From positions 496,001-560,000 of the forward strand of contig OZ237747.1 in the NCBI GenBank assembly GCA_965178125.1: a stretch of DNA of 64,000 nt, in the 5' to 3' direction. Of this stretch, positions 1 through 64,000 are shown piece by piece. Every line of letters begins with the position of its first letter. Positions within the stretch are counted from its first letter, which is position 1. The notes under the pieces were generated by a model. The model made no database searches. It saw only the letters and a list, made by a program, of their open reading frames with translations, and had not been told where the DNA came from. The stretch is from Bilabrum cf. latius (taxonomy: Eukaryota). The position numbers and the translations under genes are program-made.

Positions 1-2730
1 CTTGATCTTCGTTTCAGCAGCACCAGCAGCACCGGAACCGCCGCTAGGACCACTCCCACTGGGACTCTGCCGGCTCTGCGACGCGATCTTCACCATGGCC
101 TCGCTCGTCGCCTTCGATGCAGGCGTGCCGTGATCGTCCGAGCCGCTTTCCTCGTCGCCCTCCCCTGGCTTTTCTCTCTCCAGACGCATGGCGGGCGGAG
201 GAGCTCCAGCCTGCACGGCACTCCTCTGCTCAGACAGCTCGAAATCAGTCGTGTTCGTAGACCCCACGGAGTCACCCATCTCGCTGCCGTGGACACTGTC
301 CCGCATCGAGTTTTTCCACTACCCAGGCAAGTTCCAGCCACCCTGTCTACCTGCCTCGCGGGCCGTGTCCACCACCTCTGATTCCACATCCGGCAGCAGC
401 CTCACCGCCCCCCGCATCCTCTCCACCAAGAACCGACACAGGCCCAGCTCCATCGCACTCGCCGCGCGCCCCCTGTCTGCCACTGAGTCCTGCGCCTGTC
501 CCAGCGCCATCAGCTCCCGCACTGTCATGCGCCCGTCCACTGGCCTCTCCGGGTGCACTGCGGCGATCACCTCCGCCGGAGACAGCTCAGCACTCACGCC
601 GCGCGAGTACATGGCGAACGTCCGCCGCTCCTGGTCCGCCTCTTGGCGCGCCTGGCTGCGGAACATCGCCGCGCTGTCCGCCATCGCGCGGTTCTTCTAA
701 TCCACCATCAGCTGCGTCTGCTGTTCCGACTTGCGGGCCCGCACGGCAGGATCCAGGTCCACGCTCTTGGCCCCGCTGTCGCACACCAGCACGCGCAGGA
801 AGTACCCGTGATGCCCCTGTGTTCCCCCGCTGGCGTCCTCGCTGCTCCCGTGCCACGCCGAGCCCCGGTAGGCTGACCGCTTGTGGTGCGGCAGCACCTC
901 GCACAGCACCAGCACGCTGCCGTTGCGACCCGCCGACTGCACCGCCGAGTGCACCGTGGTCAGCAGCACAAACTGAAGAGCACGCATGTCCACCAGCGCG
1001 CCCACATCGTCCACGAAGCCGTCGCTGTCCAGCCACAGGAACTCCGTCTTGATGTTCTTGCGCAGAGCCAGGCCCCGCACCCTGGCTCGGATGGGCCTGT
1101 AGAGGGCGACGGGGTTGAGAGGCGCGATCCTTGCTTTGAGGGTGCGGCTGGTCGCCTGCTCGTACATGGCCACATCGTTCATGGCTTTGGACATGCCGAG
1201 CGCCAGGCTGTACACGTTGTCGATGGCCTCAATGGGGTCCAGGAAGGAGGTCGCCATCACGGTGCTGCTGCTGTCCCTAGCTCGCTCAGAAGGTTTAGTG
1301 AAACTCCCAGTGCTGATCAGCACGGTTGCAGCCGAGCCCTCGACATTCTTCTCTCCTAGCAGCTTGCTAGGGGGTGCCCTGCGCCGCATACCAGCACCCT
1401 GGTCTGGCCTTGATCCGCCCTATTGCCCCACTGTCATGTAGGAAGCAGAAGCGACAGCTACATCCTGGGACTTCTGCGCCACTAGCACACGCCTCAGCTC
1501 CTCGATGCCGGACAGCTGCTGCCCCAAGGAAGGACCGACCCGATTGCGCACCGCACCCAGCAGCCTCGTCTTCTCTCGCGCCATGTGCTGCAGCACTGCC
1601 GCAGACATATCCAGCTCCTCGCTGAACCGGAGGATGCTCATGCGGGAGAGCACACTCGTCACACCGATCTTCACGCCGATGTCGGCCACAGAGAAGAACA
1701 CATCTCGTTCAAATGCGTCGATCGCCTGCTCCGCTTCCAGGATAAAAATCAAGGGATACACGCACAGCAGCAGCCCCACCACGATGCTCACGGCCCACAC
1801 GCGGCGGCGACTGGCCTCGTTGAGCGCGCGGGCGTGGGCGTCCTGCAACATCAGGGCACAGCCCCACATCGAAACAGAGAAACACAAGCATGAAAGCACG
1901 AACAGAATCCATCGAGCCGCTGGGGGAGATGGCCTCGCCAGGATTCCGAGGATGATCATGACGACATCGGCGATGACGGTCGTGCGCAGGACCTGCACCG
2001 GCGCCTCGACCAGCGAGCCGAGCAAGGCGATGAGCGCCGGCGTGGTCACGAGCCAGTCGATGTACCGAATAGGTACCAGCCAGCTTCCCTCGCGCATGAC
2101 GAGGTTTGGTGCCCACTGCAAGGCTTGGGCCAAGTAGCTTAAAGTGGCCCCGCTTCGGACCAAAGCCGATGCAAGAGTTATCAGGATTGGTGGCCGACTC
2201 AAAGACGGGAACAGCAAGCTGAGCAGATCAAGAGCTAGTAAGACCCCAAAAATGGACGCTGGAACTTCGAATGGGAAACCACTGTCGACGATTGCGGCAT
2301 CGTCAGCGTCTACGTCAGCGACATGCAAACCGATAGCAACTGCAAACAGCACCAGAAACCCGGCTGCTCCCCCAATCATCCAGTATATAACCAATGGTTC
2401 AACACCTAGTTTCCACTGCACCGAGTAATCGGTCTCGTAATCGGCAGCGTCTGCAAACTAGCGCGAATCAACTCCACCGGTGGTTTGGTCGAACGGCTCA
2501 GCAGGCGTAGGGCCACCGCCGTTGCTTCCTTTAGAGACATTCTGTTTCGCTTGGTGTACAGATGATCTCTTTGACTGCGAGGCGAGAGCTAAAACCTTTG
2601 AACCAACTAATCCGTTGCGCGTGCAACCGAGACACTTAAATGGACGTCTTGTACTGTTGCAGCTCACCACACGTGATGAGTCCAGGCCTCCACGCCCCAC
2701 CCCAAATAAAGTTTCCTATAATGAGCTCAT
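1..2730 (-). CDS. Microbial (type-1, 8-TM) rhodopsin fused to a degenerate HisKA/HATPase module; 3' end lies beyond the window edge (>910 aa)
   Basis: Track ORFs 2458-2700, 1420-2421, 697-1389 and 319-684 share one frame, joined by TAG only (2716, 2458, 1420, 697, 319). The frame is open to base 1, with an ATG at 2728-2730. Rhodopsin motifs: helix C IRYIDWLVTTP, helix D ADVVMIILG, helix F YP, helix G DIGVK (Lys codon 1669-1671). Kinase-like segments follow: EKTRLLGAVRNRVGPSL, DMRALQFVLLTTVHSAVQ, LVCDSG, LGLCRFLVERMRGAV. Confidence 0.88.
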
Positions 2731-2813
2731 ACTTGGCTCGAATAAGCTTATTGTGGTGTTCTGGTCTATGCTTGTGTCGTCATCGAACACATGCAAACGG
2801 GTTCGGTTCCGGA

Positions 2814-2840
2814 ATCCCCTTGCGACCATAACTGTCCCAA
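2814..2840 (+). repeat. Left terminal inverted repeat of the transposon
   Basis: 27/27 match to the reverse complement of 5563-5589. Confidence 0.95.
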
Positions 2841-3140
2841 GCTGAACGGCAAAATTCCCAACTTCAGTCGCAAAATTCGGAGCAATAATGTCCAACTATG
2901 GCCCTGTCCTTTTCGGTAATGAAGCAGGTTTTCAAGGAGATTTCAAAACTGTAACCAGATTTTCAGGACGACATGTTCTCTTCAAGCTATGACCGACCAA
3001 AGATGGCGGCCTTGGCGGCCGGCATGATCGCGCCTGGTAAAAATCACAACTGTCCCAACTTCAAAGTCCTAAATATCTCGCATTTCACACTTTTTTTTCA
3101 GGTTTCCAGTATAATAGCAGTATAATCATATATAAAAATA

Positions 3141-5492
3141 TTAAGTTCGACGCTTCTTTGAAGCTGGCATGGCCCTCTTGTTGCTTGCAGCCTAGATCTT
3201 CGCGATCTTGGCCTTGAGGGCCTGATTCTGAGCTCTCATTGCGTCCAGGTTGACTCTAGCCTCCTCAAGCTGCTCAATAATCTCATCTGTGGACTGATCC
3301 TAGAGTGGGCGGTCGCGCATCTGATTTTTCCGCAGCTAAGCGGCGTCACCCCCGCCCCCCCGGGGCCCGATGGCCCCACGGTTGCCTTGCAGCCCCTTCA
3401 GCCTTGGTCGCCTTTTCTGAGATTGTTGTGCCCGAGCTGCGCTTTCAATCTTTGCTTGAAGCCCCAAACCTGCTAATCTCAGGAATGCAGCCGTGTTGGG
3501 GCGTCTCTTCGCCAGGGCATCATGGGCGCTCACCACGCGCTGGGCGCTCGCCAGTCCCCCGAGGTTGTCAGCCGTGGCAGGCCCAAGCACAGCAGACGAG
3601 GATGATGACTACGGCTCAGATGCGCCTGCTCCACTGGCAGCCGTAGTACTCTTCACGAAAGATCCTGACTCTGTCGGGATACTCTCCAGTATTTTGGCTA
3701 CGTCTGACAGCTCACTACCACTGGCCCCCTCCCGGGCCCTCTGCAGCGTGGCCCTGTGCTGCTTGACTTTGTCCATGTCAACTACAACGGAAGGGTTGAA
3801 CGGGAGAAGTCCGCACTTCTTGAATCCACTAGCAGCATTCGAAGCTCGAAAGCTGTGGCTTGCACAGGTCAAGACCAGCGGTGCGATCCACTCCTCCCCG
3901 ATCGCGTCACACGACGCCTTCGCTAGTGCCGACTTCTTCGCCTCCGGGGCAGACGCCATGAATGCTTCCATGAAATGAAGCTAGCTCAGATAGACACAGA
4001 AGTCTTTCTTAACACCACGAAGCTCTGCTTTGAAGGACGACATGCACGCGACGTCCAGGGGCTGCAGGAAGTGGGTGCTCATTGGAAGGAGGAGCTCGAT
4101 GTCGATGTTGTTGGCAGCGCAGAACTTCCTGAGGCTCCGCTGGTCATGCGTCGAGTGGTTGTCCATCGTGAGCAGTACTCTAGCTGTGGGAGGGAGCCTC
4201 TCTTCCCTTCGCACTCTAGCTGCGTACTCCACGATCTTTGGAAGCAGCAGGGACAAGGACCCGACGTTGCTGTAGCCGGAGGGGGTCGCACAGAACACGA
4301 TGATGTCGAGGAGCTCGATGTCCGTCTTGGCTAGCACCAAGAAGAGTTTCTGGACAGACGAGGGGTCCACAACATTCCCAGATAGCCTTACCTCAGCTAG
4401 AATATCCTCGAGCTCCGCCTTCAGGCCGTCGTCGTCGAGCTTGCCCGCATCGCGCTGGGCTTGCGCACGTTGCAACCGGGCTGCCACATATTCCTGCTCG
4501 CGCTGGATCTCGCGTTTGACCTTTTGAGACTTGCCATCGTAGCGGAAAACGAGAAGGCCAGCAACAATTCCATCCTTCGCTGATACAACAGGAACGAATG
4601 ATACGTTTGTATTGGAAAAATGCGTCGCGCGAAGCGCAGCACGGGGCGATTCGGCCCTGACCACCAGACGGTCCGCCCCGTCAACCCTTGCGCCCTACCC
4701 TGGCTGGGCATGCAGTATGATCACAGTCTCATCTATGTTTAACTACAATCGTTCGTGATAAATGCACGTCCCTGACACGACGACGCCAAGCTCAGTATTG
4801 AGTACCAGGCCTCGTTTTGCTGCTCCTTCGCCAAACCAGTCCAGCAAGCACGTGTGGCTCTCCGCCACGCTACGATTGATTGTCTTCTCTTCACCTTGCA
4901 AATCCTTCAGTTTATGAGCCTTTAGAAATCTGGTTGACCACACACGCGATAGTGGCACCCCATCCTTGTGTGAACCAGCACAAAAGTCGTTGCGAAGGCC
5001 TGTTGCAGTTCGGCGCAGTCCTTCAAGCGTGAACGGCACCTTCTCATCCTCTCGCAATATGACCAGCTTCGCAAGTGCCCGTTCAACATACTAGGGCAAA
5101 TCTGTTCGCCAACACAAATCCTGTAGGGGGCACGTTAATCGTTGCTAGATTCGCTGGAATCGCTTCCGGACAGCGCTAAACGTCTTTTCTGGGTACACCT
5201 CATTTTGAATCTCTCGGTAGATTTCACTGTCATTTTGAACCTTACCGGGATTTCTCTCCCTCCACACCTAAAGCTTTTGCTTGTAAATTATATAATCTGC
5301 TTGCTGCGCTTCATATAGTCGCATCTCAGGCTGCTCAGCTGTGCATTCTTCTACCGATTGCTCCAAGGCCGTGCGCCAAGCGAGCACACGATTCACGTCA
5401 TCCACAGACACCTGAAGGATAGCCCGAGTATCCGAGTCGTCAATTGCGTCGAGTATTGATGATTCTTTAGAACTGGAGGAGGATGCTTGCAT
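3141..5492 (-). CDS. pogo/Fot1-family DDE_1 transposase (783 aa with TAG read as sense)
   Basis: I translated one frame from ATG 5490-5492 to TAA 3141-3143. It has 10 in-frame TAGs and no TAA/TGA. It contains a CENP-B-like HTH (ERALAKLVILRE...LSRVWSTRFLKAH), catalytic motifs NIDET, LLTMDNHSTH and LPMSTHFLQPLDV (35 residues between the last two Asp), and a basic C-terminus PASKKRRT. Confidence 0.92.
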
Positions 5493-5562
5493 AACTCTAG
5501 AATTGAGACCTGTATGAGCTCAAGAAGTGGTCGCATTTGAATCTTGGGACAGTTGCAGTTGG

Positions 5563-5589
5563 TTGGGACAGTTATGGTCGCAAGGGGAT
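5563..5589 (-). repeat. Right terminal inverted repeat of the transposon
   Basis: TTGGGACAGTTATGGTCGCAAGGGGAT; an inner extra copy TTGGGACAGTT sits at 5544-5554. Confidence 0.95.
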
Positions 5590-5649
5590 CCGGATTGTTC
5601 GCTGTGCCCGTCTTCCGCTGGCCATCCTTTGGTCCATTGGACCTGAAAT

Positions 5650-7254
5650 ATGGATTACGGCCTATTGTTGTACAGTGCGGCAAGCGTGTTGTCTACTGTT
5701 TGCCTCGTCAGACGAGTGCTACGACGTCCGACGGTTGGAATCGACGAGCCGACAAGCTGCAAATCTGCGAGGCCCTTGTTCTTACTGGACCCGAAAGTAT
5801 CCCATTTAAACCATGGATCGTTTGGATCCTGTCCTAAAGGCATATTGCGACATAGAATGCAGGTACTGAACCGGATTGAGGCATACCCAGATCGGTTCTT
5901 TCGACAGGAAGCCGTTCATGAGTACAAGCAAGCATGTGACATTGCTGGAACACTAATTAGGGCCGAGCAAGGCAGCTGCGTACTGGTGGAGAACGCAACG
6001 CAGGCCATGGACGCTATCGCGTCTTCTGTCACAGTACCGGCAGGATCGTCCGTGATTGTATTTGAGTCTACCTACGGCGCCGTGAAGCGATGTGCCGCAG
6101 CCCTGTGCGAAAAGTCGAGCGCAACCCTTGTGCAAGTTAGCATTGCATTCGGGAGCAACGGGGCTAACGGGCATACATTCCTGGCCCCTCTGGAAGCGGC
6201 CTTGCAGCGCGAAGCAAGCGAGCGCCGATCGGTCTCGCTTGTGGTGCTGGACCACGTCACGTCCCCCACAGGAATCGTGACACCATTGATCGAGATGGCC
6301 CAGATGTGTCGCAAGTACGGCGTGAAGCGCATCGCAGTGGACGGCGCGCACGCCCCCGGACTGCTTGCCGTGGAAGCCAGGCAGCTGGACGAGGCAGGCA
6401 TCCACTACTACTGGGGCAACCTGCACAAGTGGTGCTTCGTGCCTAGGGGAGTGGCACTGCTGCGGGCCGCCCCGGGGGCGCCGCGCAAAGAGCTGCGGAA
6501 CCCGACGGTCAGCCACTTCGCGAAGGAGCGTCTCCAGTGGCAGTTCTTCATGTGCGGCACCAACGACCAGAGCAAGTTCCTGTCTGTGCCCTTTGCCCTC
6601 AAATTCGTGGAGGAGAAGTTTGGGGGCCTGCAAGCTGTTGCTCGGCGCGGGAAAGCACTTGCTCAGCAGGGTGCCGAGGCGCTGCTGGCTCGGTTCAAGG
6701 AGAGGGAACCTCAGCGAACCTTCATCTAGATCGCACCGGCTCCCATGTGCGTCAGCATGGCCACTGTGCAGACCCCTCTGGACGCTCGGTACTTCCTGCA
6801 TCCGTCCCGCCGCCGCGAGCTGGAAATGGAGATGGGCCGGTCCCTGTCCGGTGCGGGTGCGGGTGCGGGCGAGGGTGCGAGTCGGGGTGGGGCTTGGAGG
6901 GTTGCGCCTGACTCCAAGGTGGACAAGGTGGTTGCGACCGACCCGATGGTTGCTGAGAGAATTGCGCGGCTGATCCAGAAGCGGTTCCGCATCCAGACCG
7001 TGGTGTTCCCTCTCGAGGGGAGGCTGTGGTGCCGGCTGAGTGCGCAGGTGTACAACACCATCGATGAGTACGAGGCGCTCGCAGGTGCGATTGTCGCGCT
7101 GTGTGACGAGTGCGACAGCGGAAGGGATCCCCTGATCGAGGGTCTTGAAGAGTCCGACTGGGGATTCGGGCAGGTCGATCAGGACACAGGGGCGATGTGC
7201 GGTGGGTGCGACGGGCCCGAACGCAGGGAATCGGTCACTGGCTTGCTCCAGTGA
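5650..7254 (+). CDS. Class V PLP-dependent aminotransferase-family enzyme (isopenicillin-N-epimerase / Egt2 / L-cysteine desulfhydrase-like)
   Basis: Motifs LNHGSFG, DHVTSPTG, VDGAHAPG, GNLHKW (PLP lysine) and C-terminal RLSAQVYN. ORFs 5650-6729 and 6745-7254 are in frame across TAG 6727-6729; the gene ends TGA. Confidence 0.9.
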
Positions 7255-7452
7255 TTTTTTGCTTCGATATACCCGCCGGACGTGTTGTAATATAATGCAC
7301 CTTTTCACATATTCAGTGTAGAGCGATCGTGCTTGGCAGATATTGCAGGTAGGAAATGGATTTGCCCTCAGCCGGAACGGAAACGTGATTGCGTGTGCTT
7401 TCTGGTTTAAATGCTTGGATTTGTTTCCGTGGAAACCACAAGGTGAAGAGCT

Positions 7453-10209
7453 ATGAGCTTAAAAGCCGCGGCTGCAGCGAGAGCTTTAGCTAGATCTCGC
7501 TCCTAGCCCGCCGCCCAACCGGAGAGGCAGTCGCGCTGGGGAGCACCGACAGCTTCAACGCAGGCATAGCCTCAGCAACAAGCGCATCCTGCACAAATGC
7601 CATCGATGCAGCAGCCGAACATGTCGCAATCTCATGTAAAGTAGTTTAACCAGCAGCCTGCAATGGGTTCTATGCATCAAGGAATACCTGGTGCACCATA
7701 GACTAACCAGGCTGGATTCCATCCGGGACCTCGGCCGCACTTCGGCCAAGCTCCCATGGTGTTCTACCAGTAGGGACCTCGGCCCAATGCGCCGGCTTTT
7801 CCGTACAACTACCCAAGACCTGCCCCAATGATGGTGCCTGGTGGGCCAAGAGTCCAATATGGATACCCTCCGCGAGGATTCCAGCCTGGTTTCTAGCCAG
7901 GGGCTGCGCGGCCACCTCAACTCCCATTTGGGCAGGCAGGCCATGTAGGATTTGCGGGTGGCAGACCAGGACTACCCCCGGGTGTCCAGCCGCCGCGCGC
8001 AGCAGCGAGCGGGCTGGCAGGAAGGCCGATGCAGTTCGTCCAGGCGAGCCAAGGAACGGGCAGCACCGCAGCTGCCACCACGCCGGCCCCTTCCTCCTCG
8101 TCCGCCTCGTCCGCTGCTCACCAATCGTCGTCATTATCCTCTGCATCTTCAGTTGCACTGACGTCATCTACAGCCACTCAACGACCCGCTAGCTCTCCTA
8201 CCTCGGCCACATACGGCGGGCAGGGGCAAGGGCAGGGGCAGGGGCTGGCATCCTCCACTCAGCACCACGCCAGCGGCATCCCTGCAGCGTTTGGAGGCGC
8301 GACCGCCGCCGCGAGTGGGATGAGTGGCCTGGGCCCGACCAGCGCGATCATGGGGGACCTTACGACAGCAAGACTGTCTATTTGGGTTGGCAAGCTGCCG
8401 CCGACCGACGTGGTGCCTGCAGAGGCGGTCGAGGCCGCCATCCGGCGGGCTGTGAGGCCCGGCAGGTTCGGCCTACTGGGTTGGGAGAGGGCGGGGCAGG
8501 CTATCGCAGGCGCTGGGACAGGTGCCCGCCCCAACGGAGCTGCGCATGGGGAGCGCGCGCCACTGAAGGGATTCGGGTTTGCGACGGTGGAGGGGGCTCT
8601 GGCCGCTGCCAGGTTGTGTTCCCTCGATGGCATCAAGCTGTGGGAGGCGGAGGAATCCGGTGAGGGAGCGGATGGAGGGCATCGGAGCCACGAGGGCGAA
8701 TCCTGGTCCGGCGGGATCGTCGTGAAGCTGGGGAAGGAAGCAGAAGCCGTGATGCAGGCGTGGACGCAGCAGCGGGCGCAGGAAGCCCGCTAGGCTCGGA
8801 GGAGGGCCCGCCGAGAGGCCGCTGCCAAGGCTAGAGAACAAGCGGAGCAGGAATCGAAAGAGGGGAAGGAAGAAGACGGTGAGCAAGAATCACAGGCAGT
8901 GCAAGATACCAAGTCAGAGGGTGCGAATGCTGCTGTAGAGGGGGATCCAGAGACGCAAGCATCCGCCGGAGATGCCAAGGCAGATGAGCGGCATCAGCCT
9001 ACCCCCCAGCAAGCAGGCGAGGCAGTGGGGGGGAGTATCAGAACGGCAGCATCAGCTGACGAGCAAGTGGGAACCGCTTCTGGTAGTGCGTCATCCACGG
9101 CAGCAGCAGGCGAGAGCGAGACTCCAACTGCAGGTGCGACGGCTGCTGCTGCTGGTCAGCAGCAGGAGCCTGAAGCTAGCGCTGGATCAGATGACAGCAG
9201 CGATTAGGAAGACGAAGGAGAAGAGCCTCAATTCTCGCAATTCGTGGACGGCAAGGGGGCTCGAGACGCGGCCATGGAGGCAGCCAAGCTGGCATTCCAG
9301 AGCGTGCTTCAGCGGGAGGGCAGAACCACAGCGGTGCGGCAGAGGCCTGGAGTGAGCCTGGTGTCGCAGTTTCGGGAACAAGCGGAGAAGGAGCAGCAGG
9401 CCATGAATGAATGGAAGCAGCGCATGGCCAAGGCTGCCAAGGCACGGGCAGAGGCAAACGCGAAGCGGGCAGCTAAGGAGCACCAATCGCAGACTCGTTC
9501 GAGCGGTGGCGACGCAGGGCGCAGAAGTGAATCCGCCAGTAGATCCAGCCAGCCTAGAGGCGATGAAAGGAGCTCATAGGGCAGGCACCCTTCGTTTGGT
9601 CGTGATGACGGTCGCGGGGGAGGCCGGTCCAGATTTGAGGCACGCAAGCCAGTGGATGCTCGATTCGTTGACGACGATAGTGATAGCGACGACAACGCTG
9701 GCAGGGACTAGGGCTAGCAGGCTGCAGCTGGTTCAGCGCAAGCTGACTCGGTCGCCGCGGGGGTGAAACGTGACCGACCAGACACGGAGGGTGGGGCGAG
9801 CGGCCAGTCTGCAGGGAAGCGTGCCCGTGTGGATGACTCGGCGCCGTCAACAAGCGAGGTAATTGATTTGCCCCCGCTGGATGCCGAATCCGTGAGGGCA
9901 AGGGTGCATGCAACGCTGGGTCCATTCGTATCGCAGCTGTTCTCTGAGGAAGAGTCGGGCAGCGCCTCCGAGGGAACTGCCCAGGCAGCTTACTCGGAAG
10001 ATGTCCAGGAATTCTTGGGGTTTGTGGCTTCAATCGCAACTGAGGCAGCAAGCAAGTTGCATAGTTTGGCGGCAGACGACACGGACGCCCTTGCCTCGGC
10101 GGAGACTGCTTTTGTGTAGTCTGTAGTGAGCGAGTTCGGAGAGGTCATTGGAGAGGACGAGTCATAGCAGGTGGGAAACCTAGCTTGGATTGCGATCGTT
10201 GGAAAATAA
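7453..10209 (+). CDS. RBM25/Snu71-like splicing factor (Pro/Gln-rich N-terminus, RRM, charged region, PWI-like C-terminus), 918 aa
   Basis: Single frame from ATG 7453 to TAA 10207-10209 with 13 in-frame TAGs. RNP2-like IWVGKLP and RNP1-like LKGFGFATV; helical PWI-like tail (LGPFVSQLF...EFGEVIGEDES). Confidence 0.72.
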
Positions 10210-10415
10210 TGGACAAGATAACAATATATCTGTGCGGCAGCCCGGCGAGAGCCCGATTCTCAAACGTGACAGATCACTCGCACAAAGCACGCACCACCCT
10301 CACCAAAGCTGCCACCATGTGACCGCTGGCGTCCGGAATCCAGAAAACAGAGATCCGGAGTCCGGACCAGATTCCGGACTCACACGACGCACCCACCATC
10401 CAGATACCCTTACAT

Positions 10416-13400
10416 TCAAGCCGATAGCACTTGCCTAGCCATGGCCTTCCGGTCTGGCTCAGACACTGCAATCTTCAGCAGCCGCTGCTCCCTGCCGTCT
10501 ATGACAACTGCCCTCCTGTGGAAACCCGAAGCGGTGCAGCAAGCACAAGCGCATCCATGCTGCAGAAAGCCTTGCAGCCGTGCCACGAGCGCCGCTAACG
10601 CCGACTGGCACTCTTCGACGGGATCGTGGATCTCGCCCATCGCGTATTCATCATCGCCCGCATGCTCAACGTCGTCCATCATGGCGCTGCTACCGCCTGC
10701 TGGTCCCTCGGCACTCGTACTCTGTGCAACTGCCTGCCACACGAAATCGAACAAATGGAACTTTGAATTTGTTTCGGACAGGCCACAGCCTCGACGTGCT
10801 TGCCAGAGCGCAGTAATACCATCGTTCAGGCATTGCACGCTCTGGGCGAGCTGGGTGCGAGCAGGCCCAGGTGCAAGCTGAACAGACTGTAGCGCCGTTG
10901 CTGCAGCAACTATCACGTTGCTCTGGATAGAGAATGGATTCAGTCTGGAGGCGCAATCTTGTAGGACACGGGATCGAGTTGCTTGCTGCTTGCAGTTCTG
11001 CATACCGTCTAGGTATGGCCCAGTGATGAGAATCCACTGTCGTAGCTGTAGCCAAGCTGCCACTCCCGCGTGCGATGGGACATGCGGCTCGCTTCCACTT
11101 CCTTTACAAGCAGGAGATGATGTGTCTACCTTGACGCCATCTGCGAGGGAGCCCATGTCCGGCATCGTTGGGATGTCAAAACCAGGAAGTGCACCCCGGG
11201 TGGAGAATAGCACCCTCCCGAAATCTTCGTCGGGGAAAAGAAGGCTGTGCGAGAGAGCATACCCAGCCACGCACCCAAGAGAGACAGTCTGGGCTAGCAC
11301 TGCTGGAAATCGCGGCTTGGGATATATGTGCGGCCGGGCGCCACATCGCAGCAGCTCTTGCACAGAAGTACGGATAGAGGCTCGTTGAATCTGGAATGCA
11401 CTCGCAGGCGAAGTATCCTTTCCTCGCGACCCATCTCCCGAAGCTGCACCGGCCCCTGTCGAAGCGCTAGCTTCAGTCTCTTCGGCAATGGCAGCTAGAG
11501 CGTCGAGGTCCTCGCTTGCCAGAGACTCCGGCATCGAATGCCCCGCCGCGCTGCTCTAGGTGGCCGGTACATCAGCGGCGTCCTGTGATCGCAAAACACC
11601 CATTGTTCCTGCGGCCACAGTGGCATCAGCTGCACGATGCGCGGTTCCATGGCCAAGGCTTTCCTCGACCAGCTTTGACAAGAGTGATGCCACGCTCAGG
11701 TGACTCTCGAGGTGCAGCATGGCAGCGACACGTCCCCGGCTCTGCGACAGGCTCGAGCCGGTCTCAGTGGATCTAGAAGGAGTTGTGCTTCGTTCCTTCG
11801 TCGACTGTTGACGAGAAATCACCTAGATCAGTGAGTTCAGCAGATTGGCAGACGTCCCAGACTGCTGGTTCGGATCGGTGGTGCTTGCTGACCCGGCGGT
11901 CCGGCCACTCAGGCGCTCTGAAAGCTTTTCCGCTGCCGAGACTAGTGCCAACGACGTGTGCATGGAAAGGAGTTCGATCGACTGCACAAGAACAGAATAC
12001 GCAAACACGCGCTGCCTTGCATCTATGAGAACCAGCGCAGTCGCTGCCTCAGCGCTCTCCGTCCCCTACAGACGCACTGCTGGCCAGAACGGGGCTTCCT
12101 GGATCTCGCGAAGACGCTTTAGCAGCTGGGCGGCCTCCTCACCCAGCCCCAGACCGGGCAGGGCAGATTCGAACAGCTCATCAACGTGCAATACGGGCGG
12201 TTGCTCTTGCTTGAATGCCTCCAAGACAGCCCTTGCTTGCGCGGCTGCCAGCGAGCTGGACGAGGTACCCGAAGCACGAGATGCCGACGTTGCACTGCTC
12301 TTGGTAGGCGTAGCTGTTGCCTGGTTTGTATCCGCTGCGACCAACCTGGCCAGCCGCCGTTCCTTTGCTTGCTAGACAGCAAGCTGCCGTTGAACCGCCT
12401 CAGACCTCTGTTTCGAGGCGGAGGGACCCCCAAGAAGACCGACCATGGTTCTTCGTTTCGGCTTCTGACGATTTTTGCCGTCTTGAGGTCCTCTACGGCC
12501 CCCACCAAGCAGGGCGCGCATTGGACGCGCAGCAGTGCTGGCACTCACGCTGTCAACAGTGCTTCGGAGGCTTGATGGGAGCCTGTACTCACGCGATTTC
12601 TGCTTGATGCGTCTCGTGATACTTGCTCGCTGGCTCCCGAGGATCCCCACACCGGACTTCATCGACGCGGACCGCTGCGGCCTTCCAGGAGCAGCCAATG
12701 TCAAGCTTGGTTTAATCCGTCCTGCCGCATGTTCCGCGTGCACTTGCTCTCTGACTTTTTGCTGCTTGGCGCGGAGCAGACGCACCGCTTCGAACCTTGC
12801 ATACTTGCTCGCTTGCTGCAGAGCGTGCAGGGCAAAGTCTTCCGGAATCGATGCGCTGCCTTGCTGGCTAGAATCCCGTAGTGAGGATCCTGTAGTGCCA
12901 CCATTAGTCTTCAAAGAAATGGCATTGGCAGGACGGAATCGCAGCGGAGAATTGGCGCCGAGGATTCGTCTACTAATGTCTACGAGAAGCCATTGATCCG
13001 GCTGTGCACCACTCAGGTGTGCTGATGCCCATTCTAACAGTTGCTACCGCGTGCAAGCAATCTTCGAGACGAATTGCAGCTCCCCAAGGGCAAGTGCTGC
13101 AATACCGCGGGCACTCTCTGCCAGATCGACCCCAGCTGACCCCGAGGCAGCACCTGGCGGAGAACTAGAAGCTGCTTTTACCAAGTCCTGCAGGTGGCAT
13201 ACAATCTAGCACAGTACCAGTACAGATGCAATCCTACTCCTGCACTTCCCAGCACAAACTTGCTTCAAGACCCGCCCTACGTACTGTAGTTCAGCGAACA
13301 AGTCTGCGTCGGACAGCTGTCCCTTGTCTAGCTTTGAACGTAGGTGTGACTAAACCGATAAAAGACGCAGCACAAGCTATCCCAGGGAGCGCCCACAGCC

Positions 13401-16400
13401 AGAGCTCTTGAGGGATGTCACACGGCCGCAACACACATCAGCGAAATGCCTTGCACTCTTGAGAGACCCAAGCACCCGGGCATTCAGTCTTGGAGCATCA
13501 AAGGACAAGTGGCTATCGGACGCACCGTCCGGTCCACTTCCTACTAATCGTGCTTGCTCCATCACAGTGGCAGCAAGAAGGAGCTGCTGCACTCCTTCCC
13601 GTACGGCAGCCTGGGATGCACCCCTGCTAGACTGCCTGTCGCTCAACTGCTCCAGCATGGGCTAAAGCTCTGTTCGAACACCCCCGTTCGTCTGAATCTT
13701 TGACAGCAAAGCACCAAGGCAAACCCGAAGATCTCGACTGCCGTCGAAGTCAACCCCACCGTCTGATAGCGCTGTACCACGCTTGAATGCACTCCCACAC
13801 AGACGATCTACCTCTTCGCTGTGAGCTTGCAAAATAGACCTGTGTATACCTTGTTGCCACGAAACTAAGCCGCATTGTAAAACATACGTGATCCAAGGCT
13901 ACTCGTGACTGAGTTGGCTGGAGCCGCCACCGCTATTGGGGCCGAAAATGCGACCAGCCTGCACAGCCGGGAGCAGCGGCATAGTCCTCGCCTCTACGGA
14001 CCCATCCATGCCACGAAGCACAGACCGCAGAAGTAACACAACTGAGCTAGGATCTAGGACGGTTGATGGTGAACCATCGTCGTCGCTCCGCTTGTGAAAC
14101 GATTCTATGCTAGTTGCAAGGATCATCAGCGACTACGGTAGTCTACACCGTCTGCCGACCATAGTTACAGGCTTGTGCTCTGAGGCTTCTGCAATGCAAC
14201 GTGCTAGCATCGTGCCGAATTGTTCGCTTGGTTGACCAGCTGGGTCTGGAGGGCATATTACACTTGCGCCGCTACATGACACCAGCGTAGGGGTCGGGGC
14301 GGCTTGCAGTCCGGCAACGCTTGGCATTGATTGCAGTCCAGAACCGGGATCGCCGGAGAGCAAGGCTCCTATTCGATCCAGGGACCCACCGGGCAGCGCA
14401 TACTTCACCTCTCTGGTGAGTACTTCGTGACTGCTTGGACCACTAGCGAGCCGTGCATTTGGTGTTTCTGCTTCGTTCGATGGACCGCAGTCTTCTCCGA
14501 GAGACACGATACCCATGAGCAGTTCAACGACAAAACAAGCGGACCTACTGCTGCTGGCAACACCTGTTGCTGCAGACAGCATATCACGGTGTACGGATCC
14601 CTGGGGCCCGATGCCGTCAAACCAAAGACTGCGCATGAGGGCAAGCAGAGGAGAGTGCAGCACGAGCCCATCCGAGGTGCTGCCGTTGATGAATGCGCTT
14701 GCCTGTGGCAGTATGAGGCTGCGCGGCGCATCAGCCTTGAATTTTGCGCAGACAGACGATGGATTTGCAACCGCAATAGCTAAGGAACGCCGCCACACTG
14801 ACACCCAAGCCGAGCGCACTTTGGAAGCTGACGATAGAATAATCGAAGCGTCTCCTGTAAGAGCTGCTAGGTGTTCGCACGAAAAGTGGGCCGCTGCTAG
14901 CAGCTTAAGCGCGAGAGAACACCATGTCTGCAGAGCAGCAGACGGGCACATCGGTTCCATGCCCCGGTAAATTGACTAGCTCGAGTCTGCAGACAGCTCC
15001 CCATCCGAGTCATCCACAACTGACAAAAGAGGTGAGTCGATTGCAGGAGCTCCGCAGCGCGTTGCAAGGGCCGAAACCGTTGCACAATACATCTCCACGG
15101 CTCTTGCAGCAGTATCTGTTCTCTCTGCAGGATGGTCCAGCGCTGCAAGCGCTATTTCGGCGGCGAACTGGTCGGCGTGCTGCTTCGCAGCTCGCAGATT
15201 AGATTGGGCAGGGCCTAGGAGAGCCTGTGCGACCGACCCTGGCGGGAATAAAGCCTTATCTATCGAGTCAAATAGGCCTATCTGAGGCTGGGAGCACTGA
15301 AGCAGCAGGCCAATTCTAGCCTCAGCCGTATGTATTGCTGCCATGGCATGCAGTACGCCGTGACAGCAGTCTTGCACGCTTCTGTCACTGCTACCACCGT
15401 CGGCGATGGTGTCGCCGCTAGGGTCAACGAACTGGCTCGCCCATCGAAGGGCAGACTTCCCAATCTCTGGAAACAAAAGAACCTTGCTACGCATGACTGT
15501 CCGGAGGATTGACCACTCCTTCCAAGGCTGCTACAGCTGCTCCTGGTTGGGTTGTCCTGCTGCCCATCCTACCATGGCAGCCTCGCACTGAGCCCAACTC
15601 TTCAGTGCTGCTGGCACATGGATGGCATAAGGTTCTTGCTCATCATCGTCAGCCTGTGCATGACTATCAGGAGCTGCTTCCACGTGATACATACGCATTA
15701 TCTCGGCCAACTGCTCGGCTACACGGACGGGCACATCCAGAGTGTGGAAAGCCTGCGATCTGCCTGGCTCGGTGTGCTGCGGCCCATCTAGGCGACGATG
15801 AGTCGAATCTTGCAGCCCACTTGAAGGTGATGCTGCTGAATAGTTGGGAACGCGGTCAAACGTGTGCATTGCCACTCCTGAAGACATTGCACTGGATGCC
15901 GACGTCCCGAAAGCTCGAAGGCCGCCAGCATCTGAAAGCTGCGAGGACGGCAGGCCCACGGATGGCGCCGCTAGTGCTGTGGCAGCCGCTACAATTGTTC
16001 CATGGGAACCATTATCAGCTTTCTCCGGCACCTAGCTTGCTACCTGCCGTTGATCAAGGCTACCCACCGACACAATGGTTGGCTAACCGCGACCTTGAGC
16101 AGGAAACGCCGATTCCACGCCTGATGCCGTGCCAACGTGTATGTCTCGAATCCGTAGCAAACTTGGGAACTCGTTATCATCGACACTGGACGGACCCGTC
16201 ATATCCGACCCCATGTGGGTACTACCCTACGATGCTGTCTGCATCGTAGTTCGAGACCCTGCTCGTTCTGCGCTTGGCACCGCGCAGCTGCTGCCAGCGC
16301 CAGCTGGCGGTCTTCTTGCACCCAATTGGCTAGGCGAATTATTTTTCTGTGGATGCGAAATTAAATTGGTACTGCTCCCAGATGCGCGGGACCGTGCCCG

Positions 16401-18664
16401 CGATGACCCTGCGGCAGCACCAGCAGGTGCAGAGCGGCGACTCGACGCGCTGGCTCCAGTGTGCTTGTGCTTCTCCCCACTCGCTGAGAACCCAGCTGAA
16501 TTCTCCCGATTCTGCAGCATAGACAGCTTACCACCGCTTATCAGGGACTCGATATCGTTTAGAAGTCTTCGACTCTGCTACTAGACAGACTTTTCTGTCC
16601 TGCCCCTGCCGGATCGCCTGCCTCGGGAGCGCCGAGCCCTCCGCTGCTTGCCGCGGCGTTTTCGATTCATACGGTCCTCTCCCGACACTGCACGCTTCCG
16701 CTTCGCTCCTAGCACCCCGTTCTTATACCGAGGCACCTTTTTGGCCCTGGCCTGCGCTGCTCCGGAAGATAAACTTGCACCCGCACGAGACACTCGAATG
16801 CCTTTGGGCCTCATACTGCCTTCATCGCGGGCCAAGTGGCGGTCCAGCGTGTCTTGCTGGCTCAACTGACTCAGCTGAGAGCCAGTCTTGAAATCAAGAG
16901 TCGGAAGAATGCGTGGTCCCGCGTGGCTGGGTGCGCTAACACCGAAGAAGCCATCTGCACCGCTAGGTCTTGAGGTCGTGCTGGCCCCCTTCGAGTTGAG
17001 CCTTGCGTGTCGGGCGGCGCGGGCACCAGCACCGAGCTCATCATCGTCTGAGTCTAGCTCATCGTCTGTGTCAAGGTCAAGCCTGACACCGTCGCCATCG
17101 CGCTGCTGCTGCTCCCCAGTTTGGGAGTCCTGCAGTGTAAGAGACTGCCTCGCTCTGCCGTCTTCTGCCCAGCCAAGCTCGGGCATCCGCTGCTCAATGC
17201 GCCTGCGCTTCGCTTGTAGGCGGCGTTCCTTTCTTTGGGCCGCATCGCGTGCTGCCCGCGAGGCTTGCTAGCCTCCTCGAATGAAATCGCCGAGCGTCAT
17301 GCCGCCCTCGTCGGAGCTGCCAGAGGAGCTCGAGCTCGACGCGCTGCTGAGGCTAGCATAGCGTCCCTCGCGCCGCGCAACAGGAGAATACCCATACGAA
17401 GAGCTGCTATCAGAATGCCCGGAACCGCTGGAGTCAGACGAGGAAGAGGACGACTCGAAATCGTCTCTGAACACGGGCCTAGCACGCATCCTGCCCTACA
17501 TGCCAGCTGCCCGTCTCCTCTGCCGCTCTGCCTCCCGCTATCGTCTGATTTCTAGCCTGTGTGCCTTCGCCGCCGCCTTATCGCGCGCCTGCAGCGCCTT
17601 ATATATCTTCGCTTGCGCAGCATCCGCGGCTCGCTGCTCGAGAGCTGCGTGGCGCATCCGCTCCGCTTCCCATGCCGGCGGCACATAGTCTTTGCCATCC
17701 AGTCGCGAGCGAGCTTTCCAATGCTCCATTCTCTCTGGTCGCAAGAACTTGGGCAGGTTTCTTGGGGCCCACCGGCTCACTTGAGTTCGGCTGGGTTTCC
17801 TTCTGCCGCTTCCGCCGCATACCAGGCCGCCTGCCTCTGCCTCTGCCTCCATGGGGGCCTACCCGCGAGCAGCACCACCTGAACTCGAGCCCTTGCTGCT
17901 ACTGCTGCTGCTGCTGCTGCTAGCAAACGCGCCTAATTTGAGCACGCGGTCCAGGACAGAATGGCGCGTCCCGCCGACGTTCTTGCGCACGACCCCCGTG
18001 CCTCCCCCAGATGGACCGACGCCGCTGCCAGAGCTTGCTGCAGAAGCTGCGCCAGCGCCTGCCTGCGAATGCCTAGCGTATTCAGGGATGTACCTGGGCT
18101 CTCTGCACGGATGCGAGTCGTACACTTTCATGAGCCGTCGCACGCCCTTGAGCGCATGCCTGCTCTCCACCACGGCCCGCGAGTGCATTAGCTGGAGCAG
18201 CTCGCCGAGCGTGCACCGCTTGCCGTCCTGTTCCTCCGAGCGAAATCCATCCCCCGGGTACGGCATGACCGAACCGCGGGTCTGCGGGTTGAAACCGCGG
18301 TCAAGCAGCCACTCCAGCACGTCAGGGTGCCTTCGGTGCGCAGCTTGCAGGAGCGGGTGGCTGTAGCTTTCCGGCTCAAGGCTTAGCATCAAGGCGCGCA
18401 GATCTTTGATCCCAGCATCCCAAAGTTGCTATACCTCGTCCAGCTATCCGTGCATGATCGCATTCAAGAACTCGTCAAGCGCTGGTTCAACTGCGGCATG
18501 GACTTGAAAGTCGAACGCATCAAGCAGTGGGCGCAAAAATCCAGGTGGCGCGTGTGCAACAATAAGAAACACTTACCTTCATCCAGGGATGGGGGCACTC
18601 GATATCTTGCTGGCTGGCCAGGATGATTTTGAGGAGCAATTGCACCAGCCGGCTGGCTGCCCAT
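10416..18664 (-). CDS. Very large (~2,720 aa) protein of unknown function with N-terminal ankyrin-like repeats
   Basis: Fourteen track ORFs between 10416 and 18392 share one frame, separated by TAG (>=23). The gene ends TGA at 10416-10418. One intron at 18491-18576 (GTAAGT...GCAG); ATG at 18662-18664. Ankyrin-like segments FLNAIMHG*LDEV*QLWDAG and HPLLQAAHRRHPDVLEWLLDRGFNP. Confidence 0.72.
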
Positions 18665-18981
18665 CGCTTGCTCAACAGCATTTGGGCTCAGCAAGCTGTC
18701 CTATCCCGCTGAAGAATCTTCTAAACTATTATCCTACGGAATACTATGAGAATCTTGCTCTTTGATGTCCGAACCAGGCACCGGTGGCTTCAACCTTGCG
18801 AGGAGCGGTAGGCTCATATTCACACGCACTTTCCAGCTCGATAAAGCAAATTCAACGCTAAAAACTCAGTTTTACGCGGTCATAACGTCATATTTAAACT
18901 AGTGATATCATTTATACGGCAAAATACGCGGTCAATTTTGAATAATTCAGCCGTAGATGCGGCGGGATTTCCTCTGCACAG
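18665..18981. promoter_or_regulatory. AT-rich divergent intergenic region (putative bidirectional promoter)
   Basis: It separates two head-to-head genes and contains TACGCGGTCA twice (18873-18882, 18925-18934). Confidence 0.4.
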
Positions 18982-19044
18982 ATGCGCGGCGCACGGAGGT
19001 TCCGCTGGTCCACCAGAGGACAGAAGCAAGCACTTCTACTCAAT

Positions 19045-22000
19045 ATGAGCTCGAAGCGGGCCCCCATTGATCTTGAACCATGGTAGTTCTTTGGCTGGGG
19101 TAGCTCTCGCTTAGTTTTATGGGGTGACCAGCAGCAGAGCAAGCAGCAGGAACTGAAAGAGAAGCAGAATCATGGAGCACATTCATTAGTGAACCAGTGG
19201 ATGGCAACTGCTATCGTGGGAAACGATTTGCTCTCTTCTTGCCTCTATGTCATCGGTTTGACGTTTGCCTCTGCGGGGCCGTTGGCACCGGTCTGTCTTG
19301 TGATAACGGCGGCGATGCTGTATTTGTTCCGCTGGGTTTACACCGAGGCAGTCGGCGCACTCCCGATCGACGGTGGTGCGTATACCATTTTGTTAAATAG
19401 CACCAGTAAAGCTGTGGCTGCCTCTGCTGCATGCCTGACGCTCCTGAGCTACGTAGCTACCGCTGTGGTCAGTGCAACAGACGCAGTGATCTACCTCCAA
19501 TCAGTATGGCCTGAGCTCACAGAAATAGTCGGGGTGTTGTTTTTGCTGGCACTATTTTGTGGACTGGCTATCCTTGGAGTTGGTGAGAGTGCTGCAGTTG
19601 CTTCGTGTATGCTGTCGCTGCACATGGCCACGTTGCTGCTGGTGGCGATTATTGGAATCATTCACATGGCGAATGACAAAGGAAAGACCTTCTCGGACAA
19701 CTGGAAGTCTCCATTTCCTGACATCCTCGCCGGTGACGGGGACGACTAGACGCCGGGCAACGGCACGCTGAATGCAGCACTGCACGGGTCATTCGCTCCG
19801 TCCCCTTCCGCTTCCGCATCCGACGAAGGGTCGCTGCTGGGATCGCTTGGAGACACGGCCAGGGTAATTGCTAGGGGTAACGTTGCAACTGCACTGTTCT
19901 TCGGCTTTGGACAGTCTCTACTGGGTGTCAGTGGGTTCGAATCGACTGCCAACATGGTGCAGGCGATGCAGCCGGGCGCCTTCCCGCTCGTGCTTCGCAA
20001 CCTGTGGCTGGCGGTCGCGATCGTCAACCCGGTCCTTGCCCTGGTGTGCATGGGTGTGCTGCCCATGGATACGATCTATGCCCGCAGTGCAGACGTAGTG
20101 GTGGCGGTCGGGCAGGCCGCATCGGGCGGATCTCTTGCGCCGGGTGCATCGCCAACCTGGCTAGGCTACCTCGTTTCCATCGACGCATTTATCGTGCTCA
20201 GTGGTGGCACGCTGACGTCATTCATTGGGGTGCAGGGGCTCGTCGCGAGGATGTCCATGGACAAGTGCCTCCCCGAATTTCTCATCCAGACCAACTCGTG
20301 CAGGGGCACGGCCCACTGGATCCCCATCAGCTTCGCACTCATCGCCGCGTCCCTGTGCCTCATCCTCAACGGAGACGTCGACACTCTTAGCGGTGTGTAC
20401 ACGCTGAGCTTTCTGTCCGTTATGTGCCTCTTCGCGATTGGTAACGGTCTGCTTCGCTACAAGCGTCCGAGCCTCCGCCGCCCACTCAAGGCGGCCCGCG
20501 GCACGATTGCTGCCGCGCTCGTGTTTGCCCTTCTCGGCTTGCTCGCCAACGTCATCATGAAGCCCAGCGCTGTATAGTACTTTGTGATATACTTTTCTTG
20601 CACCGGAATGGTAGTGCTGGTCATGTTCTTTAGGACCCAGGTCATGCAGCTCATGCTGCCGGTGGTTCGCTCGTGCTCGAAGCGCCTGAGCGACTGCTGC
20701 CCAGGGTGCTGCGGTCTACCGGGCAGAGATTCTTCAGTTGGGCACGCAACTCCGCTCCTCGGTGATGCAGTGGACGATGCCGGCAGCTGCCTGACTGCCG
20801 CTATCCGGTCGGCTAGGGAAGAGCCAGTCATCTACTTGGCCAAGAGACCTGACCTCCCCGCGCTGAACAAGGCCATACTCTATATTCGAGCCAATGAAAA
20901 CACCCAGAACGTCGTGATTGCACACTTTATGGAGCACTAGGTTGACGCGCATGCCGGTAATGGTGGCCGTTCGGCGAAGCATGGCTCGGAGACGAAGGCT
21001 GCAGACGAATCAAGCAGCAGCGACGCTGGCTCGGTGGAAGTGAGGTTGTCTGCGCCACAGGCCAAGAATCGCTTCGCTGCGGACCAGCTCATTCCTGAAA
21101 GCGACCTGACCGGCCAAGCCTCCGACCTGAGCCCAGGAGAGACAGTTCAGCTGGAAGGCCCAGCCGCGATTCTACAGGAGCAGGTGATGGTTCTCGACGC
21201 GCTCTACCCCAAGATCAAGATAGACTTCCTGTGCATCAGCGGCACAGTGTTCTGCCCGGACGCCCTTGCTTGGCTGGCAGACTACGTTGACGTGAGCATC
21301 AACAGTGTCTTCATCGGAGCACCCGACTCGGACTTTGCCCACGCAGTGTCTGCGCTGGGCGGCGTCAGGGTGATCACAAAGCCGACGAGGGATATCGTGC
21401 ACCAGAAGTTCCGTATCGACGAGGAGCCCCTCGAAGATGATGATGGGCACAAGAACGCGCAAGATTCAAAACAAGCGGTTGCATCGCAGACGCAGGTCGT
21501 TTCCATACCCAAGGCCGAGTCGGATGGCATCTCGATGTCGTCAACAAAGGAAGATAAGAAGGGGACTTTGTCAAGTGCAGCAGGCGGTGCAGCTGCGGCT
21601 TCGTCGGCCAACCCTACGATGTTCGACGCCTTGGTCAGTGCATCCAAACCGAAGAGCTCGTTCAGACGGACAGTTAGCTTCGCGGTCGGCTCCGATAGCA
21701 CAGGAGATCAAGAGCTTGTCGATGGTGCAGCTGCCAGCGCCGCAGCATCCGCAGCGGTGCAAACAGCGAGGTCTCGCTCCATGCCGGGCGCAGAGCTGGA
21801 CCAGGTCGTCGACAGCATCGGCGAGCGAGCGGCGGGGCGTTCTGGGTTTCGCCGCATGCAGAGGGCCAAGAGCTACGGCCACCCAAGCGGGATGGCCAGG
21901 CTATCGAGCGGCGAGCTGGATGCCGGGCCCTCGTTTGCCGGGTCGTTGCCGCTTTCACCGCCGCCGCTCGGGCGGTCCATGCGCGAGGGGGGCACAGGGC

Positions 22001-22212
22001 TGGTGCCTCTGCTGCTGTACGGTAGCTCCAGGGATGGTGCCGCGCAAGGAGGCCTGCGCTAGCGCCGCCAGCGATTGGTAGTGCAGCGTGAGCCGGTGCA
22101 ACAGGCCGGCGGCGTGCGGGTGGCAGGCGAGCTCGGCGGGCCAGCTGGAGCTAGCAGGCCTGACGGTGAAGGTAGCGGCAGCGGCAGTGGGGCCCCGGTA
22201 GACGGCAAGTGA
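19045..22212 (+). CDS. APC-superfamily amino-acid permease with a long cytosolic C-terminal tail
   Basis: Motifs ATAIVGNDLLSSCLY, ALPIDGGAYTILLN, LLGVSGFESTAN, IDAFIVLSGGTLTS, LNKAILYIRANE and YPKIKIDF. In-frame TAGs at 19084, 19747, 20575, 20938 and 22060; ends TGA 22210-22212. An alternative in-frame ATG lies at 18982. Confidence 0.88.
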
Positions 22213-22468
22213 CCTGTGTCGTAGCGGGAGAATGGAACGTGGTGACCCCAATCCCGTGATTTGGTGCTGATCAGCGCCACAGCACGGACGGGGCAAGCAG
22301 CAGGTGTAGCCTTCGGGATCCACCCGCCTTTGCTCATTGTTCTCTGATAGTATTTGTCGATCGCGTATCTTTCCCACGTGTCAAGTTTGCTTGTGTCCAC
22401 GACATCAAACACGGGTGTGCCGTCACGAGGCTCGCACCATAGTCTACAGCTGCTTGCCCACGCGGTAA

Positions 22469-24047
22469 TCACGGTGTGATAATGTGCACCAGCAGTAGGA
22501 AGACAGCCAGCACCACGAGCAGCACGGACACACACATCGTAAAGCTCATGGGCGCCTCTGCGGCCTCGTGCAGGTATCCGACCCCCTCTTTCACGGCATC
22601 GTTGGCCTCCTCCGTGTCTACCTCGATCTGCTGGATGACCTCGTCTTGCATGTGCACTTGCTCCGAGAAAATACGCATTAGCTCGGCCACATCGCTCGTG
22701 CTCTGCTCAATTCGACTGCGATGGGCGTGCAAAGATAGATCCATTGAGCAAGTGGAACAGCCGAAGCACGCGGTTAAAGTCGCCAATCAAGCTAAATCAT
22801 GCTATCCTGCCAGCCTATGAAACGCACAGGCACGTCAGCAGAGCCGAGGCCTACTCACGCAGCATCATTATCAGCCTGCTCCGATTCCACAGCAACCGCG
22901 ACCGCTTGATCTGCCCGAGCCTAAACTTCCTCGCTGGAGTACTGGAGCGACACGCTTGGGCCTGCCGGGCTGGGGGCGCCACCGGGTGGCAGCCGTGTCC
23001 CGTCACCCTGACGCCCCCCGCGCCCTCCTTTTGCACCCTCAATCAAAGATGGATCGATTGCAGCAGTCGACCGGTGGCTGACTTGCACGTCTCTAGCGCG
23101 ACTGCTATGGTCGCTCTGCTTCTCCGCTCCAATGCACAGCCTTACGCCTGTCCCTGAGCTCACCCATGAATCACTGGAGCCTCTGTTGGTGACCGCCTAG
23201 TCCCCGTCAGCCACATATACGTCCTTTCCGATCGTGTCTAATCTGTACAGCAAGGGAACTTCAACACTGACACCTTTCATGAGCCCCAGGGCGCCACCGG
23301 CAACAGACTCGAGCCGTGCGCTCTCGCCGCTTGCTTCAATGCCCGCGCCAGAAGCATGGCCCCACGCAGCATCCGCGGCATTTGTACATGCAAAAGCAGG
23401 CTCTGGGCAGAGCTCAAACTGGGCTGTGACGGATGTTGATGCCTGACTCCGCTAAATTCGACGTAGCTGGTTGGACAATGCTTGGAGCCTCTGCGAGCAC
23501 GATGGTCGAAACTGCCGCTTCCATGGTGCGTCAGACTCAAAAAGACCAGATGGGCCCACACAGCGATTTTCTCACACCCAACAGATTTCCAAGTATTGAT
23601 TCGTAGTGCGCAGTCCTGGTGGATGCAGCAACAGACTGGCCGGTTGCCCGGATGGCCAGCATACCTGCAGCTAATCGCTGGCGCTCGTTACCAGCCAATG
23701 ACGCTACATCCTGCAAGTCCTTAATCATTGAGGATATTTCTCTGCGTATCTGGTGCTACTACGAATCAGGCGACCTGCGAATATCGACAAACTGGCCTAC
23801 AAACTCGCACCTGGCCTCACACGAAACCCAAGCCTGCTTGCAATCATGCATCTACTTACGCGTACCAGCCACAAATTTTTGGCGATAATGAGACGTAGTC
23901 ACGCCGAATTTCATCCACACAACTCTAGATCTGTCGTATAGATTGAGGCAAAGCGGTTGGTTGCAGTTGCGATCGGGCTGGTGCTGATATTTCCTTGTGC
24001 TTGACCAGACTCCGGAAATCTTGGCTGCGGTCATAAATGGCACCCAT
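22469..24047 (-). CDS. STX18: Syntaxin-18/Ufe1/SYP81-like Qa-SNARE, multi-exon (internal junctions only partly resolved)
   Basis: N-peptide MGAIYDRSQDFRSLV, RRDYV, AHYESILGNL, SNARE helix IEQSTSDVAELMRIFSEQVHMQDEVIQQI and a C-terminal TM anchor. Ends TGA; at least 3 in-frame TAGs. Confidence 0.72.
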
Positions 24048-24197
24048 TCTAGTAGATTAATGCACCTGCATGTTGCAAGGTGGTAAGCACGGCGCAGACC
24101 TATAATGATCATCTCGATAAACCGCTCGCAACTTCGAATTCATGCGACGCCGGGGTTCCACCCATACTGCAGGCAAGGGTGCAAAGCTATAAGAACC
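24048..24197. promoter_or_regulatory. 150-bp divergent intergenic region (putative bidirectional promoter of STX18 and the DAG lipase)
   Basis: The two head-to-head ATGs are 150 bp apart. Confidence 0.4.
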
Positions 24198-27100
24198 ATG
24201 CCACGTGTTGTGCTCTTTGGTCGACGTACCGCAGCGGTCGAGGACGATTACTTTCTTCCAGTCACCTGCCATGGTTGCCTGCGACTTGGCTGGTTTGCTT
24301 GCTTCGTTGTAGCTTTGCTGCACGCCCAAGACGACAATAGCAATTCTGAATGCGCCCCTTTCACGAGAATTAGTTTATGGATCCTAGTTGTTGCAAGTCT
24401 GGTCGGTGTTTTGCTGGATGTGTCGATTGCTGGCCAGGCGTGTCGAGGATCCATAAACTAGCCAGAGCTTCGTGCTTCAGTCCCAGTCTTGGCGCATGTG
24501 CATGTTGTCCAGTTCGTTGTCGAGTTAGGTGCTGCAATCACTGGAGCGTATTTGGCTTTTCACGAGCTGCAGCTGGACTGCGAGCCGGTTGCCAGCGATC
24601 TTACGCTCGTGACAACCATCCGAGCGGCGATTGTGGTTAAGCTAATCGTGACGGCACTCTACGGAATAGGATTTTCGCTGACCATGTGCGTTTCCAGTGA
24701 AGCGACGCTGCAAAGCCGCGACCAGGCAGCGGAGGATGTAGACGGGTACTACAACACGGCGGGGACCATCCGCGGCTGGTGCAAGGCGCTGGCTTGCTGC
24801 TGTTCCTTCGAGGACGACGACATATTCAACCGCGTTGGCACAGTCATGGCATCCGTATTTCACGACATCAATCGCGCTGGGCTGGGTGCCTCAGACCTGG
24901 GTGCCTCAATGCTGCTCGTACGGAAGGCGCAACTGGAGCAGAGGAGAGAAGACCCTCACGGGTTCGCCCTAGGCTTCATGAGCGGTGCAGAGGCAGCTGC
25001 TGCACCTGCAATATGGGGGGATCATTATGGTGAACCCGAGTGGAACCCCCACGGAAGTTCTACTGCGGGTAGTAGCAAGGAGCAGAACCTCCGTCTTAAA
25101 AGCGCCGGTCCCGTGGGTGGAAACGAAGCAGCAGCAACAGCTGCAGCTGGACCGGACACGTCCGGCGGGCACGTGCGGCAACGCCAAGGCAGCTACCGGG
25201 AAGAAATCGCTAGCAGTGGGGCAGCCGGGCACAGTAACTTCTCAGCGGGCACGCACCCATCCGTCGTGCGCATATCGAAGGCGTGGGTGGCCTGCTGTGC
25301 GCAACCGCCGGCCAGGGTGCCTTTCGGTGGATCTTCCAGGGAGACGGAGCAGCTAGTCAGAGTAGATTCGCGAGCCGAATTGCATGCTAACAGATTCTGC
25401 AGGCCTCTGGACGAGCAGAGCGACTGGGAAGTGGAGCTTCTTAGGCAGCAGGCCTATTACATGCCGTATGCTGTTGCAATCTACGGCCGGCTCCTGTACG
25501 GTTTTTCCAATGGGCCCCAGGCATTGTGCCACCCGCTTGGAACAATGGGCTGCTCCGAGTTAGTATCCTGCCACGGATACCTAGGAAACGCTGACCAGCT
25601 CGGCCCGAATGCCAGGCATGCCCTAAGCAGCATGCTGCAGATGCGGAGGCGCAGGCGGGACTCGGGCGACTACGAGCCGCCAGGGTCGAGCAAGAAACAA
25701 GCCGCAGAAGCCGGATCTCACCGCAACGGACACTCTGTAGCCTTAAAGGCAAGCGATCGGCCAGCTGCTGATCTGCTTCCGCGGACGGGCGCAGACGCCG
25801 ATTCCATCGCGCGACAGGACGGGATGCCGCTGCACAAGTTCGACGACTGCTGCCTTTGCGACACGACTGCAAACGTTTTGACTACAAAGTAGTCGCCCGG
25901 CACCGTGCTGTACGCAAGCTACGGTGGCAGCGTGTCCATGCGCCCATTCAGCGTGCAGGTAGATGAGGCCAGCAGGACGATTGTGGTGTCGGTCCGAGGA
26001 ACCCTGTCGGCCGAAGACGTCCTCGTCGATGCAGACGCGGAGCCGTTCGATATTCGAGACCAGCCCGAAGTGCGGCAGCTTACCCGCCCCAGTCATATTT
26101 CAATGGAATCGCCCACGGGAGAGCAAGCCAGCGGAGCAGCCCCGGGAGCGAGCATGCACACCGTGCAGCCGCTCCTGTCGGAAGCAGACCTGGAAAAGGG
26201 CGTGTACGTGCACCGATCTATGTGGCTAGCGGCTCGAAATATCGCCAACGTCATCGAGGAGGAGTGCCTGCTTGCAGCCGCCGCTGGCGTTGACTTGCAA
26301 TCAGGCGATGTTGAATCTGGCGATGCACCTGCTTCTGCAAGCTCTGCTGCAGGTTCAAAATCATTTTGTAGCGGCGCGGAAAAGACGCCAATGGGAGTCT
26401 TGGTGCTCGGCCACTCCTTGGGAGCCGGGGTGACTCAGATGCTCACGATCATTCTACGCGTGAGTACCTTGGTGCCTATCCACCCCGCGTCAGATTCAGA
26501 TTCCCCTGCTCGCCATTGCCCCTCCCTGTATCAGCTGCTCCTTTCTCGCATCGCAGGCAAAGTACCCACAGACCAGAGGTTTCGCGTATTCACCCCCAGG
26601 GGGGAGCGTGTCTCCCAACCTTGCGGCAGCACTTGCCAAGCGAGTGCTACCAGTGCGCAAGCTTTCGAGTTTGGGAACGGCTTCAACTGGGACGGCAGTC
26701 GGGCGTAGTGAGCATGCTCGTTCGCTGTTGCTCCCAACCATTACTAGTCTTGTGCTAGGTGATGACGTGGTACCTCGGCTGAGCATGCATGGAATCCTAA
26801 GGCTCAGGTGCGACATGCTGCAATCGATCATCAATGCACGCATTGGGAAGCCAAGGCTGTTGCTGCAGCAGAGCTGCAGCACTGCGATTGCTCTGACTGG
26901 CCTAGTGTGCTGTTGCAGCACACGTTCGTGCCAACCTGGACAAGTTTGTGACTGCTCCGCCGACCCCACTGTGGACCCCAGCGCTGCACATGGTGCTGCT
27001 CAGCCGCTGCAATCTGAGCACATTCGATAGCTGCAGTCATTGTTGCAGAAAACTAGGCGTCTCCTGAAGCAGTCGAATTCAGGCACCACGAGAGCAGCAT

Positions 27101-27456
27101 CGGGCACTTTGGAGTCGGCGCCTGCAGAGACAGCAGGGTCGCCATCTGGCGCGCAGTCTGCCGATAGCATGGCTAGACTGCAAGAGCGGCTGCTGCACCC
27201 TATGGTTCCTGCCGGCAGAATCATGCTGATGCGCAAGCTTGCCACTTCCACCGTGGCATGCTGCGACAGTGCGAGGGGCACGCGCGACTACGCACCGTAT
27301 TGGATTACACCAGCATACCTGGGTCGGATTCACGTCAGTGCTTTGATGCTGCGAGACCACCTGCCCGACGTTGTGGACAAGGTTCTCATAATGATGGCGA
27401 GGGGTATTACTGGTGAGGAGGTTCGAGCGAACGGGTGGTGGGCGCATTCGGAATGA
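24198..27456 (+). CDS. Diacylglycerol lipase-like class 3 lipase (N-terminal TM segments)
   Basis: DAGL-type start MPRVVLFGRRTAAVEDD, VSVRGTLS, catalytic GHSLG, AYSPPGG, LGDDVVPRLS and MLRDHLPD. Intron 26460-26556; TAGs at 24459, 25890 and 27028; ends TGA. Confidence 0.88.
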
Positions 27457-27591
27457 ATCACCCTTAAAATTTGGATACCTACACTAACGATTCGCTAGTC
27501 TAAACGATATTATCCACAGAATACAGGTTTCGAATCTCGTACCATATTGATAGCAATTGGCAAGAGTTGGGAAATTCAGATGTGATCCAGG

Positions 27592-30500
27592 TCACAAGTC
27601 CTCAGTCACAAACTCTGTCCGTCCTGTAGCCCCCACTAGCACAGTGGGGGGCAGTCCACGAGTGAGCATGTCAATGGTCTGCAGGTACGCTGCGTCCTCT
27701 GCCACCGTGCGCCTGGTAGGGGTCTCGCGGCTCCCCGTCGCCCCAGTGCTGTCAATCTCAATGCCAGGCACAGCAGGCAGCGCCATGAAGCAGACGCACG
27801 TGCTCACGCAGTTGTATCGCACCTGCTCATTCACAACCGCGGGGTGCTCGCTAAGATACATTTCACCGTCCACAGACCCGTCAAGAGCGCCGTCCGTGGC
27901 CACGTGTAAGCCGGTGAAATTGGCAATCCCAGACCCGAACTGTGCTTTCGCCTCAGGTCTACCACCCGACCTCCCTTTCATCTGCTTGGACAGAGCCGCC
28001 GCGATGGGGTGCATTCTCCCGCCCTGCACTGGCAGCACAAGCACATCCGCTTCGAATCTGTACCTGTCTAGTAGGGCTTTAAGCTCTTCGCCCTCCCTCT
28101 CAACGTCGGATAGGCTCTCTACGAGGCGGACAACCCGCAGCGTCGTGTTTTTGCTCCACAAGTCCGTCCGCCGCAGCACAGTCGCCAGCTGCAAAGCCAA
28201 GCTGAGGCTGCTGGTTCTTGAGAGGGACTGCCTGCCAACCAACCATACGTCGACCCGCATCGCGCGAGTTTCCTCGGAGTTCCTGTCTGCGGCGTGCTTT
28301 TTGAATGCCACGATTAGGTCCTTATTTAGCTGCTCAAAGTTCCTGGCAATGAGAGCATGTCGGCCCATCCGGAGCGTGTCTCGCAGGCACCCGCAGAATT
28401 CAAAGGCCCCGTTCAGGGGGGGCTGCCACGCAGGCTTGCCGTCTGCCCCGACTAGCCCGTTCCTGTGAGCTCGCAGCAGCTCCATAGCGACTTTTCCGGA
28501 GGATCTTGGTGACGCCGCATGCGAAGCTCCTGCGACCACCGAGGCGGTGGCCGCCGCCCCGTCCTCCTTGCTCTTTGCTTCGTCGGAGGCCGTCGACATC
28601 ACTGTGCTCATCTCGACCCCGTTCGGGTCTCGGGAGGGCTCTTGCACCAGAGACGCGTGGGAAGCCTGCCTCTCCGCCCGCTCTGTGTCCGTGCTGATGC
28701 TCACGGAGGCGTCGGAGCTCGCCTGCCCCAGCTTCAGCCTGGACGCAGGGAGGGTCGGTGCGGACGCAGAGTTGGACACCAGGCCAGAGCTGCGCTTGGC
28801 TGCGAGCCTCGGCGTGTCTGCTGCCGGTGCCTCGCCCAGTAGCATTCTCCTCTGGATCCGCATGATGCTTGCAGCGGCACGCATCGCCTTGGCCTTCTTC
28901 GCCTGCTTGGCGCCCTTGTCCTCGGAGCAAGCCAGCACTGACCAGCAGTCCTCTTCGTCCTCGACCCCTAGCAACCCAGCAGGGGCCGCTCCCGGCCCAA
29001 CACCACCGCCCGCTGCCGACTGCTGGATGCCGCCTTCCAGACTAACTCCTTGCGGCACTTCGTCGTCGAGCTCATCGCCCACGTGGTCCCCCAGTGCAGA
29101 ACCATCGCCACCGTCGGACCAAAATCCGATGGCTCCATCGTCGATCGAGCCAAACCTGGAGTGCCTGCGGCTGCTCCCAGACCCGCGCCGCTGCCGCAAG
29201 CCCGAGAGAGCCTCAGCGGCGGCGGAGCCCGCTGCAGAGTTCCCATCATCCAGCTGAGGGAGGGCAAGCTTGACTGCAGCAGGTAGCTTCGAAGCCGGGA
29301 ACATCTCCTTCAGTTCTTCCAAAGAGTCTTCAAAGGCTGGGCTGGACCTGGAAGCTACCGAGTTGGCGCTGCTGCCATCTTCGCCGCCCTTGCCTTCCTG
29401 TTGGCGGCCGCTGGGACTTGTGCCGCCTAGCCCGGTGCTGATCAGCTGGTGCGCGTTCTCGATCCGAGCAGCAATGTCTTCTGAGAAGGGAAGGATCACG
29501 GTGTTCGGCTTCATGCCGCCGAGCCCGCTCACCATGGTCAGGTTCTGCGCCGCGGTTCGTCCGCTGGATCCCACACCAACCTCGGCAAACGCCTTGATGT
29601 TGAACGTGTCAATGTACTCGAGCCAGCGGTAGCGCAGCCGCGCCACACGTGGAGCAACAAATGCGAATGTAGTGGGCGCGTGGTGAGGAGAGGCCCCGTC
29701 GAGCCGCCGCACGTCATCGCCTAGTGCGGCAATTGCCTTGCTGTCACCGGAACCGGTGTCCGAATTGACTCGAACGGTGCTCCCGATGATGAACAGGCCG
29801 CCCTTCTTGAGGTTGTTGGAGAAATCGATGAGGTTCCTCACCGCCCTAGAGCAGGGATGCTGCACGAGCAGGAGGATGGAAGGCCTCCAGTTCTTCACGT
29901 GCTGCTTCCGCTCGTCCAGCACGAGAAGGAACTTGCGGACCTGGTGGAAGATGATCGCCTGGGACACGTCGCCCCAGCCGCTGCTAGGAGCCGTGTAGTT
30001 GATGTAGATGATCAACAGAATCACGATGATGATGGACACGCCGGCGTAGATGGGGCTGGACAGGAAGAGCAGCACCACGCAGGCCAGAGCACCTGCGAGG
30101 GCGGTGTGCCACGAGAAGTACTTGAACCTGGGACGGAAGTTCGGCGCACCTGCCAGCCGCAGGATGCAGCATGCGATGTTGACACTCGCGTAGACTAGCA
30201 AGAAGAATTCAGAGATCAGGCTGGCCACCGTGTCGAGGTTTCCAATGAAGATGCAGGCCTGTGCGATGCCCCAAGCGAGCAGAGTGGCGAAGATGGGCTC
30301 GTCGCCCTGCTGCGTGCCATACTTGAACGGCGACAAGAACCAGAACACGTTGTCCCTGGCCAGAGCCTGCATGATGCGACCAGATCCAACTAGGTTTCCG
30401 AGCGCGCTGGAGACCGTGCTAGCGAAGATGCCCGCGGCCACGATGTACCTTGAGAATGCCACGTCCTGCATGATGTTCAGGTTGCCCTGCAGGACATCCC

Positions 30501-31780
30501 GCTCCACGGTAGCCCCGATGATGACGATCAAGAGCGCGTAAACGATGATGGCGAAGGTGAGGGCGTTGAGCGTCCCCGATCCGATGCTCTTGCCAGGGTC
30601 CTCCAGGTCGCCGGACATGTTGGCACCGGCTGCGAGCACATGGGGGTGTACGGGGGCAAGGGAGCGCACGGAGAGATGAGAGAGAAAAAATCTGCAATGA
30701 AGCAAGCAATTGACAGCCATCACACCGACTAGTGTCTGTTGGACTGATGAGATCAGTACTCTACTTCAACAGGACTCACCCATCACCCCAGTCAGGGCAG
30801 GGAACACAACCACGAGGGTCGTGAATAGATTCAGCTGCTTCCCAGTGGATCCAACCGTGAAATCTACCCACAAATTCCCCGCTAGCGTCTCCCCACTCAG
30901 CCCCGTGTACCCCGGGACATACTTTGTGCTGTGGTTGGCGTCGGGGTCCCCCTCCTCTGAACCTGGGTACACGGCCCCGCGGACGAGGAAGGACAGAGCG
31001 GCCACCACGATGGATCCCATGAGGACGATGAAGATGCCCAGGTTCAGCTTGGAGAACACGCTCGCGCCCACCAGGGACACTCCGAGCAGCACCAGGAGTG
31101 CGACAGAGGCGTACAGCTTGGTCATCCACACCGACCCGCCGACGAGACTGGCCAGCTCCTCGGCGAAAGCCACCAGGTAGAATGTAATTCCCACGCTATT
31201 TGCAGCAAAAAACACGATGCCGATGGCCCCTCCGAATTCGGGCCCTAGCGAGCGGGAAATCATAAAGTAAGCGCCGCCGCCTCGCATGGTCCCGTTCGTG
31301 CTTATAGCGCTGATGGAAAGAACTGTGAGCAGCACCGCGGTGCCTGCCAGAAGAAATATTAGCAATGCGCCGAGCACACCGGCTGCGCACGAGTGAGCAG
31401 CGCGGAAAAAATAAGACAAAGGCTGTAGCGCCGCACCAGCCGACGCGCTCCACCAGTGGAAGTGAGTCGCGCAAGATTGCCGCGGACCTTGTCAGCTATG
31501 AACAGTCTTACCTTGTCCAACTGACCAAGGGAGGCGTAAGAACAAAATGGCCCCAAATATGGAGAGCAGACACGGCAAAAACACACCGTAAAACGTGGTG
31601 AGTTTATTCTTCTCCAGCTGCAATACGAGGCAGACGAAAGGGAAACGCCAGCGTCAAAGAACGCAGGCAATACGCTACCCAAGCACAATACTTGAAGCAC
31701 TCTCACAGCTGCTGGAGGGGAGTCTCCATCGGCTACTTTTGATATCGTAGACTCTGTCGCACTACCAGACTCTGCGAAGA
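27592..31780 (-). CDS. SLC12A9: Cation-chloride cotransporter, SLC12A9/Vhc1-like (5' start uncertain, upstream of 31617)
   Basis: Motifs KLTTFYGVFLPC, ILFLRLPW, GGGAYFMISRSLGPEFGGAIG, FPALTGVMAGANMSGDL, NFRPRFKYFSW and WGDVSQAIIFHQVRKFLL. Introns 31383-31511 and 30630-30779 restore conserved motifs exactly; ends TGA. Confidence 0.9.
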
Positions 31781-32034
31781 ATTGCTGTAAGCGCAGTCAA
31801 AAGATTCGATATTTAAAGTTTTGAACTACACGTACACGTCAGGTAGGAATTCAAATCATACCCTGGATTAAAGGACGCTGCATCCTGGAGAACGGATGCA
31901 CGAAAGATGAAAACGATTTCAATGATGAGGTGCAACTGCAGTTGCGGAACCAACCGGATCGTATCGGCGGCGCCGAAGTTTCACTTTTTGCAGCCGTTCG
32001 AAAGCAGATCTTGGCGGGGCAATTTGACGTTGTA

Positions 32035-34825
32035 ATGAAGGGAAGAGGAGGAGGCAAAGCCGCTGCTAGCAAGAAACGAGATGCAACAGCCGAAGCAGTC
32101 GAACGGATAAGGCGGCAAAGGGAAGCCAGGCGAAGATCAGCCGAGAACTTCCGCCGGGAGCGCGAGATCGAAAGTGCCCGCAATGAAAAGTCAGGAAACC
32201 CAGGGGATGTGGACTTCCAACGGATGATTCGAAGGTACAGGGCCGAGCAGGCAGGCTCATAGCAATCTGTGAGACTTTCTTGTTGAGCGTGTTGAGCCTC
32301 TGTACCAATTCCGGTCGGAAAAGAGTTATTTGCCCTTGGCGATGTTTTCAGTGTACCGCAGCACTCTGCACCGGGAAAAGACAAAGTTACTATTGTTGTG
32401 AGGAAGAGACCTCAGAACTCTAGGGAGAAATCGCGCAAAGATTTTGACGCAGTGACTTGCGTGAACCCGAGAGCGGTGGTGCACGCATGCAAGCTCAAAG
32501 TTGACGGGATCTCGAAGTATCTGGAGAATCAGGCGTTTGCATTCGACCATGTAAGACGATAAACGGGCAGCACACCTGCATCCGCTCCTTGTGACGATTC
32601 GTTGCGGACTAGTCCATCGATGCTTCCCGAGTGCCAACGTTCGCAGGCTTTTTCTGAGGCTGACGATACGCCAATGATATACGCGCACACAGTGCAGCCC
32701 CTGGTGGGATACATGTTCTAGCGTGGACGCGGGACGTGCTTTGCTTACGGCCAGACTGGCTCGGGCAAGACGTACACGATGACCGGAGTGTAGGCCATGG
32801 CGGCTCGAGACATTTACGCAGAGCTGAGCAAGCCGGAGCACCGAGCGAGGAAACTTGGGGTGTACCTATCCTTTTTTGAAATATACGGGGGGAGATGCCA
32901 GGATCTCCTGAACGGCCGCGCCAAGGTCACCATCCGGGAGGACGGTGCCGGCCGCGTGAACCGAGTCGGGCTGGGCGCGGTGCGATGCGACGGCGTAGAG
33001 GCACTCCTGGCTGCGATCGAGCGGGGCAACGAGGCCAGAACCACGCATTCCACCGCCGTAAACAGCGTCTCTTCCCGCAGCCACGCCATCTGCGACATCG
33101 TGGTCAAGGACACTGCGGGCCGAATGTGGGGCAAGCTGTCCCTCATCGACCTCGCTGGGTCCGAGAGGGCCGCAGACACGAGGTCCCACAACCGCCAGCG
33201 GAGGCTCGAGAGTGCCGAGATCAACAAGTCACTCCTTGCCCTCAAGGAGTGCATCCGGTGAGCTTGATCTCTCCCTCACGCAGACGATGAACAGCTGATT
33301 CCATATCATCATCTGCGCAACTGGTGCCCTTCAGCTTCGATGCTACCACACTGCCCATGCCTCACAATGCCTGCCATTCGCTCCCCTTTCCGCCGTGCCA
33401 CACCGCAGTGCACTGGACTCTGGATCCGGCCATGTGCCATTCCGTGCCTCCAAGCTGACACTCGTTCTGAAGGACACGTTCACGTCAAAGGCGGCCAAGG
33501 TGGCCATGGTGGCCACTGTGTCTCCGGGGGCGTCGTCCGCCGACCACACCATCAACACGCTGCGGTACGCAGACAGGGTAAAGGAAAAGAAAGCCAAGGC
33601 CGGCAGCGGTGGGAGCCGGGCCGGAGCGGTTCCGGTTTACGGCAAGGGGCTTGGAGCCCCCGAGGTGGAGAGATCGTACCCATCAAGAATAGAGACCTCT
33701 CCTCTGACCGTGGAGGACGATGACGCAGCGGCTGCTGCAGCACCCGAACCGAGGTCACCGCGGAGGGCGGCGGCCCGCGCGGAGGGCGGCGTGGCGGGAA
33801 GTGTGGGGGGCAGACGACGGGCTGTGGGGCGCATCCCTGATCGAGCGGGCCGGCCCGGGGATGGTCGGCGTGCGGAACCAGCAGCGCGCGGGGCCGCCAG
33901 TGCGGCGGCGCGACAGCCCGCGAGGCGACGACCGGCTGACGCATCGGATCGAGCTGTGCGCGGTGGCTTGGGCGAGGGCGAAGGTAAGACGAGCGAGGGG
34001 GACGAGCCCAGGCTCATGCGGGGGCCGCCGGGTGGTTCCGGGTCCGGGTCGGGCACCAGCTCTGGCCGCGGCAAGGCGGGCGGGTCCGGGTCAGGTTCCG
34101 GGTCCGGGTCTCGTCGTCGTGCCGAGATACCTGAAGATTTCGAAGAGGACAGCGAGGAGGAGCTTCGGTCGGAGTTCAAGAGGGACCTGATGCCGGGCCG
34201 CGGCGCAGGCTCGGGCTCGGGCTCAGGCTCGGGTGGTGCTGCAAGGGCAGGCAGGGGGGGTCCTAGCAGCGGGAGCGGGGCGGGGGAGCCTCCCCGCCGG
34301 GACCCTTTCGAGGAAGCGGACCGAGCCGGCGGTGGAAGGCCGGGTGCAGGTGCATCGCATGGTGGTGCCGGCAGCAGTCCCCAGAAAGACGACCTCCGCA
34401 TGCTTCACGCCACGCTGAGTCGGGACGAGAAAGGCACCAGCGGCCGCTGGCTGGAGTTTCACGAGATCATGGATCGCATCGTGGAGGAGGAGGAGCAGCT
34501 CCTGAACGCGCACATGAAGCAGATTCAGGACAATGCGGACGACCTCACGGAGGAGGGTGCGCTGCTGAGCAAGGTGCAAGGCAACGAGGTCGTGGACTAC
34601 GACATCGACGGGTATGCCGCGCAGCTTCAGGACATCCTCAAGAGGAAAATGGAGCGCACCCAGCGGCTTCTCGCGCAGGTAGGGAGCTTCAGGAAGCACC
34701 TCGCTCTGGAGGACGAGCTGAGCAAGAAGTACGGCAACGATGGCCTGGCGATGCCCTGGGATGGCCAGCAGCAGCAGCAGCAGCAGCAGCTTGGTGGGGG
34801 CGGGGGCGCAGGGGGCGGGCGGTGA
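32035..34825 (+). CDS. Kinesin-13 (KIF2/MCAK-like microtubule depolymerase)
   Basis: Motifs VRKRP, KLKVDG (KVD finger), CFAYGQTGSGKTYTM, SSRSHA, LIDLAGSER, EINKSLLALKECIRAL and HVPFRASKLT. Introns 32269-32361, 32551-32646 and 33258-33408; TAGs at 32260, 32719 and 32791; ends TGA. Confidence 0.95.
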
Positions 34826-34968
34826 CATCTGAGTATCGTCTAGTCTGGAGGGTCGTGTGGGACCCCAGGCCCACCCGCGATCCGGATTTTGCGCGGCGCC
34901 ATCTTTGTTCGGAACCAGGAACCAGAGGAAGTCGGCCTCAAACGCATTTGTATTGCAGAACCACAAAG

Positions 34969-37347
34969 ATGGGCCTATCAGATAGCACTAGAATATCATT
35001 TACAACCATTCAATGGAATGCCAGCCAAAGAAGAGTTCAACAACGCAGGGCAAAGGACCTTTCGTTTGGTGTTGCATTAGCCTGTCTGGCGATCCTCCTT
35101 GGTTTTTCTGCTTGTAGATCTAGCAGCTTCGGCGTGCTGGTCTGGAGAATTTTTGGACCTTCTAAAATATCTATTAGCGAGCTGGCGAGCCTAGCAGGCG
35201 ACATGAAGCCTCTCGCTGGGTGGATCGTCCCGAAGCTGTCAACAGGTATCCTAGCGTATCCAAACGTGCTGAATCGCGAATTGAGTAAATCACCAGTCGG
35301 TTCCATCCCTTCATACTTCATGAGGTCTGTTACGATTGAGGAGGGGCTGACGTACAGAATCTTCAAAGGCAACCGAACCGCGGAGCACAGAAATGTGCTA
35401 CTAATGACTCGTCAAGGCGACCAAGTGGACCTCAAGCACTGGATGGGTCCAGAAGATTGCCTAAAGATGTCTCTGTGGAGCCTTCAAATCATTATACAAC
35501 CAAAGGACTCGCAAACAGAGAGCTATATTCGGCAGATGTGCAGGAATAAGCTCGCGCTGGACACGTTCTCTGTCGCTGTTGCGCGACTGCACAGCGCAGG
35601 AATAATAGCTGGGTTCATTGAACCAGTGCAACATGGGCGAGATAAGCCATTGGTAGACTCTCTAGATCACTGGCAGTTCAAGGAAATGCAACTGCGCCGA
35701 TGGGTGCCTGGAGATGAATAGCTGCGAGCAGCTGTCGAACAAGCCCAGAAAAAAGCCAGTAGCATTCGAAGAGATGCAATCATCAATTGCACCAGTGCAA
35801 CAACGGAGTCTATTTCATTCGGGGAGGTCTTTGTGCTTGGAATAGCGCTCATTAGCCTTCTGCTGGCAGCAGACTCTGCGTGGCACTGGTGGATCCTGGC
35901 TATCTCCGAGCTGCCGCAGCAGGCGAACATGCGTGACACTCGCAGCGTCCACCGATTCCTTGGTTCGGGAAACAGCAGGACCACGGAGAACAAACGTCCA
36001 TTTCCCGAGCTCGCGAGTCTTGTGGCGTCGAGAGCTTAGAGTGGCGTGCCAGTCACGGACAAGGCGGCGTTGTCGGCAGGCTGCCTCGTGCCGGCAGGGC
36101 CAAGCGCTCCTTGGTTCGTGCTGGACCGTGAGGACGCTGTAAACCCACAGCTATTGGTTGCATCCGGCCTCGCATTGCAGCCACTTGGATGGATCAGATC
36201 GAGGCAGCGCCGGAAAGTTGCCGAGCAGCTCCATGCATGGAGTGGCCAGGTGCTGTATTCCATGGACCCGCGGATGATCGAAGACGTATCTCTGGCTGCC
36301 ATCCCGTTCGCCACAGCCAAACACATGCAACTCGATAGCGTGCTGCCAATGATAGAGCTGCACCGGCAGGACAAGGAGGCCACCGAAATCGGGGAAATGT
36401 GGCCCGCTATACGCATCGTTGTTGGGTCTCTCTCTCCATCTGCACTTGCCGTGCAAGCAGGTGGCAGGGGCAAGCAAGCCGGGCTGTTTAAGGGGCCGCC
36501 AAAGCTGCAAAGGCAGGTGTCCATCGTGAGAGGAAGAATGGGCGAGCCGTTCCACCTCCACAACGTAGCATCAGTGCCGCGAGTCCCCCCTGTGGGCAAG
36601 CATTCTGACCCAGCCGAGATCGAGAGGCTGCAACAAGCAAGGCTCGTCGTAGATCAAGCCAGACACTCTGAAGAAGACATTGCGCAGCGAACCATCAGCA
36701 TACCGCTTCCGTTCTCTGGTCACGGGACTCCGAAGCACTGCCTGGACCAACTGCGAGCCGCGATCGAGCTGGCCAGCCCAGGGTTCAAGGAGCGGTCGTC
36801 TGCAATGCAGCGCTTGCATAAGGAAAACAGTAAGGTCATTTTGAGCTTTAACGATGACGTCAGCGAATGCGCCCAGCGGATTCATTAGAGGCAATAGGAC
36901 GACGCGGAGTACATCCGACTATTGAAGGTCACTCGGCGAGTCGAGCGAGACGTGTTCCAGCGAGTCCAGGTGCTAGGGCCGGAGCGGGTGCTCGGAAAGA
37001 GCCTTGGGGCCGATCCGGCAGTCAGGCAGGCCATTCTTGCCGGTGCCATTGAGCTCAATACCGACGATAGGTTGCATCAAAAGTACCTCGGTTCGGACTG
37101 CCCGCTGTGCCTGGAGCCCATGGAGGAGGGGCAGCAGATAGCCCCGTGGCCGTGCGATCATGAGCATGGCTTGCACGTGGAATGCATGAAGGAGTACCTA
37201 GACTCGCAGCATCACTGCCCCATGTGCCGTCACGAGGTCAGGGCGAACGCAAAGGCTGAGCTGCGTGGACTAGTCGAGCGTGGGGTGCGCGCTATCATGC
37301 TAATGCAGGGCATCCGCCAGTACTGGCAGCACCTAGGTTTGGGATGA
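34969..37347 (+). CDS. Membrane protein with a C-terminal RING-H2 finger (probable E3 ubiquitin ligase), ~790 aa
   Basis: Four track ORFs lie in one frame, joined by TAG (35719, 36037, 36886, 36895). Two hydrophobic segments; RING CPLC...PCDHEHGLHVEC...CPMCR; ends TGA. Confidence 0.8.
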
Positions 37348-37449
37348 AGGACACGGTCCAGCCTTCTCGGCTGGAATCGCTGGACGAATTGCACCACAAA
37401 TGCAACCTTTCCAGACAACGATGCACTGGAGAGCAACATCAAGAACGCA

Positions 37450-40400
37450 TTAATCCCGCCCGGCTGCACCCTCGCTTAGCTCCACCAGGCTGCGCCGCGA
37501 CTCAGCGTGTCCACTACCCCAGCCAACGCCAGCTTGCATGTCATGGGACGTATCCGATATATCGGCACCCCCTGCTCGAGCACTCGCTCCTGTGCTCGGG
37601 TCAGGGAGCCCCCACGCACTCTACCGTCCAGTGCCTCGCGATTCTGGTCTCGGTGGCATAGTCCCACCAAGTTTCGGCAGGGCCGACGTGGACGCAGCGT
37701 CGTTACTTCCAATCGCCATCCCTCCTAGTGGATGCCCCGCTCTTCTGCCCCGACGGATGTCTACCACTGATCTAGCCGCCTGCAAAGGCATCCTTGCCGC
37801 ACTTTTGGACTTACCTAGTGTCTTCTTCTTCGAAAAAACTCTAGTCCTGCCGTTCGCTCCTGGCACGCCCAATCCGTTGCTACGCTGCGCACTTGTGTGC
37901 GTCTACTGGCTAGCGCCCTTGAGGGCATCTCGCCTTGCATTCATTTCCAGGATGCGCTCCTTGGAAGCCTTTCTGGCTGCGGCGATTGCCCTCGCTGTCG
38001 TGTCCTGCGCCAGCGATGACTGGAAGCCCCTGACGGAGCGATCCGTATCTGGTGTCATCGGGTTGCGCTTGCCCTCCTCGTTTGAAGGCTCCAGTCGAGG
38101 TGCAAGGCTAGCTGGTGGCGGGGGACTCGAACCTAGACCACTCCGACCCAGCCGCGGGCGAATGGGAGATCCTTGGCCAGCTCCAGGCGAAGACAAACCA
38201 CCGGAGCGCCCGCCAAGCCGTGTGCCGGACCGGGACTACGAGATCCTGCCAGCCTCACCAGCCATAGATGTTGCCTGCAAGGAAGCCACGCTAGAGCCAT
38301 GCACGGCGGTGCCAAGGGTACCGCCACCAGAAGCATACCCAGCTCCGTCATGCATGGAAGCAGTAGCTCCTTCGTGCAGACCTGCCTTGCTGCCCCCGAA
38401 GAGCTGCACGGACATGTCTTTGGAGAGCTCCTTCAGCTGCCGCTACGTGGATCGCTGGCCTGACTTGGCAATGGCGGCATCTGCTTGGGCCTTGTGCAGA
38501 TCCTTCTTGAGTATTGCGTTCTCTTTCCGTAGCGTATTGACCTCGGACACGAGGACGTAATTCTCACCCTGCAGCCGGACGCTCTTCACCCTGCTCTTGC
38601 CAGCATCGCGCATCCGCTCTTGCCTGGCCTACTCCAATGCTCCCTAGAGGGCACGCTGCTAGTGCCTAACTTCCGTCACGGCACCAGGCGGCAAATCCTG
38701 CGCCTCTGCGCCGGCAAGCACGTTCAGCCGCGCATCCTCTTGATCATGCGTGTCCGCCCCATCTAGTGCGTCAGACACCGTCGGCTGGAGCGCTGCAAGC
38801 ACGGCTCGGACGTCACCCCTGCCCTATTGCGCCCTCTGACCGGCATCCTTTGCCTTGCTTCTGCTCATCGCAGCCGCTCTGGAGGCCCCGGGGGCGTAGC
38901 CGCGCAGCGGTGCAGATGGAAGCAGCTTGCCGGGAGACGACGCCGCAGCATCGATCACGGCCGCGCTATCAGACAGCTTCGGTCTTACAGCGGTCCGAGC
39001 TGCAGAGATCGGCCTTCCGACGTTGTGCTTGCGGATGAGTTTTTCGGCCTCAATCTTGGCCCTAGTAACGGCAGTGCGCAGTCCATACTTGTCGCGCTCG
39101 GTGAGCGAGTCAAATGCCCCTTCCTTGCCTGCTTTGGAGGACGAATCCTTCGACTGCACGGACGACCGACGCGCGATGCTGCGCGTGCCTAGCATGGTGC
39201 TGCTCAGCACGGTGCTCCCGCGACGCGCGGCCTGCTTTGCAGCTATCCCTGTGGTCACGCTTCGCGGCAGCTCACCCAGTGCGAGCTGCTTGTACACGGA
39301 GATGAGGGCTTCCTTCCATACCTGGCTGGTGGTAGACTAAGAGCTCTCGCCCGTGCCGGTTTGAGGAGATTTGTCTCCTTTCTTCGGCTTGTGGCCCTTG
39401 GCACTTCCTGAAAGACCCGCAGTCGATGCCTGTTTAGACTCTGCGGCGGCATCGGCTTCGTTCGAGAAGGCCTCACGAACTGCCATTTCCAGGGCGCCTG
39501 CCGCCTGCTTGAGCCGATTCTCAGCGCGCACAAGTTTCTGCTTGACGCCTTCCATCTCTGTCCTGATCGCTCGCGTTCTCCGCTCGGCCGCCTCCGCCCT
39601 CCGCTCGGATGCTAACTCTCGTTCCTTGGCAGCATTCACCTCGTCCGAGACTGCCGCAAGCTGCCGCACGGCCTCCTCCCTCTCTGCCAAGGCCGGCCTG
39701 GATTCTTCCTTCACGGCTTCCAGTTCATTTTTGAGGAGATCACGACTGCGCTCAAGCGCCCCTGCACGCCTGCGCTCACCCATCAGGTCCTTCAGGTGCA
39801 GGGCAGCCTGAGCCAGCTGCTCGCCCTGCTCAGATCTGAAGTCACGGAGCCTTTGGTGCAGCACCTGCTCACGGGCCTCCGCTTCTGCTCGCTTCTTTTG
39901 CTCCGCGGCCAAGTCTTCCTGACTTGACTGCACGGCCTGCTGCAGCTGCTCCACCTCAGACCGCAGCGCAGTCATCTTCACTCGGCTTTCAATTTGCGTG
40001 CGTCGCTGACTGGCTTCTGCCACGGCAGCTCTCTGCCGCAGTGTGATGACTTCGGTATCAGCAGTCTTCTCCTCCTCCTCCCTTCTGCCCTCGTACTCCT
40101 CTTGCATGAGCTCGATGTACCGATTAGATTCTTCTGTCTTGCGTCGCTCTTCGGCGAGAGCCTCGGCGAACTTGCGGGAGACGAGAGCTTCTGCCTTGTG
40201 CTGCTCCTCGCCGTCCTTGGCGCGCTGCAGCTCGGCGTCAGTGACCGCGTCCTCGTACTTCTCTCTCCAGCGCTGCGCCTCCTCCCTCGCCTCTGTAAGT
40301 CGTCTGGAAAACTCCATCTCGGCGCGCTCCCGCCACTGCCGGTGCCTATTCTCGCTCTCCGACTGCTCCTTGCGACGCTTGCTTTCAATCTCACCGGCTT

Positions 40401-43400
40401 CCTCGCGTTCTGTGGATAGCAGCTAGCGCAGCGAAGACAACTCCCCAGCGGAGTCTCCTCGCAGCCGGCTGGCGATGTCCTCGTGTCTCCTGGCCTGCTC
40501 GCTCAGCTGGTCCTCGCAGGCGCGCTTGACATCGCTCAGCTGGATCTGCAGGCCCACGATCGTATCGCGGGCCAGCCGCCAGTCACGTGTGGCTACCAGG
40601 GTAATGGCGTTGCTGGACGTGTTGGCCCCGGTCTCGCGCCCGCTGGAACCCGATACTAGGGCTAGCGCGTCATCTTTCTGAAACGCTGAGATGCCTCCTT
40701 GCAGTAAAGATGTGACTGCGGCTTGGCGACGCTGCCACATAGATGCCGCTTTCGCTGCGGGAAGAATGGCTGGAACCTGCTTGCCCGCAACGGATGCATC
40801 TGGCTGAGGGGTGGGTGCGTGGCGGGGGAAGGCAGGGTCAATGGATCCCTTCTTTGGAAGGCATGCGAGCGAAGATGGGAGGTCTGGCATAGCTCGATCT
40901 GAACTGGCAGCTTGCTGCACAATCCATGGATTCACCATGAGAGAGATGCAGCCATCACTACGACCCGCGCTGATCACGACGCACGAGTCGCTGGTGCTAG
41001 CAAGCCTAGCGACTGGACCCCTGTGCATGGGCACCCACCTAGCGCCAGCTCCTAGCGGCGTCAGCAGGAACAAAGGCGAGTGCTGCTGGTTGACGTCTCG
41101 GTCATCGTCCTCGTCTTGCAGCCCGCCAAAGGCAACGGCGCCTTGCAGCTTGTTCCATCTCATAGCACTGGATCTGCGACGTCGCAATGCCCCTTTCGGG
41201 GCTGCTGCTGAACCCACAGAGTCCAAAGAGACCAGCGAAGACGCCGATCCGCGCCGTCCTCGCATCGTAGAAGCACCAGGAGAGCCCTGAATTGTAACGC
41301 CTTTGGAGACGGAGCCACGTCTTCGGGACCCTGCGCCACTTACGGACCCACGCCTCCTTCGACGGTCCGAGTGCCCCGGCCTGGAAGCAGCCACATCGCT
41401 TACGTCGTCATCCTCCACGCGCTTCCCACGCGTGCTCATTGCATCTCTGAATCGTGCACGAATCTGCTCTTGCGACTTGCTTCGGTCTGCTTTGGCTTGC
41501 TGCCTGAGCTTCCTGGCAACAGGCGGTGGAGGAGGAGGTCGAATCACCCCAATGCAACCGTCGTCAGTCCCACCAAAGACGGCGGTCTACAAGTCGTACT
41601 GGGCTTCCACCGCCGCTTCGGCGCGCATATCTGCTGCATGCTTAGCCGCTTCTCGCATTGCCACTAGTGTCTCTGCATCCGGAGCAAATGAAGCGTTGTT
41701 AGCAGATGGCGCTGGCGCAGGCGCAGGTGCAGGAGCACGTGCTACCACGCTCTCGTCGCCACCGAAAGGCACTGCGCCAAGCTGTGCTCTCTCTCCGATA
41801 TCATCTGTGTCGTCGGTTGGAAGTCGGCGAGCGCGAGCCTCTGCCTTAGCCACAGCAGCTCCGAGAGCTCTTTTGAGCACCTTATCTGAGACAGGTGCTC
41901 TCGCTGCGACCACAGCGCACAAGGAGTGTGGCATGGGGGCAGCTGATACGTGCCCCTCGGCTCCGATGCGCTTGCCGAACAGATTTAAAAGCTCGCTGGG
42001 ATGCGACTCCCTAGGCACGTCGTGCATCTTGATCAGCTTGAGGCCGGCCATCTCGTCCACGTCGTCGTGTACCTCACCATCAGCGACTGCACCTTCAGCT
42101 CTCATCCTCTCCTCCGCGCCTTTTGCCGCCTACGAGGCCACTTTGGCCATCTAAACCGCCGATTTTCCCGTCCCTTCAGCCAATGAGCCGCGTCTCCCAC
42201 GCTTTCGCTTGCCATTTTTCCCAGGTCTCCCACCCGCGCGGCCGGTTGATACCAAGGTGTTCCCAGTCTGCGGTGCGCCGCCCCCTCCTCCAGGCTTGGG
42301 CCTTTTCCAGATCTTGCGGCCCTCTCCGATGTCTCCGCTCTTGTCCCGACCATGCTTCATGGCTGACACGATCGTGGGCGGACTAAATGGTGTGCTGCTG
42401 CTGCTCGTGCTGGGCTGGATTACAGCGGTGCGGCCATTGCGACCTGAGCTCGCCGCCACGAGTGCCATTGCTCCGCCAGGCATTTCGCCTCTATCCGCCC
42501 ACATGTCTACCAACTTCGTTGCTTGGACGGCAGCGGCGCGCTCTGCTTCCGTTCCAGCCCCCATGGTGCTCAGCCTTCTCTCCTCTCTGCCGCTTCCGGC
42601 CCCGCCCCACCTGTTCCTCTTCGCCCTCGCTCGCCGTCGCAAGCCAAGAAGCCGACCGTCGAGCGCGCCCCAGCATGGTTCCACGTCAAAGGTCTTGCCA
42701 GTCTGCGTGTCCACGACCTGCAGAAGGCTAGACCTCCTTCCCTTCCTCCCCTTGCCACCCGCTCCGCCCGCGCCGCCGGACGAAGAGTTCCTGCGCATGG
42801 GAGAATGCCCAAGAGCTCCGCCCCCAGAATCGCCCCGGTCAGCAGCTCTAGAAAACTAAAAAGCCATGCGTAGGTTCGCAGCCACATCTGCGTTGCCAGA
42901 TTCCCTGGCAATTCTCTCTGCCGCTCGCAGCGCCAGCTCCGAAGCCGCGTTGTTGACTGCATCAGCCAGGGCATTCAGGGCAGCGACCTCTGTATCCGTC
43001 CTCCCCGGTGCATGAGGCAGCCAGCAGAGGTGCCTCAGGGTCCCTGCACCGGTGGGCACCGGCAGCTCTGCTGACGGGCTCACGACCGGAGGGAGCGCTG
43101 ATGCTCTTGACCGAGTAGGGAGAAGCAGAATGGCGTCTTCTGGCTGCAGCTACTTCGACTTTGACTCCTTTTCGTGCTTGGCAAGAAGCTGCAGCACAGC
43201 TTCCACACCACCCCCCGTGTCACCACTGTTCGATGAATCCGCACCAGTGGCCGCCCGCTAAATTTGCATGGCTGTGACAGCGCTTTCTCTGACGTGTAGA
43301 CCTCCCATGGTACTTACTAGGAACTCAGATACCCGACCACCTTTCCAAGCGCATACAAGCCTAGTGTCTGCGTGTGTCCATGCAAGCCAGCGAGCGGGAC

Positions 43401-46400
43401 CTTTCCCTCCAATCAGCCTAGCAATGGGAACGCACAAGCCGCTGCATCCGGCGCTTGATGAGCCCTGCGACCCGAAGGGTCCAGCACTGGCTGGCGGCAG
43501 CATGGACGGGCTCGAATGGCACGCAAACACAGCGACACAGCTGTCGCATCCTACCGCGAGCATACCACCGCGCGACGAAAACTTGAGCTCGGCTGACTTG
43601 GCCCCAGTTCCGACCAGCTGACCCGCGTTCACAAGAGTCTTGGAGCCATCTGCGACCCAAAGCGCCTCGGCGCCCGCATTCCGCCTGGCAACAGCCATCC
43701 ATTGTCCAGACGGATGCAGCGCCGCACTCACGGGTGCGGTGGACCTCGGGTACCCCCTGGTTGCGATGGGCTACCGCGCGACCAGGTCCCACACAACCAC
43801 GCACGCATCGCGTCGCCCCACAGAAACAGCCATCGCTCGGCTTGCTGCTACCTGCAGAGTTCTAGTTCCTCCGACGTGGGATGCTTGGACGATCCAAGCG
43901 CCCTCTGCAGTCACTGGAGCCGCAACAGAGCTAACCGAGTCCGAGTGGGCAGATGATATGTCCCGGGACGGCGGGCGTGGCTTCCTCTTCCGAGGTCTGG
44001 GGGGGCTCCGCCCTCGGTCTGGAGATCCCGTTCTTGGTCTTGAAACATCCGACGAGCCGGAGCCGGCTGCAACCGCTGAATCAGGGGAGACCGGCGCATC
44101 GTTTCCGGTGGAGTGCCCCCTCCTTCGAAGGACCGGGGTTGGTGGAGGCTTGCTAGGATCAATGGGGGGCATCTCTCCAGGGTGACCTCTCGTGGACTCA
44201 TCCTTGGAGATGTCGGCTTCGGTTGCCTCTCTTTCCAGCAACCGAGTCAGCTGCTCCGTGTCCCAGATACACGCACCGCCGAGGCTGCTGCCGCCTGCCA
44301 GAAACGCGACCTGCCGTGCACCGGCGATTGCAATGGATCGAGCCAGGGCCATACGCTGCTTGCCAAGCCTGCTCATGTGCATGCCTCTGCCCTTGATCGA
44401 TTGCTTGGAGCTAGCCTCAGCTGCCATGGCCTCTGCCGCCGCAGCGGCTCGCTCCCGCTCCTCCCGATCTTCCTCGTCGTCTTCTGCCTCGGTCCCAGAG
44501 TTGTCCGCGCTCCCGTCTTCCAAGTCATCGCCCATCGCGCGGCGGATCTTCCTGATCGCATCGTCCGAGGACATCCGCTTGCCAGCCTGTCGAATGGCTC
44601 GATTCTGGACGCGTCCAAGCAACCGGCCCGGCCCGGGGCCTGGACCGATGCCCGCCGCAGCTGCCGCATCCGCAGCCGCCCACGGATCCCCAGTAACGAT
44701 CAGGATCGACTCGCCTGCTGCAGTTGGCTCCATGCCTACCAAGCACGCTGGAGGCCTCGCTTGTGCCCTGGCGCTGTCAGACTGCGTGAGGGAGGCACTC
44801 ACCACGTGTGCGCCATCCACGCTAGCGCCACCCTCTGACGGCCCAGCCGTCTCGCCCTCCACCGCGGCCGGGGACTCGTCCTCGTCCTCCCCACCCTGTG
44901 CGTCCGCAAGGGGCACTGGCAATCGGAGCGCCCTAACCAAATAGAACGGTCGCACACGAGTGCCTCGCAAGCGACCTCCACCACCTGCAGAGTGCGGCTC
45001 AACGGGCCGACCTACTGACCTGGCTTGCAGGGCAGTCTGGCTAGAGTACACCAGCAGCAGGCCACCTTCGCCACCCACGGCAAACCCCAATGCGTGCCTG
45101 CATATGCAGAGCATGCGAGGCAGCGGCTCAGAGGAATCGAGCTCCGCGTTGGTGCTGAAGAGAGACGCCTTTGAGCTGCCTACCACGAGGTTTCCTCCAG
45201 TCGCCCTGTCGGCACCCCCGCCTCCCTGGCCTGCCCTCATGACAGCAATAGCGTGCCAGTCCACCCACAGCTCTTGTGACACGCCACCGTCCGCAACAAT
45301 AAGCACTCGCTGCCGCCGAATCCAGTCCCGCATCGGTGCCCGAGCCGCCCTGTCCGCCTTCTGCACGGCAAGGTCCTCCTCTGATAAAAGGGCAGGCAGG
45401 CCGTCCGCGCCATGTGCCGAGGCAGAGCTTCCGGGCCTCTCTCCGAACTCCTCCTCGTCCTCCACAAGGAGCGCCAGCCGGTGGTTTTGCAGCCAGCACC
45501 AGTCAATGATCCGGCGACGGTCACCAACTCCGGAAAAAGCCGGATACTTTTTCAGGCCTGGCGTTCTGGTGTTTGATGCCAGCTTCTGCGCCGACTAGCC
45601 CGAGCCCGACGAGTCTACGGTTGTCCAGTCGGGCGGAACGAGTGCACCCCGGCCGCCTCCGCTGGCCCAGTGCTTCGGATCCGCGAGTTTTGTGCCCGGG
45701 GCCAGCTCAGCAGTGGCTGAGGGCAGCAGCAGTCGAAACATGCGCAGGCCGCCGCCGACCTCGGACACCACCGTCTCACGTATCCCGAGCACGTGCGTGC
45801 CCGCTGGGACGGAATCGCTGGCACTAGCTCTAGCTCCCATAGCACTCATCGCATCAGCACCAGCATCAACACCAATGGTTGGCGGCGCACGGCTGGCTCG
45901 CGGGGGAAGCCCGCCCCTGCCAGCGTCCCCTGCATCCCCGCCCTTGCTCTCCGAAGCAGCTAGTGTGGATGCACGATGCTCATCGCTTGCGGTGGAGGGC
46001 TGCTCCTCCGGCAGCTGGTACTCGGCCCAGGAGAGACACAGCTGGGTCGCATCCTGCGGGTTGAAGCACAGCCGGAGACCCCTGGTGCCAAGTCTGGCGT
46101 ACGACTGGGCAGACTCGTGCCCTGCCTCACCAGCAGCAGCACTGCCCTGACCACGGCCTCCTGTGGAGCCGCTCGTGGCAGCAAGCCCGCTTCGATCGCC
46201 AGGGATACGCGAGCCCATGGTAGAGCTAGATCCTCTCCTTTTCCTGGCAGTGGAGCCCCTCCTTGCCCTTGCGCCGCGTCGGCCGGTGGACGAGAGCTGG
46301 CTCGCCTGCGTGGAGCCGGGCTCCTCGACCTCCATGCCACTGGCAGGGGAGGTCTTCAGGTAGCCCCCCGCTGCGGTGGCGGGAGTCGTGCACAGCAGCC

Positions 46401-47092
46401 GAGACTGCGCCCAGTCGAACACTAGTATTCGGGCGGGGAGCCACTCCTCGCTGGCCTCCTTGTCTGCTGTTGCCCCACCACTCGCCATGGCGGCTCCGGG
46501 CTGCCGTTCGGCCTCCGCCGTCATTCCGTTGCCGCCACCTTCGCAGTGAAGCGCAAGAAATCTGCTTCTTCCATCAGTGCTGAATGCTGCCGCCCACACT
46601 CTCGAGTTTCTGCCCGTCGTGACTCGGACACGCTTCAGGAGAGCAAACTGCCAGCCGGTACTCAGGGGACCTGTCCCTCGCGATCTGCTTCCTGCCCCGC
46701 GCGTTATCTCTCGAGGACATAAATATATGCTGGCCTCGCAATCCCCCGTGTCGGCTCGCCGTTCAACGACGCAAAGAGCCCGGTTGTCGTGCGAGACACA
46801 CCAGCTTTCCAATCCATCAGCCCTTGGGTGCGATGGGACAATTCGCTGCCCGGAATCGGCAGAATCCGGAGCATTGTACACAATACGAGAGCCACACGCA
46901 TAGAACGAGCCTGTAATTATGAATGAGGAACAGGATAGGGCAACAGATTTTGCTAACGACGGAAGGAGCATTGAACCCGGAACACAGGAAGAAATAGGGC
47001 TTACCTCTGGCAGCAGTCGGTACAGCCTTCTGAGACTAAAGTGCTAGTTCAATTCCAAACAAGTGAGCTGGCCACGGTTCCCGTGCTGCCAT
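37450..47092 (-). CDS. CFAP57: CFAP57/WDR65-like flagellar WD40 + coiled-coil protein, expanded to ~3,180 aa
   Basis: Eleven track ORFs lie in one frame, joined by TAG. Intron 46911-47004; ends TAA 37450-37452. Motifs AHLFGI, ALHPSGQWMAV, FSSRGGMLAV and HRGPVARL...SDGCI, then a long coiled coil and C-terminal VRLQGENYVLVSEVNTLRKE. Confidence 0.75.
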
Positions 47093-47213
47093 GCTACTTG
47101 CAGACGAAGTGATTCGACCGCAACGGCAATATGGATGCCTCATCTTCAGTATGTGTAAGGTCGCAACTTGAGCAAGGAACCAAGAAACAGGTGCGACCGC
47201 TGCATTTTTGCGT

Positions 47214-47496
47214 TCCAAATCACACATCAAAACATCAACTCATTGCGTGTCGGTACCCATGGCTGGCCGCGCACTCCTGCGCGCACAGCAGAGAAGCCAC
47301 CGAGACAGATCCGGCGCGCAGAGCCGCCGCGTAGCTCCATTCGCCCAGATCCAGCCGGACGAGCCTCTCCATCCGAACGCTCACGCTGTTCCTGTCTTCC
47401 AGCCCCTCACTCAACCTTGGACACCTCGTCAAGCATGCGCCAAGGCGAGCGAACCTCTCCCCCACGGCCTGGCTCGAGTGCCCGTGCCTGCTCACC
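47214..47496 (-). pseudogene. Duplicated 3' fragment of the GT4 glycosyltransferase gene (copy of ~49574-49862)
   Basis: The 86-codon frame differs from the GT4 C-terminus at 7 residues and keeps the same TGA and the downstream TCCAAATCACACAT. No catalytic domain lies upstream of it. Confidence 0.8.
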
Positions 47497-48024
47497 TTCT
47501 AGTCCGGTTGGGGCAGCTCAGAGGTGGAGGTCCTGTGGCACTATATCATAGACCACGTTATACAGGATCGAGGAGAGCTGCAGCAGGCTCCAGTCTGAAT
47601 TTACTACTGCGCCACACAGGTCCTCGATACTCCTCATTGCCGAGCCGACCTGTCGTTCCAAGTGCTTGGCTGGGTTCAGTACATGGAGGCTCTTTACAAT
47701 GCTATCGTCCATCTTGACATATTTCCGCTCGGTGCATAGACGGAAGCCTACGTAGTCATATCGGTGCACTAGCTTGATTGCTTCAGGTGGGCCCTAGCAC
47801 GTCGTGTCCGGAGCTGTCCGACTCATCAATTTCCGCAAATGCGCAGGATCCAACGTGGTGGCAGACCCTTGCTCCGGACACGACGTACCGGGGTCCACCT
47901 GAAGATCTGTGCATCTTCCGACTATGCTGGCCCGAAACAGTGCGAGACGACGTTTTCCGCAACATCCAGGGTTGGTCGCAAGGCCAGCAGACCCAGAGCA
48001 AAACAAGGCCACTCCGCTCGCAAG

Positions 48025-49491
48025 ATGGAAACGCATCTCGGCCAACTGGTGTTGAGCGCCCGTAGATACAGAGATGCTGAGGGTGACTGGTCTACCTCCG
48101 AATTAGAGGCAGCGTGTGTAGGTAGCTACACCGGTTCAGTCTGGAGATCTGTGCATGTTGTCACAAAGCAGTCTACCTTCCGACAGATTCATTGGCCCCG
48201 CAGGCACACCCTAAATAATCTCGTTGTATCACTCGTGGAGGGAGACTTGGGGGCTGCTCGGTCACTTGCGCGGCTGGTGAAGGGAAGACAGCTATTCGGG
48301 CAGCCGATCGTAGACTTCCCTCTGAGTTTCGACATTAAGGAGCAGGGCGAGGGACTGCGAAAGAAACTTGGAGAGGATACATGCATTACCAGCATGACCC
48401 CTCTGCACATTGCAGCCATGCTGGGCAGCGTTGGCATGTGCAAATGTCTCATCGAAGAGCTCGGCGCCAGCGAGCTGTAGAGGTCATCCAGTTTGGTAAG
48501 GTAGGATGTCTTACTAGACAACACAACAACACTAAGTCACCTTCGGCTTAGGATAGACTCGACCCGAACGTATTGACCCTGCTTTACCACGACGGCGAAT
48601 ACGCAGGCGCCTCTTGTCACTGCTTTCGAAATAGCTGCTCGCATGAATGAGGTTCACACTGCCAGGTACCTTCTACAAAAACACAAGTATCATGTGCCCG
48701 AATTATTTCAAGAAGGATGGGTTGGTACGGTATCCGGCACGCAGATGGCCTTGGACGCAGGGGCTGTGCATCTCGAACACACACAAGAGTTCAGCACGCA
48801 ATCTACAGGCAACTTGCTCTCATAGGCAATAAGCTACAATTTTGGCCAAGTCGTGGTACTACTCCTGCTGCGAGGTGCAGACCCTATGGCTCCAATCAAG
48901 GACTCTGAAGTTATCAGTGTGTCAGCAATTGCGATTCCGCGCAGTTTTCTGGTCTGGTCCCGGGGCCACAACAGAACCTGGGAAGCTCTCGACAAGCACG
49001 GGCTTCGAGAGCCTGGACGAGAGGTAACGAGACAGGAAGCCTTGGACGCCATCTTCGCGGAGTTGGGCTCTGAGCACTTCCCAGACATGCCCGAGGCGCA
49101 CCCTTCGCGGCGGCGGTGGGCCACGGTGTGCCGATTCCGGCATGCGCACGACGCCCAGCGAGACGCAAGGCTTGCATTCAGGTCCGCTGCGGATGGTCGG
49201 CCGCTAGAGCTGAACAAGCGCTTGAAGCTGGGGCACCTGGCGGGGTGCATGGCCCGGGTCTTCAGCCGTGAGGGCAGAGGCGGCGAAGCGTCCTGGCGTG
49301 GCACGCTGGCCGCAGCAGCTCTGGAGGGGGGCCACGACGAGTGCGTGAGAGTGCTGCGGGACTGGCAGTGGCAGGAGGACTACAGATTGAGGCGAATCGC
49401 AGTCCGGAATGGCCTCCCGCCGAACAAGCCCACCAACGAGAAGAAGCAGGAAGAGGGAGAGAGCGGGACAGGGTGTTGCCATATCTCGTGA
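48025..49491 (+). CDS. Ankyrin-repeat protein with a C-terminal CaaX-like motif
   Basis: Repeats TPLHIAAMLGSVGMCKCLIEELGA, TAFEIAARMNEVHTARYLL and NLLS*AISYNFGQVVVLLLLRGADP. Intron 48496-48606; TAGs at 48478 and 48823; ends GCCHIS-TGA. Start codon uncertain. Confidence 0.8.
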
Positions 49492-49600
49492 TGCGGGCGG
49501 GAGATGTATACGCTGACTGTGTCTGTGTGTACACTGAAGCCGTTTGCAAGCTTCTTGCGCAGCATCATCGCGATCCAAATCACACATGGAACGCCCGGAA

Positions 49601-52600
49601 TCAACTCATTGCGGGCCGGTACCCATGGCTGGCTGCGCACTCCTGCGCGCACAGCAGAGAAGCGACCGAGACAGATCCGGCTCGCATAGCCGCCGCATAG
49701 CTCCACTTGCCCAGGTCCATCCGGATGAGCCTCTCCACCCGGACGCTCACGCTGTTCCTGTCTTCCAGCCCCTCACTCAACCTTGGACACCTCGTCAAGC
49801 AGGCGCCAAGGCGAGCGAACCTCTCCCCCACGGCCTGGCTCGAGTGCCCGTGCCTCCTCACCATGGCTCGGAGATCCTCCCGGCTGCCCGCGCGCCCCTT
49901 CATGAAGGCCATCATCTGCAGGGCCATCGGCAGCGCATCCCCCTGGGGCACAATCAGCGAGTTAAACCCGTGCATCGTGTAGTCCACAGACCCACCGAGC
50001 CCCATGGATATGAATGGCACGCCGGTCAGCAGCGACTCAAGGTTGCTCACCCCAAACGTCTCGGACTCCTCCCGCAGGGACGGAAATATCATCGCGCTCA
50101 TCTCGGAGAGCTCAGAGGCTAGCTTGTCACCAAACACGGAGCCTAGCATCTGCACGGTGTCGGAGCAGTTCAGGCTCCTGGCGAGCTGCTGCAGGTCTTC
50201 GAATATGAGCCCGCTTCCAATAATCTTGAACCTGCCGTGCGGGACCGTGGCTGGCAGCTCCACCACCAGGCCGCACTAGTCCGAAGAATCTGCCCGAGCG
50301 TCTAGAGCAGGGAAGGCCCACTGCAGGGCGCGGGCGACGTGAGCTGAGCGCCGACACCGAGCATCACTCGGATGACGAGTATCGATGGCGCCCATGCCGC
50401 TCACTTCTGCCTAGGCATCGGTGGTGTCGCTATCTGGTGCTGTGGTGCTGTCTAGGTACAGCCGAAGGGTCGATGCAACTGCGATGGCCCTGCTCTCATG
50501 CCACTTCTGCTGGCGCATCCGGTCGTGCATGTTTGCGCAGGACACCACCCCGCGCGCAACGGGGCTGCCAGAGGAGGTTTGAATCCGGACAGGGACGCCG
50601 TGCTGCGAGGCCGCACCGGAGCGGGACCTCCTTGCTGGTTTTCCGCACCAGGCAGCCGCGATGGCGTCGGCAAAGGACCGCATGTCCTTGCCGTCGAATG
50701 GCCGAGCCCCGCTGGCAATGGCCCACGCTCGCATTGCCAGCACCAGGCCCTTCTCGGGACCGAGCCTTCCAAGGTAGCCTATCGTGGGCGGAGCTGTGCC
50801 CTTGGTCCGAGCAGCAGGTGCAGTGTGGCGCTAGAACCGATCCGGGTCAGCTCCCAGGTGCATCGTGACTGTGGGCATGGGCAGGCTCCTGCATCGCTCC
50901 TCGGAGCACGCGGGCGAGCTGGCAGGGCTGGAGCAGGGGGGCGCCTCGGCCTTCACCACGAGTGTCCGCTTGGAGTGGCCGACATTGGTGGAATCGAACA
51001 GGTCGTGGATGACACCGCTGAGTTTCGCGTCTAGCGGCGGCTGCTTTTGGCCATGAGGGGGCACCGCAGCACCACCGCCCCTCACCTGGGCAGAGGTCCA
51101 GTCCATGGCGTCCATCGAGTCCAGGTTGAAGTTCTCCCTGCAGGCGGCCCAGCCGTGCCCCATGAAATCCACGGCCATGACGTCCCTTGCGTGGCTAGAG
51201 TGACCCGTGACCACGCTGTATCCGGCAGTCCGTCGAGCGTCGTGCTTGCGGTTCACCCCACAGTTCTCCAGCACGGTCGCCCGTGCCCCTGCCACGCGTG
51301 CAGTCTCGTGTAACAGCGCGTCTGCGATGTCGTTCTCGAGAGCAATCGTCATCATGTCGCACCCCATGATCCCGCCCACCTCTAGCTCGCTGAAGCGGGC
51401 CAGCCAGCGCACGACCTCAGCGCCGTCTGGGATCCCAAAGACAACAAAGGACTCTGCTATGGACTCAAGCACCCGTTTTGCATCCTTCAGAGGCTGTTCG
51501 CTGCGCTGCAATTCGCTCACCGACATGCCTCGCACAGACTCGCTCGCCCCGCACGCCAGCCCAAGCTTCGTTGTCTCTTCCTTCGTCAAGTTCAGGTCGG
51601 CCAGCTGCATCCAGGCGGTGGGGTTGGAGTACCCATCATATACCTTCAGGTACCCAGGGAGCTTCTTCAACCACAAGCCATGTGCTCGTTGGGACCACTG
51701 CTTGCTGACAAAGGACTTGCACAGCGTGTCTCTTGCTGCCAGCGCGGCATCCATCGCCACCCAGGCGCGCGCCAGAGGAGTATGGCTCGACCGGTACTTC
51801 GGAGCCTCACGAGGAATCTCCCAATTGATGCCCCCATGGTCACCCAAGACAGCATCAGGCACGCCCCGCATGCGCATGATGACCTGCAAGGCAAGCAGCT
51901 TGGCCTGCGACAGCCGGATGCCTCCCAGGCCCGACTCCATCGAGCCAGAGGACAGCGAGGCCGGCAACCACCGCTCGGGCTGGCCAGCACCCACAGCATT
52001 GAGCTCCGCAAGAAACTGCTCATGCACGTCCCCCAAGGAATAGCTGACGTACCTGAGCCTGCCCCCAGTGGCCCGAATCCTCGACATCTCCTGAATCCAG
52101 CCGCTCTTGATGCCATCGTACGTCCCGAGGGAGCCCACGAAGCATACCGTCCTGCCGGGAGCGAAGTAAGGCACAGTACGCGACGCGGGAATGGCTAATT
52201 GCCTGGCCCGTACGGCAGATAGCGGTTGCATCGCCACTGGTGCAGCAAGCTGGGTGCCGGCGATGCTTCTTGCCCGTGCTACAGGTTCCGCTGATGAGGG
52301 CAATCTCGCGTACCACAGCGAGGGCTGCGGGCTGGCGGTGTCAGAAACACTGCCGCTTGAGGCTGCAGCCAATGCACGGATGGATCTTCGCATAGCCCTG
52401 CGGATCGACCTCCCCCGCAGGCTTGAGAGGTGCAGGGAATCCGTGGGTGCGAGAGCAACGCCCAGGCTGTGCTCGCAGCACTGCACCCCGCCGCAGGTGT
52501 GCCGAGTCGTGACGAAGCCCCCGCCGGCTTGCATGCCCTGAATGTGGTAGGAGCCAGTAGTTGGGTCCACCACGAACTCTTCGACGCTGTCTCCCAGCAG

Positions 52601-53254
52601 GATCCGGAACTTGCTGAGCACCTCTTTGGGTTGCTTGTTCCAGGCCTCCAGCGCGACTCCAGGGTCGGCGAGGAACGGATCCAAGAGACTTTGCAGAGTC
52701 GTATTATCGGCTGAACTGGCGAGGAGCAACTTGGCTTCTATTTCAGACGTCATCAGCCCAGCCGTGCGCAAGAAATTCTCCGCGTCTTGCAAGGCTGTCC
52801 TCGCACCAGAGAGCGAGGCAAGTCCTCGACGCCCGGCGAGTTCGCAACAGTGTTGCAGTAGAGCATTCTTCTCAATGAAAGTGCGGCCACTTTTCAAGTC
52901 AAAGTGGCCCAAGTACAAGTTTAGCACTGCATCGAATCCAACTTGCTTTGCGGGGCTCTGAAACGTGTATCTGTCATCAGGATGCGCGATCCGAAGCGCA
53001 TCGCACACCTTATTATTATCTGGTACAATTACAGCTCTATTTGCTGCACGACTCCTTTGGTTCTGCATACCCTGTGTCATGCGAGAATCAATAGCATCAA
53101 CGCTTGCGGCTGACCTCTCTTCTCGGTGAACTGCACCTCGAGAGCCGCAAATACTAAGTACTGCAATTATGAATACTACACATTTCCACTGGCAAATGTG
53201 CTGTGCAGGGCTAGCCATTGCTGTGGGTGCAGCAAATAACGAAGTGGCAGCCAT
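49601..53254 (-). CDS. GT-B fold glycosyltransferase family 4 with an N-terminal signal/anchor, ~1,217 aa
   Basis: Motifs TIGYLGRLGPEKG, FKIIGSG and FPSLREESETFGVSNLESLLTGVP (E-x7-E). Three track ORFs are in frame across TAGs (50831, 50411, 50276); ends TGA. Confidence 0.85.
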
Positions 53255-54055
53255 TGTGATGATGGTTTGAGCCAAAATTACCGATGCCGAAACTAACTAA
53301 CCTTGGCCGTATCTTGTTAAACTGCGGAACAAGAGTGACAGATAGCAGCTCTTCGCGCTCTGAATAAATCGTGGGTTTTCAATCCTCCTCGCATGATCCG
53401 GCGGTGCAGAGCAGTGCAGTGCAAATCTATGCTTGGAACAATCCAATATATAAATGATTTGATTCAATTCATTTTGCACATGAGATCACCCTCAGCGCGT
53501 GCGGTTCTCAGAATCCGTGCTGGTGGTCGCTGTCACCTAAGGGCCGGGTTACGTGGCTACCTTCGGACCCACCACTGGCATGGGCCCAGTAGGGACAACT
53601 TCACTGAGAGTTGCTTCTGCGGCTGACTCAGACTGTGAGCGGTTCGAGCTGTGCATCTTAGATGGGACTTGACCATCATTGCTGGGCGTCCACCGTCCTC
53701 CCTGCACCGGGCACCAACGACTATTGACCCAGTGTGGAGTGGGTGGAAAGACTCTCCGTCCGAGTCGGAGTCTCCGAGTCCGAGACTTCGATAGTAGTGC
53801 TAGTAAACTACCTTACGATTGCATGCATTTCTGCAGCGGCCCAGACTTTGATTGTCTAGCCCAATCGCACCCAAATCCGGCCCAAACTGGTTACCATCCT
53901 TAAGTTGCGAGCAGTTACAGTATTACCTGAGGAATACGGAAGCGTCGGCACGCTCACTTCCTCACAGAGTTTGCTCGGGAATAGCCAGGACTCACCTGGT
54001 TCAGTCTCACTGATACTTCTTGTTCTATCTGTGTCTAACATCCAAGCCCTCCAGC

Positions 54056-57000
54056 ATGAGCTCGCATGGGCAGCACTAGTCCTGGCCGGAGAGGATGTAC
54101 TCGAACGGATTGTAGGCTCTCTTTGGTCTCGGTTTCACCTTCTCCAAAGACACGCAAGACGACACCAAGTGGCTTTTTTTGTTCAGTGCATTCGTTTCCG
54201 AGGTTCAGACCCTGAGCTTTGCGCTGAATGACTCGGACATGCTCCCGTGGTAGAACTCGCAGCTGCTAGCACCCATTGTTGGAGCATTTAGCTTTCTGAG
54301 CGAGCCATTTGACCCCAACAATAATCCCACGGGATATTTGGTTCTTTTAGCCGTGGCGGCGTCTTTTGTAGCAACGTTCTTGGTACTTGCTGCTTAGGCT
54401 GGTGAGTCGAGCGCCTACATCAGCTGCATTTCGCGCCAAGGCGCTTCTGGCCCCAGCACCACAAGTGGTTGACCCTTTTCCCCTTTCATCACAGGCAGAA
54501 ATTTTGTGCTGGAGTAGCCTCAAGCACCATACTTGATTCGAGGCCTTCGTTTCATTGCTTCGGCCAGTACCGGTGTCCTGTTCTTGCCTGTTGCGGGTTT
54601 CTTGCTGCGTGGCGCGTCCTGCCCGGCGGATGGCTCGAGTCAGTGGCTGAAGACATCTATCGAGTGCGGTTCGCCAACGCATCTCGTCCTCTCAATTGTC
54701 TTCTCCATACTTACGCTGGGCTTCAGTGCGCTCTCGCTGTTCGTGGCGGCTGTGTTTGTAGACAGAAGGCCAACCTCTCAGTCGTGGTCTGCAGTAGCTA
54801 CAGGACGGAGCGCTGTCATCAGTCTATCGATCCGACTGCTGCTGTCTTTCTGCTACAGCGTGTTGCGCAATACGCTAGTCGGCACACCTGGGTTCAGCGC
54901 GGTGCTCATCCTGATTGGAGTAGGAAAGGTATACCAATACGGGGTATGGGCACCGTATACCCACAGGGACATCAACGCATTTTTCGCAGCTAGCGGGGGG
55001 GCCTTCGCCGTTGCGTCGGGTAGCCTGTTGGTTGCCTAGTACTTGGGAAGCGGTGCTGCATCCCTCGGAATCCTTTTTGGTGTGCCCATGGCTGCGGTCA
55101 TGACGTACGCGGTAATCAGCCGAAGGCTCGATCGGCTGGCTCGCTAGCCTCTTCAAAAATGCGTTACGGTGCACGACATGCACCTCTGGGGCCGGCGGCG
55201 GCTGCAGCGGCACGTCATCGTGAAGCAGATCCTCGAGCGAGTGGACACAGAGGCGGACGCTGCGAGCGTGTACCAGACCATGAACGCGAACAAGCGGGGA
55301 AGCCTCTACGACCAGAATGCCGCGTAGAAACCAGCCGAGGGAGAGCAGTCAGGATCCAAGGGCGCCGAGGGCTCCGATACGGACGCTAGCAGCGTCGTTA
55401 GCATGGGCGCCGAGACGGAGTCCATGTCGTCGAGGAGGAGAGCCAAGGAAACATCCGTGTATCGGGCCGGCCCGGCAGATTACCGGGGCGTCCATCTGCA
55501 ATCTGTGGAGAACCTGCCTCCCCACCAGCTTAAAGCAGAGCTCTTGTTCCTGTAGGGAGAGGCGAGAAGGGCCTACGAGGGAGCTGCAGAGGCCTTTCCA
55601 ACGGATGAGCTGGCCTACATCGGGCTGTCCATCTTTGAGAGAACAACAAGCAGGTACCGCTACAGGGAGTGTGTGGCTCTCTCGTAGGCCCTGCGCTGCT
55701 CACCGCCACTGGACTCAAGGTACTACATCGCCCAGCGAGTTCGAGACATGAGGGAATCGGATGGATTCGGGCTCAGCTCCGTCGATCGCGTCCTGTTCGA
55801 CTCGGCGCTCCGAGAAACTTCTCAGCTGAGAGTGCTTGCCTACTAGCTGCTGGTCCGCATGTTTGGGCACCTCACTGCTCAAACGCCCGACCTGGCCGAC
55901 CTGCTGGACATCGGTGTCGCGCTGCACAACACGGTGGAGCGAGCTGACGAGGCCTATCGCAGGCTCTTCAGCTTCAACAGCGACAACGCGACTCTGCTAC
56001 GACAATTTGCGGGGTATCTGACCGATTTCCGAGCGGATCCTAGCCGTGTGCAGGAGCTGTTGCAGAAGGCGCAGCGGGTGGAGGAGCAGACCCGCAAGCA
56101 GAAGCAGAAGGTCCTGCGCACCGTCAAGTTTGGGGCAGTGCAGCCCGGCCAGTCGCGATTCGACGAGTCTGCGGCTATCATCACAATTTCGGCTGCGCCA
56201 TTTCGCCTTGGTGAGATCCTGCATGCCTCGCAGTCTGCTTGCAGGCTCTTCAATTACGCCCCGCACCAGATGATCGGCCAGAACGTCAGCATCGTTGTGC
56301 CTCATCCGCTGGATTCTATCCACAATCAGCTTCTTTAGGCGTTCTCCAAGCGTAACCGACGGAGCAGGATTGTGGGCCGGACGCGACTGCTCTTCGGGAG
56401 GCGGAAGGGGGGCACGATCATTCCGATCTGGCTTGCGGTGAACGAGGCGCCGCCGGATCAGGACACTGCTGAGCCTCGATTCACAGCGGAGATCCAAGCT
56501 GTGACTACAGACCAGAACTTTATTCTGTTCGGAGGATCCCAGCAGAACTTCAAAATCTACTCGGCTTCGACTGGCAGCCTCCGCTTGCTTGGCATCGAGA
56601 TGGAGGACGTGGACAGCGACGTGGTTAGCATGTCTCAGTACTTCCAGTCTGTGGAATCGACGTACCAGGAGCGTGCGGAGCTCTCCAAGGACCACATCAA
56701 GGCGATCGCATCCACACCCGGGGTGATGGATCTGTACCAGTGCCTGGGTAGGGCAGAGGTTCTGAGAAGGCACCAGAGCCGACAGGTGCGTGTCAGAGTG
56801 CAGACTGCTGCGGCTGGCGGCAGCGAAAATGCGGTTGTTCCTGGGGATGCTACCGACGCTGCCAACGCGTCTGCTCATTTCGTGCAAGGCAGCGGCAAGG
56901 CAGCACAAATTCGCGAGGCAACGTCAGGACCTTGTGCAAACCAAGTGCTGATCCGATCCATGCAGCATCTGCAGAAGCCTGGCTTGATCCCTGTGCGCAC

Positions 57001-60000
57001 CCGCAGCGGCGAAGCTCTCATTGTGGGCCAGGTTCAGGTTGCACACCTGCCTGTGTTTGGATCGTTGAGCATCTTGGGCTGGCATTCAATTCCCAAGCAA
57101 GCCACGGATAGCCGACCCAAGCTCCTGCGAGTCATGTCGAACCTTCAGAAGTCCAGAGGCGCACCCGAGGACAATCCGAATGGCACCGCACATCAGCTGG
57201 AGCGAATAGGAGGGGCGGCTAGTGCATCGCTGGCACCACAGCGTAAGAGCGACTCACCTATTGCACAGGCTGCTGCAGCAAACCGTATTTCTGGCGGAGA
57301 AGCTTTGCTAGGAAACGAGACTCTCGATCCCTCTGAAACGCTACCTGCAAGTACCCAGCAAGCAGCCTAGTCTTCGGCTCCTCTACCAGGCCAAGTACAA
57401 CTTCGAAGCCCAGTGCAAGGAACTCCCAGGGAAGAGACTACGCCTCGGATCGTGCAGGACGATAGTGATGAGAGCGCGGATGGTGTGCACCAGGACGACG
57501 AAGCTGCCGGCTCGTCGGGCGATGACACTGCAGATGGTACAAGCCGGTCGTCCACTGAAGGCAGCACTGACGGGACAGGCAGCGAAAACGAGCCCGAAGG
57601 TCCTAGCAGCGCCACAGTTGTACCCCCTGTGGCTGGTTAGGCATCAATTGGCCGCGCAATGCTAAAATCTGCAATGCGCCAGGGCTCTCGAGCGATGGGA
57701 GCACCCAGCGAAGACAACCGCAATGCCCAGCGGTGGTCAGCGCCCCCTGCAAGCACCGGTCAGCAGTCTATGGATTCAGCGCGGTACAATCAAAATCGTC
57801 CATCTAAATCAGTAGTACAGGTAGCAAGACTGGCAGCTGATCGACCCCCCCTAAGCTTCGCGGCAGGATCAGAGCGCAGCAGTCACTCAGGCACTGGACG
57901 AGACGCACTCAGCAATGCTATGCAGATGTCTCAGACTACCACTGAGTCTCAGATCGTGAATTCATCCAGGTTCTTGCTCGCATAGGCCGCGTTCGTGATG
58001 GTAATTGGAATCGTAGTTACGATTTTTACGAGGAACTACGTCGCGGTGCTAGATGACATCTCGTCGACGCTATGGCTATCTGGTCGCAGGCAGCTTGCTT
58101 TCCTGAGCGCAGAGAGTAAGCTTGTTTGGCAGGCTTCGAAAAACGACCTGGGCTTTGAAAGCCTGTACCAGCCCACGATGACCGGGTTGCAATCAGACAG
58201 GACCGACTCAGGCACCGCAGCTCGAAGGATGACGGAGTACAATTTGTCGCTACTGTCGCGAGCTGCCCTGCACAATCCAGGACCACTGCAAGATCTGTTG
58301 CTGCTGGACGCGGACGAGATACAAGATGCCCATGGCAGGCTGTACGTTGCTTTGGAGCGCGCGTCAGTGCCAGACTCTTTCGAAATCACTGCAGAGTTAC
58401 CTATTGTGCTGCCCGAGCAGTCTGGGGGTGGAACCCAGCTCAAGACCACCGCGGAACAGTTGCAAGAACTGGTAGCTGCCTTGCGCCGGGTAGCCAAAGG
58501 AGCAGCATCATCGGTGTCGCAAAGCATGAGGGATGTTGAGTACGTGCTGTCGAATGCAAACTCGTTCGATCTTAGCATGGCGTACGCAAGCAAGAGGCTC
58601 TACGGAATCCTTGCATCAGACATTGCGCAGTTCACGACGCAAGTCTGGATGTTTGGAGCCATTACCACTGGGATACTTCTGGTGTTCGGTGCATCCTCCT
58701 TCGTGTTACTGTTGCGACAGCTAGGACACAAAACCGACCAGGTGCTGCGCGTGTTCATGCTCGTATCAGCAGGTCAAGCCAAGCGGCTTGTGCGATACTC
58801 GCAGAAGAGCCTTGAGAGGGTACTGGCCGAGACCCAGTCGATCCTAGAAGAGGCGTCTACGGATGATGAAGATGACTTCGACAACATGGAGGACGATTTT
58901 ATGGGTGAATCGGACTCTGACGTGGCATCTGCGGTCGGCATGCAGGATGGTGGACAAGTTCAGTTTGCGCAGGGGCTGCAGAACGACGACCTGAGAGAGC
59001 TTCAATCGGGCCTGCAACACGGATCATCCCCAGCTACCCAATCTAGGAGCAACCCCGGCTCAGTGGCATCGGGTAAGTCCTCCAAGCAGCAGCGGTACGA
59101 GAAGCAGAGCAAGGCGCTTGCCAAGGCCAAAGCCACCATCCGGAAGTACAACAACTCGAGCTCGTTCGTGTGCCGATCTATCCTCTGCCTGCTTTTGCCG
59201 GTCACTACTGTGCTGATGTACGCCGGTGCACTCCTGTTGATCCAAGACAACCTCAGTCGCAGCACGAGCTTATCAGCCAGGCGGATTGTGACAGCGCAGG
59301 CGCTGGAAGCCAAGACGTTCCTGCTATCCACCAGGCTGCAGTCGCTGGCTGGATCCGTGTGGGAGCTGGAGACTACATCAAGTGCCCCTAGGGTAGAATT
59401 TCTACAGGCTCGCATAGCGAATGAGTCCATCGTGATCGCCGAGCACACCCGGGTCATCGAGCAAGTGGCTTCGATGCTGGCGCTCGGTGGGGAGGCAGAC
59501 GAAGATAGGCTCATCTTCTCAGACTTGGCCCTGGCCGATGCCCTCTTTGACGATGCGCACGGACACATCAAGCTGGATCCCATCTCCGAGAGCGGCAGCG
59601 GATAGACGGAATCGGACGTCTACAAGACCCTCAACGTGGATGGCTGCCTGGATACCGTGTACCTCTCTACGAGCATAGAGGACATCATGGAGCAAGCCAA
59701 CACCAACAAAGTTGCGCCGCCCGTCGGTACGGCGGGTACCGGCGTGGGGGCTGCCGCTACGCAGGTGGATGCCGACTGCCGGGCCCTCCTCAACGGAGTG
59801 GTTGCAGAGGGCATCATTTCGTCCTTCGCGTCTCTCACGTTCCAGGCGCGGGACTTGGCCGCCACCGTTTACGCCAATGTGACTGGCAACAGCGTGCAGG
59901 ATGCGATCGGGGACGTCGATCTCGATGCGAGAAGGCGGCTGCAGGTCGAGGGCAGCGGGGGCGTCATGCTGCCCGGCAACGTTACGCTCGACGAGCTGCC

Positions 60001-60385
60001 CTTGAGCCAATACGCCAAGTACCAGGCCGACATGCTTCGTGATCTGCTGGCACCCTACATGCAGCATTCACTGGATGTGATGAGTGCGAAGTTCTACCTG
60101 AGCATTGCCGCTGGACTCTCACGGATCGGCAGGGTGACGGAGATAGCCACGTGGGTGTTCGTCGGATTTTTCTTGGTTACCACGTTCGTGTATATGTCGC
60201 AGATGCAGCTGCTGCAGCTGCCGCTGCAATCAGCCCGGTAGATGCTGATTCTCCTTCCCCAGCCGCTTCTGGCTGGTCACTTGGCCCTGCAAGGAGCCAT
60301 CAAGGAGATCACTAAGGAGATGCAGAGCGGCGCCGGGACTGATGTTAGGCAGGTTGGGGCAGCGGGGACACCAGCCTCCGTCTGA
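54056..60385 (+). CDS. Large multi-pass membrane protein with a PAS domain (tmcB/tmcC-like architecture), ~2,080 aa
   Basis: N-terminal TM cluster, then YRRLFSFNSDNATLLRQFAGYL, then PAS (GEILHASQSACRLFNYAPHQMIGQNVSIVVPHPLDSIH), then a second TM group. Intron 54402-54494; at least 12 in-frame TAGs; ends TGA 60383-60385. Confidence 0.8.
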
Positions 60386-60586
60386 TAGTAGGGCCGATGA
60401 TAACCCTTTGTGCGCAAATTACGATTATACTGTTTGCACGCGTCTGTGACAAGGTAGATGCCGGCCTGACGTCCGGCCAGGTTCCCTACGAATCTCACCG
60501 AACCACAGTGTAATGCGTCGTTTTGGCGATAGATCTTGCTTGATCTAGTTGTGTCCACACTAACGTCGATCTGGTCGGTCTTTTAA

Positions 60587-63541
60587 ATGCAGAGCACTAT
60601 GAACGCTTCCATTATCAAGTGCATGCACGCGTCTGGCGTTAGCATCCGACCGCTTGGACCTGGAAGCTTCGTAGCGATCGTTCGTACGACCAGTAGGAGG
60701 AGAACCCGATCTTGGAGCATTCTAGCCCGCGGATTCAGCAGCTCGTTTTGTGCAAGTAAAACAAAACTTGGCTCCAGCAAATGGCTTGGTCACCGGGAGG
60801 AAAGCGTCGACAGTATTCACGACGTGAATCCAGCACAGAAGCGCACGCACAGAAGGAGGAAGCCTTACCGCGGCAGCAGGCTGAAGGGCAAGGCGCAGCT
60901 ACTCGAAGACACAGGTGAACCCGTAGATGCAATCGATGAGTTGCCAAGAGCAAGTGCTGCGTACTCGGCCGTTCCAACCTACGGAGCAGGCGTCCTGATG
61001 CGACCAGAGATTGCAGAGGCGACTGCAGCAGCACAGCCGAAAGGGCTGTTTGGTCGAATTCGGGCTGCTCTCGGCCTGTCATCCGGTACTCCAACCGTAG
61101 TTGTTCTGCAACAGCCCCGGATGCGCCCAAGGACTGGCCGATCCGAAGCAGCGGTCGCTGCAGTGCCTGGCATGTCGCAGCGAAGCATATCGAGGAAGGG
61201 CCAGCAGGCGCTCTCTCGCTCGCCCATGCCCCAAAACGACGGCCCTCGGCTGCAATTTCTTCGTCGTCTCACAGGCAATCTCGGACCGGTATTCACGCTC
61301 ATTGCCTACGGCTGCTCCGACGTGCTCTACCTCCGGGTGTTCATGTCGGCGGGCACGCTCATGTCGATCATCTTCAACGCAGCGCACAGGCCGCCCATCT
61401 GGATACCCATCTGGTGGAGCATGTTCTTTATCCTTCTGAATGCGGTCATGGTGTACCGATTGCTGCAGGAGCGAGCAGACGTGGAGTTCACCGAGGAGCA
61501 GATGGACTGCTATGAATCGGCCTTCCAGCCGCATGGGTGGACACCAAGGCAGTTCCAGCGGCTTCTGCGGGCTGGAGCTGAGTTCAGAGACGTTGAAGAG
61601 GGAGATGAGCCCGTGATAGAGGGCGAGGTGACCGACGAAGTGGTATTCCTGGTATCTGGCGCGGCGGACATGCAGGTCGCTGGCAAGAAGATCGGTACTC
61701 TCACCCAGGGATCCTTTCTGACGTCACTCGCCTGCCTCCTGCCGAGAGAGGAGGCCGAGGCCGCGGAGCTGGTCGCACAGGCGGTTGCAGCGAGAGAGCG
61801 TCAGCAGGAGCAGCAGAGGGAGGAGGACGAACGCACTCGGAACAGTGAACCGAGCCAGAGCCCCGTGCAGGCCGTGGCCACCGGGGTGGCCTCTGCGGTC
61901 AGGGCACTCAGCCCCGTGGAGCCTCCCTCAGGGGAACGGTCTATTAGACGAACAAGTGAATCGATCGTCAGTGCGTCTGCTGATAGCAGCAGCAGCGACA
62001 GCAGCGGCCGCGCCTCCAGAAGCACCCTCAGTCTTGCGAGGCGAATCCCACTGAACAGTTCGTTGGAACGAGACGGTTTCCAATCGAGCAGCGAGGCGAT
62101 TGCCGGGACCAATCATCTCCTGGACGCGCCGACCACAATGACCACCCTTTCATCCGCGCGAAAACCCGCCGGTTAGCCAACCAGTTATGTTTTGGATGAA
62201 GGCAGGGACGACCCGCCAGCCGCCGGATCGATCCCCTCGACCATCGCCTCTCTCAGCCGAAGCGTGCCTGACCTGGGTCGGGTCGCTGCTGCCCTGAGAC
62301 TGGCCCACGACTCGCCCGCTGTGAGCAGAGACAACCGGCGGGCCGAGCAGGCCGCCGTGGATGCGGCGACGGACGAGGTGCTGAAGGAGGAGCAGCACCG
62401 GAAGAGGCGAAGGGACAGAGACCAGATTGGCTCGCGTGTTGGGGACATGATGCGGAGCGTCTCTTCGTTTGACCAGGACGTGAGGGAGTCCTTGGGGATG
62501 GGTGGTGACGCCAGGCGAGGCGGGGTGTACAGGAGGTCCGAAGTGGACCATGACGACAGAGACAGTCGCGTGGAGTCTGCTGCAGTGTTCATGCGCGCCA
62601 GGGCGAGGCAGGGCGCTGTCGCGAACCAGATCAGGCGTATGCTGGAAGAGGTAGAGGACGAGGACGACAGGGCAGCGGCTGCGGCCCGCGTGTCTGGGCG
62701 CGCCGATGCCCCTGGTCTGGCTGCAGGTGCGCAGTCCTAGGACGGCGAGATGGAAGACGTGGCGAGGAAGATGCCTGGGCGGATGCTGCTGGATGTGCCT
62801 GCCTCGGCCATCGCGGGCTCGAAGCACGCGGCAGGAAGTACCGAGAAGCGGACTGGCGATAGTGCAGGCAAGAGCACCGGCCTATCGGATCGCCAGGCGG
62901 GTACAACTACTTCCGCTGCAACGTCCACCGGCAAGACTGGTGTGTCTGGCACCGCTCCGCCAGAGCAGCTGCCCACCCCGCTGACAGCCGCCGCCTCCGG
63001 CTCGACCGCCTTCAGATCCACGAGCACGATGCGGGTCGCCACACCCGATTCTCGCATCCTCGTGTGGCCGCTCAAAGAGCTCAAGGAGTGCGTGGAGAAC
63101 GACAGGTCGCTGCAGTACCCGCTCATGTCTCTCGCCGCTGCCGAAATGGCGGGTAGGCTGCAGCTGGCCACGCAGCAGATGCAGCGGGTGCACCGGTATC
63201 GCGAGCGGTTGCAACTTATGATTCGGCAGAACGACGGCACGCTTCGAGGGGCAGACAAGCGTGAGCTGGCCGAGCTGAGGGAGTCGCTCGGCGTGGCTGA
63301 TGCCGAGCACTGGGAGGCCCTCCACGCCCTGGGCTGGACCAGGAAGGACTACCAGAACGGGTACTCCAGGACGCAGACGAGGGCGGAACGGGCTCGTGCC
63401 GCGAGGAAAGCCGTCAAGAGCGTTCGCAAGTCGCTGGAGGGAGCGGTCAACAGCCTCGCGGGGCTGTTTGGCGGCGGAGGATCAGGTTCCAAAGACGCGA
63501 CCGAGGCACGCAGAGAGCAAGAATCGCCGGGGCGGCAATGA
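60587..63541 (+). CDS. Popeye-like 3-TM cyclic-nucleotide-binding-domain protein, ~980 aa
   Basis: TM block GNLGPVFTLIAYGCSDVLYLR...WSMFFILLN, ERADVEFTEEQMDCYESAF, cNMP barrel VFLVSGAADMQVAGKKIGTLTQGSFL and later RILVWPLKEL. TAGs at 62174 and 62738; ends TGA. The start could be 60587, 60599 or 60623. Confidence 0.78.
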
Positions 63542-63677
63542 TTCTAACCGACAGTCTAGTCCTGGTGGCATCTATTGCATGTGTATATACGCGGCAGATG
63601 AGCTAAGCAGCGTGTACAATATCAACAATACAGCCATGGCTGCCAATTCCTTAGGAGCCAGCCACCGAATTTTCGTC

Positions 63678-63980
63678 TCAAGTGCCACCCCGCTTCGTAG
63701 ATGTCAGTGTCCATGAGGGAACTTCCACACTCTTTATCCGATCAGTGTGAATGGCTGTAACACCCATGAATGGTTTGCTCTCTCGTTCCAACTGCACACT
63801 CTCGGTGCTTGGCTCGCTTTCTGAAACCTTCGATGCCGACTTGCCTCCAGACATCAAAGTGGTGCGAGCAAGCAAAATGTTGCTATCACCATCCACAGCG
63901 ATGAGATCCCCCTCCACAACACGCTCGTCCTCGAGCGTAAGGCGGACAGGCTCGCCCATCAAACGCTGCAGAAACAGCAT
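63678..63980 (-). CDS. Sm/LSm-fold protein, most like Naa38/LSMD1 (may start beyond the window edge)
   Basis: Sm1 VRLTLEDERVVEGDLIAVDGDSNILL and Sm2 FMGVTAIHTDRIKSVEV; ends TGA. Confidence 0.75.
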   Translation of the reverse strand: MLFLQRLMGEPVRLTLEDERVVEGDLIAVDGDSNILLARTTLMSGGKSASKVSESEPSTESVQLERESKPFMGVTAIHTDRIKSVEVPSWTLTSTKRGGT

Positions 63981-64000
63981 TTCCTGTCCTGACTTGGACA

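Follow-up and report, generated by a model that had tools for sequence, protein, structure and literature searches.

In-frame TAG codons probably read as glutamine in a G+C-rich stretch of nuclear DNA

Introduction

The locus analysed here, a DNA stretch of 64,000 nucleotides referred to below as the window, raises the question of whether TAG is a sense codon in its genes and, if so, which amino acid it specifies and which codons still end translation. On the evidence set out below, the window is very probably nuclear DNA of a protist in which UAG serves as an ordinary glutamine codon and UAA and UGA as terminators, working like NCBI translation table 15, whose assignments we take to be the same. 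The G+C content of the window was approximately 59% and its introns were short and of the GT..AG type; it is because of these spliceosomal introns that the DNA is regarded as nuclear.

Results

Gene content of the window

Fifteen gene-like units were recognized, with Pfam domains present in 12 of them; 14 carried in-frame TAG, the SLC12 gene being the sole exception. The units were as follows:

1 to 2931, minus strand: Bac_rhodopsin ORF (PF01036, E 4.9e-20) with a long extension; 6 TAG; runs off the window start
3141 to 5519, minus strand: DDE_1 (pogo-like) transposase, 792 aa; 10 TAG, including 4743 and 4695; ends in TAA
5647 to 7254, plus strand: class-V aminotransferase (PF00266, E 9.3e-11); 1 TAG (6727); ends in TGA
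7447 to 10209, plus strand: low-complexity protein, 920 aa; 13 TAG; ends in TAA
10416 to 18572, minus strand: 2718-aa ORF; 24 TAG, including 18429 and 18444; ends in TGA
18946 to 22212, plus strand: APC-family amino-acid permease; 5 TAG (19084, 19747, 20575, 20938 and 22060); ends in TGA
24087 to 27456, plus strand: ORFs in two frames, no Pfam match; 3 + 1 TAG; ends in TGA
27592 to 31950 (upper limit approximate), minus strand: SLC12-type cation-chloride transporter with introns; 0 TAG
32004 to 34825, plus strand: kinesin-13, four exons; TAG at 32260, 32719 and 32791; ends in TGA
34969 to 37347, plus strand: RING-finger protein; 4 TAG; ends in TGA
37450 to 47139, minus strand: 3229-aa ORF, weakly matching an EML-like beta-propeller and containing a coiled coil; 19 TAG; ends in TAA
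47599 to 49491, plus strand: ankyrin-like ORFs with sub-threshold Ank matches; TAG including 48823; ends in TGA
49601 to 53485, minus strand: glycosyltransferase group 1 domain protein; 4 TAG; ends in TGA
54473 to 60385, plus strand: 1970-aa protein with TmcB-type TPR and PAS domains; 13 TAG, including 56336 (PAS); ends in TGA
60587 to 63541, plus strand: POPDC / cNMP-binding-like protein; 2 TAG; ends in TGA

Introns were located in kinesin-13 (32269-32361, 32551-32646 and 33257-33407) and in the 3229-aa ORF (46910-47003), and the SLC12 gene showed minus-strand CT..AC joints at 31382/31512, 31617/31707 and 31771/31862. The class-V aminotransferase resembled C-S lyases of the Egt2 type (PDB 5uts and 9aza, E ~1e-25), and kinesin-13 also had a PDB match (E 5.5e-57). 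No usable PDB match was obtained for the 2718-aa and 3229-aa proteins, for the C-terminus of the 920-aa protein or for the region from 24087 to 27456, whose ORFs we take to be lipase-like from their GHSLG and GDDVVPR motifs. The search with the TmcB-like protein returned just four matches, and scans of metagenome contigs and genome contigs gave no relatives of the transposase. Among proteins in public collections, two short fragments (P0246 and P0249) stop at window TAGs; another (P0245, 95% identical) ends at a window CAG, which may correspond to the end of its contig, and all three fragments derive from one 2710-nt contig.

Reading frames and stop codons

Under the standard code, the longest stop-to-stop ORF of the window had 1057 aa and seven ORFs reached at least 500 aa. 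When TAG was read as sense, the longest ORFs rose to 3229, 2718, 1970, 1294, 1088 and 1070 aa, and 16 ORFs reached at least 500 aa. Reading TAA as sense left the maximum at 1057 aa, reading TGA as sense raised it only to 1396 aa, and reading both TAA and TAG as sense gave top ORFs barely longer than with TAG alone (e.g. from 2718 to 2720 aa). Thus the statement of the initial annotation that TAG is a sense codon throughout the window was borne out, both by the gain in ORF length and by the distribution of in-frame TAG over the units. Fourteen ORF segments (17,279 codons) contained 104 in-frame TAGs, approximately 0.6% of codons; in-frame TAA and TGA were zero by construction, since the segments are delimited by these codons. 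The corresponding counts per off-frame were 163 for TAG, 60 for TAA and 304 for TGA. With the additional TAGs of other exons (6727, 32260 and 48823, among others), the total was approximately 110 sites. An earlier estimate, which put the figure at 15 out of 17 genes with over 80 cases, was roughly right, the present figures being 14 out of 15 units and the 104 TAGs of the 14 segments. Read as glutamine, TAG would represent about 12% of the codons for this residue (104 of 887, with 555 CAG and 228 CAA).

All eight positions singled out beforehand proved to be TAG on the coding strand: 32719, 32791, 48823, 19747 and 20575 on the plus strand, and 4743, 18429 and 18444 as CTA on the plus strand, that is, as TAG in minus-strand genes. 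Their proposed protein context held to varying degrees. The TAG at 4743 does precede the NIDET motif of the transposase. Those described as mid-permease (19747 and 20575) are both in frame, but the former falls in an insertion absent from 110 of 120 homologues. For the three said to lie inside ankyrin repeats (48823, 18429 and 18444) the codon stands, but the assignment to ankyrin was too strong: Pfam matches between 47599 and 49491 were sub-threshold, scoring 20.5-21.0 bits where 21.1 is required, and the 2718-aa protein containing 18429 and 18444 had no Pfam family at all.

All 14 gene ends checked reached TGA (11) or TAA (3). The three TAA ends, together with the lack of any gain from TAA-sense reading, show UAA still to be a terminator, and the 11 TGA ends and the modest TGA-sense maximum do the same for UGA. 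These gene ends also bear on a dual role for TAG, as glutamine within genes and as a stop at some gene ends, comparable to the context-dependent codes of some ciliates. The ORFs were built by reading through TAG, so a terminating TAG would escape notice, and several genes carry a TAG 15-50 codons ahead of their TGA or TAA, but nothing speaks directly for the dual role. Against it, every end checked is closed by TGA or TAA, and neither TAA-sense nor TAG-sense reading adds much past the gene ends, so that we regard the dual role as improbable.

TAG codons in transcripts

Contigs from sequencing runs were compared with the window over 20 kb (31001-51000). The three GT..AG introns of kinesin-13 were removed in contigs of runs X5, X7 and X8 (studies P2 and P4), and it is from these spliced contigs that the three runs are taken to be RNA, no matching run being on record as such; run X1 showed none of the three kinesin-intron joints. 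Among the spliced contigs listed, two, one from each study (X7:14 and X8:19), span the exon from 32647 to 33256 with no other letter and no gap, and the TAGs at 32260, 32719 and 32791 are unchanged in both. Since this exon, delimited by the RNA joints, is matched letter for letter in spliced contigs, the TAGs at 32719 and 32791 are present in mRNA; they do share a single exon, as had been proposed from the DNA. The codon is thus retained in these two runs, neither spliced out nor edited, although the contigs are blind to where translation ends. Four runs from three studies agreed with the window at every TAG covered, and the 28 listed sites of variation included no TAG.

These observations bear directly on the possibility that the TAGs are untranslated, representing errors of assembly, decaying pseudogenes, introns that escaped recognition or RNA-editing sites. 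No point in its favour was found. It is opposed by the agreement among runs, by the three intact TAGs of the spliced contigs, by ORFs of 1000 to 3229 codons that contain TAG and yet are uninterrupted by TAA, TGA or frameshift, and by the conservation of TAG 32791 in a relative (see below), and we consider its probability negligible. The earlier view of a reassigned codon rather than decay is accordingly supported by the long ORFs, the TAGs in spliced contigs and the exchanges between TAG and glutamine codons in that relative.

Amino acid specified by TAG

The residue, on which the initial annotation was silent, was approached through an environmental kinesin orthologue (L001) with 88% amino acid identity to the window protein (301 identical of 340 aligned codons) and approximately 23% of nucleotides different in the coding sequence. 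The window TAG at 32719 corresponds to CAA in L001, and the window CAGs at 32248 and 32413 both correspond to TAG, so that all three alignable exchanges of TAG were with CAA or CAG. The TAG at 32791 is common to both sequences, while that at 32260 lies outside the alignment because of its position at an exon end. Judged by these sequences, the source of L001 is a close environmental relative using the same code. A gain in ORF length restricted to TAG, like that of the window, was seen in none of 26 other kinesin loci of at least 3 kb (from 79 other loci). Comparison of the window with itself revealed no paralogous coding segments in which TAG faced another codon.

Homologue columns gave a mixed picture. 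The column of 32791 was occupied by glutamine in 111 of 114 homologues (one each with H, M and E), and glutamine was found at 20575 in five of the six closest permease homologues, at 4695 in four of five distant transposase homologues (read from the sequences by eye) and at 56336, in the PAS domain, in three of six local alignments, the other three having alanine. Two permease columns were dominated by glutamate (19084: E 68, D 24, Q 4 of 120; 20938: E 81, D 10, Q 3 of 120), and 32719 is glutamate in three animal kinesin-13 structures. Column frequencies across the distant homologues, roughly multiplied by hand, came out about equal for glutamine and glutamate. Tyrosine at 32791, hinted at by animal kinesin-13, was ruled out by a second alignment of that column (Q 111, Y 6 of 120).

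Composition favoured glutamine over glutamate. For residues flanking TAG, LL(Q)-LL(E) ranged from +8.1 to +19.7, within the range of true-Gln resamples and attained in just 0-4 of 500 true-Glu resamples. In the Gln/Pro-rich N-terminus of the 920-aa protein, 6 of its 13 TAGs accompany 20 Q and 1 E, with a probability of 7e-6 under glutamate and 0.076 under glutamine. Conversely, a Glu-rich coiled coil of 355 aa (67 E) contains no TAG, which has a probability of 7.6e-4 under glutamate. Windowed co-localisation of TAG with individual residues was non-discriminating, every residue lying below the uniform baseline with Q always above E. The composition tests reject glutamate at TAG.

A code with UAG as glutamate and UAA and UGA as stops, a variant so far undescribed, had been favoured by the first alignments and was dropped in the light of the kinesin column, the composition results and the L001 comparison. 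Its case consists of the two Glu-dominated permease columns, the glutamate of animal kinesin-13 at 32719 and a glutamate at window aa 125 in one transposase homologue (read by eye). It is countered by L001, in which the 23 window Glu codons face GAG (14), GAA (7), D (1) or N (1) and never TAG, in addition to the three exchanges with glutamine codons, by the single E among the 114 residues at 32791, and by the resampling and coiled-coil results; we therefore hold it to be very improbable. Because of the one close orthologue (three exchanges and one shared site) and the composition tests, TAG is most likely glutamine.

Discussion

Proposed decoding

The proposed scheme would have UAG decoded by a tRNA-Gln with anticodon CUA, which would pair with UAG and not with UAA and which is one base change away from the CUG anticodon, together with an eRF1 whose recognition of UAG would be lost or weakened and which would still read UAA and UGA. 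The eRF1 change would be expected in domain 1, with its GTS, NIKS and YxCxxxF motifs, at residues touching the third base of the stop codon, like the T32G change of Iotanema (PMC5304391). The 64-kb window contained no tRNA genes (ARAGORN) and no Rfam families. Natural glutamine tRNAs can act as UAG suppressors, and UAG might instead be read by near-cognate wobble of a normal tRNA-Gln (CUG or UUG) alongside a weakened eRF1, with no dedicated tRNA(CUA). The absence of tRNAs from the window would fit this but is uninformative, while a codon making up about one in eight glutamine codons and located in conserved domains would need efficient decoding, and tRNA(CUA) is the expected reader in described UAG-only codes (PMC5304391). 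Wobble decoding thus appears unlikely, and a dedicated tRNA-Gln(CUA) would be the preferred reader.

Relation to known codes

Codes that take UAG as glutamine and retain UAA as a stop have been described before. UAG as glutamine with UAA and UGA as stops is known from the fornicate Iotanema spirale (PMC5304391) and, among ciliates, from Protocruzia tuzeti and some phyllopharyngeans (PMC11687900). The window resembles Iotanema and Protocruzia tuzeti in that UAG alone is reassigned, to glutamine, with UAA as a stop and tRNA-Gln(CUA) as the expected reader. It differs in its host, which has a G+C content of approximately 59%, a multi-gene arrangement with introns and proteins whose best named matches are from stramenopiles, and which is apparently neither a ciliate nor a metamonad.

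Codes with UAR as glutamine correspond to NCBI table 6. They occur in many ciliates, Hexamita, Streblomastix, ulvophyte algae and Amoeboaphelidium (PMC11687900). They share with the window a stop codon turned glutamine and the interchangeability of TAG with CAG and CAA; in contrast to them, where TAA is also glutamine, TAA in the window ends 3 of 14 genes and gives no ORF gain when read as sense. UAG alone is reassigned to leucine in the rhizarian exLh and to serine in Scotinosphaera (PMC11687900), and one ciliate has UAA as lysine and UAG as glutamate (PMC11687900, PMC10553269). These codes resemble that of the window in that UAG and UAA differ in meaning, but leucine, serine and glutamate are unsupported here, given the column at 32791 and the exchanges with L001, which involve glutamine codons only. 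Nuclear code changes outside ciliates have been recorded in just a handful of lineages, and those in which UAG and UAA differ are fewer still (PMC5304391, PMC11687900).

Affinity of the organism and significance

The best named matches of the permease were oomycete proteins (~39% identity), and those of kinesin (56-62%) came from Chattonella, Nannochloropsis, Chrysoparadoxa, oomycetes and Hondaea. A single-domain FastTree analysis placed the query beside two proteins, one an unnamed protein from a transcriptome and the other labelled as coming from a dinoflagellate assembly; the branches measured about 1 substitution per site. Literature searches turned up no report of a UAG=Gln-only code in stramenopiles. 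There is about an even chance that the window represents the first case of a nuclear stop codon reassigned in a stramenopile-like lineage, namely a UAG=Gln code at clade level, common to at least two organisms (those of the window and of L001), independent in origin of ciliates, metamonads and green algae, and set in a genome rich in G+C whose TAG triplets are not rare.

One more independent case, from an apparently culturable organism with a genome rich in G+C, bears on how code changes begin, and the code of the window offers a test of whether they depend on codon capture at low TAG usage and of how eRF1 can lose UAG alone. As several sequencing runs, some with transcripts, contain the DNA of the window, the organism would be a tractable one in which to look for the tRNA(CUA) and the altered eRF1. 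Standard-code gene calling splits nearly every gene of the window, and such fragments are already present in public protein collections, so that the genome ought to be annotated with UAG as glutamine.

Reading frames and stop codon usage

With all three stops of the standard code in force, no stop-to-stop ORF in the window exceeded 1057 aa. When TAG was read as sense, the longest ORFs were of 3229, 2718, 1970, 1294, 1088 and 1070 aa; with TAA alone as sense the maximum was unchanged (1057 aa), and with TGA alone, the most frequent stop triplet in this G+C-rich DNA, it reached at most 1396 aa. Adding TAA to TAG hardly extended the top ORFs (e.g. from 2718 to 2720 aa), indicating that TAA terminates. 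Fourteen ORF segments, comprising 17,279 codons, carried 104 in-frame TAGs, and the off-frames of these segments contained on average 163 TAG, 60 TAA and 304 TGA per frame. TAG is thus tolerated in frame, its density there being approximately two thirds of background, whereas ORFs of thousands of codons are free of TAA and TGA. TAG was present in 14 of 15 gene-like units, the exception being the SLC12 gene, and the 14 definable gene ends were TGA in 11 cases and TAA in three; in some genes TAG might also double as a terminator. The claim of the initial annotation that TAG is a sense codon in the window was supported by this TAG-specific gain in ORF length, and all eight coordinates cited in it were TAG on the coding strand. 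Two of its placements held only in part: of the genes said to carry TAGs inside ankyrin repeats, one had only sub-threshold Pfam Ank matches and the other had none, and the triplet at 19747, described as mid-permease, is TAG but lies within an insertion missing from 110 of 120 permease homologues.

Gene content and nuclear origin

G+C content was 56-62% across the whole window. Besides a DDE_1 transposase and a number of large proteins without known family, the following eukaryotic genes were found:

1-2931, minus strand, rhodopsin-domain protein
5647-7254, plus strand, class-V aminotransferase
27592-31950, minus strand, SLC12 transporter
kinesin-13
APC permease
RING protein
group-1 glycosyltransferase
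TmcB-TPR/PAS protein
POPDC/cNMP-like protein

Alignment of transcript-derived contigs with the window revealed GT..AG introns of approximately 90-150 nt, and the DNA is therefore nuclear.

In the rhodopsin-domain protein (>976 aa), the Bac_rhodopsin domain occupied aa 251-423, with long flanks without Pfam match; the product is possibly an enzyme-linked rhodopsin or a sensory one. The closest solved structures to the class-V aminotransferase were Egt2-type hercynylcysteine sulfoxide lyases (PDB 5uts and 5v12, E ~1e-24), and this similarity hints at ergothioneine-type C-S lyase chemistry; an antisense ORF of 550 aa, without family, overlapped this gene. Comparison of the window with itself detected a 263-nt direct repeat (47234-47496 and 49600-49862, 93.9% identity), whose copies bracket a 2.1-kb segment with ankyrin-like ORFs, the second overlapping the glycosyltransferase gene at its 3' end. 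Possible explanations are an LTR-like pair and a partial segmental duplication.

TAG codons in transcripts

The window stretch was present, in whole or in part, in 13 public sequencing runs from 8 studies, and contigs of four runs (X1, X5, X7 and X8) were aligned to positions 31001-51000. Run X1 behaved as DNA, given its even depth and the presence of none of the three kinesin-intron joints. Runs X5, X7 and X8, from two studies, included contigs with all three kinesin introns exactly excised (joints 32268/32362, 32550/32647 and 33256/33408, each GT..AG); from these spliced joints, as the run records do not label RNA, we infer that they hold RNA-derived contigs. One contig each from X7 and X8 (X7:14 and X8:19) spanned exon 32647-33256 with zero differences from the window, which places TAGs 32719 and 32791 in the spliced kinesin-13 mRNA; both contigs also spanned TAG 32260. 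Other contigs from these two runs matched TAGs 38443, 38629, 38644, 38659, 39337 and 48823 without difference, and of the 28 variant places listed for the four runs over 31001-51000, not one fell on a TAG. Splicing or editing out of the TAGs was contradicted by the spliced X7 and X8 contigs, where those covered were kept unchanged. The TAGs are neither artefactual nor lost from the RNA.

Summed contig depth in X5 and X8 rose to 120-200 at 41673-42339, vs. approximately 12 alongside, with loose contig ends at 41701-41737. As a (GCAGGC)n simple repeat, which codes for a stretch of Pro/Ala, lies in this region, the spike most likely reflects cross-matching of a common repeat.

Amino acid assigned to TAG

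Among 120 permease homologues, the columns at TAG 19084 (E 68, D 24, Q 4) and TAG 20938 (E 81, D 10, Q 3) were mostly Glu; that at TAG 20575 was mixed (R 38, E 31, Q 14), with Gln in five of the six nearest homologues aligned at the site. In kinesin-13, Gln was found at TAG 32791 in 111 of 120 homologues (111 of 114 with local-pair alignment), Tyr being confined to animal-type kinesin-13, and the column at TAG 32719 was variable. Transposase TAG 4695 (context AQPG-X-G) corresponded to Gln in four of five distant homologues whose sequences were inspected by eye, the remaining transposase TAGs falling at variable positions, and PAS-domain TAG 56336 to Q (3) and A (3) among six local alignments. 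Taken together, these distant columns were ambiguous, with Gln and Glu about even by a rough hand multiplication of frequencies.

The residues flanking the 104 TAGs were scored against those that neighbour each amino acid. With half-windows of between 3 and 15 residues, LL(Q)-LL(E) ranged from +8.1 to +19.7. The observed value lay within the range of gene-matched true-Gln resamples (mean +6.2 to +9.6), and was attained by only 4, 3, 3 and 0 of 500 true-Glu resamples. The Gln/Pro-rich tract at aa 1-165 of the 7447-10209 gene, which includes the repeat GFQP-GFXP, contained 6 TAG, 20 Q and 1 E (probability 7e-6 if TAG is Glu, 0.076 if Gln), and a coiled coil of 355 aa contained 67 E, 25 Q and no TAG. 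Composition around TAG thus favours Gln over Glu. Arg equalled Gln in composition score, but was found in 0 of 114 aligned homologues at 32791 and was rejected.

Scanning of metagenome contigs with the TAG-free portion of the kinesin exon recovered L001, a 2396-nt contig with a kinesin orthologue (88% protein and 77% nucleotide identity) and the same gene order as the window, SLC12 exons adjoining kinesin. Over 340 aligned kinesin codons, 301 were identical. TAG 32719 was paired with CAA in L001, CAG 32248 and CAG 32413 with TAG, and 32791 was TAG in both; TAG 32260, at the end of exon 1, had no alignable partner. The nine Gln codons of the window corresponded to CAG (5), CAA (2) and TAG (2), and its 23 Glu codons to GAG (14), GAA (7), D (1) and N (1), with no TAG among them. 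In these pairings TAG behaves as a synonym of CAA/CAG; they also, at the level of aligned sequences, decide the amino acid as Gln. L001 has the same code, hence the reassignment predates its divergence from the window.

A TAG-only ORF gain was found in none of the 26 loci tested (those of at least 3 kb among 79 others, identity ≤62%). In-frame stop triplets within the kinesin match occurred in 34 of 80 related loci, L001 included, most of the 34 carrying both TAA and TAG; in 11 loci TAA or TAG stood at the invariant Gln of the kinesin P-loop (GQTGSGKT). Loci with both triplets in frame fit ciliate-type organisms with UAR=Gln, a positive control for the method. Loci L033 and L035 carried TAG only, at two sites each, opposite E118 and D150 of the window.

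The SLC12 gene had 31 CAG, 4 CAA and no TAG in its 1057-codon ORF, and its upstream exon ORF (241 codons) likewise lacked TAG; approximately 4 would be expected at the overall share of TAG, 11.7% of Gln codons. Some genes may avoid TAG, perhaps those with high expression.

Source organism, mechanism and relation to known codes

The best named matches of the permease were oomycetes (~39% identity), and those of the kinesin were Chattonella, Nannochloropsis, Chrysoparadoxa, oomycetes and Hondaea (56-62%). In a single-domain tree, the query joined two proteins, one from a transcriptome and one whose label names a dinoflagellate assembly (local support 0.84-0.98, branches of ~1 substitution per site), with Hondaea in the next clade out. 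Judging from these affinities, we take the source to be a SAR protist, probably a stramenopile, with L001 as its sole close sequenced relative.

In this code UAG is sense, encoding Gln, and UAA and UGA are the stops. By analogy with established cases (PMC5304391), UAG would be read by a tRNA with anticodon CUA, which does not read UAA, and eRF1 would have lost recognition of UAG and kept that of UAA and UGA. Such a tRNA would be one base from tRNA-Gln(CUG); no tRNA genes were found within the 64-kb window. UAG-only reassignments described in PMC11687900 and PMC5304391 include a rhizarian (Leu), Iotanema spirale (Gln), Scotinosphaera (Ser), and Protocruzia tuzeti and phyllopharyngean ciliates (Gln or Leu), and a ciliate with UAA=Lys and UAG=Glu is also described there. 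The assignments in the window are identical to the Iotanema and Protocruzia type. A full-text literature search, whose scope left out most subscription journals, returned no report of UAG reassignment in stramenopiles.

Implications for annotation

Public protein collections contain three transposase pieces of 74-110 aa (P0245, P0246 and P0249), from a copy 95-99% identical and all derived from one 2710-nt contig. P0246 and P0249 end precisely at TAG positions 84 and 259 of the window transposase, showing that standard-code calling fragments the genes of this organism. The reassignment of UAG in the window is real, and a UAG=Gln code bears both on genetic-code evolution and on the annotation of this genome.

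What the first reader, a model, noticed from the sequence alone, without database searches (positions are those of the whole stretch)
3141..37452. TAA is uncoupled from TAG: TAA and TGA remain stops
Seen: three genes end at TAA (3141, 10207, 37450) and the other traced ends are TGA. None ends at TAG, and no in-frame TAA was found in coding exons. Established: in most eukaryotic reassignments (many ciliates, diplomonads, some ulvophytes) UAA and UAG change together, and UAG-only reassignment is known from few lineages (e.g. the fornicate Iotanema and some ciliates). Inference: this GC-rich flagellate does not look like a ciliate and may be an independent origin. It resembles a heterotrophic stramenopile, but I cannot establish taxonomy from this window.
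Basis: partly seen in the sequence, partly recalled or inferred. Interest (0 to 1): 0.8.

Follow-up and report, generated by a model that had tools for sequence, protein, structure and literature searches.

The report
UAG-only glutamine code in a stramenopile
This GC-rich protist, apparently a relative of the flagellate Cafeteria, reads the stop codon TAG as glutamine while still ending its genes at TAA and TGA, a rare split of the two codons that seems not to have been reported from this branch of life.

Summary
Read with only TAA and TGA as stops, the window resolves into a compact set of long genes. Across 15 coding pieces (17,870 codons) there are 106 in-frame TAG. The only in-frame TAA (3) and TGA (10) are terminal.

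TAG means glutamine:
- One TAG in the kinesin-13 motor aligns to Q in 113 of 115 homologues.
- A roughly 95-97% identical relative has Q at 4 of 4 of our TAG sites.
- A second relative, from a metagenome, has TAG at a conserved Q.

Spliced RNA contigs from two studies keep the kinesin TAGs unedited.

TGA is a real stop. The SLC12 protein ends flush with 12 full-length homologues, and the orthologues in the metagenome relative also end at TGA. TAA as a stop rests on statistics and gene geometry, not homology.

The closest named relative in two protein searches and one tree is Cafeteria roenbergensis. The code equals NCBI table 15, as in Iotanema and some ciliates, so this is a new lineage and not a new kind of code.

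I could not test the suppressor tRNA, eRF1, a genome-wide stop census, or occasional termination at TAG. Seven literature searches found no nuclear code change reported in stramenopiles.

The parts
3141..5519 (-). ORF of 792 aa with a DDE_1 transposase-like domain. It has 10 in-frame TAG and ends at TAA 3141-3143, followed by AT-rich sequence and an in-frame TGA 4 codons later.
5647..7254 (+). Class-V aminotransferase-like gene with 1 in-frame TAG. Ends at TGA 7252-7254.
7447..10209 (+). ORF of 920 aa, rich in Q and P, with 13 in-frame TAG (for example GFQPGF-TAG-PG). Ends at TAA 10207-10209, with a second in-frame TAA 3 codons later.
10416..18572 (-). ORF of 2718 aa with 24 in-frame TAG. Ends at TGA 10416-10418.
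18946..22212 (+). APC-family amino-acid permease with 5 in-frame TAG, 2 of them inside the Pfam domain. At codons 47 and 544 the closest eukaryotic homologues, including Cafeteria, have Q. Ends at TGA 22210-22212.
26464..27456 (+). Last exon of the gene that starts near 24087. It is 58% identical to the orthologue in L001 and holds 1 in-frame TAG. It ends at TGA 27454-27456, at almost the same C-terminal position as the L001 orthologue, which also ends at TGA.
27592..31861 (-). SLC12A9-like transporter gene. RNA contigs verify four introns: 30630-30779, 31383-31511, 31618-31706 and 31772-31861. The large exon has no TAG. TGA 27592-27594 ends the protein flush with homologue C-termini.
30766..30768 (-). 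In-frame TGA that joins two ORFs. It lies inside the spliced intron 30630-30779, so it is not a sense TGA.
32014..34825 (+). Kinesin-13 gene. RNA contigs verify three introns: 32269-32361, 32551-32646 and 33257/8-33407/8. Two TAG codons sit in the motor domain at 32719-32721 and 32791-32793. The second aligns to Q in 113 of 115 homologues. Ends at TGA 34823-34825.
34969..37347 (+). RING-finger protein gene with 4 in-frame TAG. Ends at TGA 37345-37347. It is convergent with the next gene, with a 102-nt gap.
37450..47139 (-). ORF of 3229 aa with 19 in-frame TAG. Ends at TAA 37450-37452. Reading through this TAA would run 292 codons antisense across the RING gene's coding sequence.
49601..53485 (-). 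Glycosyltransferase group 1 gene with 4 in-frame TAG. Ends at TGA 49601-49603.
54473..60385 (+). TmcB-TPR/PAS protein of 1970 aa with 13 in-frame TAG. The TAGs at codons 189, 225, 458 and 622 (55037, 55145, 55844, 56336) are Q in a close relative. Ends TGA TAG TAG GGC CGA TGA TAA.
60587..63541 (+). Popeye-domain / cNMP-binding protein with 2 in-frame TAG. Ends at TGA 63539-63541.
1..2931 (-). Rhodopsin-domain protein with 6 in-frame TAG. Its 3' end lies outside the window.

Best explanation
The window is nuclear DNA of a GC-rich, intron-poor eukaryote, most likely a Cafeteria-related (bicosoecid-like) stramenopile. Its code has UAG reassigned from stop to glutamine, while UAA and UGA still terminate translation. 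This is the same table as NCBI code 15.

**Shown:**
- TAG sits inside conserved, expressed coding sequence and corresponds to Gln.
- TAA and TGA occur in frame only at gene ends.
- At least two further sampled lineages share the trait: a roughly 95-97% identical relative and a metagenome organism about 73% identical in SLC12.

**Inferred, not shown:**
- UAG is read by a tRNA-Gln with anticodon CUA, one mutation away from the CUG isoacceptor. Such a tRNA pairs with UAG but not UAA, which is why the two codons can separate.
- eRF1 has lost or weakened UAG recognition while keeping UAA and UGA.
- In a G+C-rich genome where CAG is the main Gln codon, C-to-T changes then seed TAG at weakly constrained Gln sites.
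For: **TAG is sense.**
- There are 106 in-frame TAG in 17,870 codons, which is 11.6% of Gln codons.
- ORF lengths collapse under the standard code.
- 74 of 1052 TAG triplets are flanked by the best coding frame on both sides, against 3 of 429 TAA and 7 of 1623 TGA.
- Pfam domains continue across TAGs.

**TAG means Gln.**
- The kinesin-13 TAG at 32791 aligns to Q in 113 of 115 homologues.
- Fragments of a close relative (P0369, P0374) have Q at 4 of 4 of our TAG sites.
- All 3 of that relative's standard-code gene calls end exactly where we have TAG (1) or CAG (2).
- The two permease TAGs at codons 47 and 544 align to Q in the three closest eukaryotic homologues, including Cafeteria.
- In L001, one TAG sits where 6 of the 7 sequences without TAG at that column have Q.

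**Expression without editing.** Spliced contigs from runs X5 and X6, which belong to two studies, cover 32647-33256 with 0 differing letters.

**TGA is a stop.**
- The SLC12 protein ends flush with 12 full-length homologues.
- The L001 orthologues of SLC12 and of the neighbouring gene also end at TGA at the same place.
- In-frame TGAs between ORFs lie in introns that are verified or predicted.

**TAA is a stop.**
- There are 0 internal TAA. About 43 would be expected if TAA were used relative to TAG as CAA is to CAG.
- Read-through of TAA 37450 would run antisense through the RING coding sequence.
- AT-rich sequence and a second stop follow within 3-4 codons after TAA 3141 and TAA 10207.

**Lineage.**
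Against: - No tRNA gene lies in the window or in L001/L002, and no eRF1 is available. The mechanism is inference from published cases (PMC5304391, passages read).
- TAA as a stop has no homology-validated example here. Only 3 genes end at TAA.
- Occasional termination at TAG cannot be excluded from DNA and RNA contigs.
- Between the window and L001, only 1 of 7 TAG sites faces Q. The others face E, E, I, S, L and R. The baseline is 29 of 47 for ordinary Gln codons.
- Distant TmcB homologues do not discriminate. Q makes up 12.6% of residues at TAG columns and 15.3% at canonical Gln columns.
- Animal kinesin-13 structures show E and Y at the two TAG positions.
- Taxonomy rests on three proteins.
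Confidence: 0.88

Rival explanations
1. The code is context-dependent. UAG is read as Gln inside genes but also terminates some genes near the mRNA 3' end, as stop codons do in Condylostoma, or as UAA does in Blastocrithidia.
For: - Nothing in the window demands this.
- TAG does occur close to ends. It sits 14 and 17 codons before two of the TAA stops, and two TAGs directly follow TGA 60383.
- DNA and RNA contigs cannot show where ribosomes stop.
Against: - All 15 traced ends have TAA or TGA.
- The two homology-validated C-termini (SLC12 and the gene ending at 27454) run straight into TGA with no TAG in between.
- The SLC12 mRNA contig extends about 50 nt past the stop, so the 3' UTR is not extremely short.
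Confidence: 0.07
2. The usual coupled change (UAA and UAG both Gln, as in table 6) has occurred, TGA is the only stop, and TAA is simply rare in a GC-rich genome.
For: - TAA is the rarest stop triplet, with 430 on both strands against 1055 TAG.
- Two of the three TAA ends are followed by TGA or TAA within 3-4 codons, so read-through there would barely change the protein.
Against: - There are 0 internal TAA against 106 TAG in 17,870 codons. About 43 would be expected from the CAA:CAG ratio.
- Only 3 of 429 TAA have coding signal on both sides, and all three are explained.
- Read-through at 37450 would add 292 codons antisense to a RING-domain coding sequence.
Confidence: 0.03
3. UAG encodes an amino acid other than Gln, such as Glu, Tyr, Leu or pyrrolysine.
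For: - Animal kinesin-13 structures have E and Y at the two TAG columns.
- Two TAGs in L001 face GAG (Glu) in the window.
Against: - Q is found in 113 of 115 closer kinesin-13 homologues.
- Q is found at 4 of 4 sites in the 95-97% identical relative.
- Q is found in the closest permease homologues.
- A repeat reads GFQPGF-TAG-PG.
Confidence: 0.02
4. The TAGs are artefacts: pseudogenes, assembly errors, or codons edited to CAG in the mRNA.
For: None found.
Against: - Only one of the three stop codons interrupts frames.
- Spliced RNA contigs from two studies carry the genomic TAG unchanged.
- Independent assemblies of two relatives show the same pattern.
Confidence: 0.01

Closest known systems
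Iotanema spirale (Fornicata): UAG = Gln, UAA and UGA stops (PMC5304391)
   Same: The codon table is the same. In-frame UAG sits at Gln positions, genes end at UAA or UGA, and the predicted mechanism is a tRNA-Gln(CUA).
   Different: It belongs to an unrelated supergroup (Metamonada). It is known from transcripts only. In that paper's passages UAA is called the dominant stop, whereas here TGA dominates (12 of 15 ends). This window is genomic and GC-rich.
Ciliates with UAG-only reassignment: Protocruzia tuzeti and phyllopharyngeans (PMC11687900); NCBI table 15
   Same: UAG is reassigned (to Gln in several of them) while UAA is kept as a stop.
   Different: They are ciliates. This is a 64-kb, 59% GC contig with GT..AG introns and best matches in stramenopiles.
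Rhizarian exLh (UAG = Leu) and Scotinosphaera (UAG = Ser)
   Same: UAG is uncoupled from UAA outside the ciliates. In exLh the bona fide stops are UAA and UGA only.
   Different: The amino acid differs. Here it is Gln.
Coupled UAR = Gln codes (table 6: many ciliates, Hexamita, Dasycladales/Cladophorales, Streblomastix, Amoeboaphelidium)
   Same: A stop is reassigned to Gln, presumably through a mutated tRNA-Gln.
   Different: In those codes TAA is also sense. Here TAA was tested and is not used internally.
Cafeteria roenbergensis (closest named relative)
   Same: It has the best named protein matches (45-59% identity) and also a GC-rich genome (about 70% by the abstract of 10.1101/751586).
   Different: Only a non-standard mitochondrial code is mentioned in the passages I read. 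Its SLC12 and permease orthologues are full-length under standard-code gene calls.

Membership tests
UAG = Gln nuclear code with UAA and UGA as stops (NCBI table 15 type) | In-frame UAG inside conserved, expressed coding sequence | tested here: met
   106 in-frame TAG in 17,870 codons. TAGs lie inside the kinesin, permease and PAS/TPR domains. Spliced RNA contigs retain them.
UAG = Gln nuclear code with UAA and UGA as stops (NCBI table 15 type) | UAG corresponds to glutamine | tested here: met
   Q in 113 of 115 kinesin homologues. Q at 4 of 4 sites in a close relative. Q in the closest permease homologues. This is by alignment only, with no peptide data.
UAG = Gln nuclear code with UAA and UGA as stops (NCBI table 15 type) | UAA is not a sense codon | tested here: met
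   0 internal TAA where about 43 would be expected. 3 of 429 flanked by coding signal, all explained. Geometry at 37450. This covers the window only, and no TAA end is validated by homology.
UAG = Gln nuclear code with UAA and UGA as stops (NCBI table 15 type) | UGA is not a sense codon | tested here: met
   0 internal TGA. The SLC12 end is flush with 12 homologues. Orthologues in L001 also end at TGA. In-frame TGAs lie in introns.
UAG = Gln nuclear code with UAA and UGA as stops (NCBI table 15 type) | UAG is never used as a terminator | tested here: inconclusive
   None of the 15 traced ends needs TAG. The sample is small and there are no translation data.
UAG = Gln nuclear code with UAA and UGA as stops (NCBI table 15 type) | A tRNA-Gln(CUA) gene is present | not testable with these tools
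   No tRNA in the window or in L001/L002, and no genome is held.
UAG = Gln nuclear code with UAA and UGA as stops (NCBI table 15 type) | eRF1 N-domain is altered so that UAG is not recognised | not testable with these tools
   eRF1 is not in the window and no genome is held.
Coupled UAR = Gln code (NCBI table 6) | UAA is used as a sense (Gln) codon alongside UAG | tested here: not met
   0 internal TAA against 106 TAG. See also the best-frame test.
Codes with no dedicated stop (Condylostoma / Blastocrithidia type) | UGA is read as Trp, and stop codons have a dual, position-dependent meaning | tested here: not met
   No internal TGA. Dual use of TAG remains untested.
Stramenopiles (Bigyra, bicosoecid-related) | Phylogenetic placement by 18S or many genes | tested here: inconclusive
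   Only three single-protein lines of evidence. The best named hit is Cafeteria in two searches. 29 of the 31 kinesin hits that carry an organism name are stramenopiles. The SLC12 tree gives a clade with 96% SH-aLRT support together with Cafeteria. No rRNA lies in the window.

The most novel reading that the evidence does not exclude
This is the first nuclear stop-codon reassignment in Stramenopiles. A clade of Cafeteria-related protists, with at least three sampled lineages that also occur in environmental metagenomes, independently turned UAG into a glutamine codon while keeping UAA and UGA as stops. This happened in a GC-rich genome where CAG-to-TAG drift is easy. Genomic and RNA data already exist for it, so it would be a tractable non-ciliate system for asking how eRF1 and a CUA-anticodon tRNA separate UAG from UAA.
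Probability: 0.5. Interest if true: 0.75.

Novelty: new member of a known kind. Interest (0 to 1): 0.65.

Why it matters
UAA and UAG almost always change meaning together. The passages I read in PMC11687900 and PMC5304391 name only a handful of nuclear lineages in which they are split.

- **A new data point.** An independent case in a different supergroup, in a GC-rich genome, bears on why the coupling exists: tRNA wobble or eRF1 constraints.
- **A comparative series.** It comes with close relatives (about 97% and about 73% identical) and a standard-code neighbour (Cafeteria).
- **A practical consequence.** Standard-code gene callers are already cutting this organism's proteins into fragments in public protein collections. 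P0249, P0369 and P0374 all end where the window has TAG or CAG. Annotations and metagenome bins of this clade therefore need table 15.

Tried and rejected
**Resources that gave nothing.**
- No whole genome is held, so a genome-wide stop census and searches for tRNA and eRF1 were impossible.
- ARAGORN found no tRNA in the window or in L001/L002.
- Rfam at gathering threshold found nothing in the window.
- The scan's earlier notes held nothing.

**Weak or uninformative tests.**
- A fixed-threshold codon-usage classifier was too weak. Only 37 of 133 true in-frame windows passed. I replaced it with the best-of-six-frames test.
- Animal kinesin-13 structures suggested E and Y at the two TAG columns. 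I rejected this once 115 closer homologues were aligned. The first column is variable (Q in 16 of 115). The second is Q in 113 of 115.
- Distant TmcB homologues (150 listed) do not discriminate the amino acid.
- The comparison between the window and L001 gives only 1 of 7 TAG sites facing Q. I read these as weakly constrained sites, not as evidence for another residue.

**Gene-end and domain corrections.**
- The TAG-TGA 'end' at 26706-26711 is rejected as a gene end.
- The SNARE-like tail ending at TGA 22469 has only a sub-threshold Pfam hit (E 0.0099).
- The minus-strand TGAs at 53601-54640 flagged lie in a region with only short ORFs in several frames.

**Sequencing runs.** No RNA holder was listed as such. 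Even so, laid contigs of X5 and X6 are spliced at 7 and 5 GT..AG junctions. The 8.5-kb X5 contig across 35763-44288 has no intron, so it cannot prove that it is RNA.

**Literature.**
- Seven searches for a stramenopile or bicosoecid nuclear code change found none.
- A search for the accession prefix of the EukProt transcriptome that ranks high in all three protein searches found nothing.
- Supplementary tables were not consulted.

Full report
**What the window is.** It is 64 kb at 56-62% G+C. It holds no tRNA and no Rfam family at gathering threshold.

Under the standard code the longest stop-to-stop frame is 1058 codons, and frames of at least 500 codons cover 13.7 kb. With TAG read through they cover 57.7 kb, with frames of 3230, 2719, 1971, 1295, 1089 and 1071 codons. 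Reading TAA through gives 15.6 kb and reading TGA through gives 32.2 kb.

The long frames carry eukaryotic Pfam domains:
- bacteriorhodopsin-like
- DDE_1
- class-V aminotransferase
- AA_permease_2
- SLC12
- kinesin motor
- RING
- glycosyltransferase 1
- TmcB-TPR plus PAS
- Popeye/cNMP

Together the coding pieces I used cover about 84% of the window. That is 17,870 codons, or 53.6 kb of 64 kb (arithmetic).

**RNA evidence and introns.** One sequencing-run search listed 17 runs, of which 14 hold the stretch or a part of it. I laid four of them on 27000-46999.

Contigs of X5 and X6, which come from two studies, skip seven and five segments respectively with GT..AG ends:
- Four are in the SLC12 gene: 30630-30779, 31383-31511, 31618-31706, 31772-31861.
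- Three are in kinesin-13: 32269-32361, 32551-32646, 33257/8-33407/8.

These contigs therefore derive from spliced RNA, even though the runs are not on record as RNA. The seven introns share GT(G/A)AG or GTATG at the 5' end and GCAG at the 3' end.

The same spliced contigs cover exon 32647-33256 with no differing letter. The two TAG codons in the kinesin motor (32719, 32791) are thus present unedited in mature mRNA.

**TAG is a sense codon.** In 15 coding pieces there are 106 in-frame TAG, or 5.9 per 1000 codons and 11.6% of CAG+CAA+TAG.

A test that does not use stops to define genes confirms this. I scored all six frames with a codon-usage log-odds trained on stop-free stretches. I then asked, for every stop triplet on both strands, whether its own frame is the best one over 100 codons on both sides.
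- TAG: 74 of 1052.
- TAA: 3 of 429.
- TGA: 7 of 1623.
- Fisher p is 2e-8 and 3e-23.

**TAG means glutamine.**
- *Kinesin-13.* I aligned the 115 hits ranked 6-120 of the 120 listed. The top five multi-stretch hits, at 44-49% identity, were left out. The TAG at 32791 faces Q in 113, E in 1 and M in 1. The TAG at 32719 is a variable column (N 20, H 18, Q 16 and others).
- *Permease.* Four TAGs fall in the aligned part.
  - Two of them (ORF codons 47 and 544) face Q in the three closest eukaryotic homologues, including Cafeteria roenbergensis. Across all 120 hits, E/D and R/E/Q dominate those two columns.
  - The other two fall in an insertion or a misaligned tail.
- *A close relative.* It is represented by three standard-code gene calls on one 54,058-nt contig: P0249, P0369 and P0374, at 94-97% identity to the window.
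  - It has Q at 4 of 4 of our TAG sites (TmcB codons 189, 225, 458, 622).
  - Its three gene calls end exactly before positions where we have TAG (codon 285) or CAG (codon 892, and 27679-27681). That is what one expects if the relative has TAG there.
- *A more distant relative.* L001 and L002 come from a metagenome. L001 is 727 of 995 identical to the window in SLC12, and L002 is 311 of 361.
  - The SLC12 orthologue in L001 has 5 in-frame TAG.
  - One of them lies in a conserved membrane segment. At that column 6 of the 7 sequences without TAG have Q, including the window and Cafeteria.

Against this, the other L001 TAGs face I, S, E, E and L in the window, and one window TAG faces R in L001. 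That is 1 of 7 facing Q, against 29 of 47 for ordinary Gln codons. These sites are in poorly conserved segments. Distant TmcB homologues are uninformative. Animal kinesin-13 structures show E and Y at the two columns, which the closer homologues overrule.

**TGA and TAA remain stops.** All 13 in-frame TAA/TGA in the coding pieces are terminal. With the three further ends I traced, the tally is 12 TGA and 3 TAA.

*TGA*
- The SLC12 protein ends ...FVTEDL followed by TGA at 27592. This is flush with the C-termini of 12 of 13 aligned homologues. The thirteenth is the truncated gene call P0249.
- The L001 orthologue has the same last residues and also ends at TGA.
- The convergent neighbour gene ends at TGA 27454. 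Its L001 orthologue ends at TGA within one residue of the same position.
- ORF pairs joined by a single in-frame TGA or TAA are explained by introns whose length is a multiple of three. Three are RNA-verified (30766, 32284/32293, 32560). One is predicted from the GTAAG...CGCAG consensus (48574).

*TAA*
- There are no internal occurrences. About 43 would be expected if TAA were used relative to TAG as CAA (232) is to CAG (576).
- After TAA 3141 and TAA 10207 the sequence turns AT-rich, and a second stop follows within 3-4 codons.
- Read-through of TAA 37450 would run 292 codons antisense through the RING-finger coding sequence of the convergent neighbour.
- No TAA end could be checked against homologue C-termini, so this part is the less secure one.

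**Who it is.**
- The best named hits for the permease (45%) and for SLC12 (59% over the conserved 39%) are Cafeteria roenbergensis.
- Of the 31 kinesin-13 hits that carry an organism name, 29 are stramenopiles: oomycetes, Nannochloropsis, brown algae, Hondaea and Triparma. The other two are dinoflagellate-labelled records.
- A quick IQ-TREE of SLC12 (45 rows, SH-aLRT support only, the careful search unfinished) gave two results.
  - The window, P0249 and L001 form a clade with 100% support.
  - That clade sits inside a 96% clade whose only named member is Cafeteria.
- This supports a bicosoecid-related stramenopile but is not a phylogenomic placement.
- The Cafeteria genome preprint (abstract and passages) reports about 70% GC and mentions only a non-standard mitochondrial code.

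**Comparison with what is known.** The table equals NCBI code 15 (recalled). From passages of PMC11687900 and PMC5304391, the nuclear UAG-only reassignments are:
- the rhizarian exLh (Leu)
- Iotanema spirale (Gln)
- Scotinosphaera (Ser)
- Protocruzia tuzeti
- several phyllopharyngean ciliates

Those papers argue that a CUA anticodon reads UAG but not UAA, and that eRF1 must change. I adopt this as the inferred mechanism. Seven full-text searches found no report of a nuclear code change in a stramenopile or bicosoecid. Subscription journals and supplements were not covered.

**Verdict.** The code itself is already known, and what is new is that a stramenopile lineage uses it. Still open are the tRNA, eRF1, a genome-wide census, possible rare termination at UAG, and a proper placement of the organism.

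Noticed in passing
window 3141-5519 (-): A pogo/Tigger-like DDE_1 transposase ORF carries 10 in-frame TAG and no other stop. This transposon-derived gene is therefore written in the host's variant code.
   Followed up: partly
window 30630-33408: Five of the seven RNA-verified introns have lengths divisible by three (150, 129, 90, 93, 96). At least three of them carry an in-frame TGA or TAA. All seven end in GCAG, and six of them in CGCAG.
   Followed up: partly
window 24087-27456 (+): The ORF that seems to end TAG-TGA at 26706-26711 continues after an unmapped intron in another frame to TGA 27454. The junction was not located, and Pfam gave no family for the first 874 aa.
   Followed up: partly
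window 1-2931 (-): A bacteriorhodopsin-like domain (residues 251-423 of the frame) is embedded in a protein of more than 977 aa. Its long C-terminal extension has no Pfam match and runs off the window.
   Followed up: no
window 27456-27592 and 37347-37450: Convergent gene pairs are separated by only 135 and 102 nt. One X5 contig runs unbroken from 35763 to 44288 across the second pair.
   Followed up: no
window 60383-60403: The TmcB-like gene ends TGA TAG TAG GGC CGA TGA TAA. Nine of 13 terminators have another in-frame TAA or TGA within 16 codons.
   Followed up: no
window 27000-46999 (runs X1, X5, X6, X7): Contigs that match the window without a differing letter occur in runs filed under four different coded organism labels, from four studies. 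The organism may be co-cultured with others, or filed under several names.
   Followed up: no
proteins P0249, P0369, P0374: Public standard-code gene calls for the close relative are fragments that stop at presumed TAG codons. One starts inside an intron (P0249). Proteins of this clade are therefore mis-annotated in public collections.
   Followed up: partly

What the first reader, a model, noticed from the sequence alone, without database searches (positions are those of the whole stretch)
7453..7900. Internal evidence that TAG means glutamine
Seen: a tandem peptide repeat reads GGA TTC CAG CCT GGT TTC TAG CCA GGG (G-F-Q-P-G-F-*-P-G, 7876-7902), with TAG in the CAG position. Six TAGs cluster in this Gln-rich tract (TQA*PQQQ, VK*FNQQP, FYQ*GP). 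Elsewhere TAG abuts Gln codons: TAG TAG CAG at 16575-16583 (-), and GAC TAG GGC TAG CAG at 9706-9720. In CFAP57, EVRH*QRAL (TAG 38659-38661) appears to align to an E-x-x-R-Q motif I recall from homologues, which needs verifying. TAG is one transition from CAG. Inference: UAG=Gln, as in NCBI table 15.
Basis: partly seen in the sequence, partly recalled or inferred. Interest (0 to 1): 0.85.

Follow-up and report, generated by a model that had tools for sequence, protein, structure and literature searches.

The report
TAG codon read as glutamine
In this GC-rich protist genome the usual stop codon TAG sits inside working genes and is almost certainly read as glutamine, a rare but already known kind of genetic-code change.

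Summary
TAG is a sense codon here. Fifteen ORF segments (17,951 codons) hold 106 in-frame TAG. They are bounded by TAA or TGA, whereas their other two frames hold 61/66 TAA and 306/321 TGA. Reading TAG through lifts the longest ORF from 1,058 to 3,230 codons.

In relatives 86-97% identical, 8 of our TAG sites carry a sense residue: 7 Gln and 1 Glu. Nine standard-code ORF fragments of relatives stop exactly at our TAG (5) or our Gln (4). In one metagenome contig, its TAG lies on our CAG twice and our TAG on its CAA once. Ten columns from distant homologues sum to +15.3 bits for Gln, with Lys next at +0.6.

TAA and TGA still terminate, so the code equals NCBI table 15. Window-wide, TAG does not track Gln-rich segments. 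The CFAP57 motif could not be verified. No tRNA, eRF1 or peptide evidence was available. This is a known kind of code, possibly in an unreported, stramenopile-like lineage.

The parts
7453..10209 (+). ORF G4 (918 codons plus a TAA stop) with 13 in-frame TAG. This is the finding's gene, with a Gln/Pro-rich N-terminal tract.
   Evidence: Contigs from runs X5-X7 cover it with no differing letters.
7504..7896 (+). Six in-frame TAG codons, starting at 7504, 7567, 7642, 7699, 7771 and 7894. The last lies in G-F-Q-P-G-F-TAG-P-G.
8791..8793 (+). TAG (G4 codon 447). An 86%-identical relative, P0274, has Glu here. This is the one counter-example.
10117..10119 (+). TAG (G4 codon 889). A 91%-identical relative, P0275, has Gln.
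5268..5270 (-). TAG (codon 84 of the DDE_1 transposase ORF G2, 3141-5519). A divergent contig of run X8 reads CAG here.
32719..32721 (+). TAG in the kinesin-13 motor exon (codon 35 of 32617-33258). The 87%-identical metagenome locus L001 has CAA (Gln).
32791..32793 (+). TAG in the kinesin-13 motor exon (codon 59). L001 also has TAG. The column is Gln in 57 of 77 metagenome loci and 52 of 120 database proteins.
55037..55039 (+). TAG (G12 codon 189). Gln in P0125 (94% identical) and P0131 (53% identical).
55145..55147 (+). TAG (G12 codon 225). Gln in P0125 and P0131.
55844..55846 (+). TAG (G12 codon 458, in the TPR_TmcB domain). Gln in P0124 (97% identical).
56336..56338 (+). TAG (G12 codon 622, in the PAS domain). 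Gln in P0124.
10416..18572 (-). ORF G5 (2,718 codons, TGA stop) with 24 in-frame TAG, including TAG TAG CAG at 16575-16583.
37450..47139 (-). ORF G10 (3,229 codons, TAA stop) with 19 in-frame TAG, including the one at 38659-38661.
54473..60385 (+). ORF G12 (1,970 codons, TGA stop), TmcB-like with TPR and PAS domains, with 13 in-frame TAG.
1..2931 (-). ORF G1 (rhodopsin domain), 6 in-frame TAG; it runs off the window.
18946..22212 (+). ORF G6 (AA_permease_2), 5 in-frame TAG, TGA stop.

Best explanation
This is a nuclear genome of a GC-rich, intron-poor protist whose kinesin-13 groups with stramenopile sequences. In it UAG has been reassigned from stop to glutamine, while UAA and UGA still terminate (the NCBI table 15 pattern). 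TAG makes up about 11.5% of Gln codons (106 of 920) and swaps freely with CAG and CAA between close relatives, as a synonymous codon would.

Shown here: TAG is in frame in otherwise intact, conserved genes; the residue at those sites is Gln in relatives; relatives place their own stops on our Gln codons; and TAA/TGA end the ORFs.

Inferred, not shown: decoding by a tRNA-Gln with anticodon CUA (or relaxed reading by tRNA-Gln-CUG), together with an eRF1 that no longer recognises UAG.
For: (1) TAG is a sense codon.
- Residues in ORFs of at least 500 codons rise from 4,569 (standard code) to 19,235 with TAG read through. With TAA read through the figure is 5,194. The longest ORF goes from 1,058 to 3,230 codons.
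- Frame 0 holds 106 TAG, 0 TAA and 0 TGA. Frames +1 and +2 hold 176/158 TAG, 61/66 TAA and 306/321 TGA.
- Pfam domains lie in these ORFs.

(2) Near relatives (86-97% identical). At 8 of our TAG sites they carry a sense residue: 7 Gln and 1 Glu.
- G12 codons 189, 225, 458 and 622 are Gln.
- G4 codon 889 is Gln and codon 447 is Glu.
- G2 codon 84 reads CAG in a contig where 8 of 13 changed codons are synonymous.
- Kinesin codon 35 reads CAA in L001.

(3) Reciprocal evidence.
- Nine standard-code ORF fragments of relatives end exactly before our TAG (5) or before our Gln (4), and before no other residue.
- In L001 DNA, its TAG lies on our CAG twice and on our TAG once, with no TAA or TGA in the true frames.

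(4) Distant homologues (80% identical or less). Log2-odds summed over 10 columns: Gln +15.3, Lys +0.6, Glu -0.2, Ser -8.4, Leu -8.8, Tyr -17.7. Kinesin column 59 is Gln in 57 of 77 metagenome loci.

(5) Pfam bit scores summed over Kinesin, TPR_TmcB, PAS and AA_permease_2: Gln 445.9, Trp 442.8, Glu 442.6, Lys 442.2, Ser 441.3, X 439.7, Leu 438.7, Tyr 437.3.

(6) TAA and TGA behave as stops.
- All 13 complete ORFs end in TAA (3) or TGA (10).
- The in-frame TGAs in the SLC12 gene lie in short GTGAGT introns.
- Table 15 reads G4 open up to its TAA.

(7) Contigs from three further runs carry the TAGs unchanged in gene-sized pieces. One contig shows an 86-nt GT..AG joint, which hints that these are transcripts.
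Against: - One near-relative site has Glu, not Gln (G4 codon 447).
- A 53%-identical relative has Leu at G12 codon 285, in a poorly aligned stretch.
- Solved animal kinesin-13 chains have Glu and Tyr at the two kinesin sites.
- Kinesin column 35 is variable: Glu 25, Asn 24, Gln 14 of 120.
- Several distant-homologue columns are led by Arg, Thr or Ala rather than Gln.
- Window-wide, TAG does not follow local Gln content.
- The stop codon at the ends of the 9 protein fragments was not seen as DNA; only L001 was.
- There is no tRNA in the window and no whole genome is held, so neither the decoding tRNA nor eRF1 could be examined.
- There are no peptide data.
- Whether the covering contigs are RNA is a guess by the tool.
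Confidence: 0.93

Rival explanations
1. UAG is ambiguous. It is read as Gln inside genes but still terminates some genes, depending on context, as described for some ciliates and for UAA in Blastocrithidia.
For: Nothing here excludes it. Three of 13 ORFs have a TAG within the last 17 codons: G7 directly before TGA, G4 codon 905 and G2 codon 776. True C-termini were not mapped.
Against: - Every long ORF runs on to a TAA or TGA.
- The G7 TAG-TGA overlaps a GTGAGC splice-like site, so it is probably an exon end.
- All four bases follow in-frame TAG (A 15, C 36, G 31, T 23), so no strict context is visible.
- The relative shares the TAG at G4 codon 905.
Confidence: 0.08
2. UAG codes for glutamate, as in some ciliates and Blastocrithidia.
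For: G4 codon 447 is Glu in an 86%-identical relative. Solved animal kinesin-13 chains have Glu at kinesin codon 35, and that column has Glu 25 of 120. Sixteen of 77 metagenome loci have Glu at column 59.
Against: - Seven of 8 near-relative sites are Gln.
- Relatives' stops fall on our Gln 6 times and never on Glu.
- Summed log-odds are -0.2 for Glu against +15.3 for Gln.
- Glu is depleted next to TAG (0.53x at +-1).
Confidence: 0.02
3. UAG codes for another residue one base away: Leu as in a rhizarian, Ser as in Scotinosphaera, or Tyr, Lys or Trp.
For: - Leu stands at G12 codon 285 in one 53%-identical relative.
- Tyr is in 46 of 120 proteins at kinesin column 59; these are the long-loop subfamily.
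- Trp ties with Gln for TPR_TmcB and is best for PAS.
Against: - Summed log-odds: Lys +0.6, Ser -8.4, Leu -8.8, Tyr -17.7, Trp -33.3.
- None of these residues appears at any of the 8 near-relative sites.
- Summed Pfam bits are below Gln for all of them.
Confidence: 0.015
4. The TAGs are not translated. The ORFs would then be pseudogenes or sequencing errors, or the TAGs would lie in unrecognised introns or be edited in the RNA.
For: Introns do exist in this window. One window TAG, at the end of kinesin exon 1, probably lies in an intron.
Against: - 106 TAG against no TAA or TGA in 17,951 codons cannot come from decay, errors or introns, since the introns seen here carry in-frame TGA.
- TAGs sit inside conserved domain cores: kinesin next to the P-loop, TPR and PAS.
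- The same letters are found in contigs from 4 other runs.
- A relative keeps TAG at the same kinesin site.
Confidence: 0.01

Closest known systems
NCBI translation table 15 (Blepharisma nuclear code: TAG = Gln, TAA and TGA stop)
   Same: The codon table is identical. The tool's table 15 reads the finding's gene open through 13 TAG, as Gln, to a TAA stop.
   Different: Table 15 was defined for a ciliate and is now used for some phages (label; abstract of PMC9523058 in the listing). This window is a GC-rich (0.56-0.62), intron-poor eukaryotic nuclear sequence whose kinesin groups with stramenopiles.
UAG-only reassignment to Gln in Iotanema spirale (fornicate), Protocruzia tuzeti and some phyllopharyngean ciliates
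   Same: UAG = Gln with UAA kept as a stop, i.e. the two UAR codons decoupled (passages of PMC11687900 read; abstract of PMC5304391 in the listing).
   Different: The lineage is apparently different: the closest named kinesin homologues are stramenopiles. Three literature listings gave no report of a stramenopile nuclear UAG reassignment. Independent origin is inferred, not shown.
UAR (UAA + UAG) = Gln codes, NCBI table 6 type: many ciliates, Hexamita, Streblomastix, ulvophycean algae, Amoeboaphelidium
   Same: The same amino acid and the same one-step relation to CAR codons (passage of PMC11687900).
   Different: TAA is not a sense codon here. Reading TAA through hardly lengthens any ORF, and 3 ORFs end in TAA. 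By the CAA:CAG ratio of 235:579, about 43 in-frame TAA would be expected alongside 106 TAG; this is my arithmetic.
UAG reassigned to other residues: Leu (uncultured rhizarian, some ciliates), Ser (Scotinosphaera), Glu (ciliate PL0344)
   Same: Only UAG changes its meaning, or UAG and UAA differ in meaning (passage of PMC11687900).
   Different: The residue here is Gln, not Leu, Ser or Glu.

Membership tests
UAG-to-Gln nuclear code with UAA/UGA stops (table 15 type) | In-frame UAG inside intact, conserved protein-coding genes | tested here: met
   106 TAG in 17,951 codons, several of them inside the Kinesin, TPR_TmcB, PAS and AA_permease_2 domains.
UAG-to-Gln nuclear code with UAA/UGA stops (table 15 type) | UAG positions correspond to Gln in homologues | tested here: met
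   7 Gln and 1 Glu at 8 near-relative sites. Summed log-odds are Gln +15.3, with the next residue at +0.6. Gln gives the best summed Pfam bits.
UAG-to-Gln nuclear code with UAA/UGA stops (table 15 type) | UAA and UGA remain terminators and are not sense codons | tested here: met
   ORFs end in TAA (3) or TGA (10). Reading TAA through adds little. In-frame TGA in the SLC12 gene lies in introns. This is window-scale evidence only.
UAG-to-Gln nuclear code with UAA/UGA stops (table 15 type) | UAG no longer used as a terminator | tested here: inconclusive
   No ORF needs TAG as its end, but true C-termini were not mapped. Three ORFs have a TAG within their last 17 codons.
UAG-to-Gln nuclear code with UAA/UGA stops (table 15 type) | A tRNA with anticodon CUA charged with Gln (or equivalent decoding by tRNA-Gln) | not testable with these tools
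   No tRNA in the window by ARAGORN or Rfam, and no whole genome is held.
UAG-to-Gln nuclear code with UAA/UGA stops (table 15 type) | eRF1 with altered stop-codon recognition | not testable with these tools
   eRF1 is not encoded in the window, and there is no genome to search.
UAG-to-Gln nuclear code with UAA/UGA stops (table 15 type) | Gln found in peptides at UAG sites | not testable with these tools
   No proteomic data.
UAR-to-Gln code (table 6 type) | UAA is also a sense codon | tested here: not met
   No in-frame TAA in ORFs of up to 3,229 codons. Residues in ORFs of at least 500 codons: 5,194 with TAA read through against 4,569 under the standard code.
   No hit in the PDB sequence search, whole or as the coiled-coil part. 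Only a sub-threshold EML beta-propeller Pfam hit. Whether the PDB copy holds a CFAP57 chain was not checked.

The most novel reading that the evidence does not exclude
This is an independent and evolutionarily recent origin of UAG = Gln, with UAA and UGA kept as stops, in a stramenopile-affiliated, GC-rich protist lineage where no nuclear code change has been reported. At least two lineages share it: the window's organism and the organism of metagenome contig L001, whose kinesin motor is 87% identical. It is not visible in the next kinesin relatives at 63% identity or less. TAG and CAR codons are still turning over quickly between 95-97% identical relatives. That would make it a good natural model for how UAG and UAA become decoupled.
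Probability: 0.4. Interest if true: 0.7.

Novelty: new member of a known kind. Interest (0 to 1): 0.6.

Why it matters
Departures from the standard nuclear code are rare. Those that split the meaning of UAG from UAA are rarer still: a handful of lineages, according to the passages of PMC11687900 read.

In practice, any annotation of this genome or its relatives under the standard code breaks most long genes into pieces. The database fragments P0121-P0125 and P0274-P0276 show this has already happened. Table 15 must be used instead.

In evolutionary terms, a GC-rich, non-ciliate lineage with UAG = Gln and close relatives that still swap TAG with CAG/CAA would allow a direct study of the tRNA and eRF1 changes behind the reassignment. 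If the source genome's authors have already reported the code, this is only a confirmation.

Tried and rejected
- The whole genome is not held, so no genome-wide tRNA, eRF1 or conserved-gene tally was possible.
- Context statistics led nowhere. The neighbour-profile likelihood gave no clear residue: Asn, Met or Arg came out best depending on the radius. The windowed Poisson association with each amino acid was uninformative.
- PDB searches were of little use. G10 gave no hits. For G6 there was only one weak hit, with a Cys opposite the TAG in a low-scoring stretch. For G3 the TAG aligned to Gln in a weak second domain, E about 1, and was not counted.
- The searches for short relatives of G2 and G4 returned only 3 proteins each out of 8,000 scored candidates, so many TAG sites remain untested. 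Only 17 of the 106 TAG sites have any homologue evidence.
- No RNA holder was listed by the look-up of sequencing runs. The runs laid are contigs whose RNA label is a guess, so expression and absence of editing are only hinted at.
- The TAG at the end of kinesin exon 1 aligned to GCC in L001. I dropped it as probable intron sequence, because the alignment decays there.
- Supplementary files of papers were not consulted.
Full report
**The observation.**
- 7876-7902 reads GGA TTC CAG CCT GGT TTC TAG CCA GGG.
- 9706-9720 reads GAC TAG GGC TAG CAG.
- 16575-16583 on the minus strand reads TAG TAG CAG.
- 38659-38661 on the minus strand is TAG.
- The ORF starting at 7453 has six TAGs in its first 148 codons and 13 in all.

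**TAG is a sense codon.** The window is GC-rich (0.56-0.62). Under the standard code the longest ORF is 1,058 codons, and ORFs of at least 500 codons hold 4,569 residues. With TAG read through, the longest ORF is 3,230 codons and the sum is 19,235. With TAA read through instead the sum is 5,194.

Thirteen large ORFs on both strands appear, separated by only 100-400 bases, and each ends in TAA or TGA. Pfam finds rhodopsin, DDE_1 transposase, class-V aminotransferase, amino-acid permease, SLC12, kinesin, RING, glycosyltransferase, TmcB-TPR/PAS and POPDC domains in them.

In 15 ORF segments (17,951 codons) frame 0 holds 106 TAG. The other two frames of the same DNA hold 176/158 TAG, 61/66 TAA and 306/321 TGA. 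Decay, sequencing error or hidden introns would have put TAA and TGA in frame as well. The introns I did find, in the SLC12 gene, carry in-frame TGA and begin GTGAGT. All four bases follow in-frame TAG, so no narrow read-through context is involved.

**Which amino acid: the internal clues are weak.** Gln is the most enriched neighbour of TAG (1.57x, 1.40x and 1.41x at +-1, 3 and 5). But across 292 windows of 60 codons, TAG count does not follow Gln count (r = 0.048), and no amino acid stands out.

The first homologue check was even discouraging. Solved animal kinesin-13 chains have Glu and Tyr opposite the two TAGs of the kinesin motor exon. The literature lists UAG reassigned to Leu, Ser and Glu as well as Gln (passages of PMC11687900). 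The rivals therefore had to be tested.

**Which amino acid: near relatives decide it.** Protein databases hold ORF fragments of close relatives, called under the standard code.
- For the TmcB-like ORF G12, P0124 (97% identical over 466 residues) runs through our TAG codons 458 and 622 with Gln at both. P0125 (94% over 245) has Gln at codons 189 and 225. A 53%-identical relative, P0131, has Gln at codons 189 and 225 and Leu at codon 285.
- For the finding's own gene G4, P0275 (91%) has Gln at codon 889. P0274 (86%) has Glu at codon 447, which is the single exception.
- A divergent contig of run X8 over the transposase G2 reads CAG where we have TAG (codon 84). Of its 13 changed codons, 8 are synonymous and 4 are conservative replacements.
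- Metagenome contig L001 carries the orthologous kinesin (87% identical, with the SLC12 gene next to it as in the window). It has CAA at our TAG codon 35 and TAG at our TAG codon 59.

The total is 8 TAG sites with a sense residue in relatives 86-97% identical: 7 Gln and 1 Glu.

**The reciprocal test.** Nine fragments of relatives end exactly before one of our TAGs (5 cases) or before one of our Gln codons (4 cases), and before no other residue. Gln is 4.5% of residues. One of these ends is at a Gln of the kinesin motor in a 99%-identical fragment. In L001, seen as DNA, its in-frame TAG lies on our CAG twice, and its true frames hold no TAA or TGA. I dropped one site, our TAG at the end of kinesin exon 1 aligned to GCC, because the alignment decays there into a probable intron.

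**Distant homologues agree.** I used only homologues 80% identical or less: 150 representatives for G12 and 120 kinesin proteins. Log2-odds summed over 10 TAG columns are Gln +15.3, Lys +0.6, Glu -0.2, Arg -2.8, Ser -8.4, Leu -8.8, Tyr -17.7 and Trp -33.3. Individual columns vary, and some are led by Arg, Thr or Asn.

Kinesin column 59 is Gln in 57 of 77 metagenome loci, Glu in 16 and Thr in 1. It is a stop codon in 3: L001, plus two low-GC loci full of in-frame TAA.

I also read the domains with each of seven residues one base away from TAG and summed the Pfam bits for Kinesin, TPR_TmcB, PAS and AA_permease_2. The totals are Gln 445.9, Trp 442.8, Glu 442.6, Lys 442.2, Ser 441.3, X 439.7, Leu 438.7 and Tyr 437.3. 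The margins are small, but Gln is first.

**The other stop codons.** TAA ends 3 ORFs and TGA ends 10. Reading TAA through only adds short tails. NCBI table 15 reads G4 open to its TAA. Whether UAG also terminates some genes cannot be settled here.

**Transcripts.** Contigs of three further runs match gene-sized pieces (3141-5590, 5667-7315, 7447-10109, 19045-22212) with no differing letters. One contig skips 86 bases with GT..AG ends on the gene's strand. This looks like RNA carrying the TAGs, but the tool's RNA label is a guess, so I treat it as a hint only.

**Mechanism.** No tRNA or other Rfam family lies in the window, and no genome is held. A tRNA-Gln-CUA and an altered eRF1 are therefore inferred from what is known of other reassigned codes, not shown.

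**Who and how new.** The closest named kinesin homologues are stramenopiles. In a single-gene tree the query sits in a clade (support 0.96, 31 leaves) whose four named members are all stramenopiles. This is a lead, not a placement.

Kinesin loci at 63% identity or less show no jump in the longest ORF when TAG is read through. The code therefore seems confined to the window's organism and close kin.

UAG = Gln with UAA as a stop is known in Iotanema, Protocruzia and some phyllopharyngean ciliates. Listings from three searches gave no report for stramenopiles. Subscription journals and the source genome's own paper may not be covered by those searches.

**CFAP57.**

**Verdict.** This is a new member of a known kind. 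It is interesting mainly for its lineage and for the visible TAG/CAR turnover between close relatives.

Noticed in passing
window 3141-5590 (-): The DDE_1 (pogo-like) transposase ORF seems to belong to a multi-copy mobile element. Contigs of runs X5, X6 and X7 all diverge from the window at 5534 and 5580. Run X8 holds copies about 91% identical over short pieces.
   Followed up: partly
window 30770-31600 (-): The SLC12 cotransporter gene has at least two short introns that begin GTGAGT and carry in-frame TGA. Its N-terminal exons lie upstream of the 1,057-codon ORF, which itself has no TAG at all.
   Followed up: partly
window 18491-18576: An 86-base stretch with GT..AG ends on the minus strand is skipped in one contig of run X5. 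It is probably an intron at the 5' end of the 2,718-codon ORF.
   Followed up: no
window 47235-47600 (-) and 49601-49970 (-): The last ~85 codons of the glycosyltransferase ORF are duplicated about 2.3 kb downstream with a few substitutions.
   Followed up: no
window 26706-26711 (+): The lipase-like ORF ends TAG TGA, overlapping a GTGAGC splice-like site. The gene probably continues in another exon.
   Followed up: no
L001 1-700 and window 30770-31650: Gene order is conserved between the window and metagenome contig L001. The SLC12 N-terminal exons (95-97% identical) lie head to head with the kinesin-13 gene in both.
   Followed up: partly
L055, L057, L066, L080: Four metagenome kinesin loci carry many in-frame TAA and/or TAG in the motor domain, as expected of ciliate-type UAR codes; L080, the only one measured, has GC 0.27. 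Two of them have TAA at the Gln column 59.
   Followed up: no
window 1-2931 (-): A bacteriorhodopsin-like domain (72 bits) sits in the middle of an ORF of more than 977 codons with long flanking regions. It may be an enzyme-linked or sensor rhodopsin.
   Followed up: no
window 5647-7254 (+): The class-V aminotransferase ORF is most similar to solved hercynylcysteine sulfoxide lyase (Egt2) chains, which suggests an ergothioneine-pathway C-S lyase.
   Followed up: no
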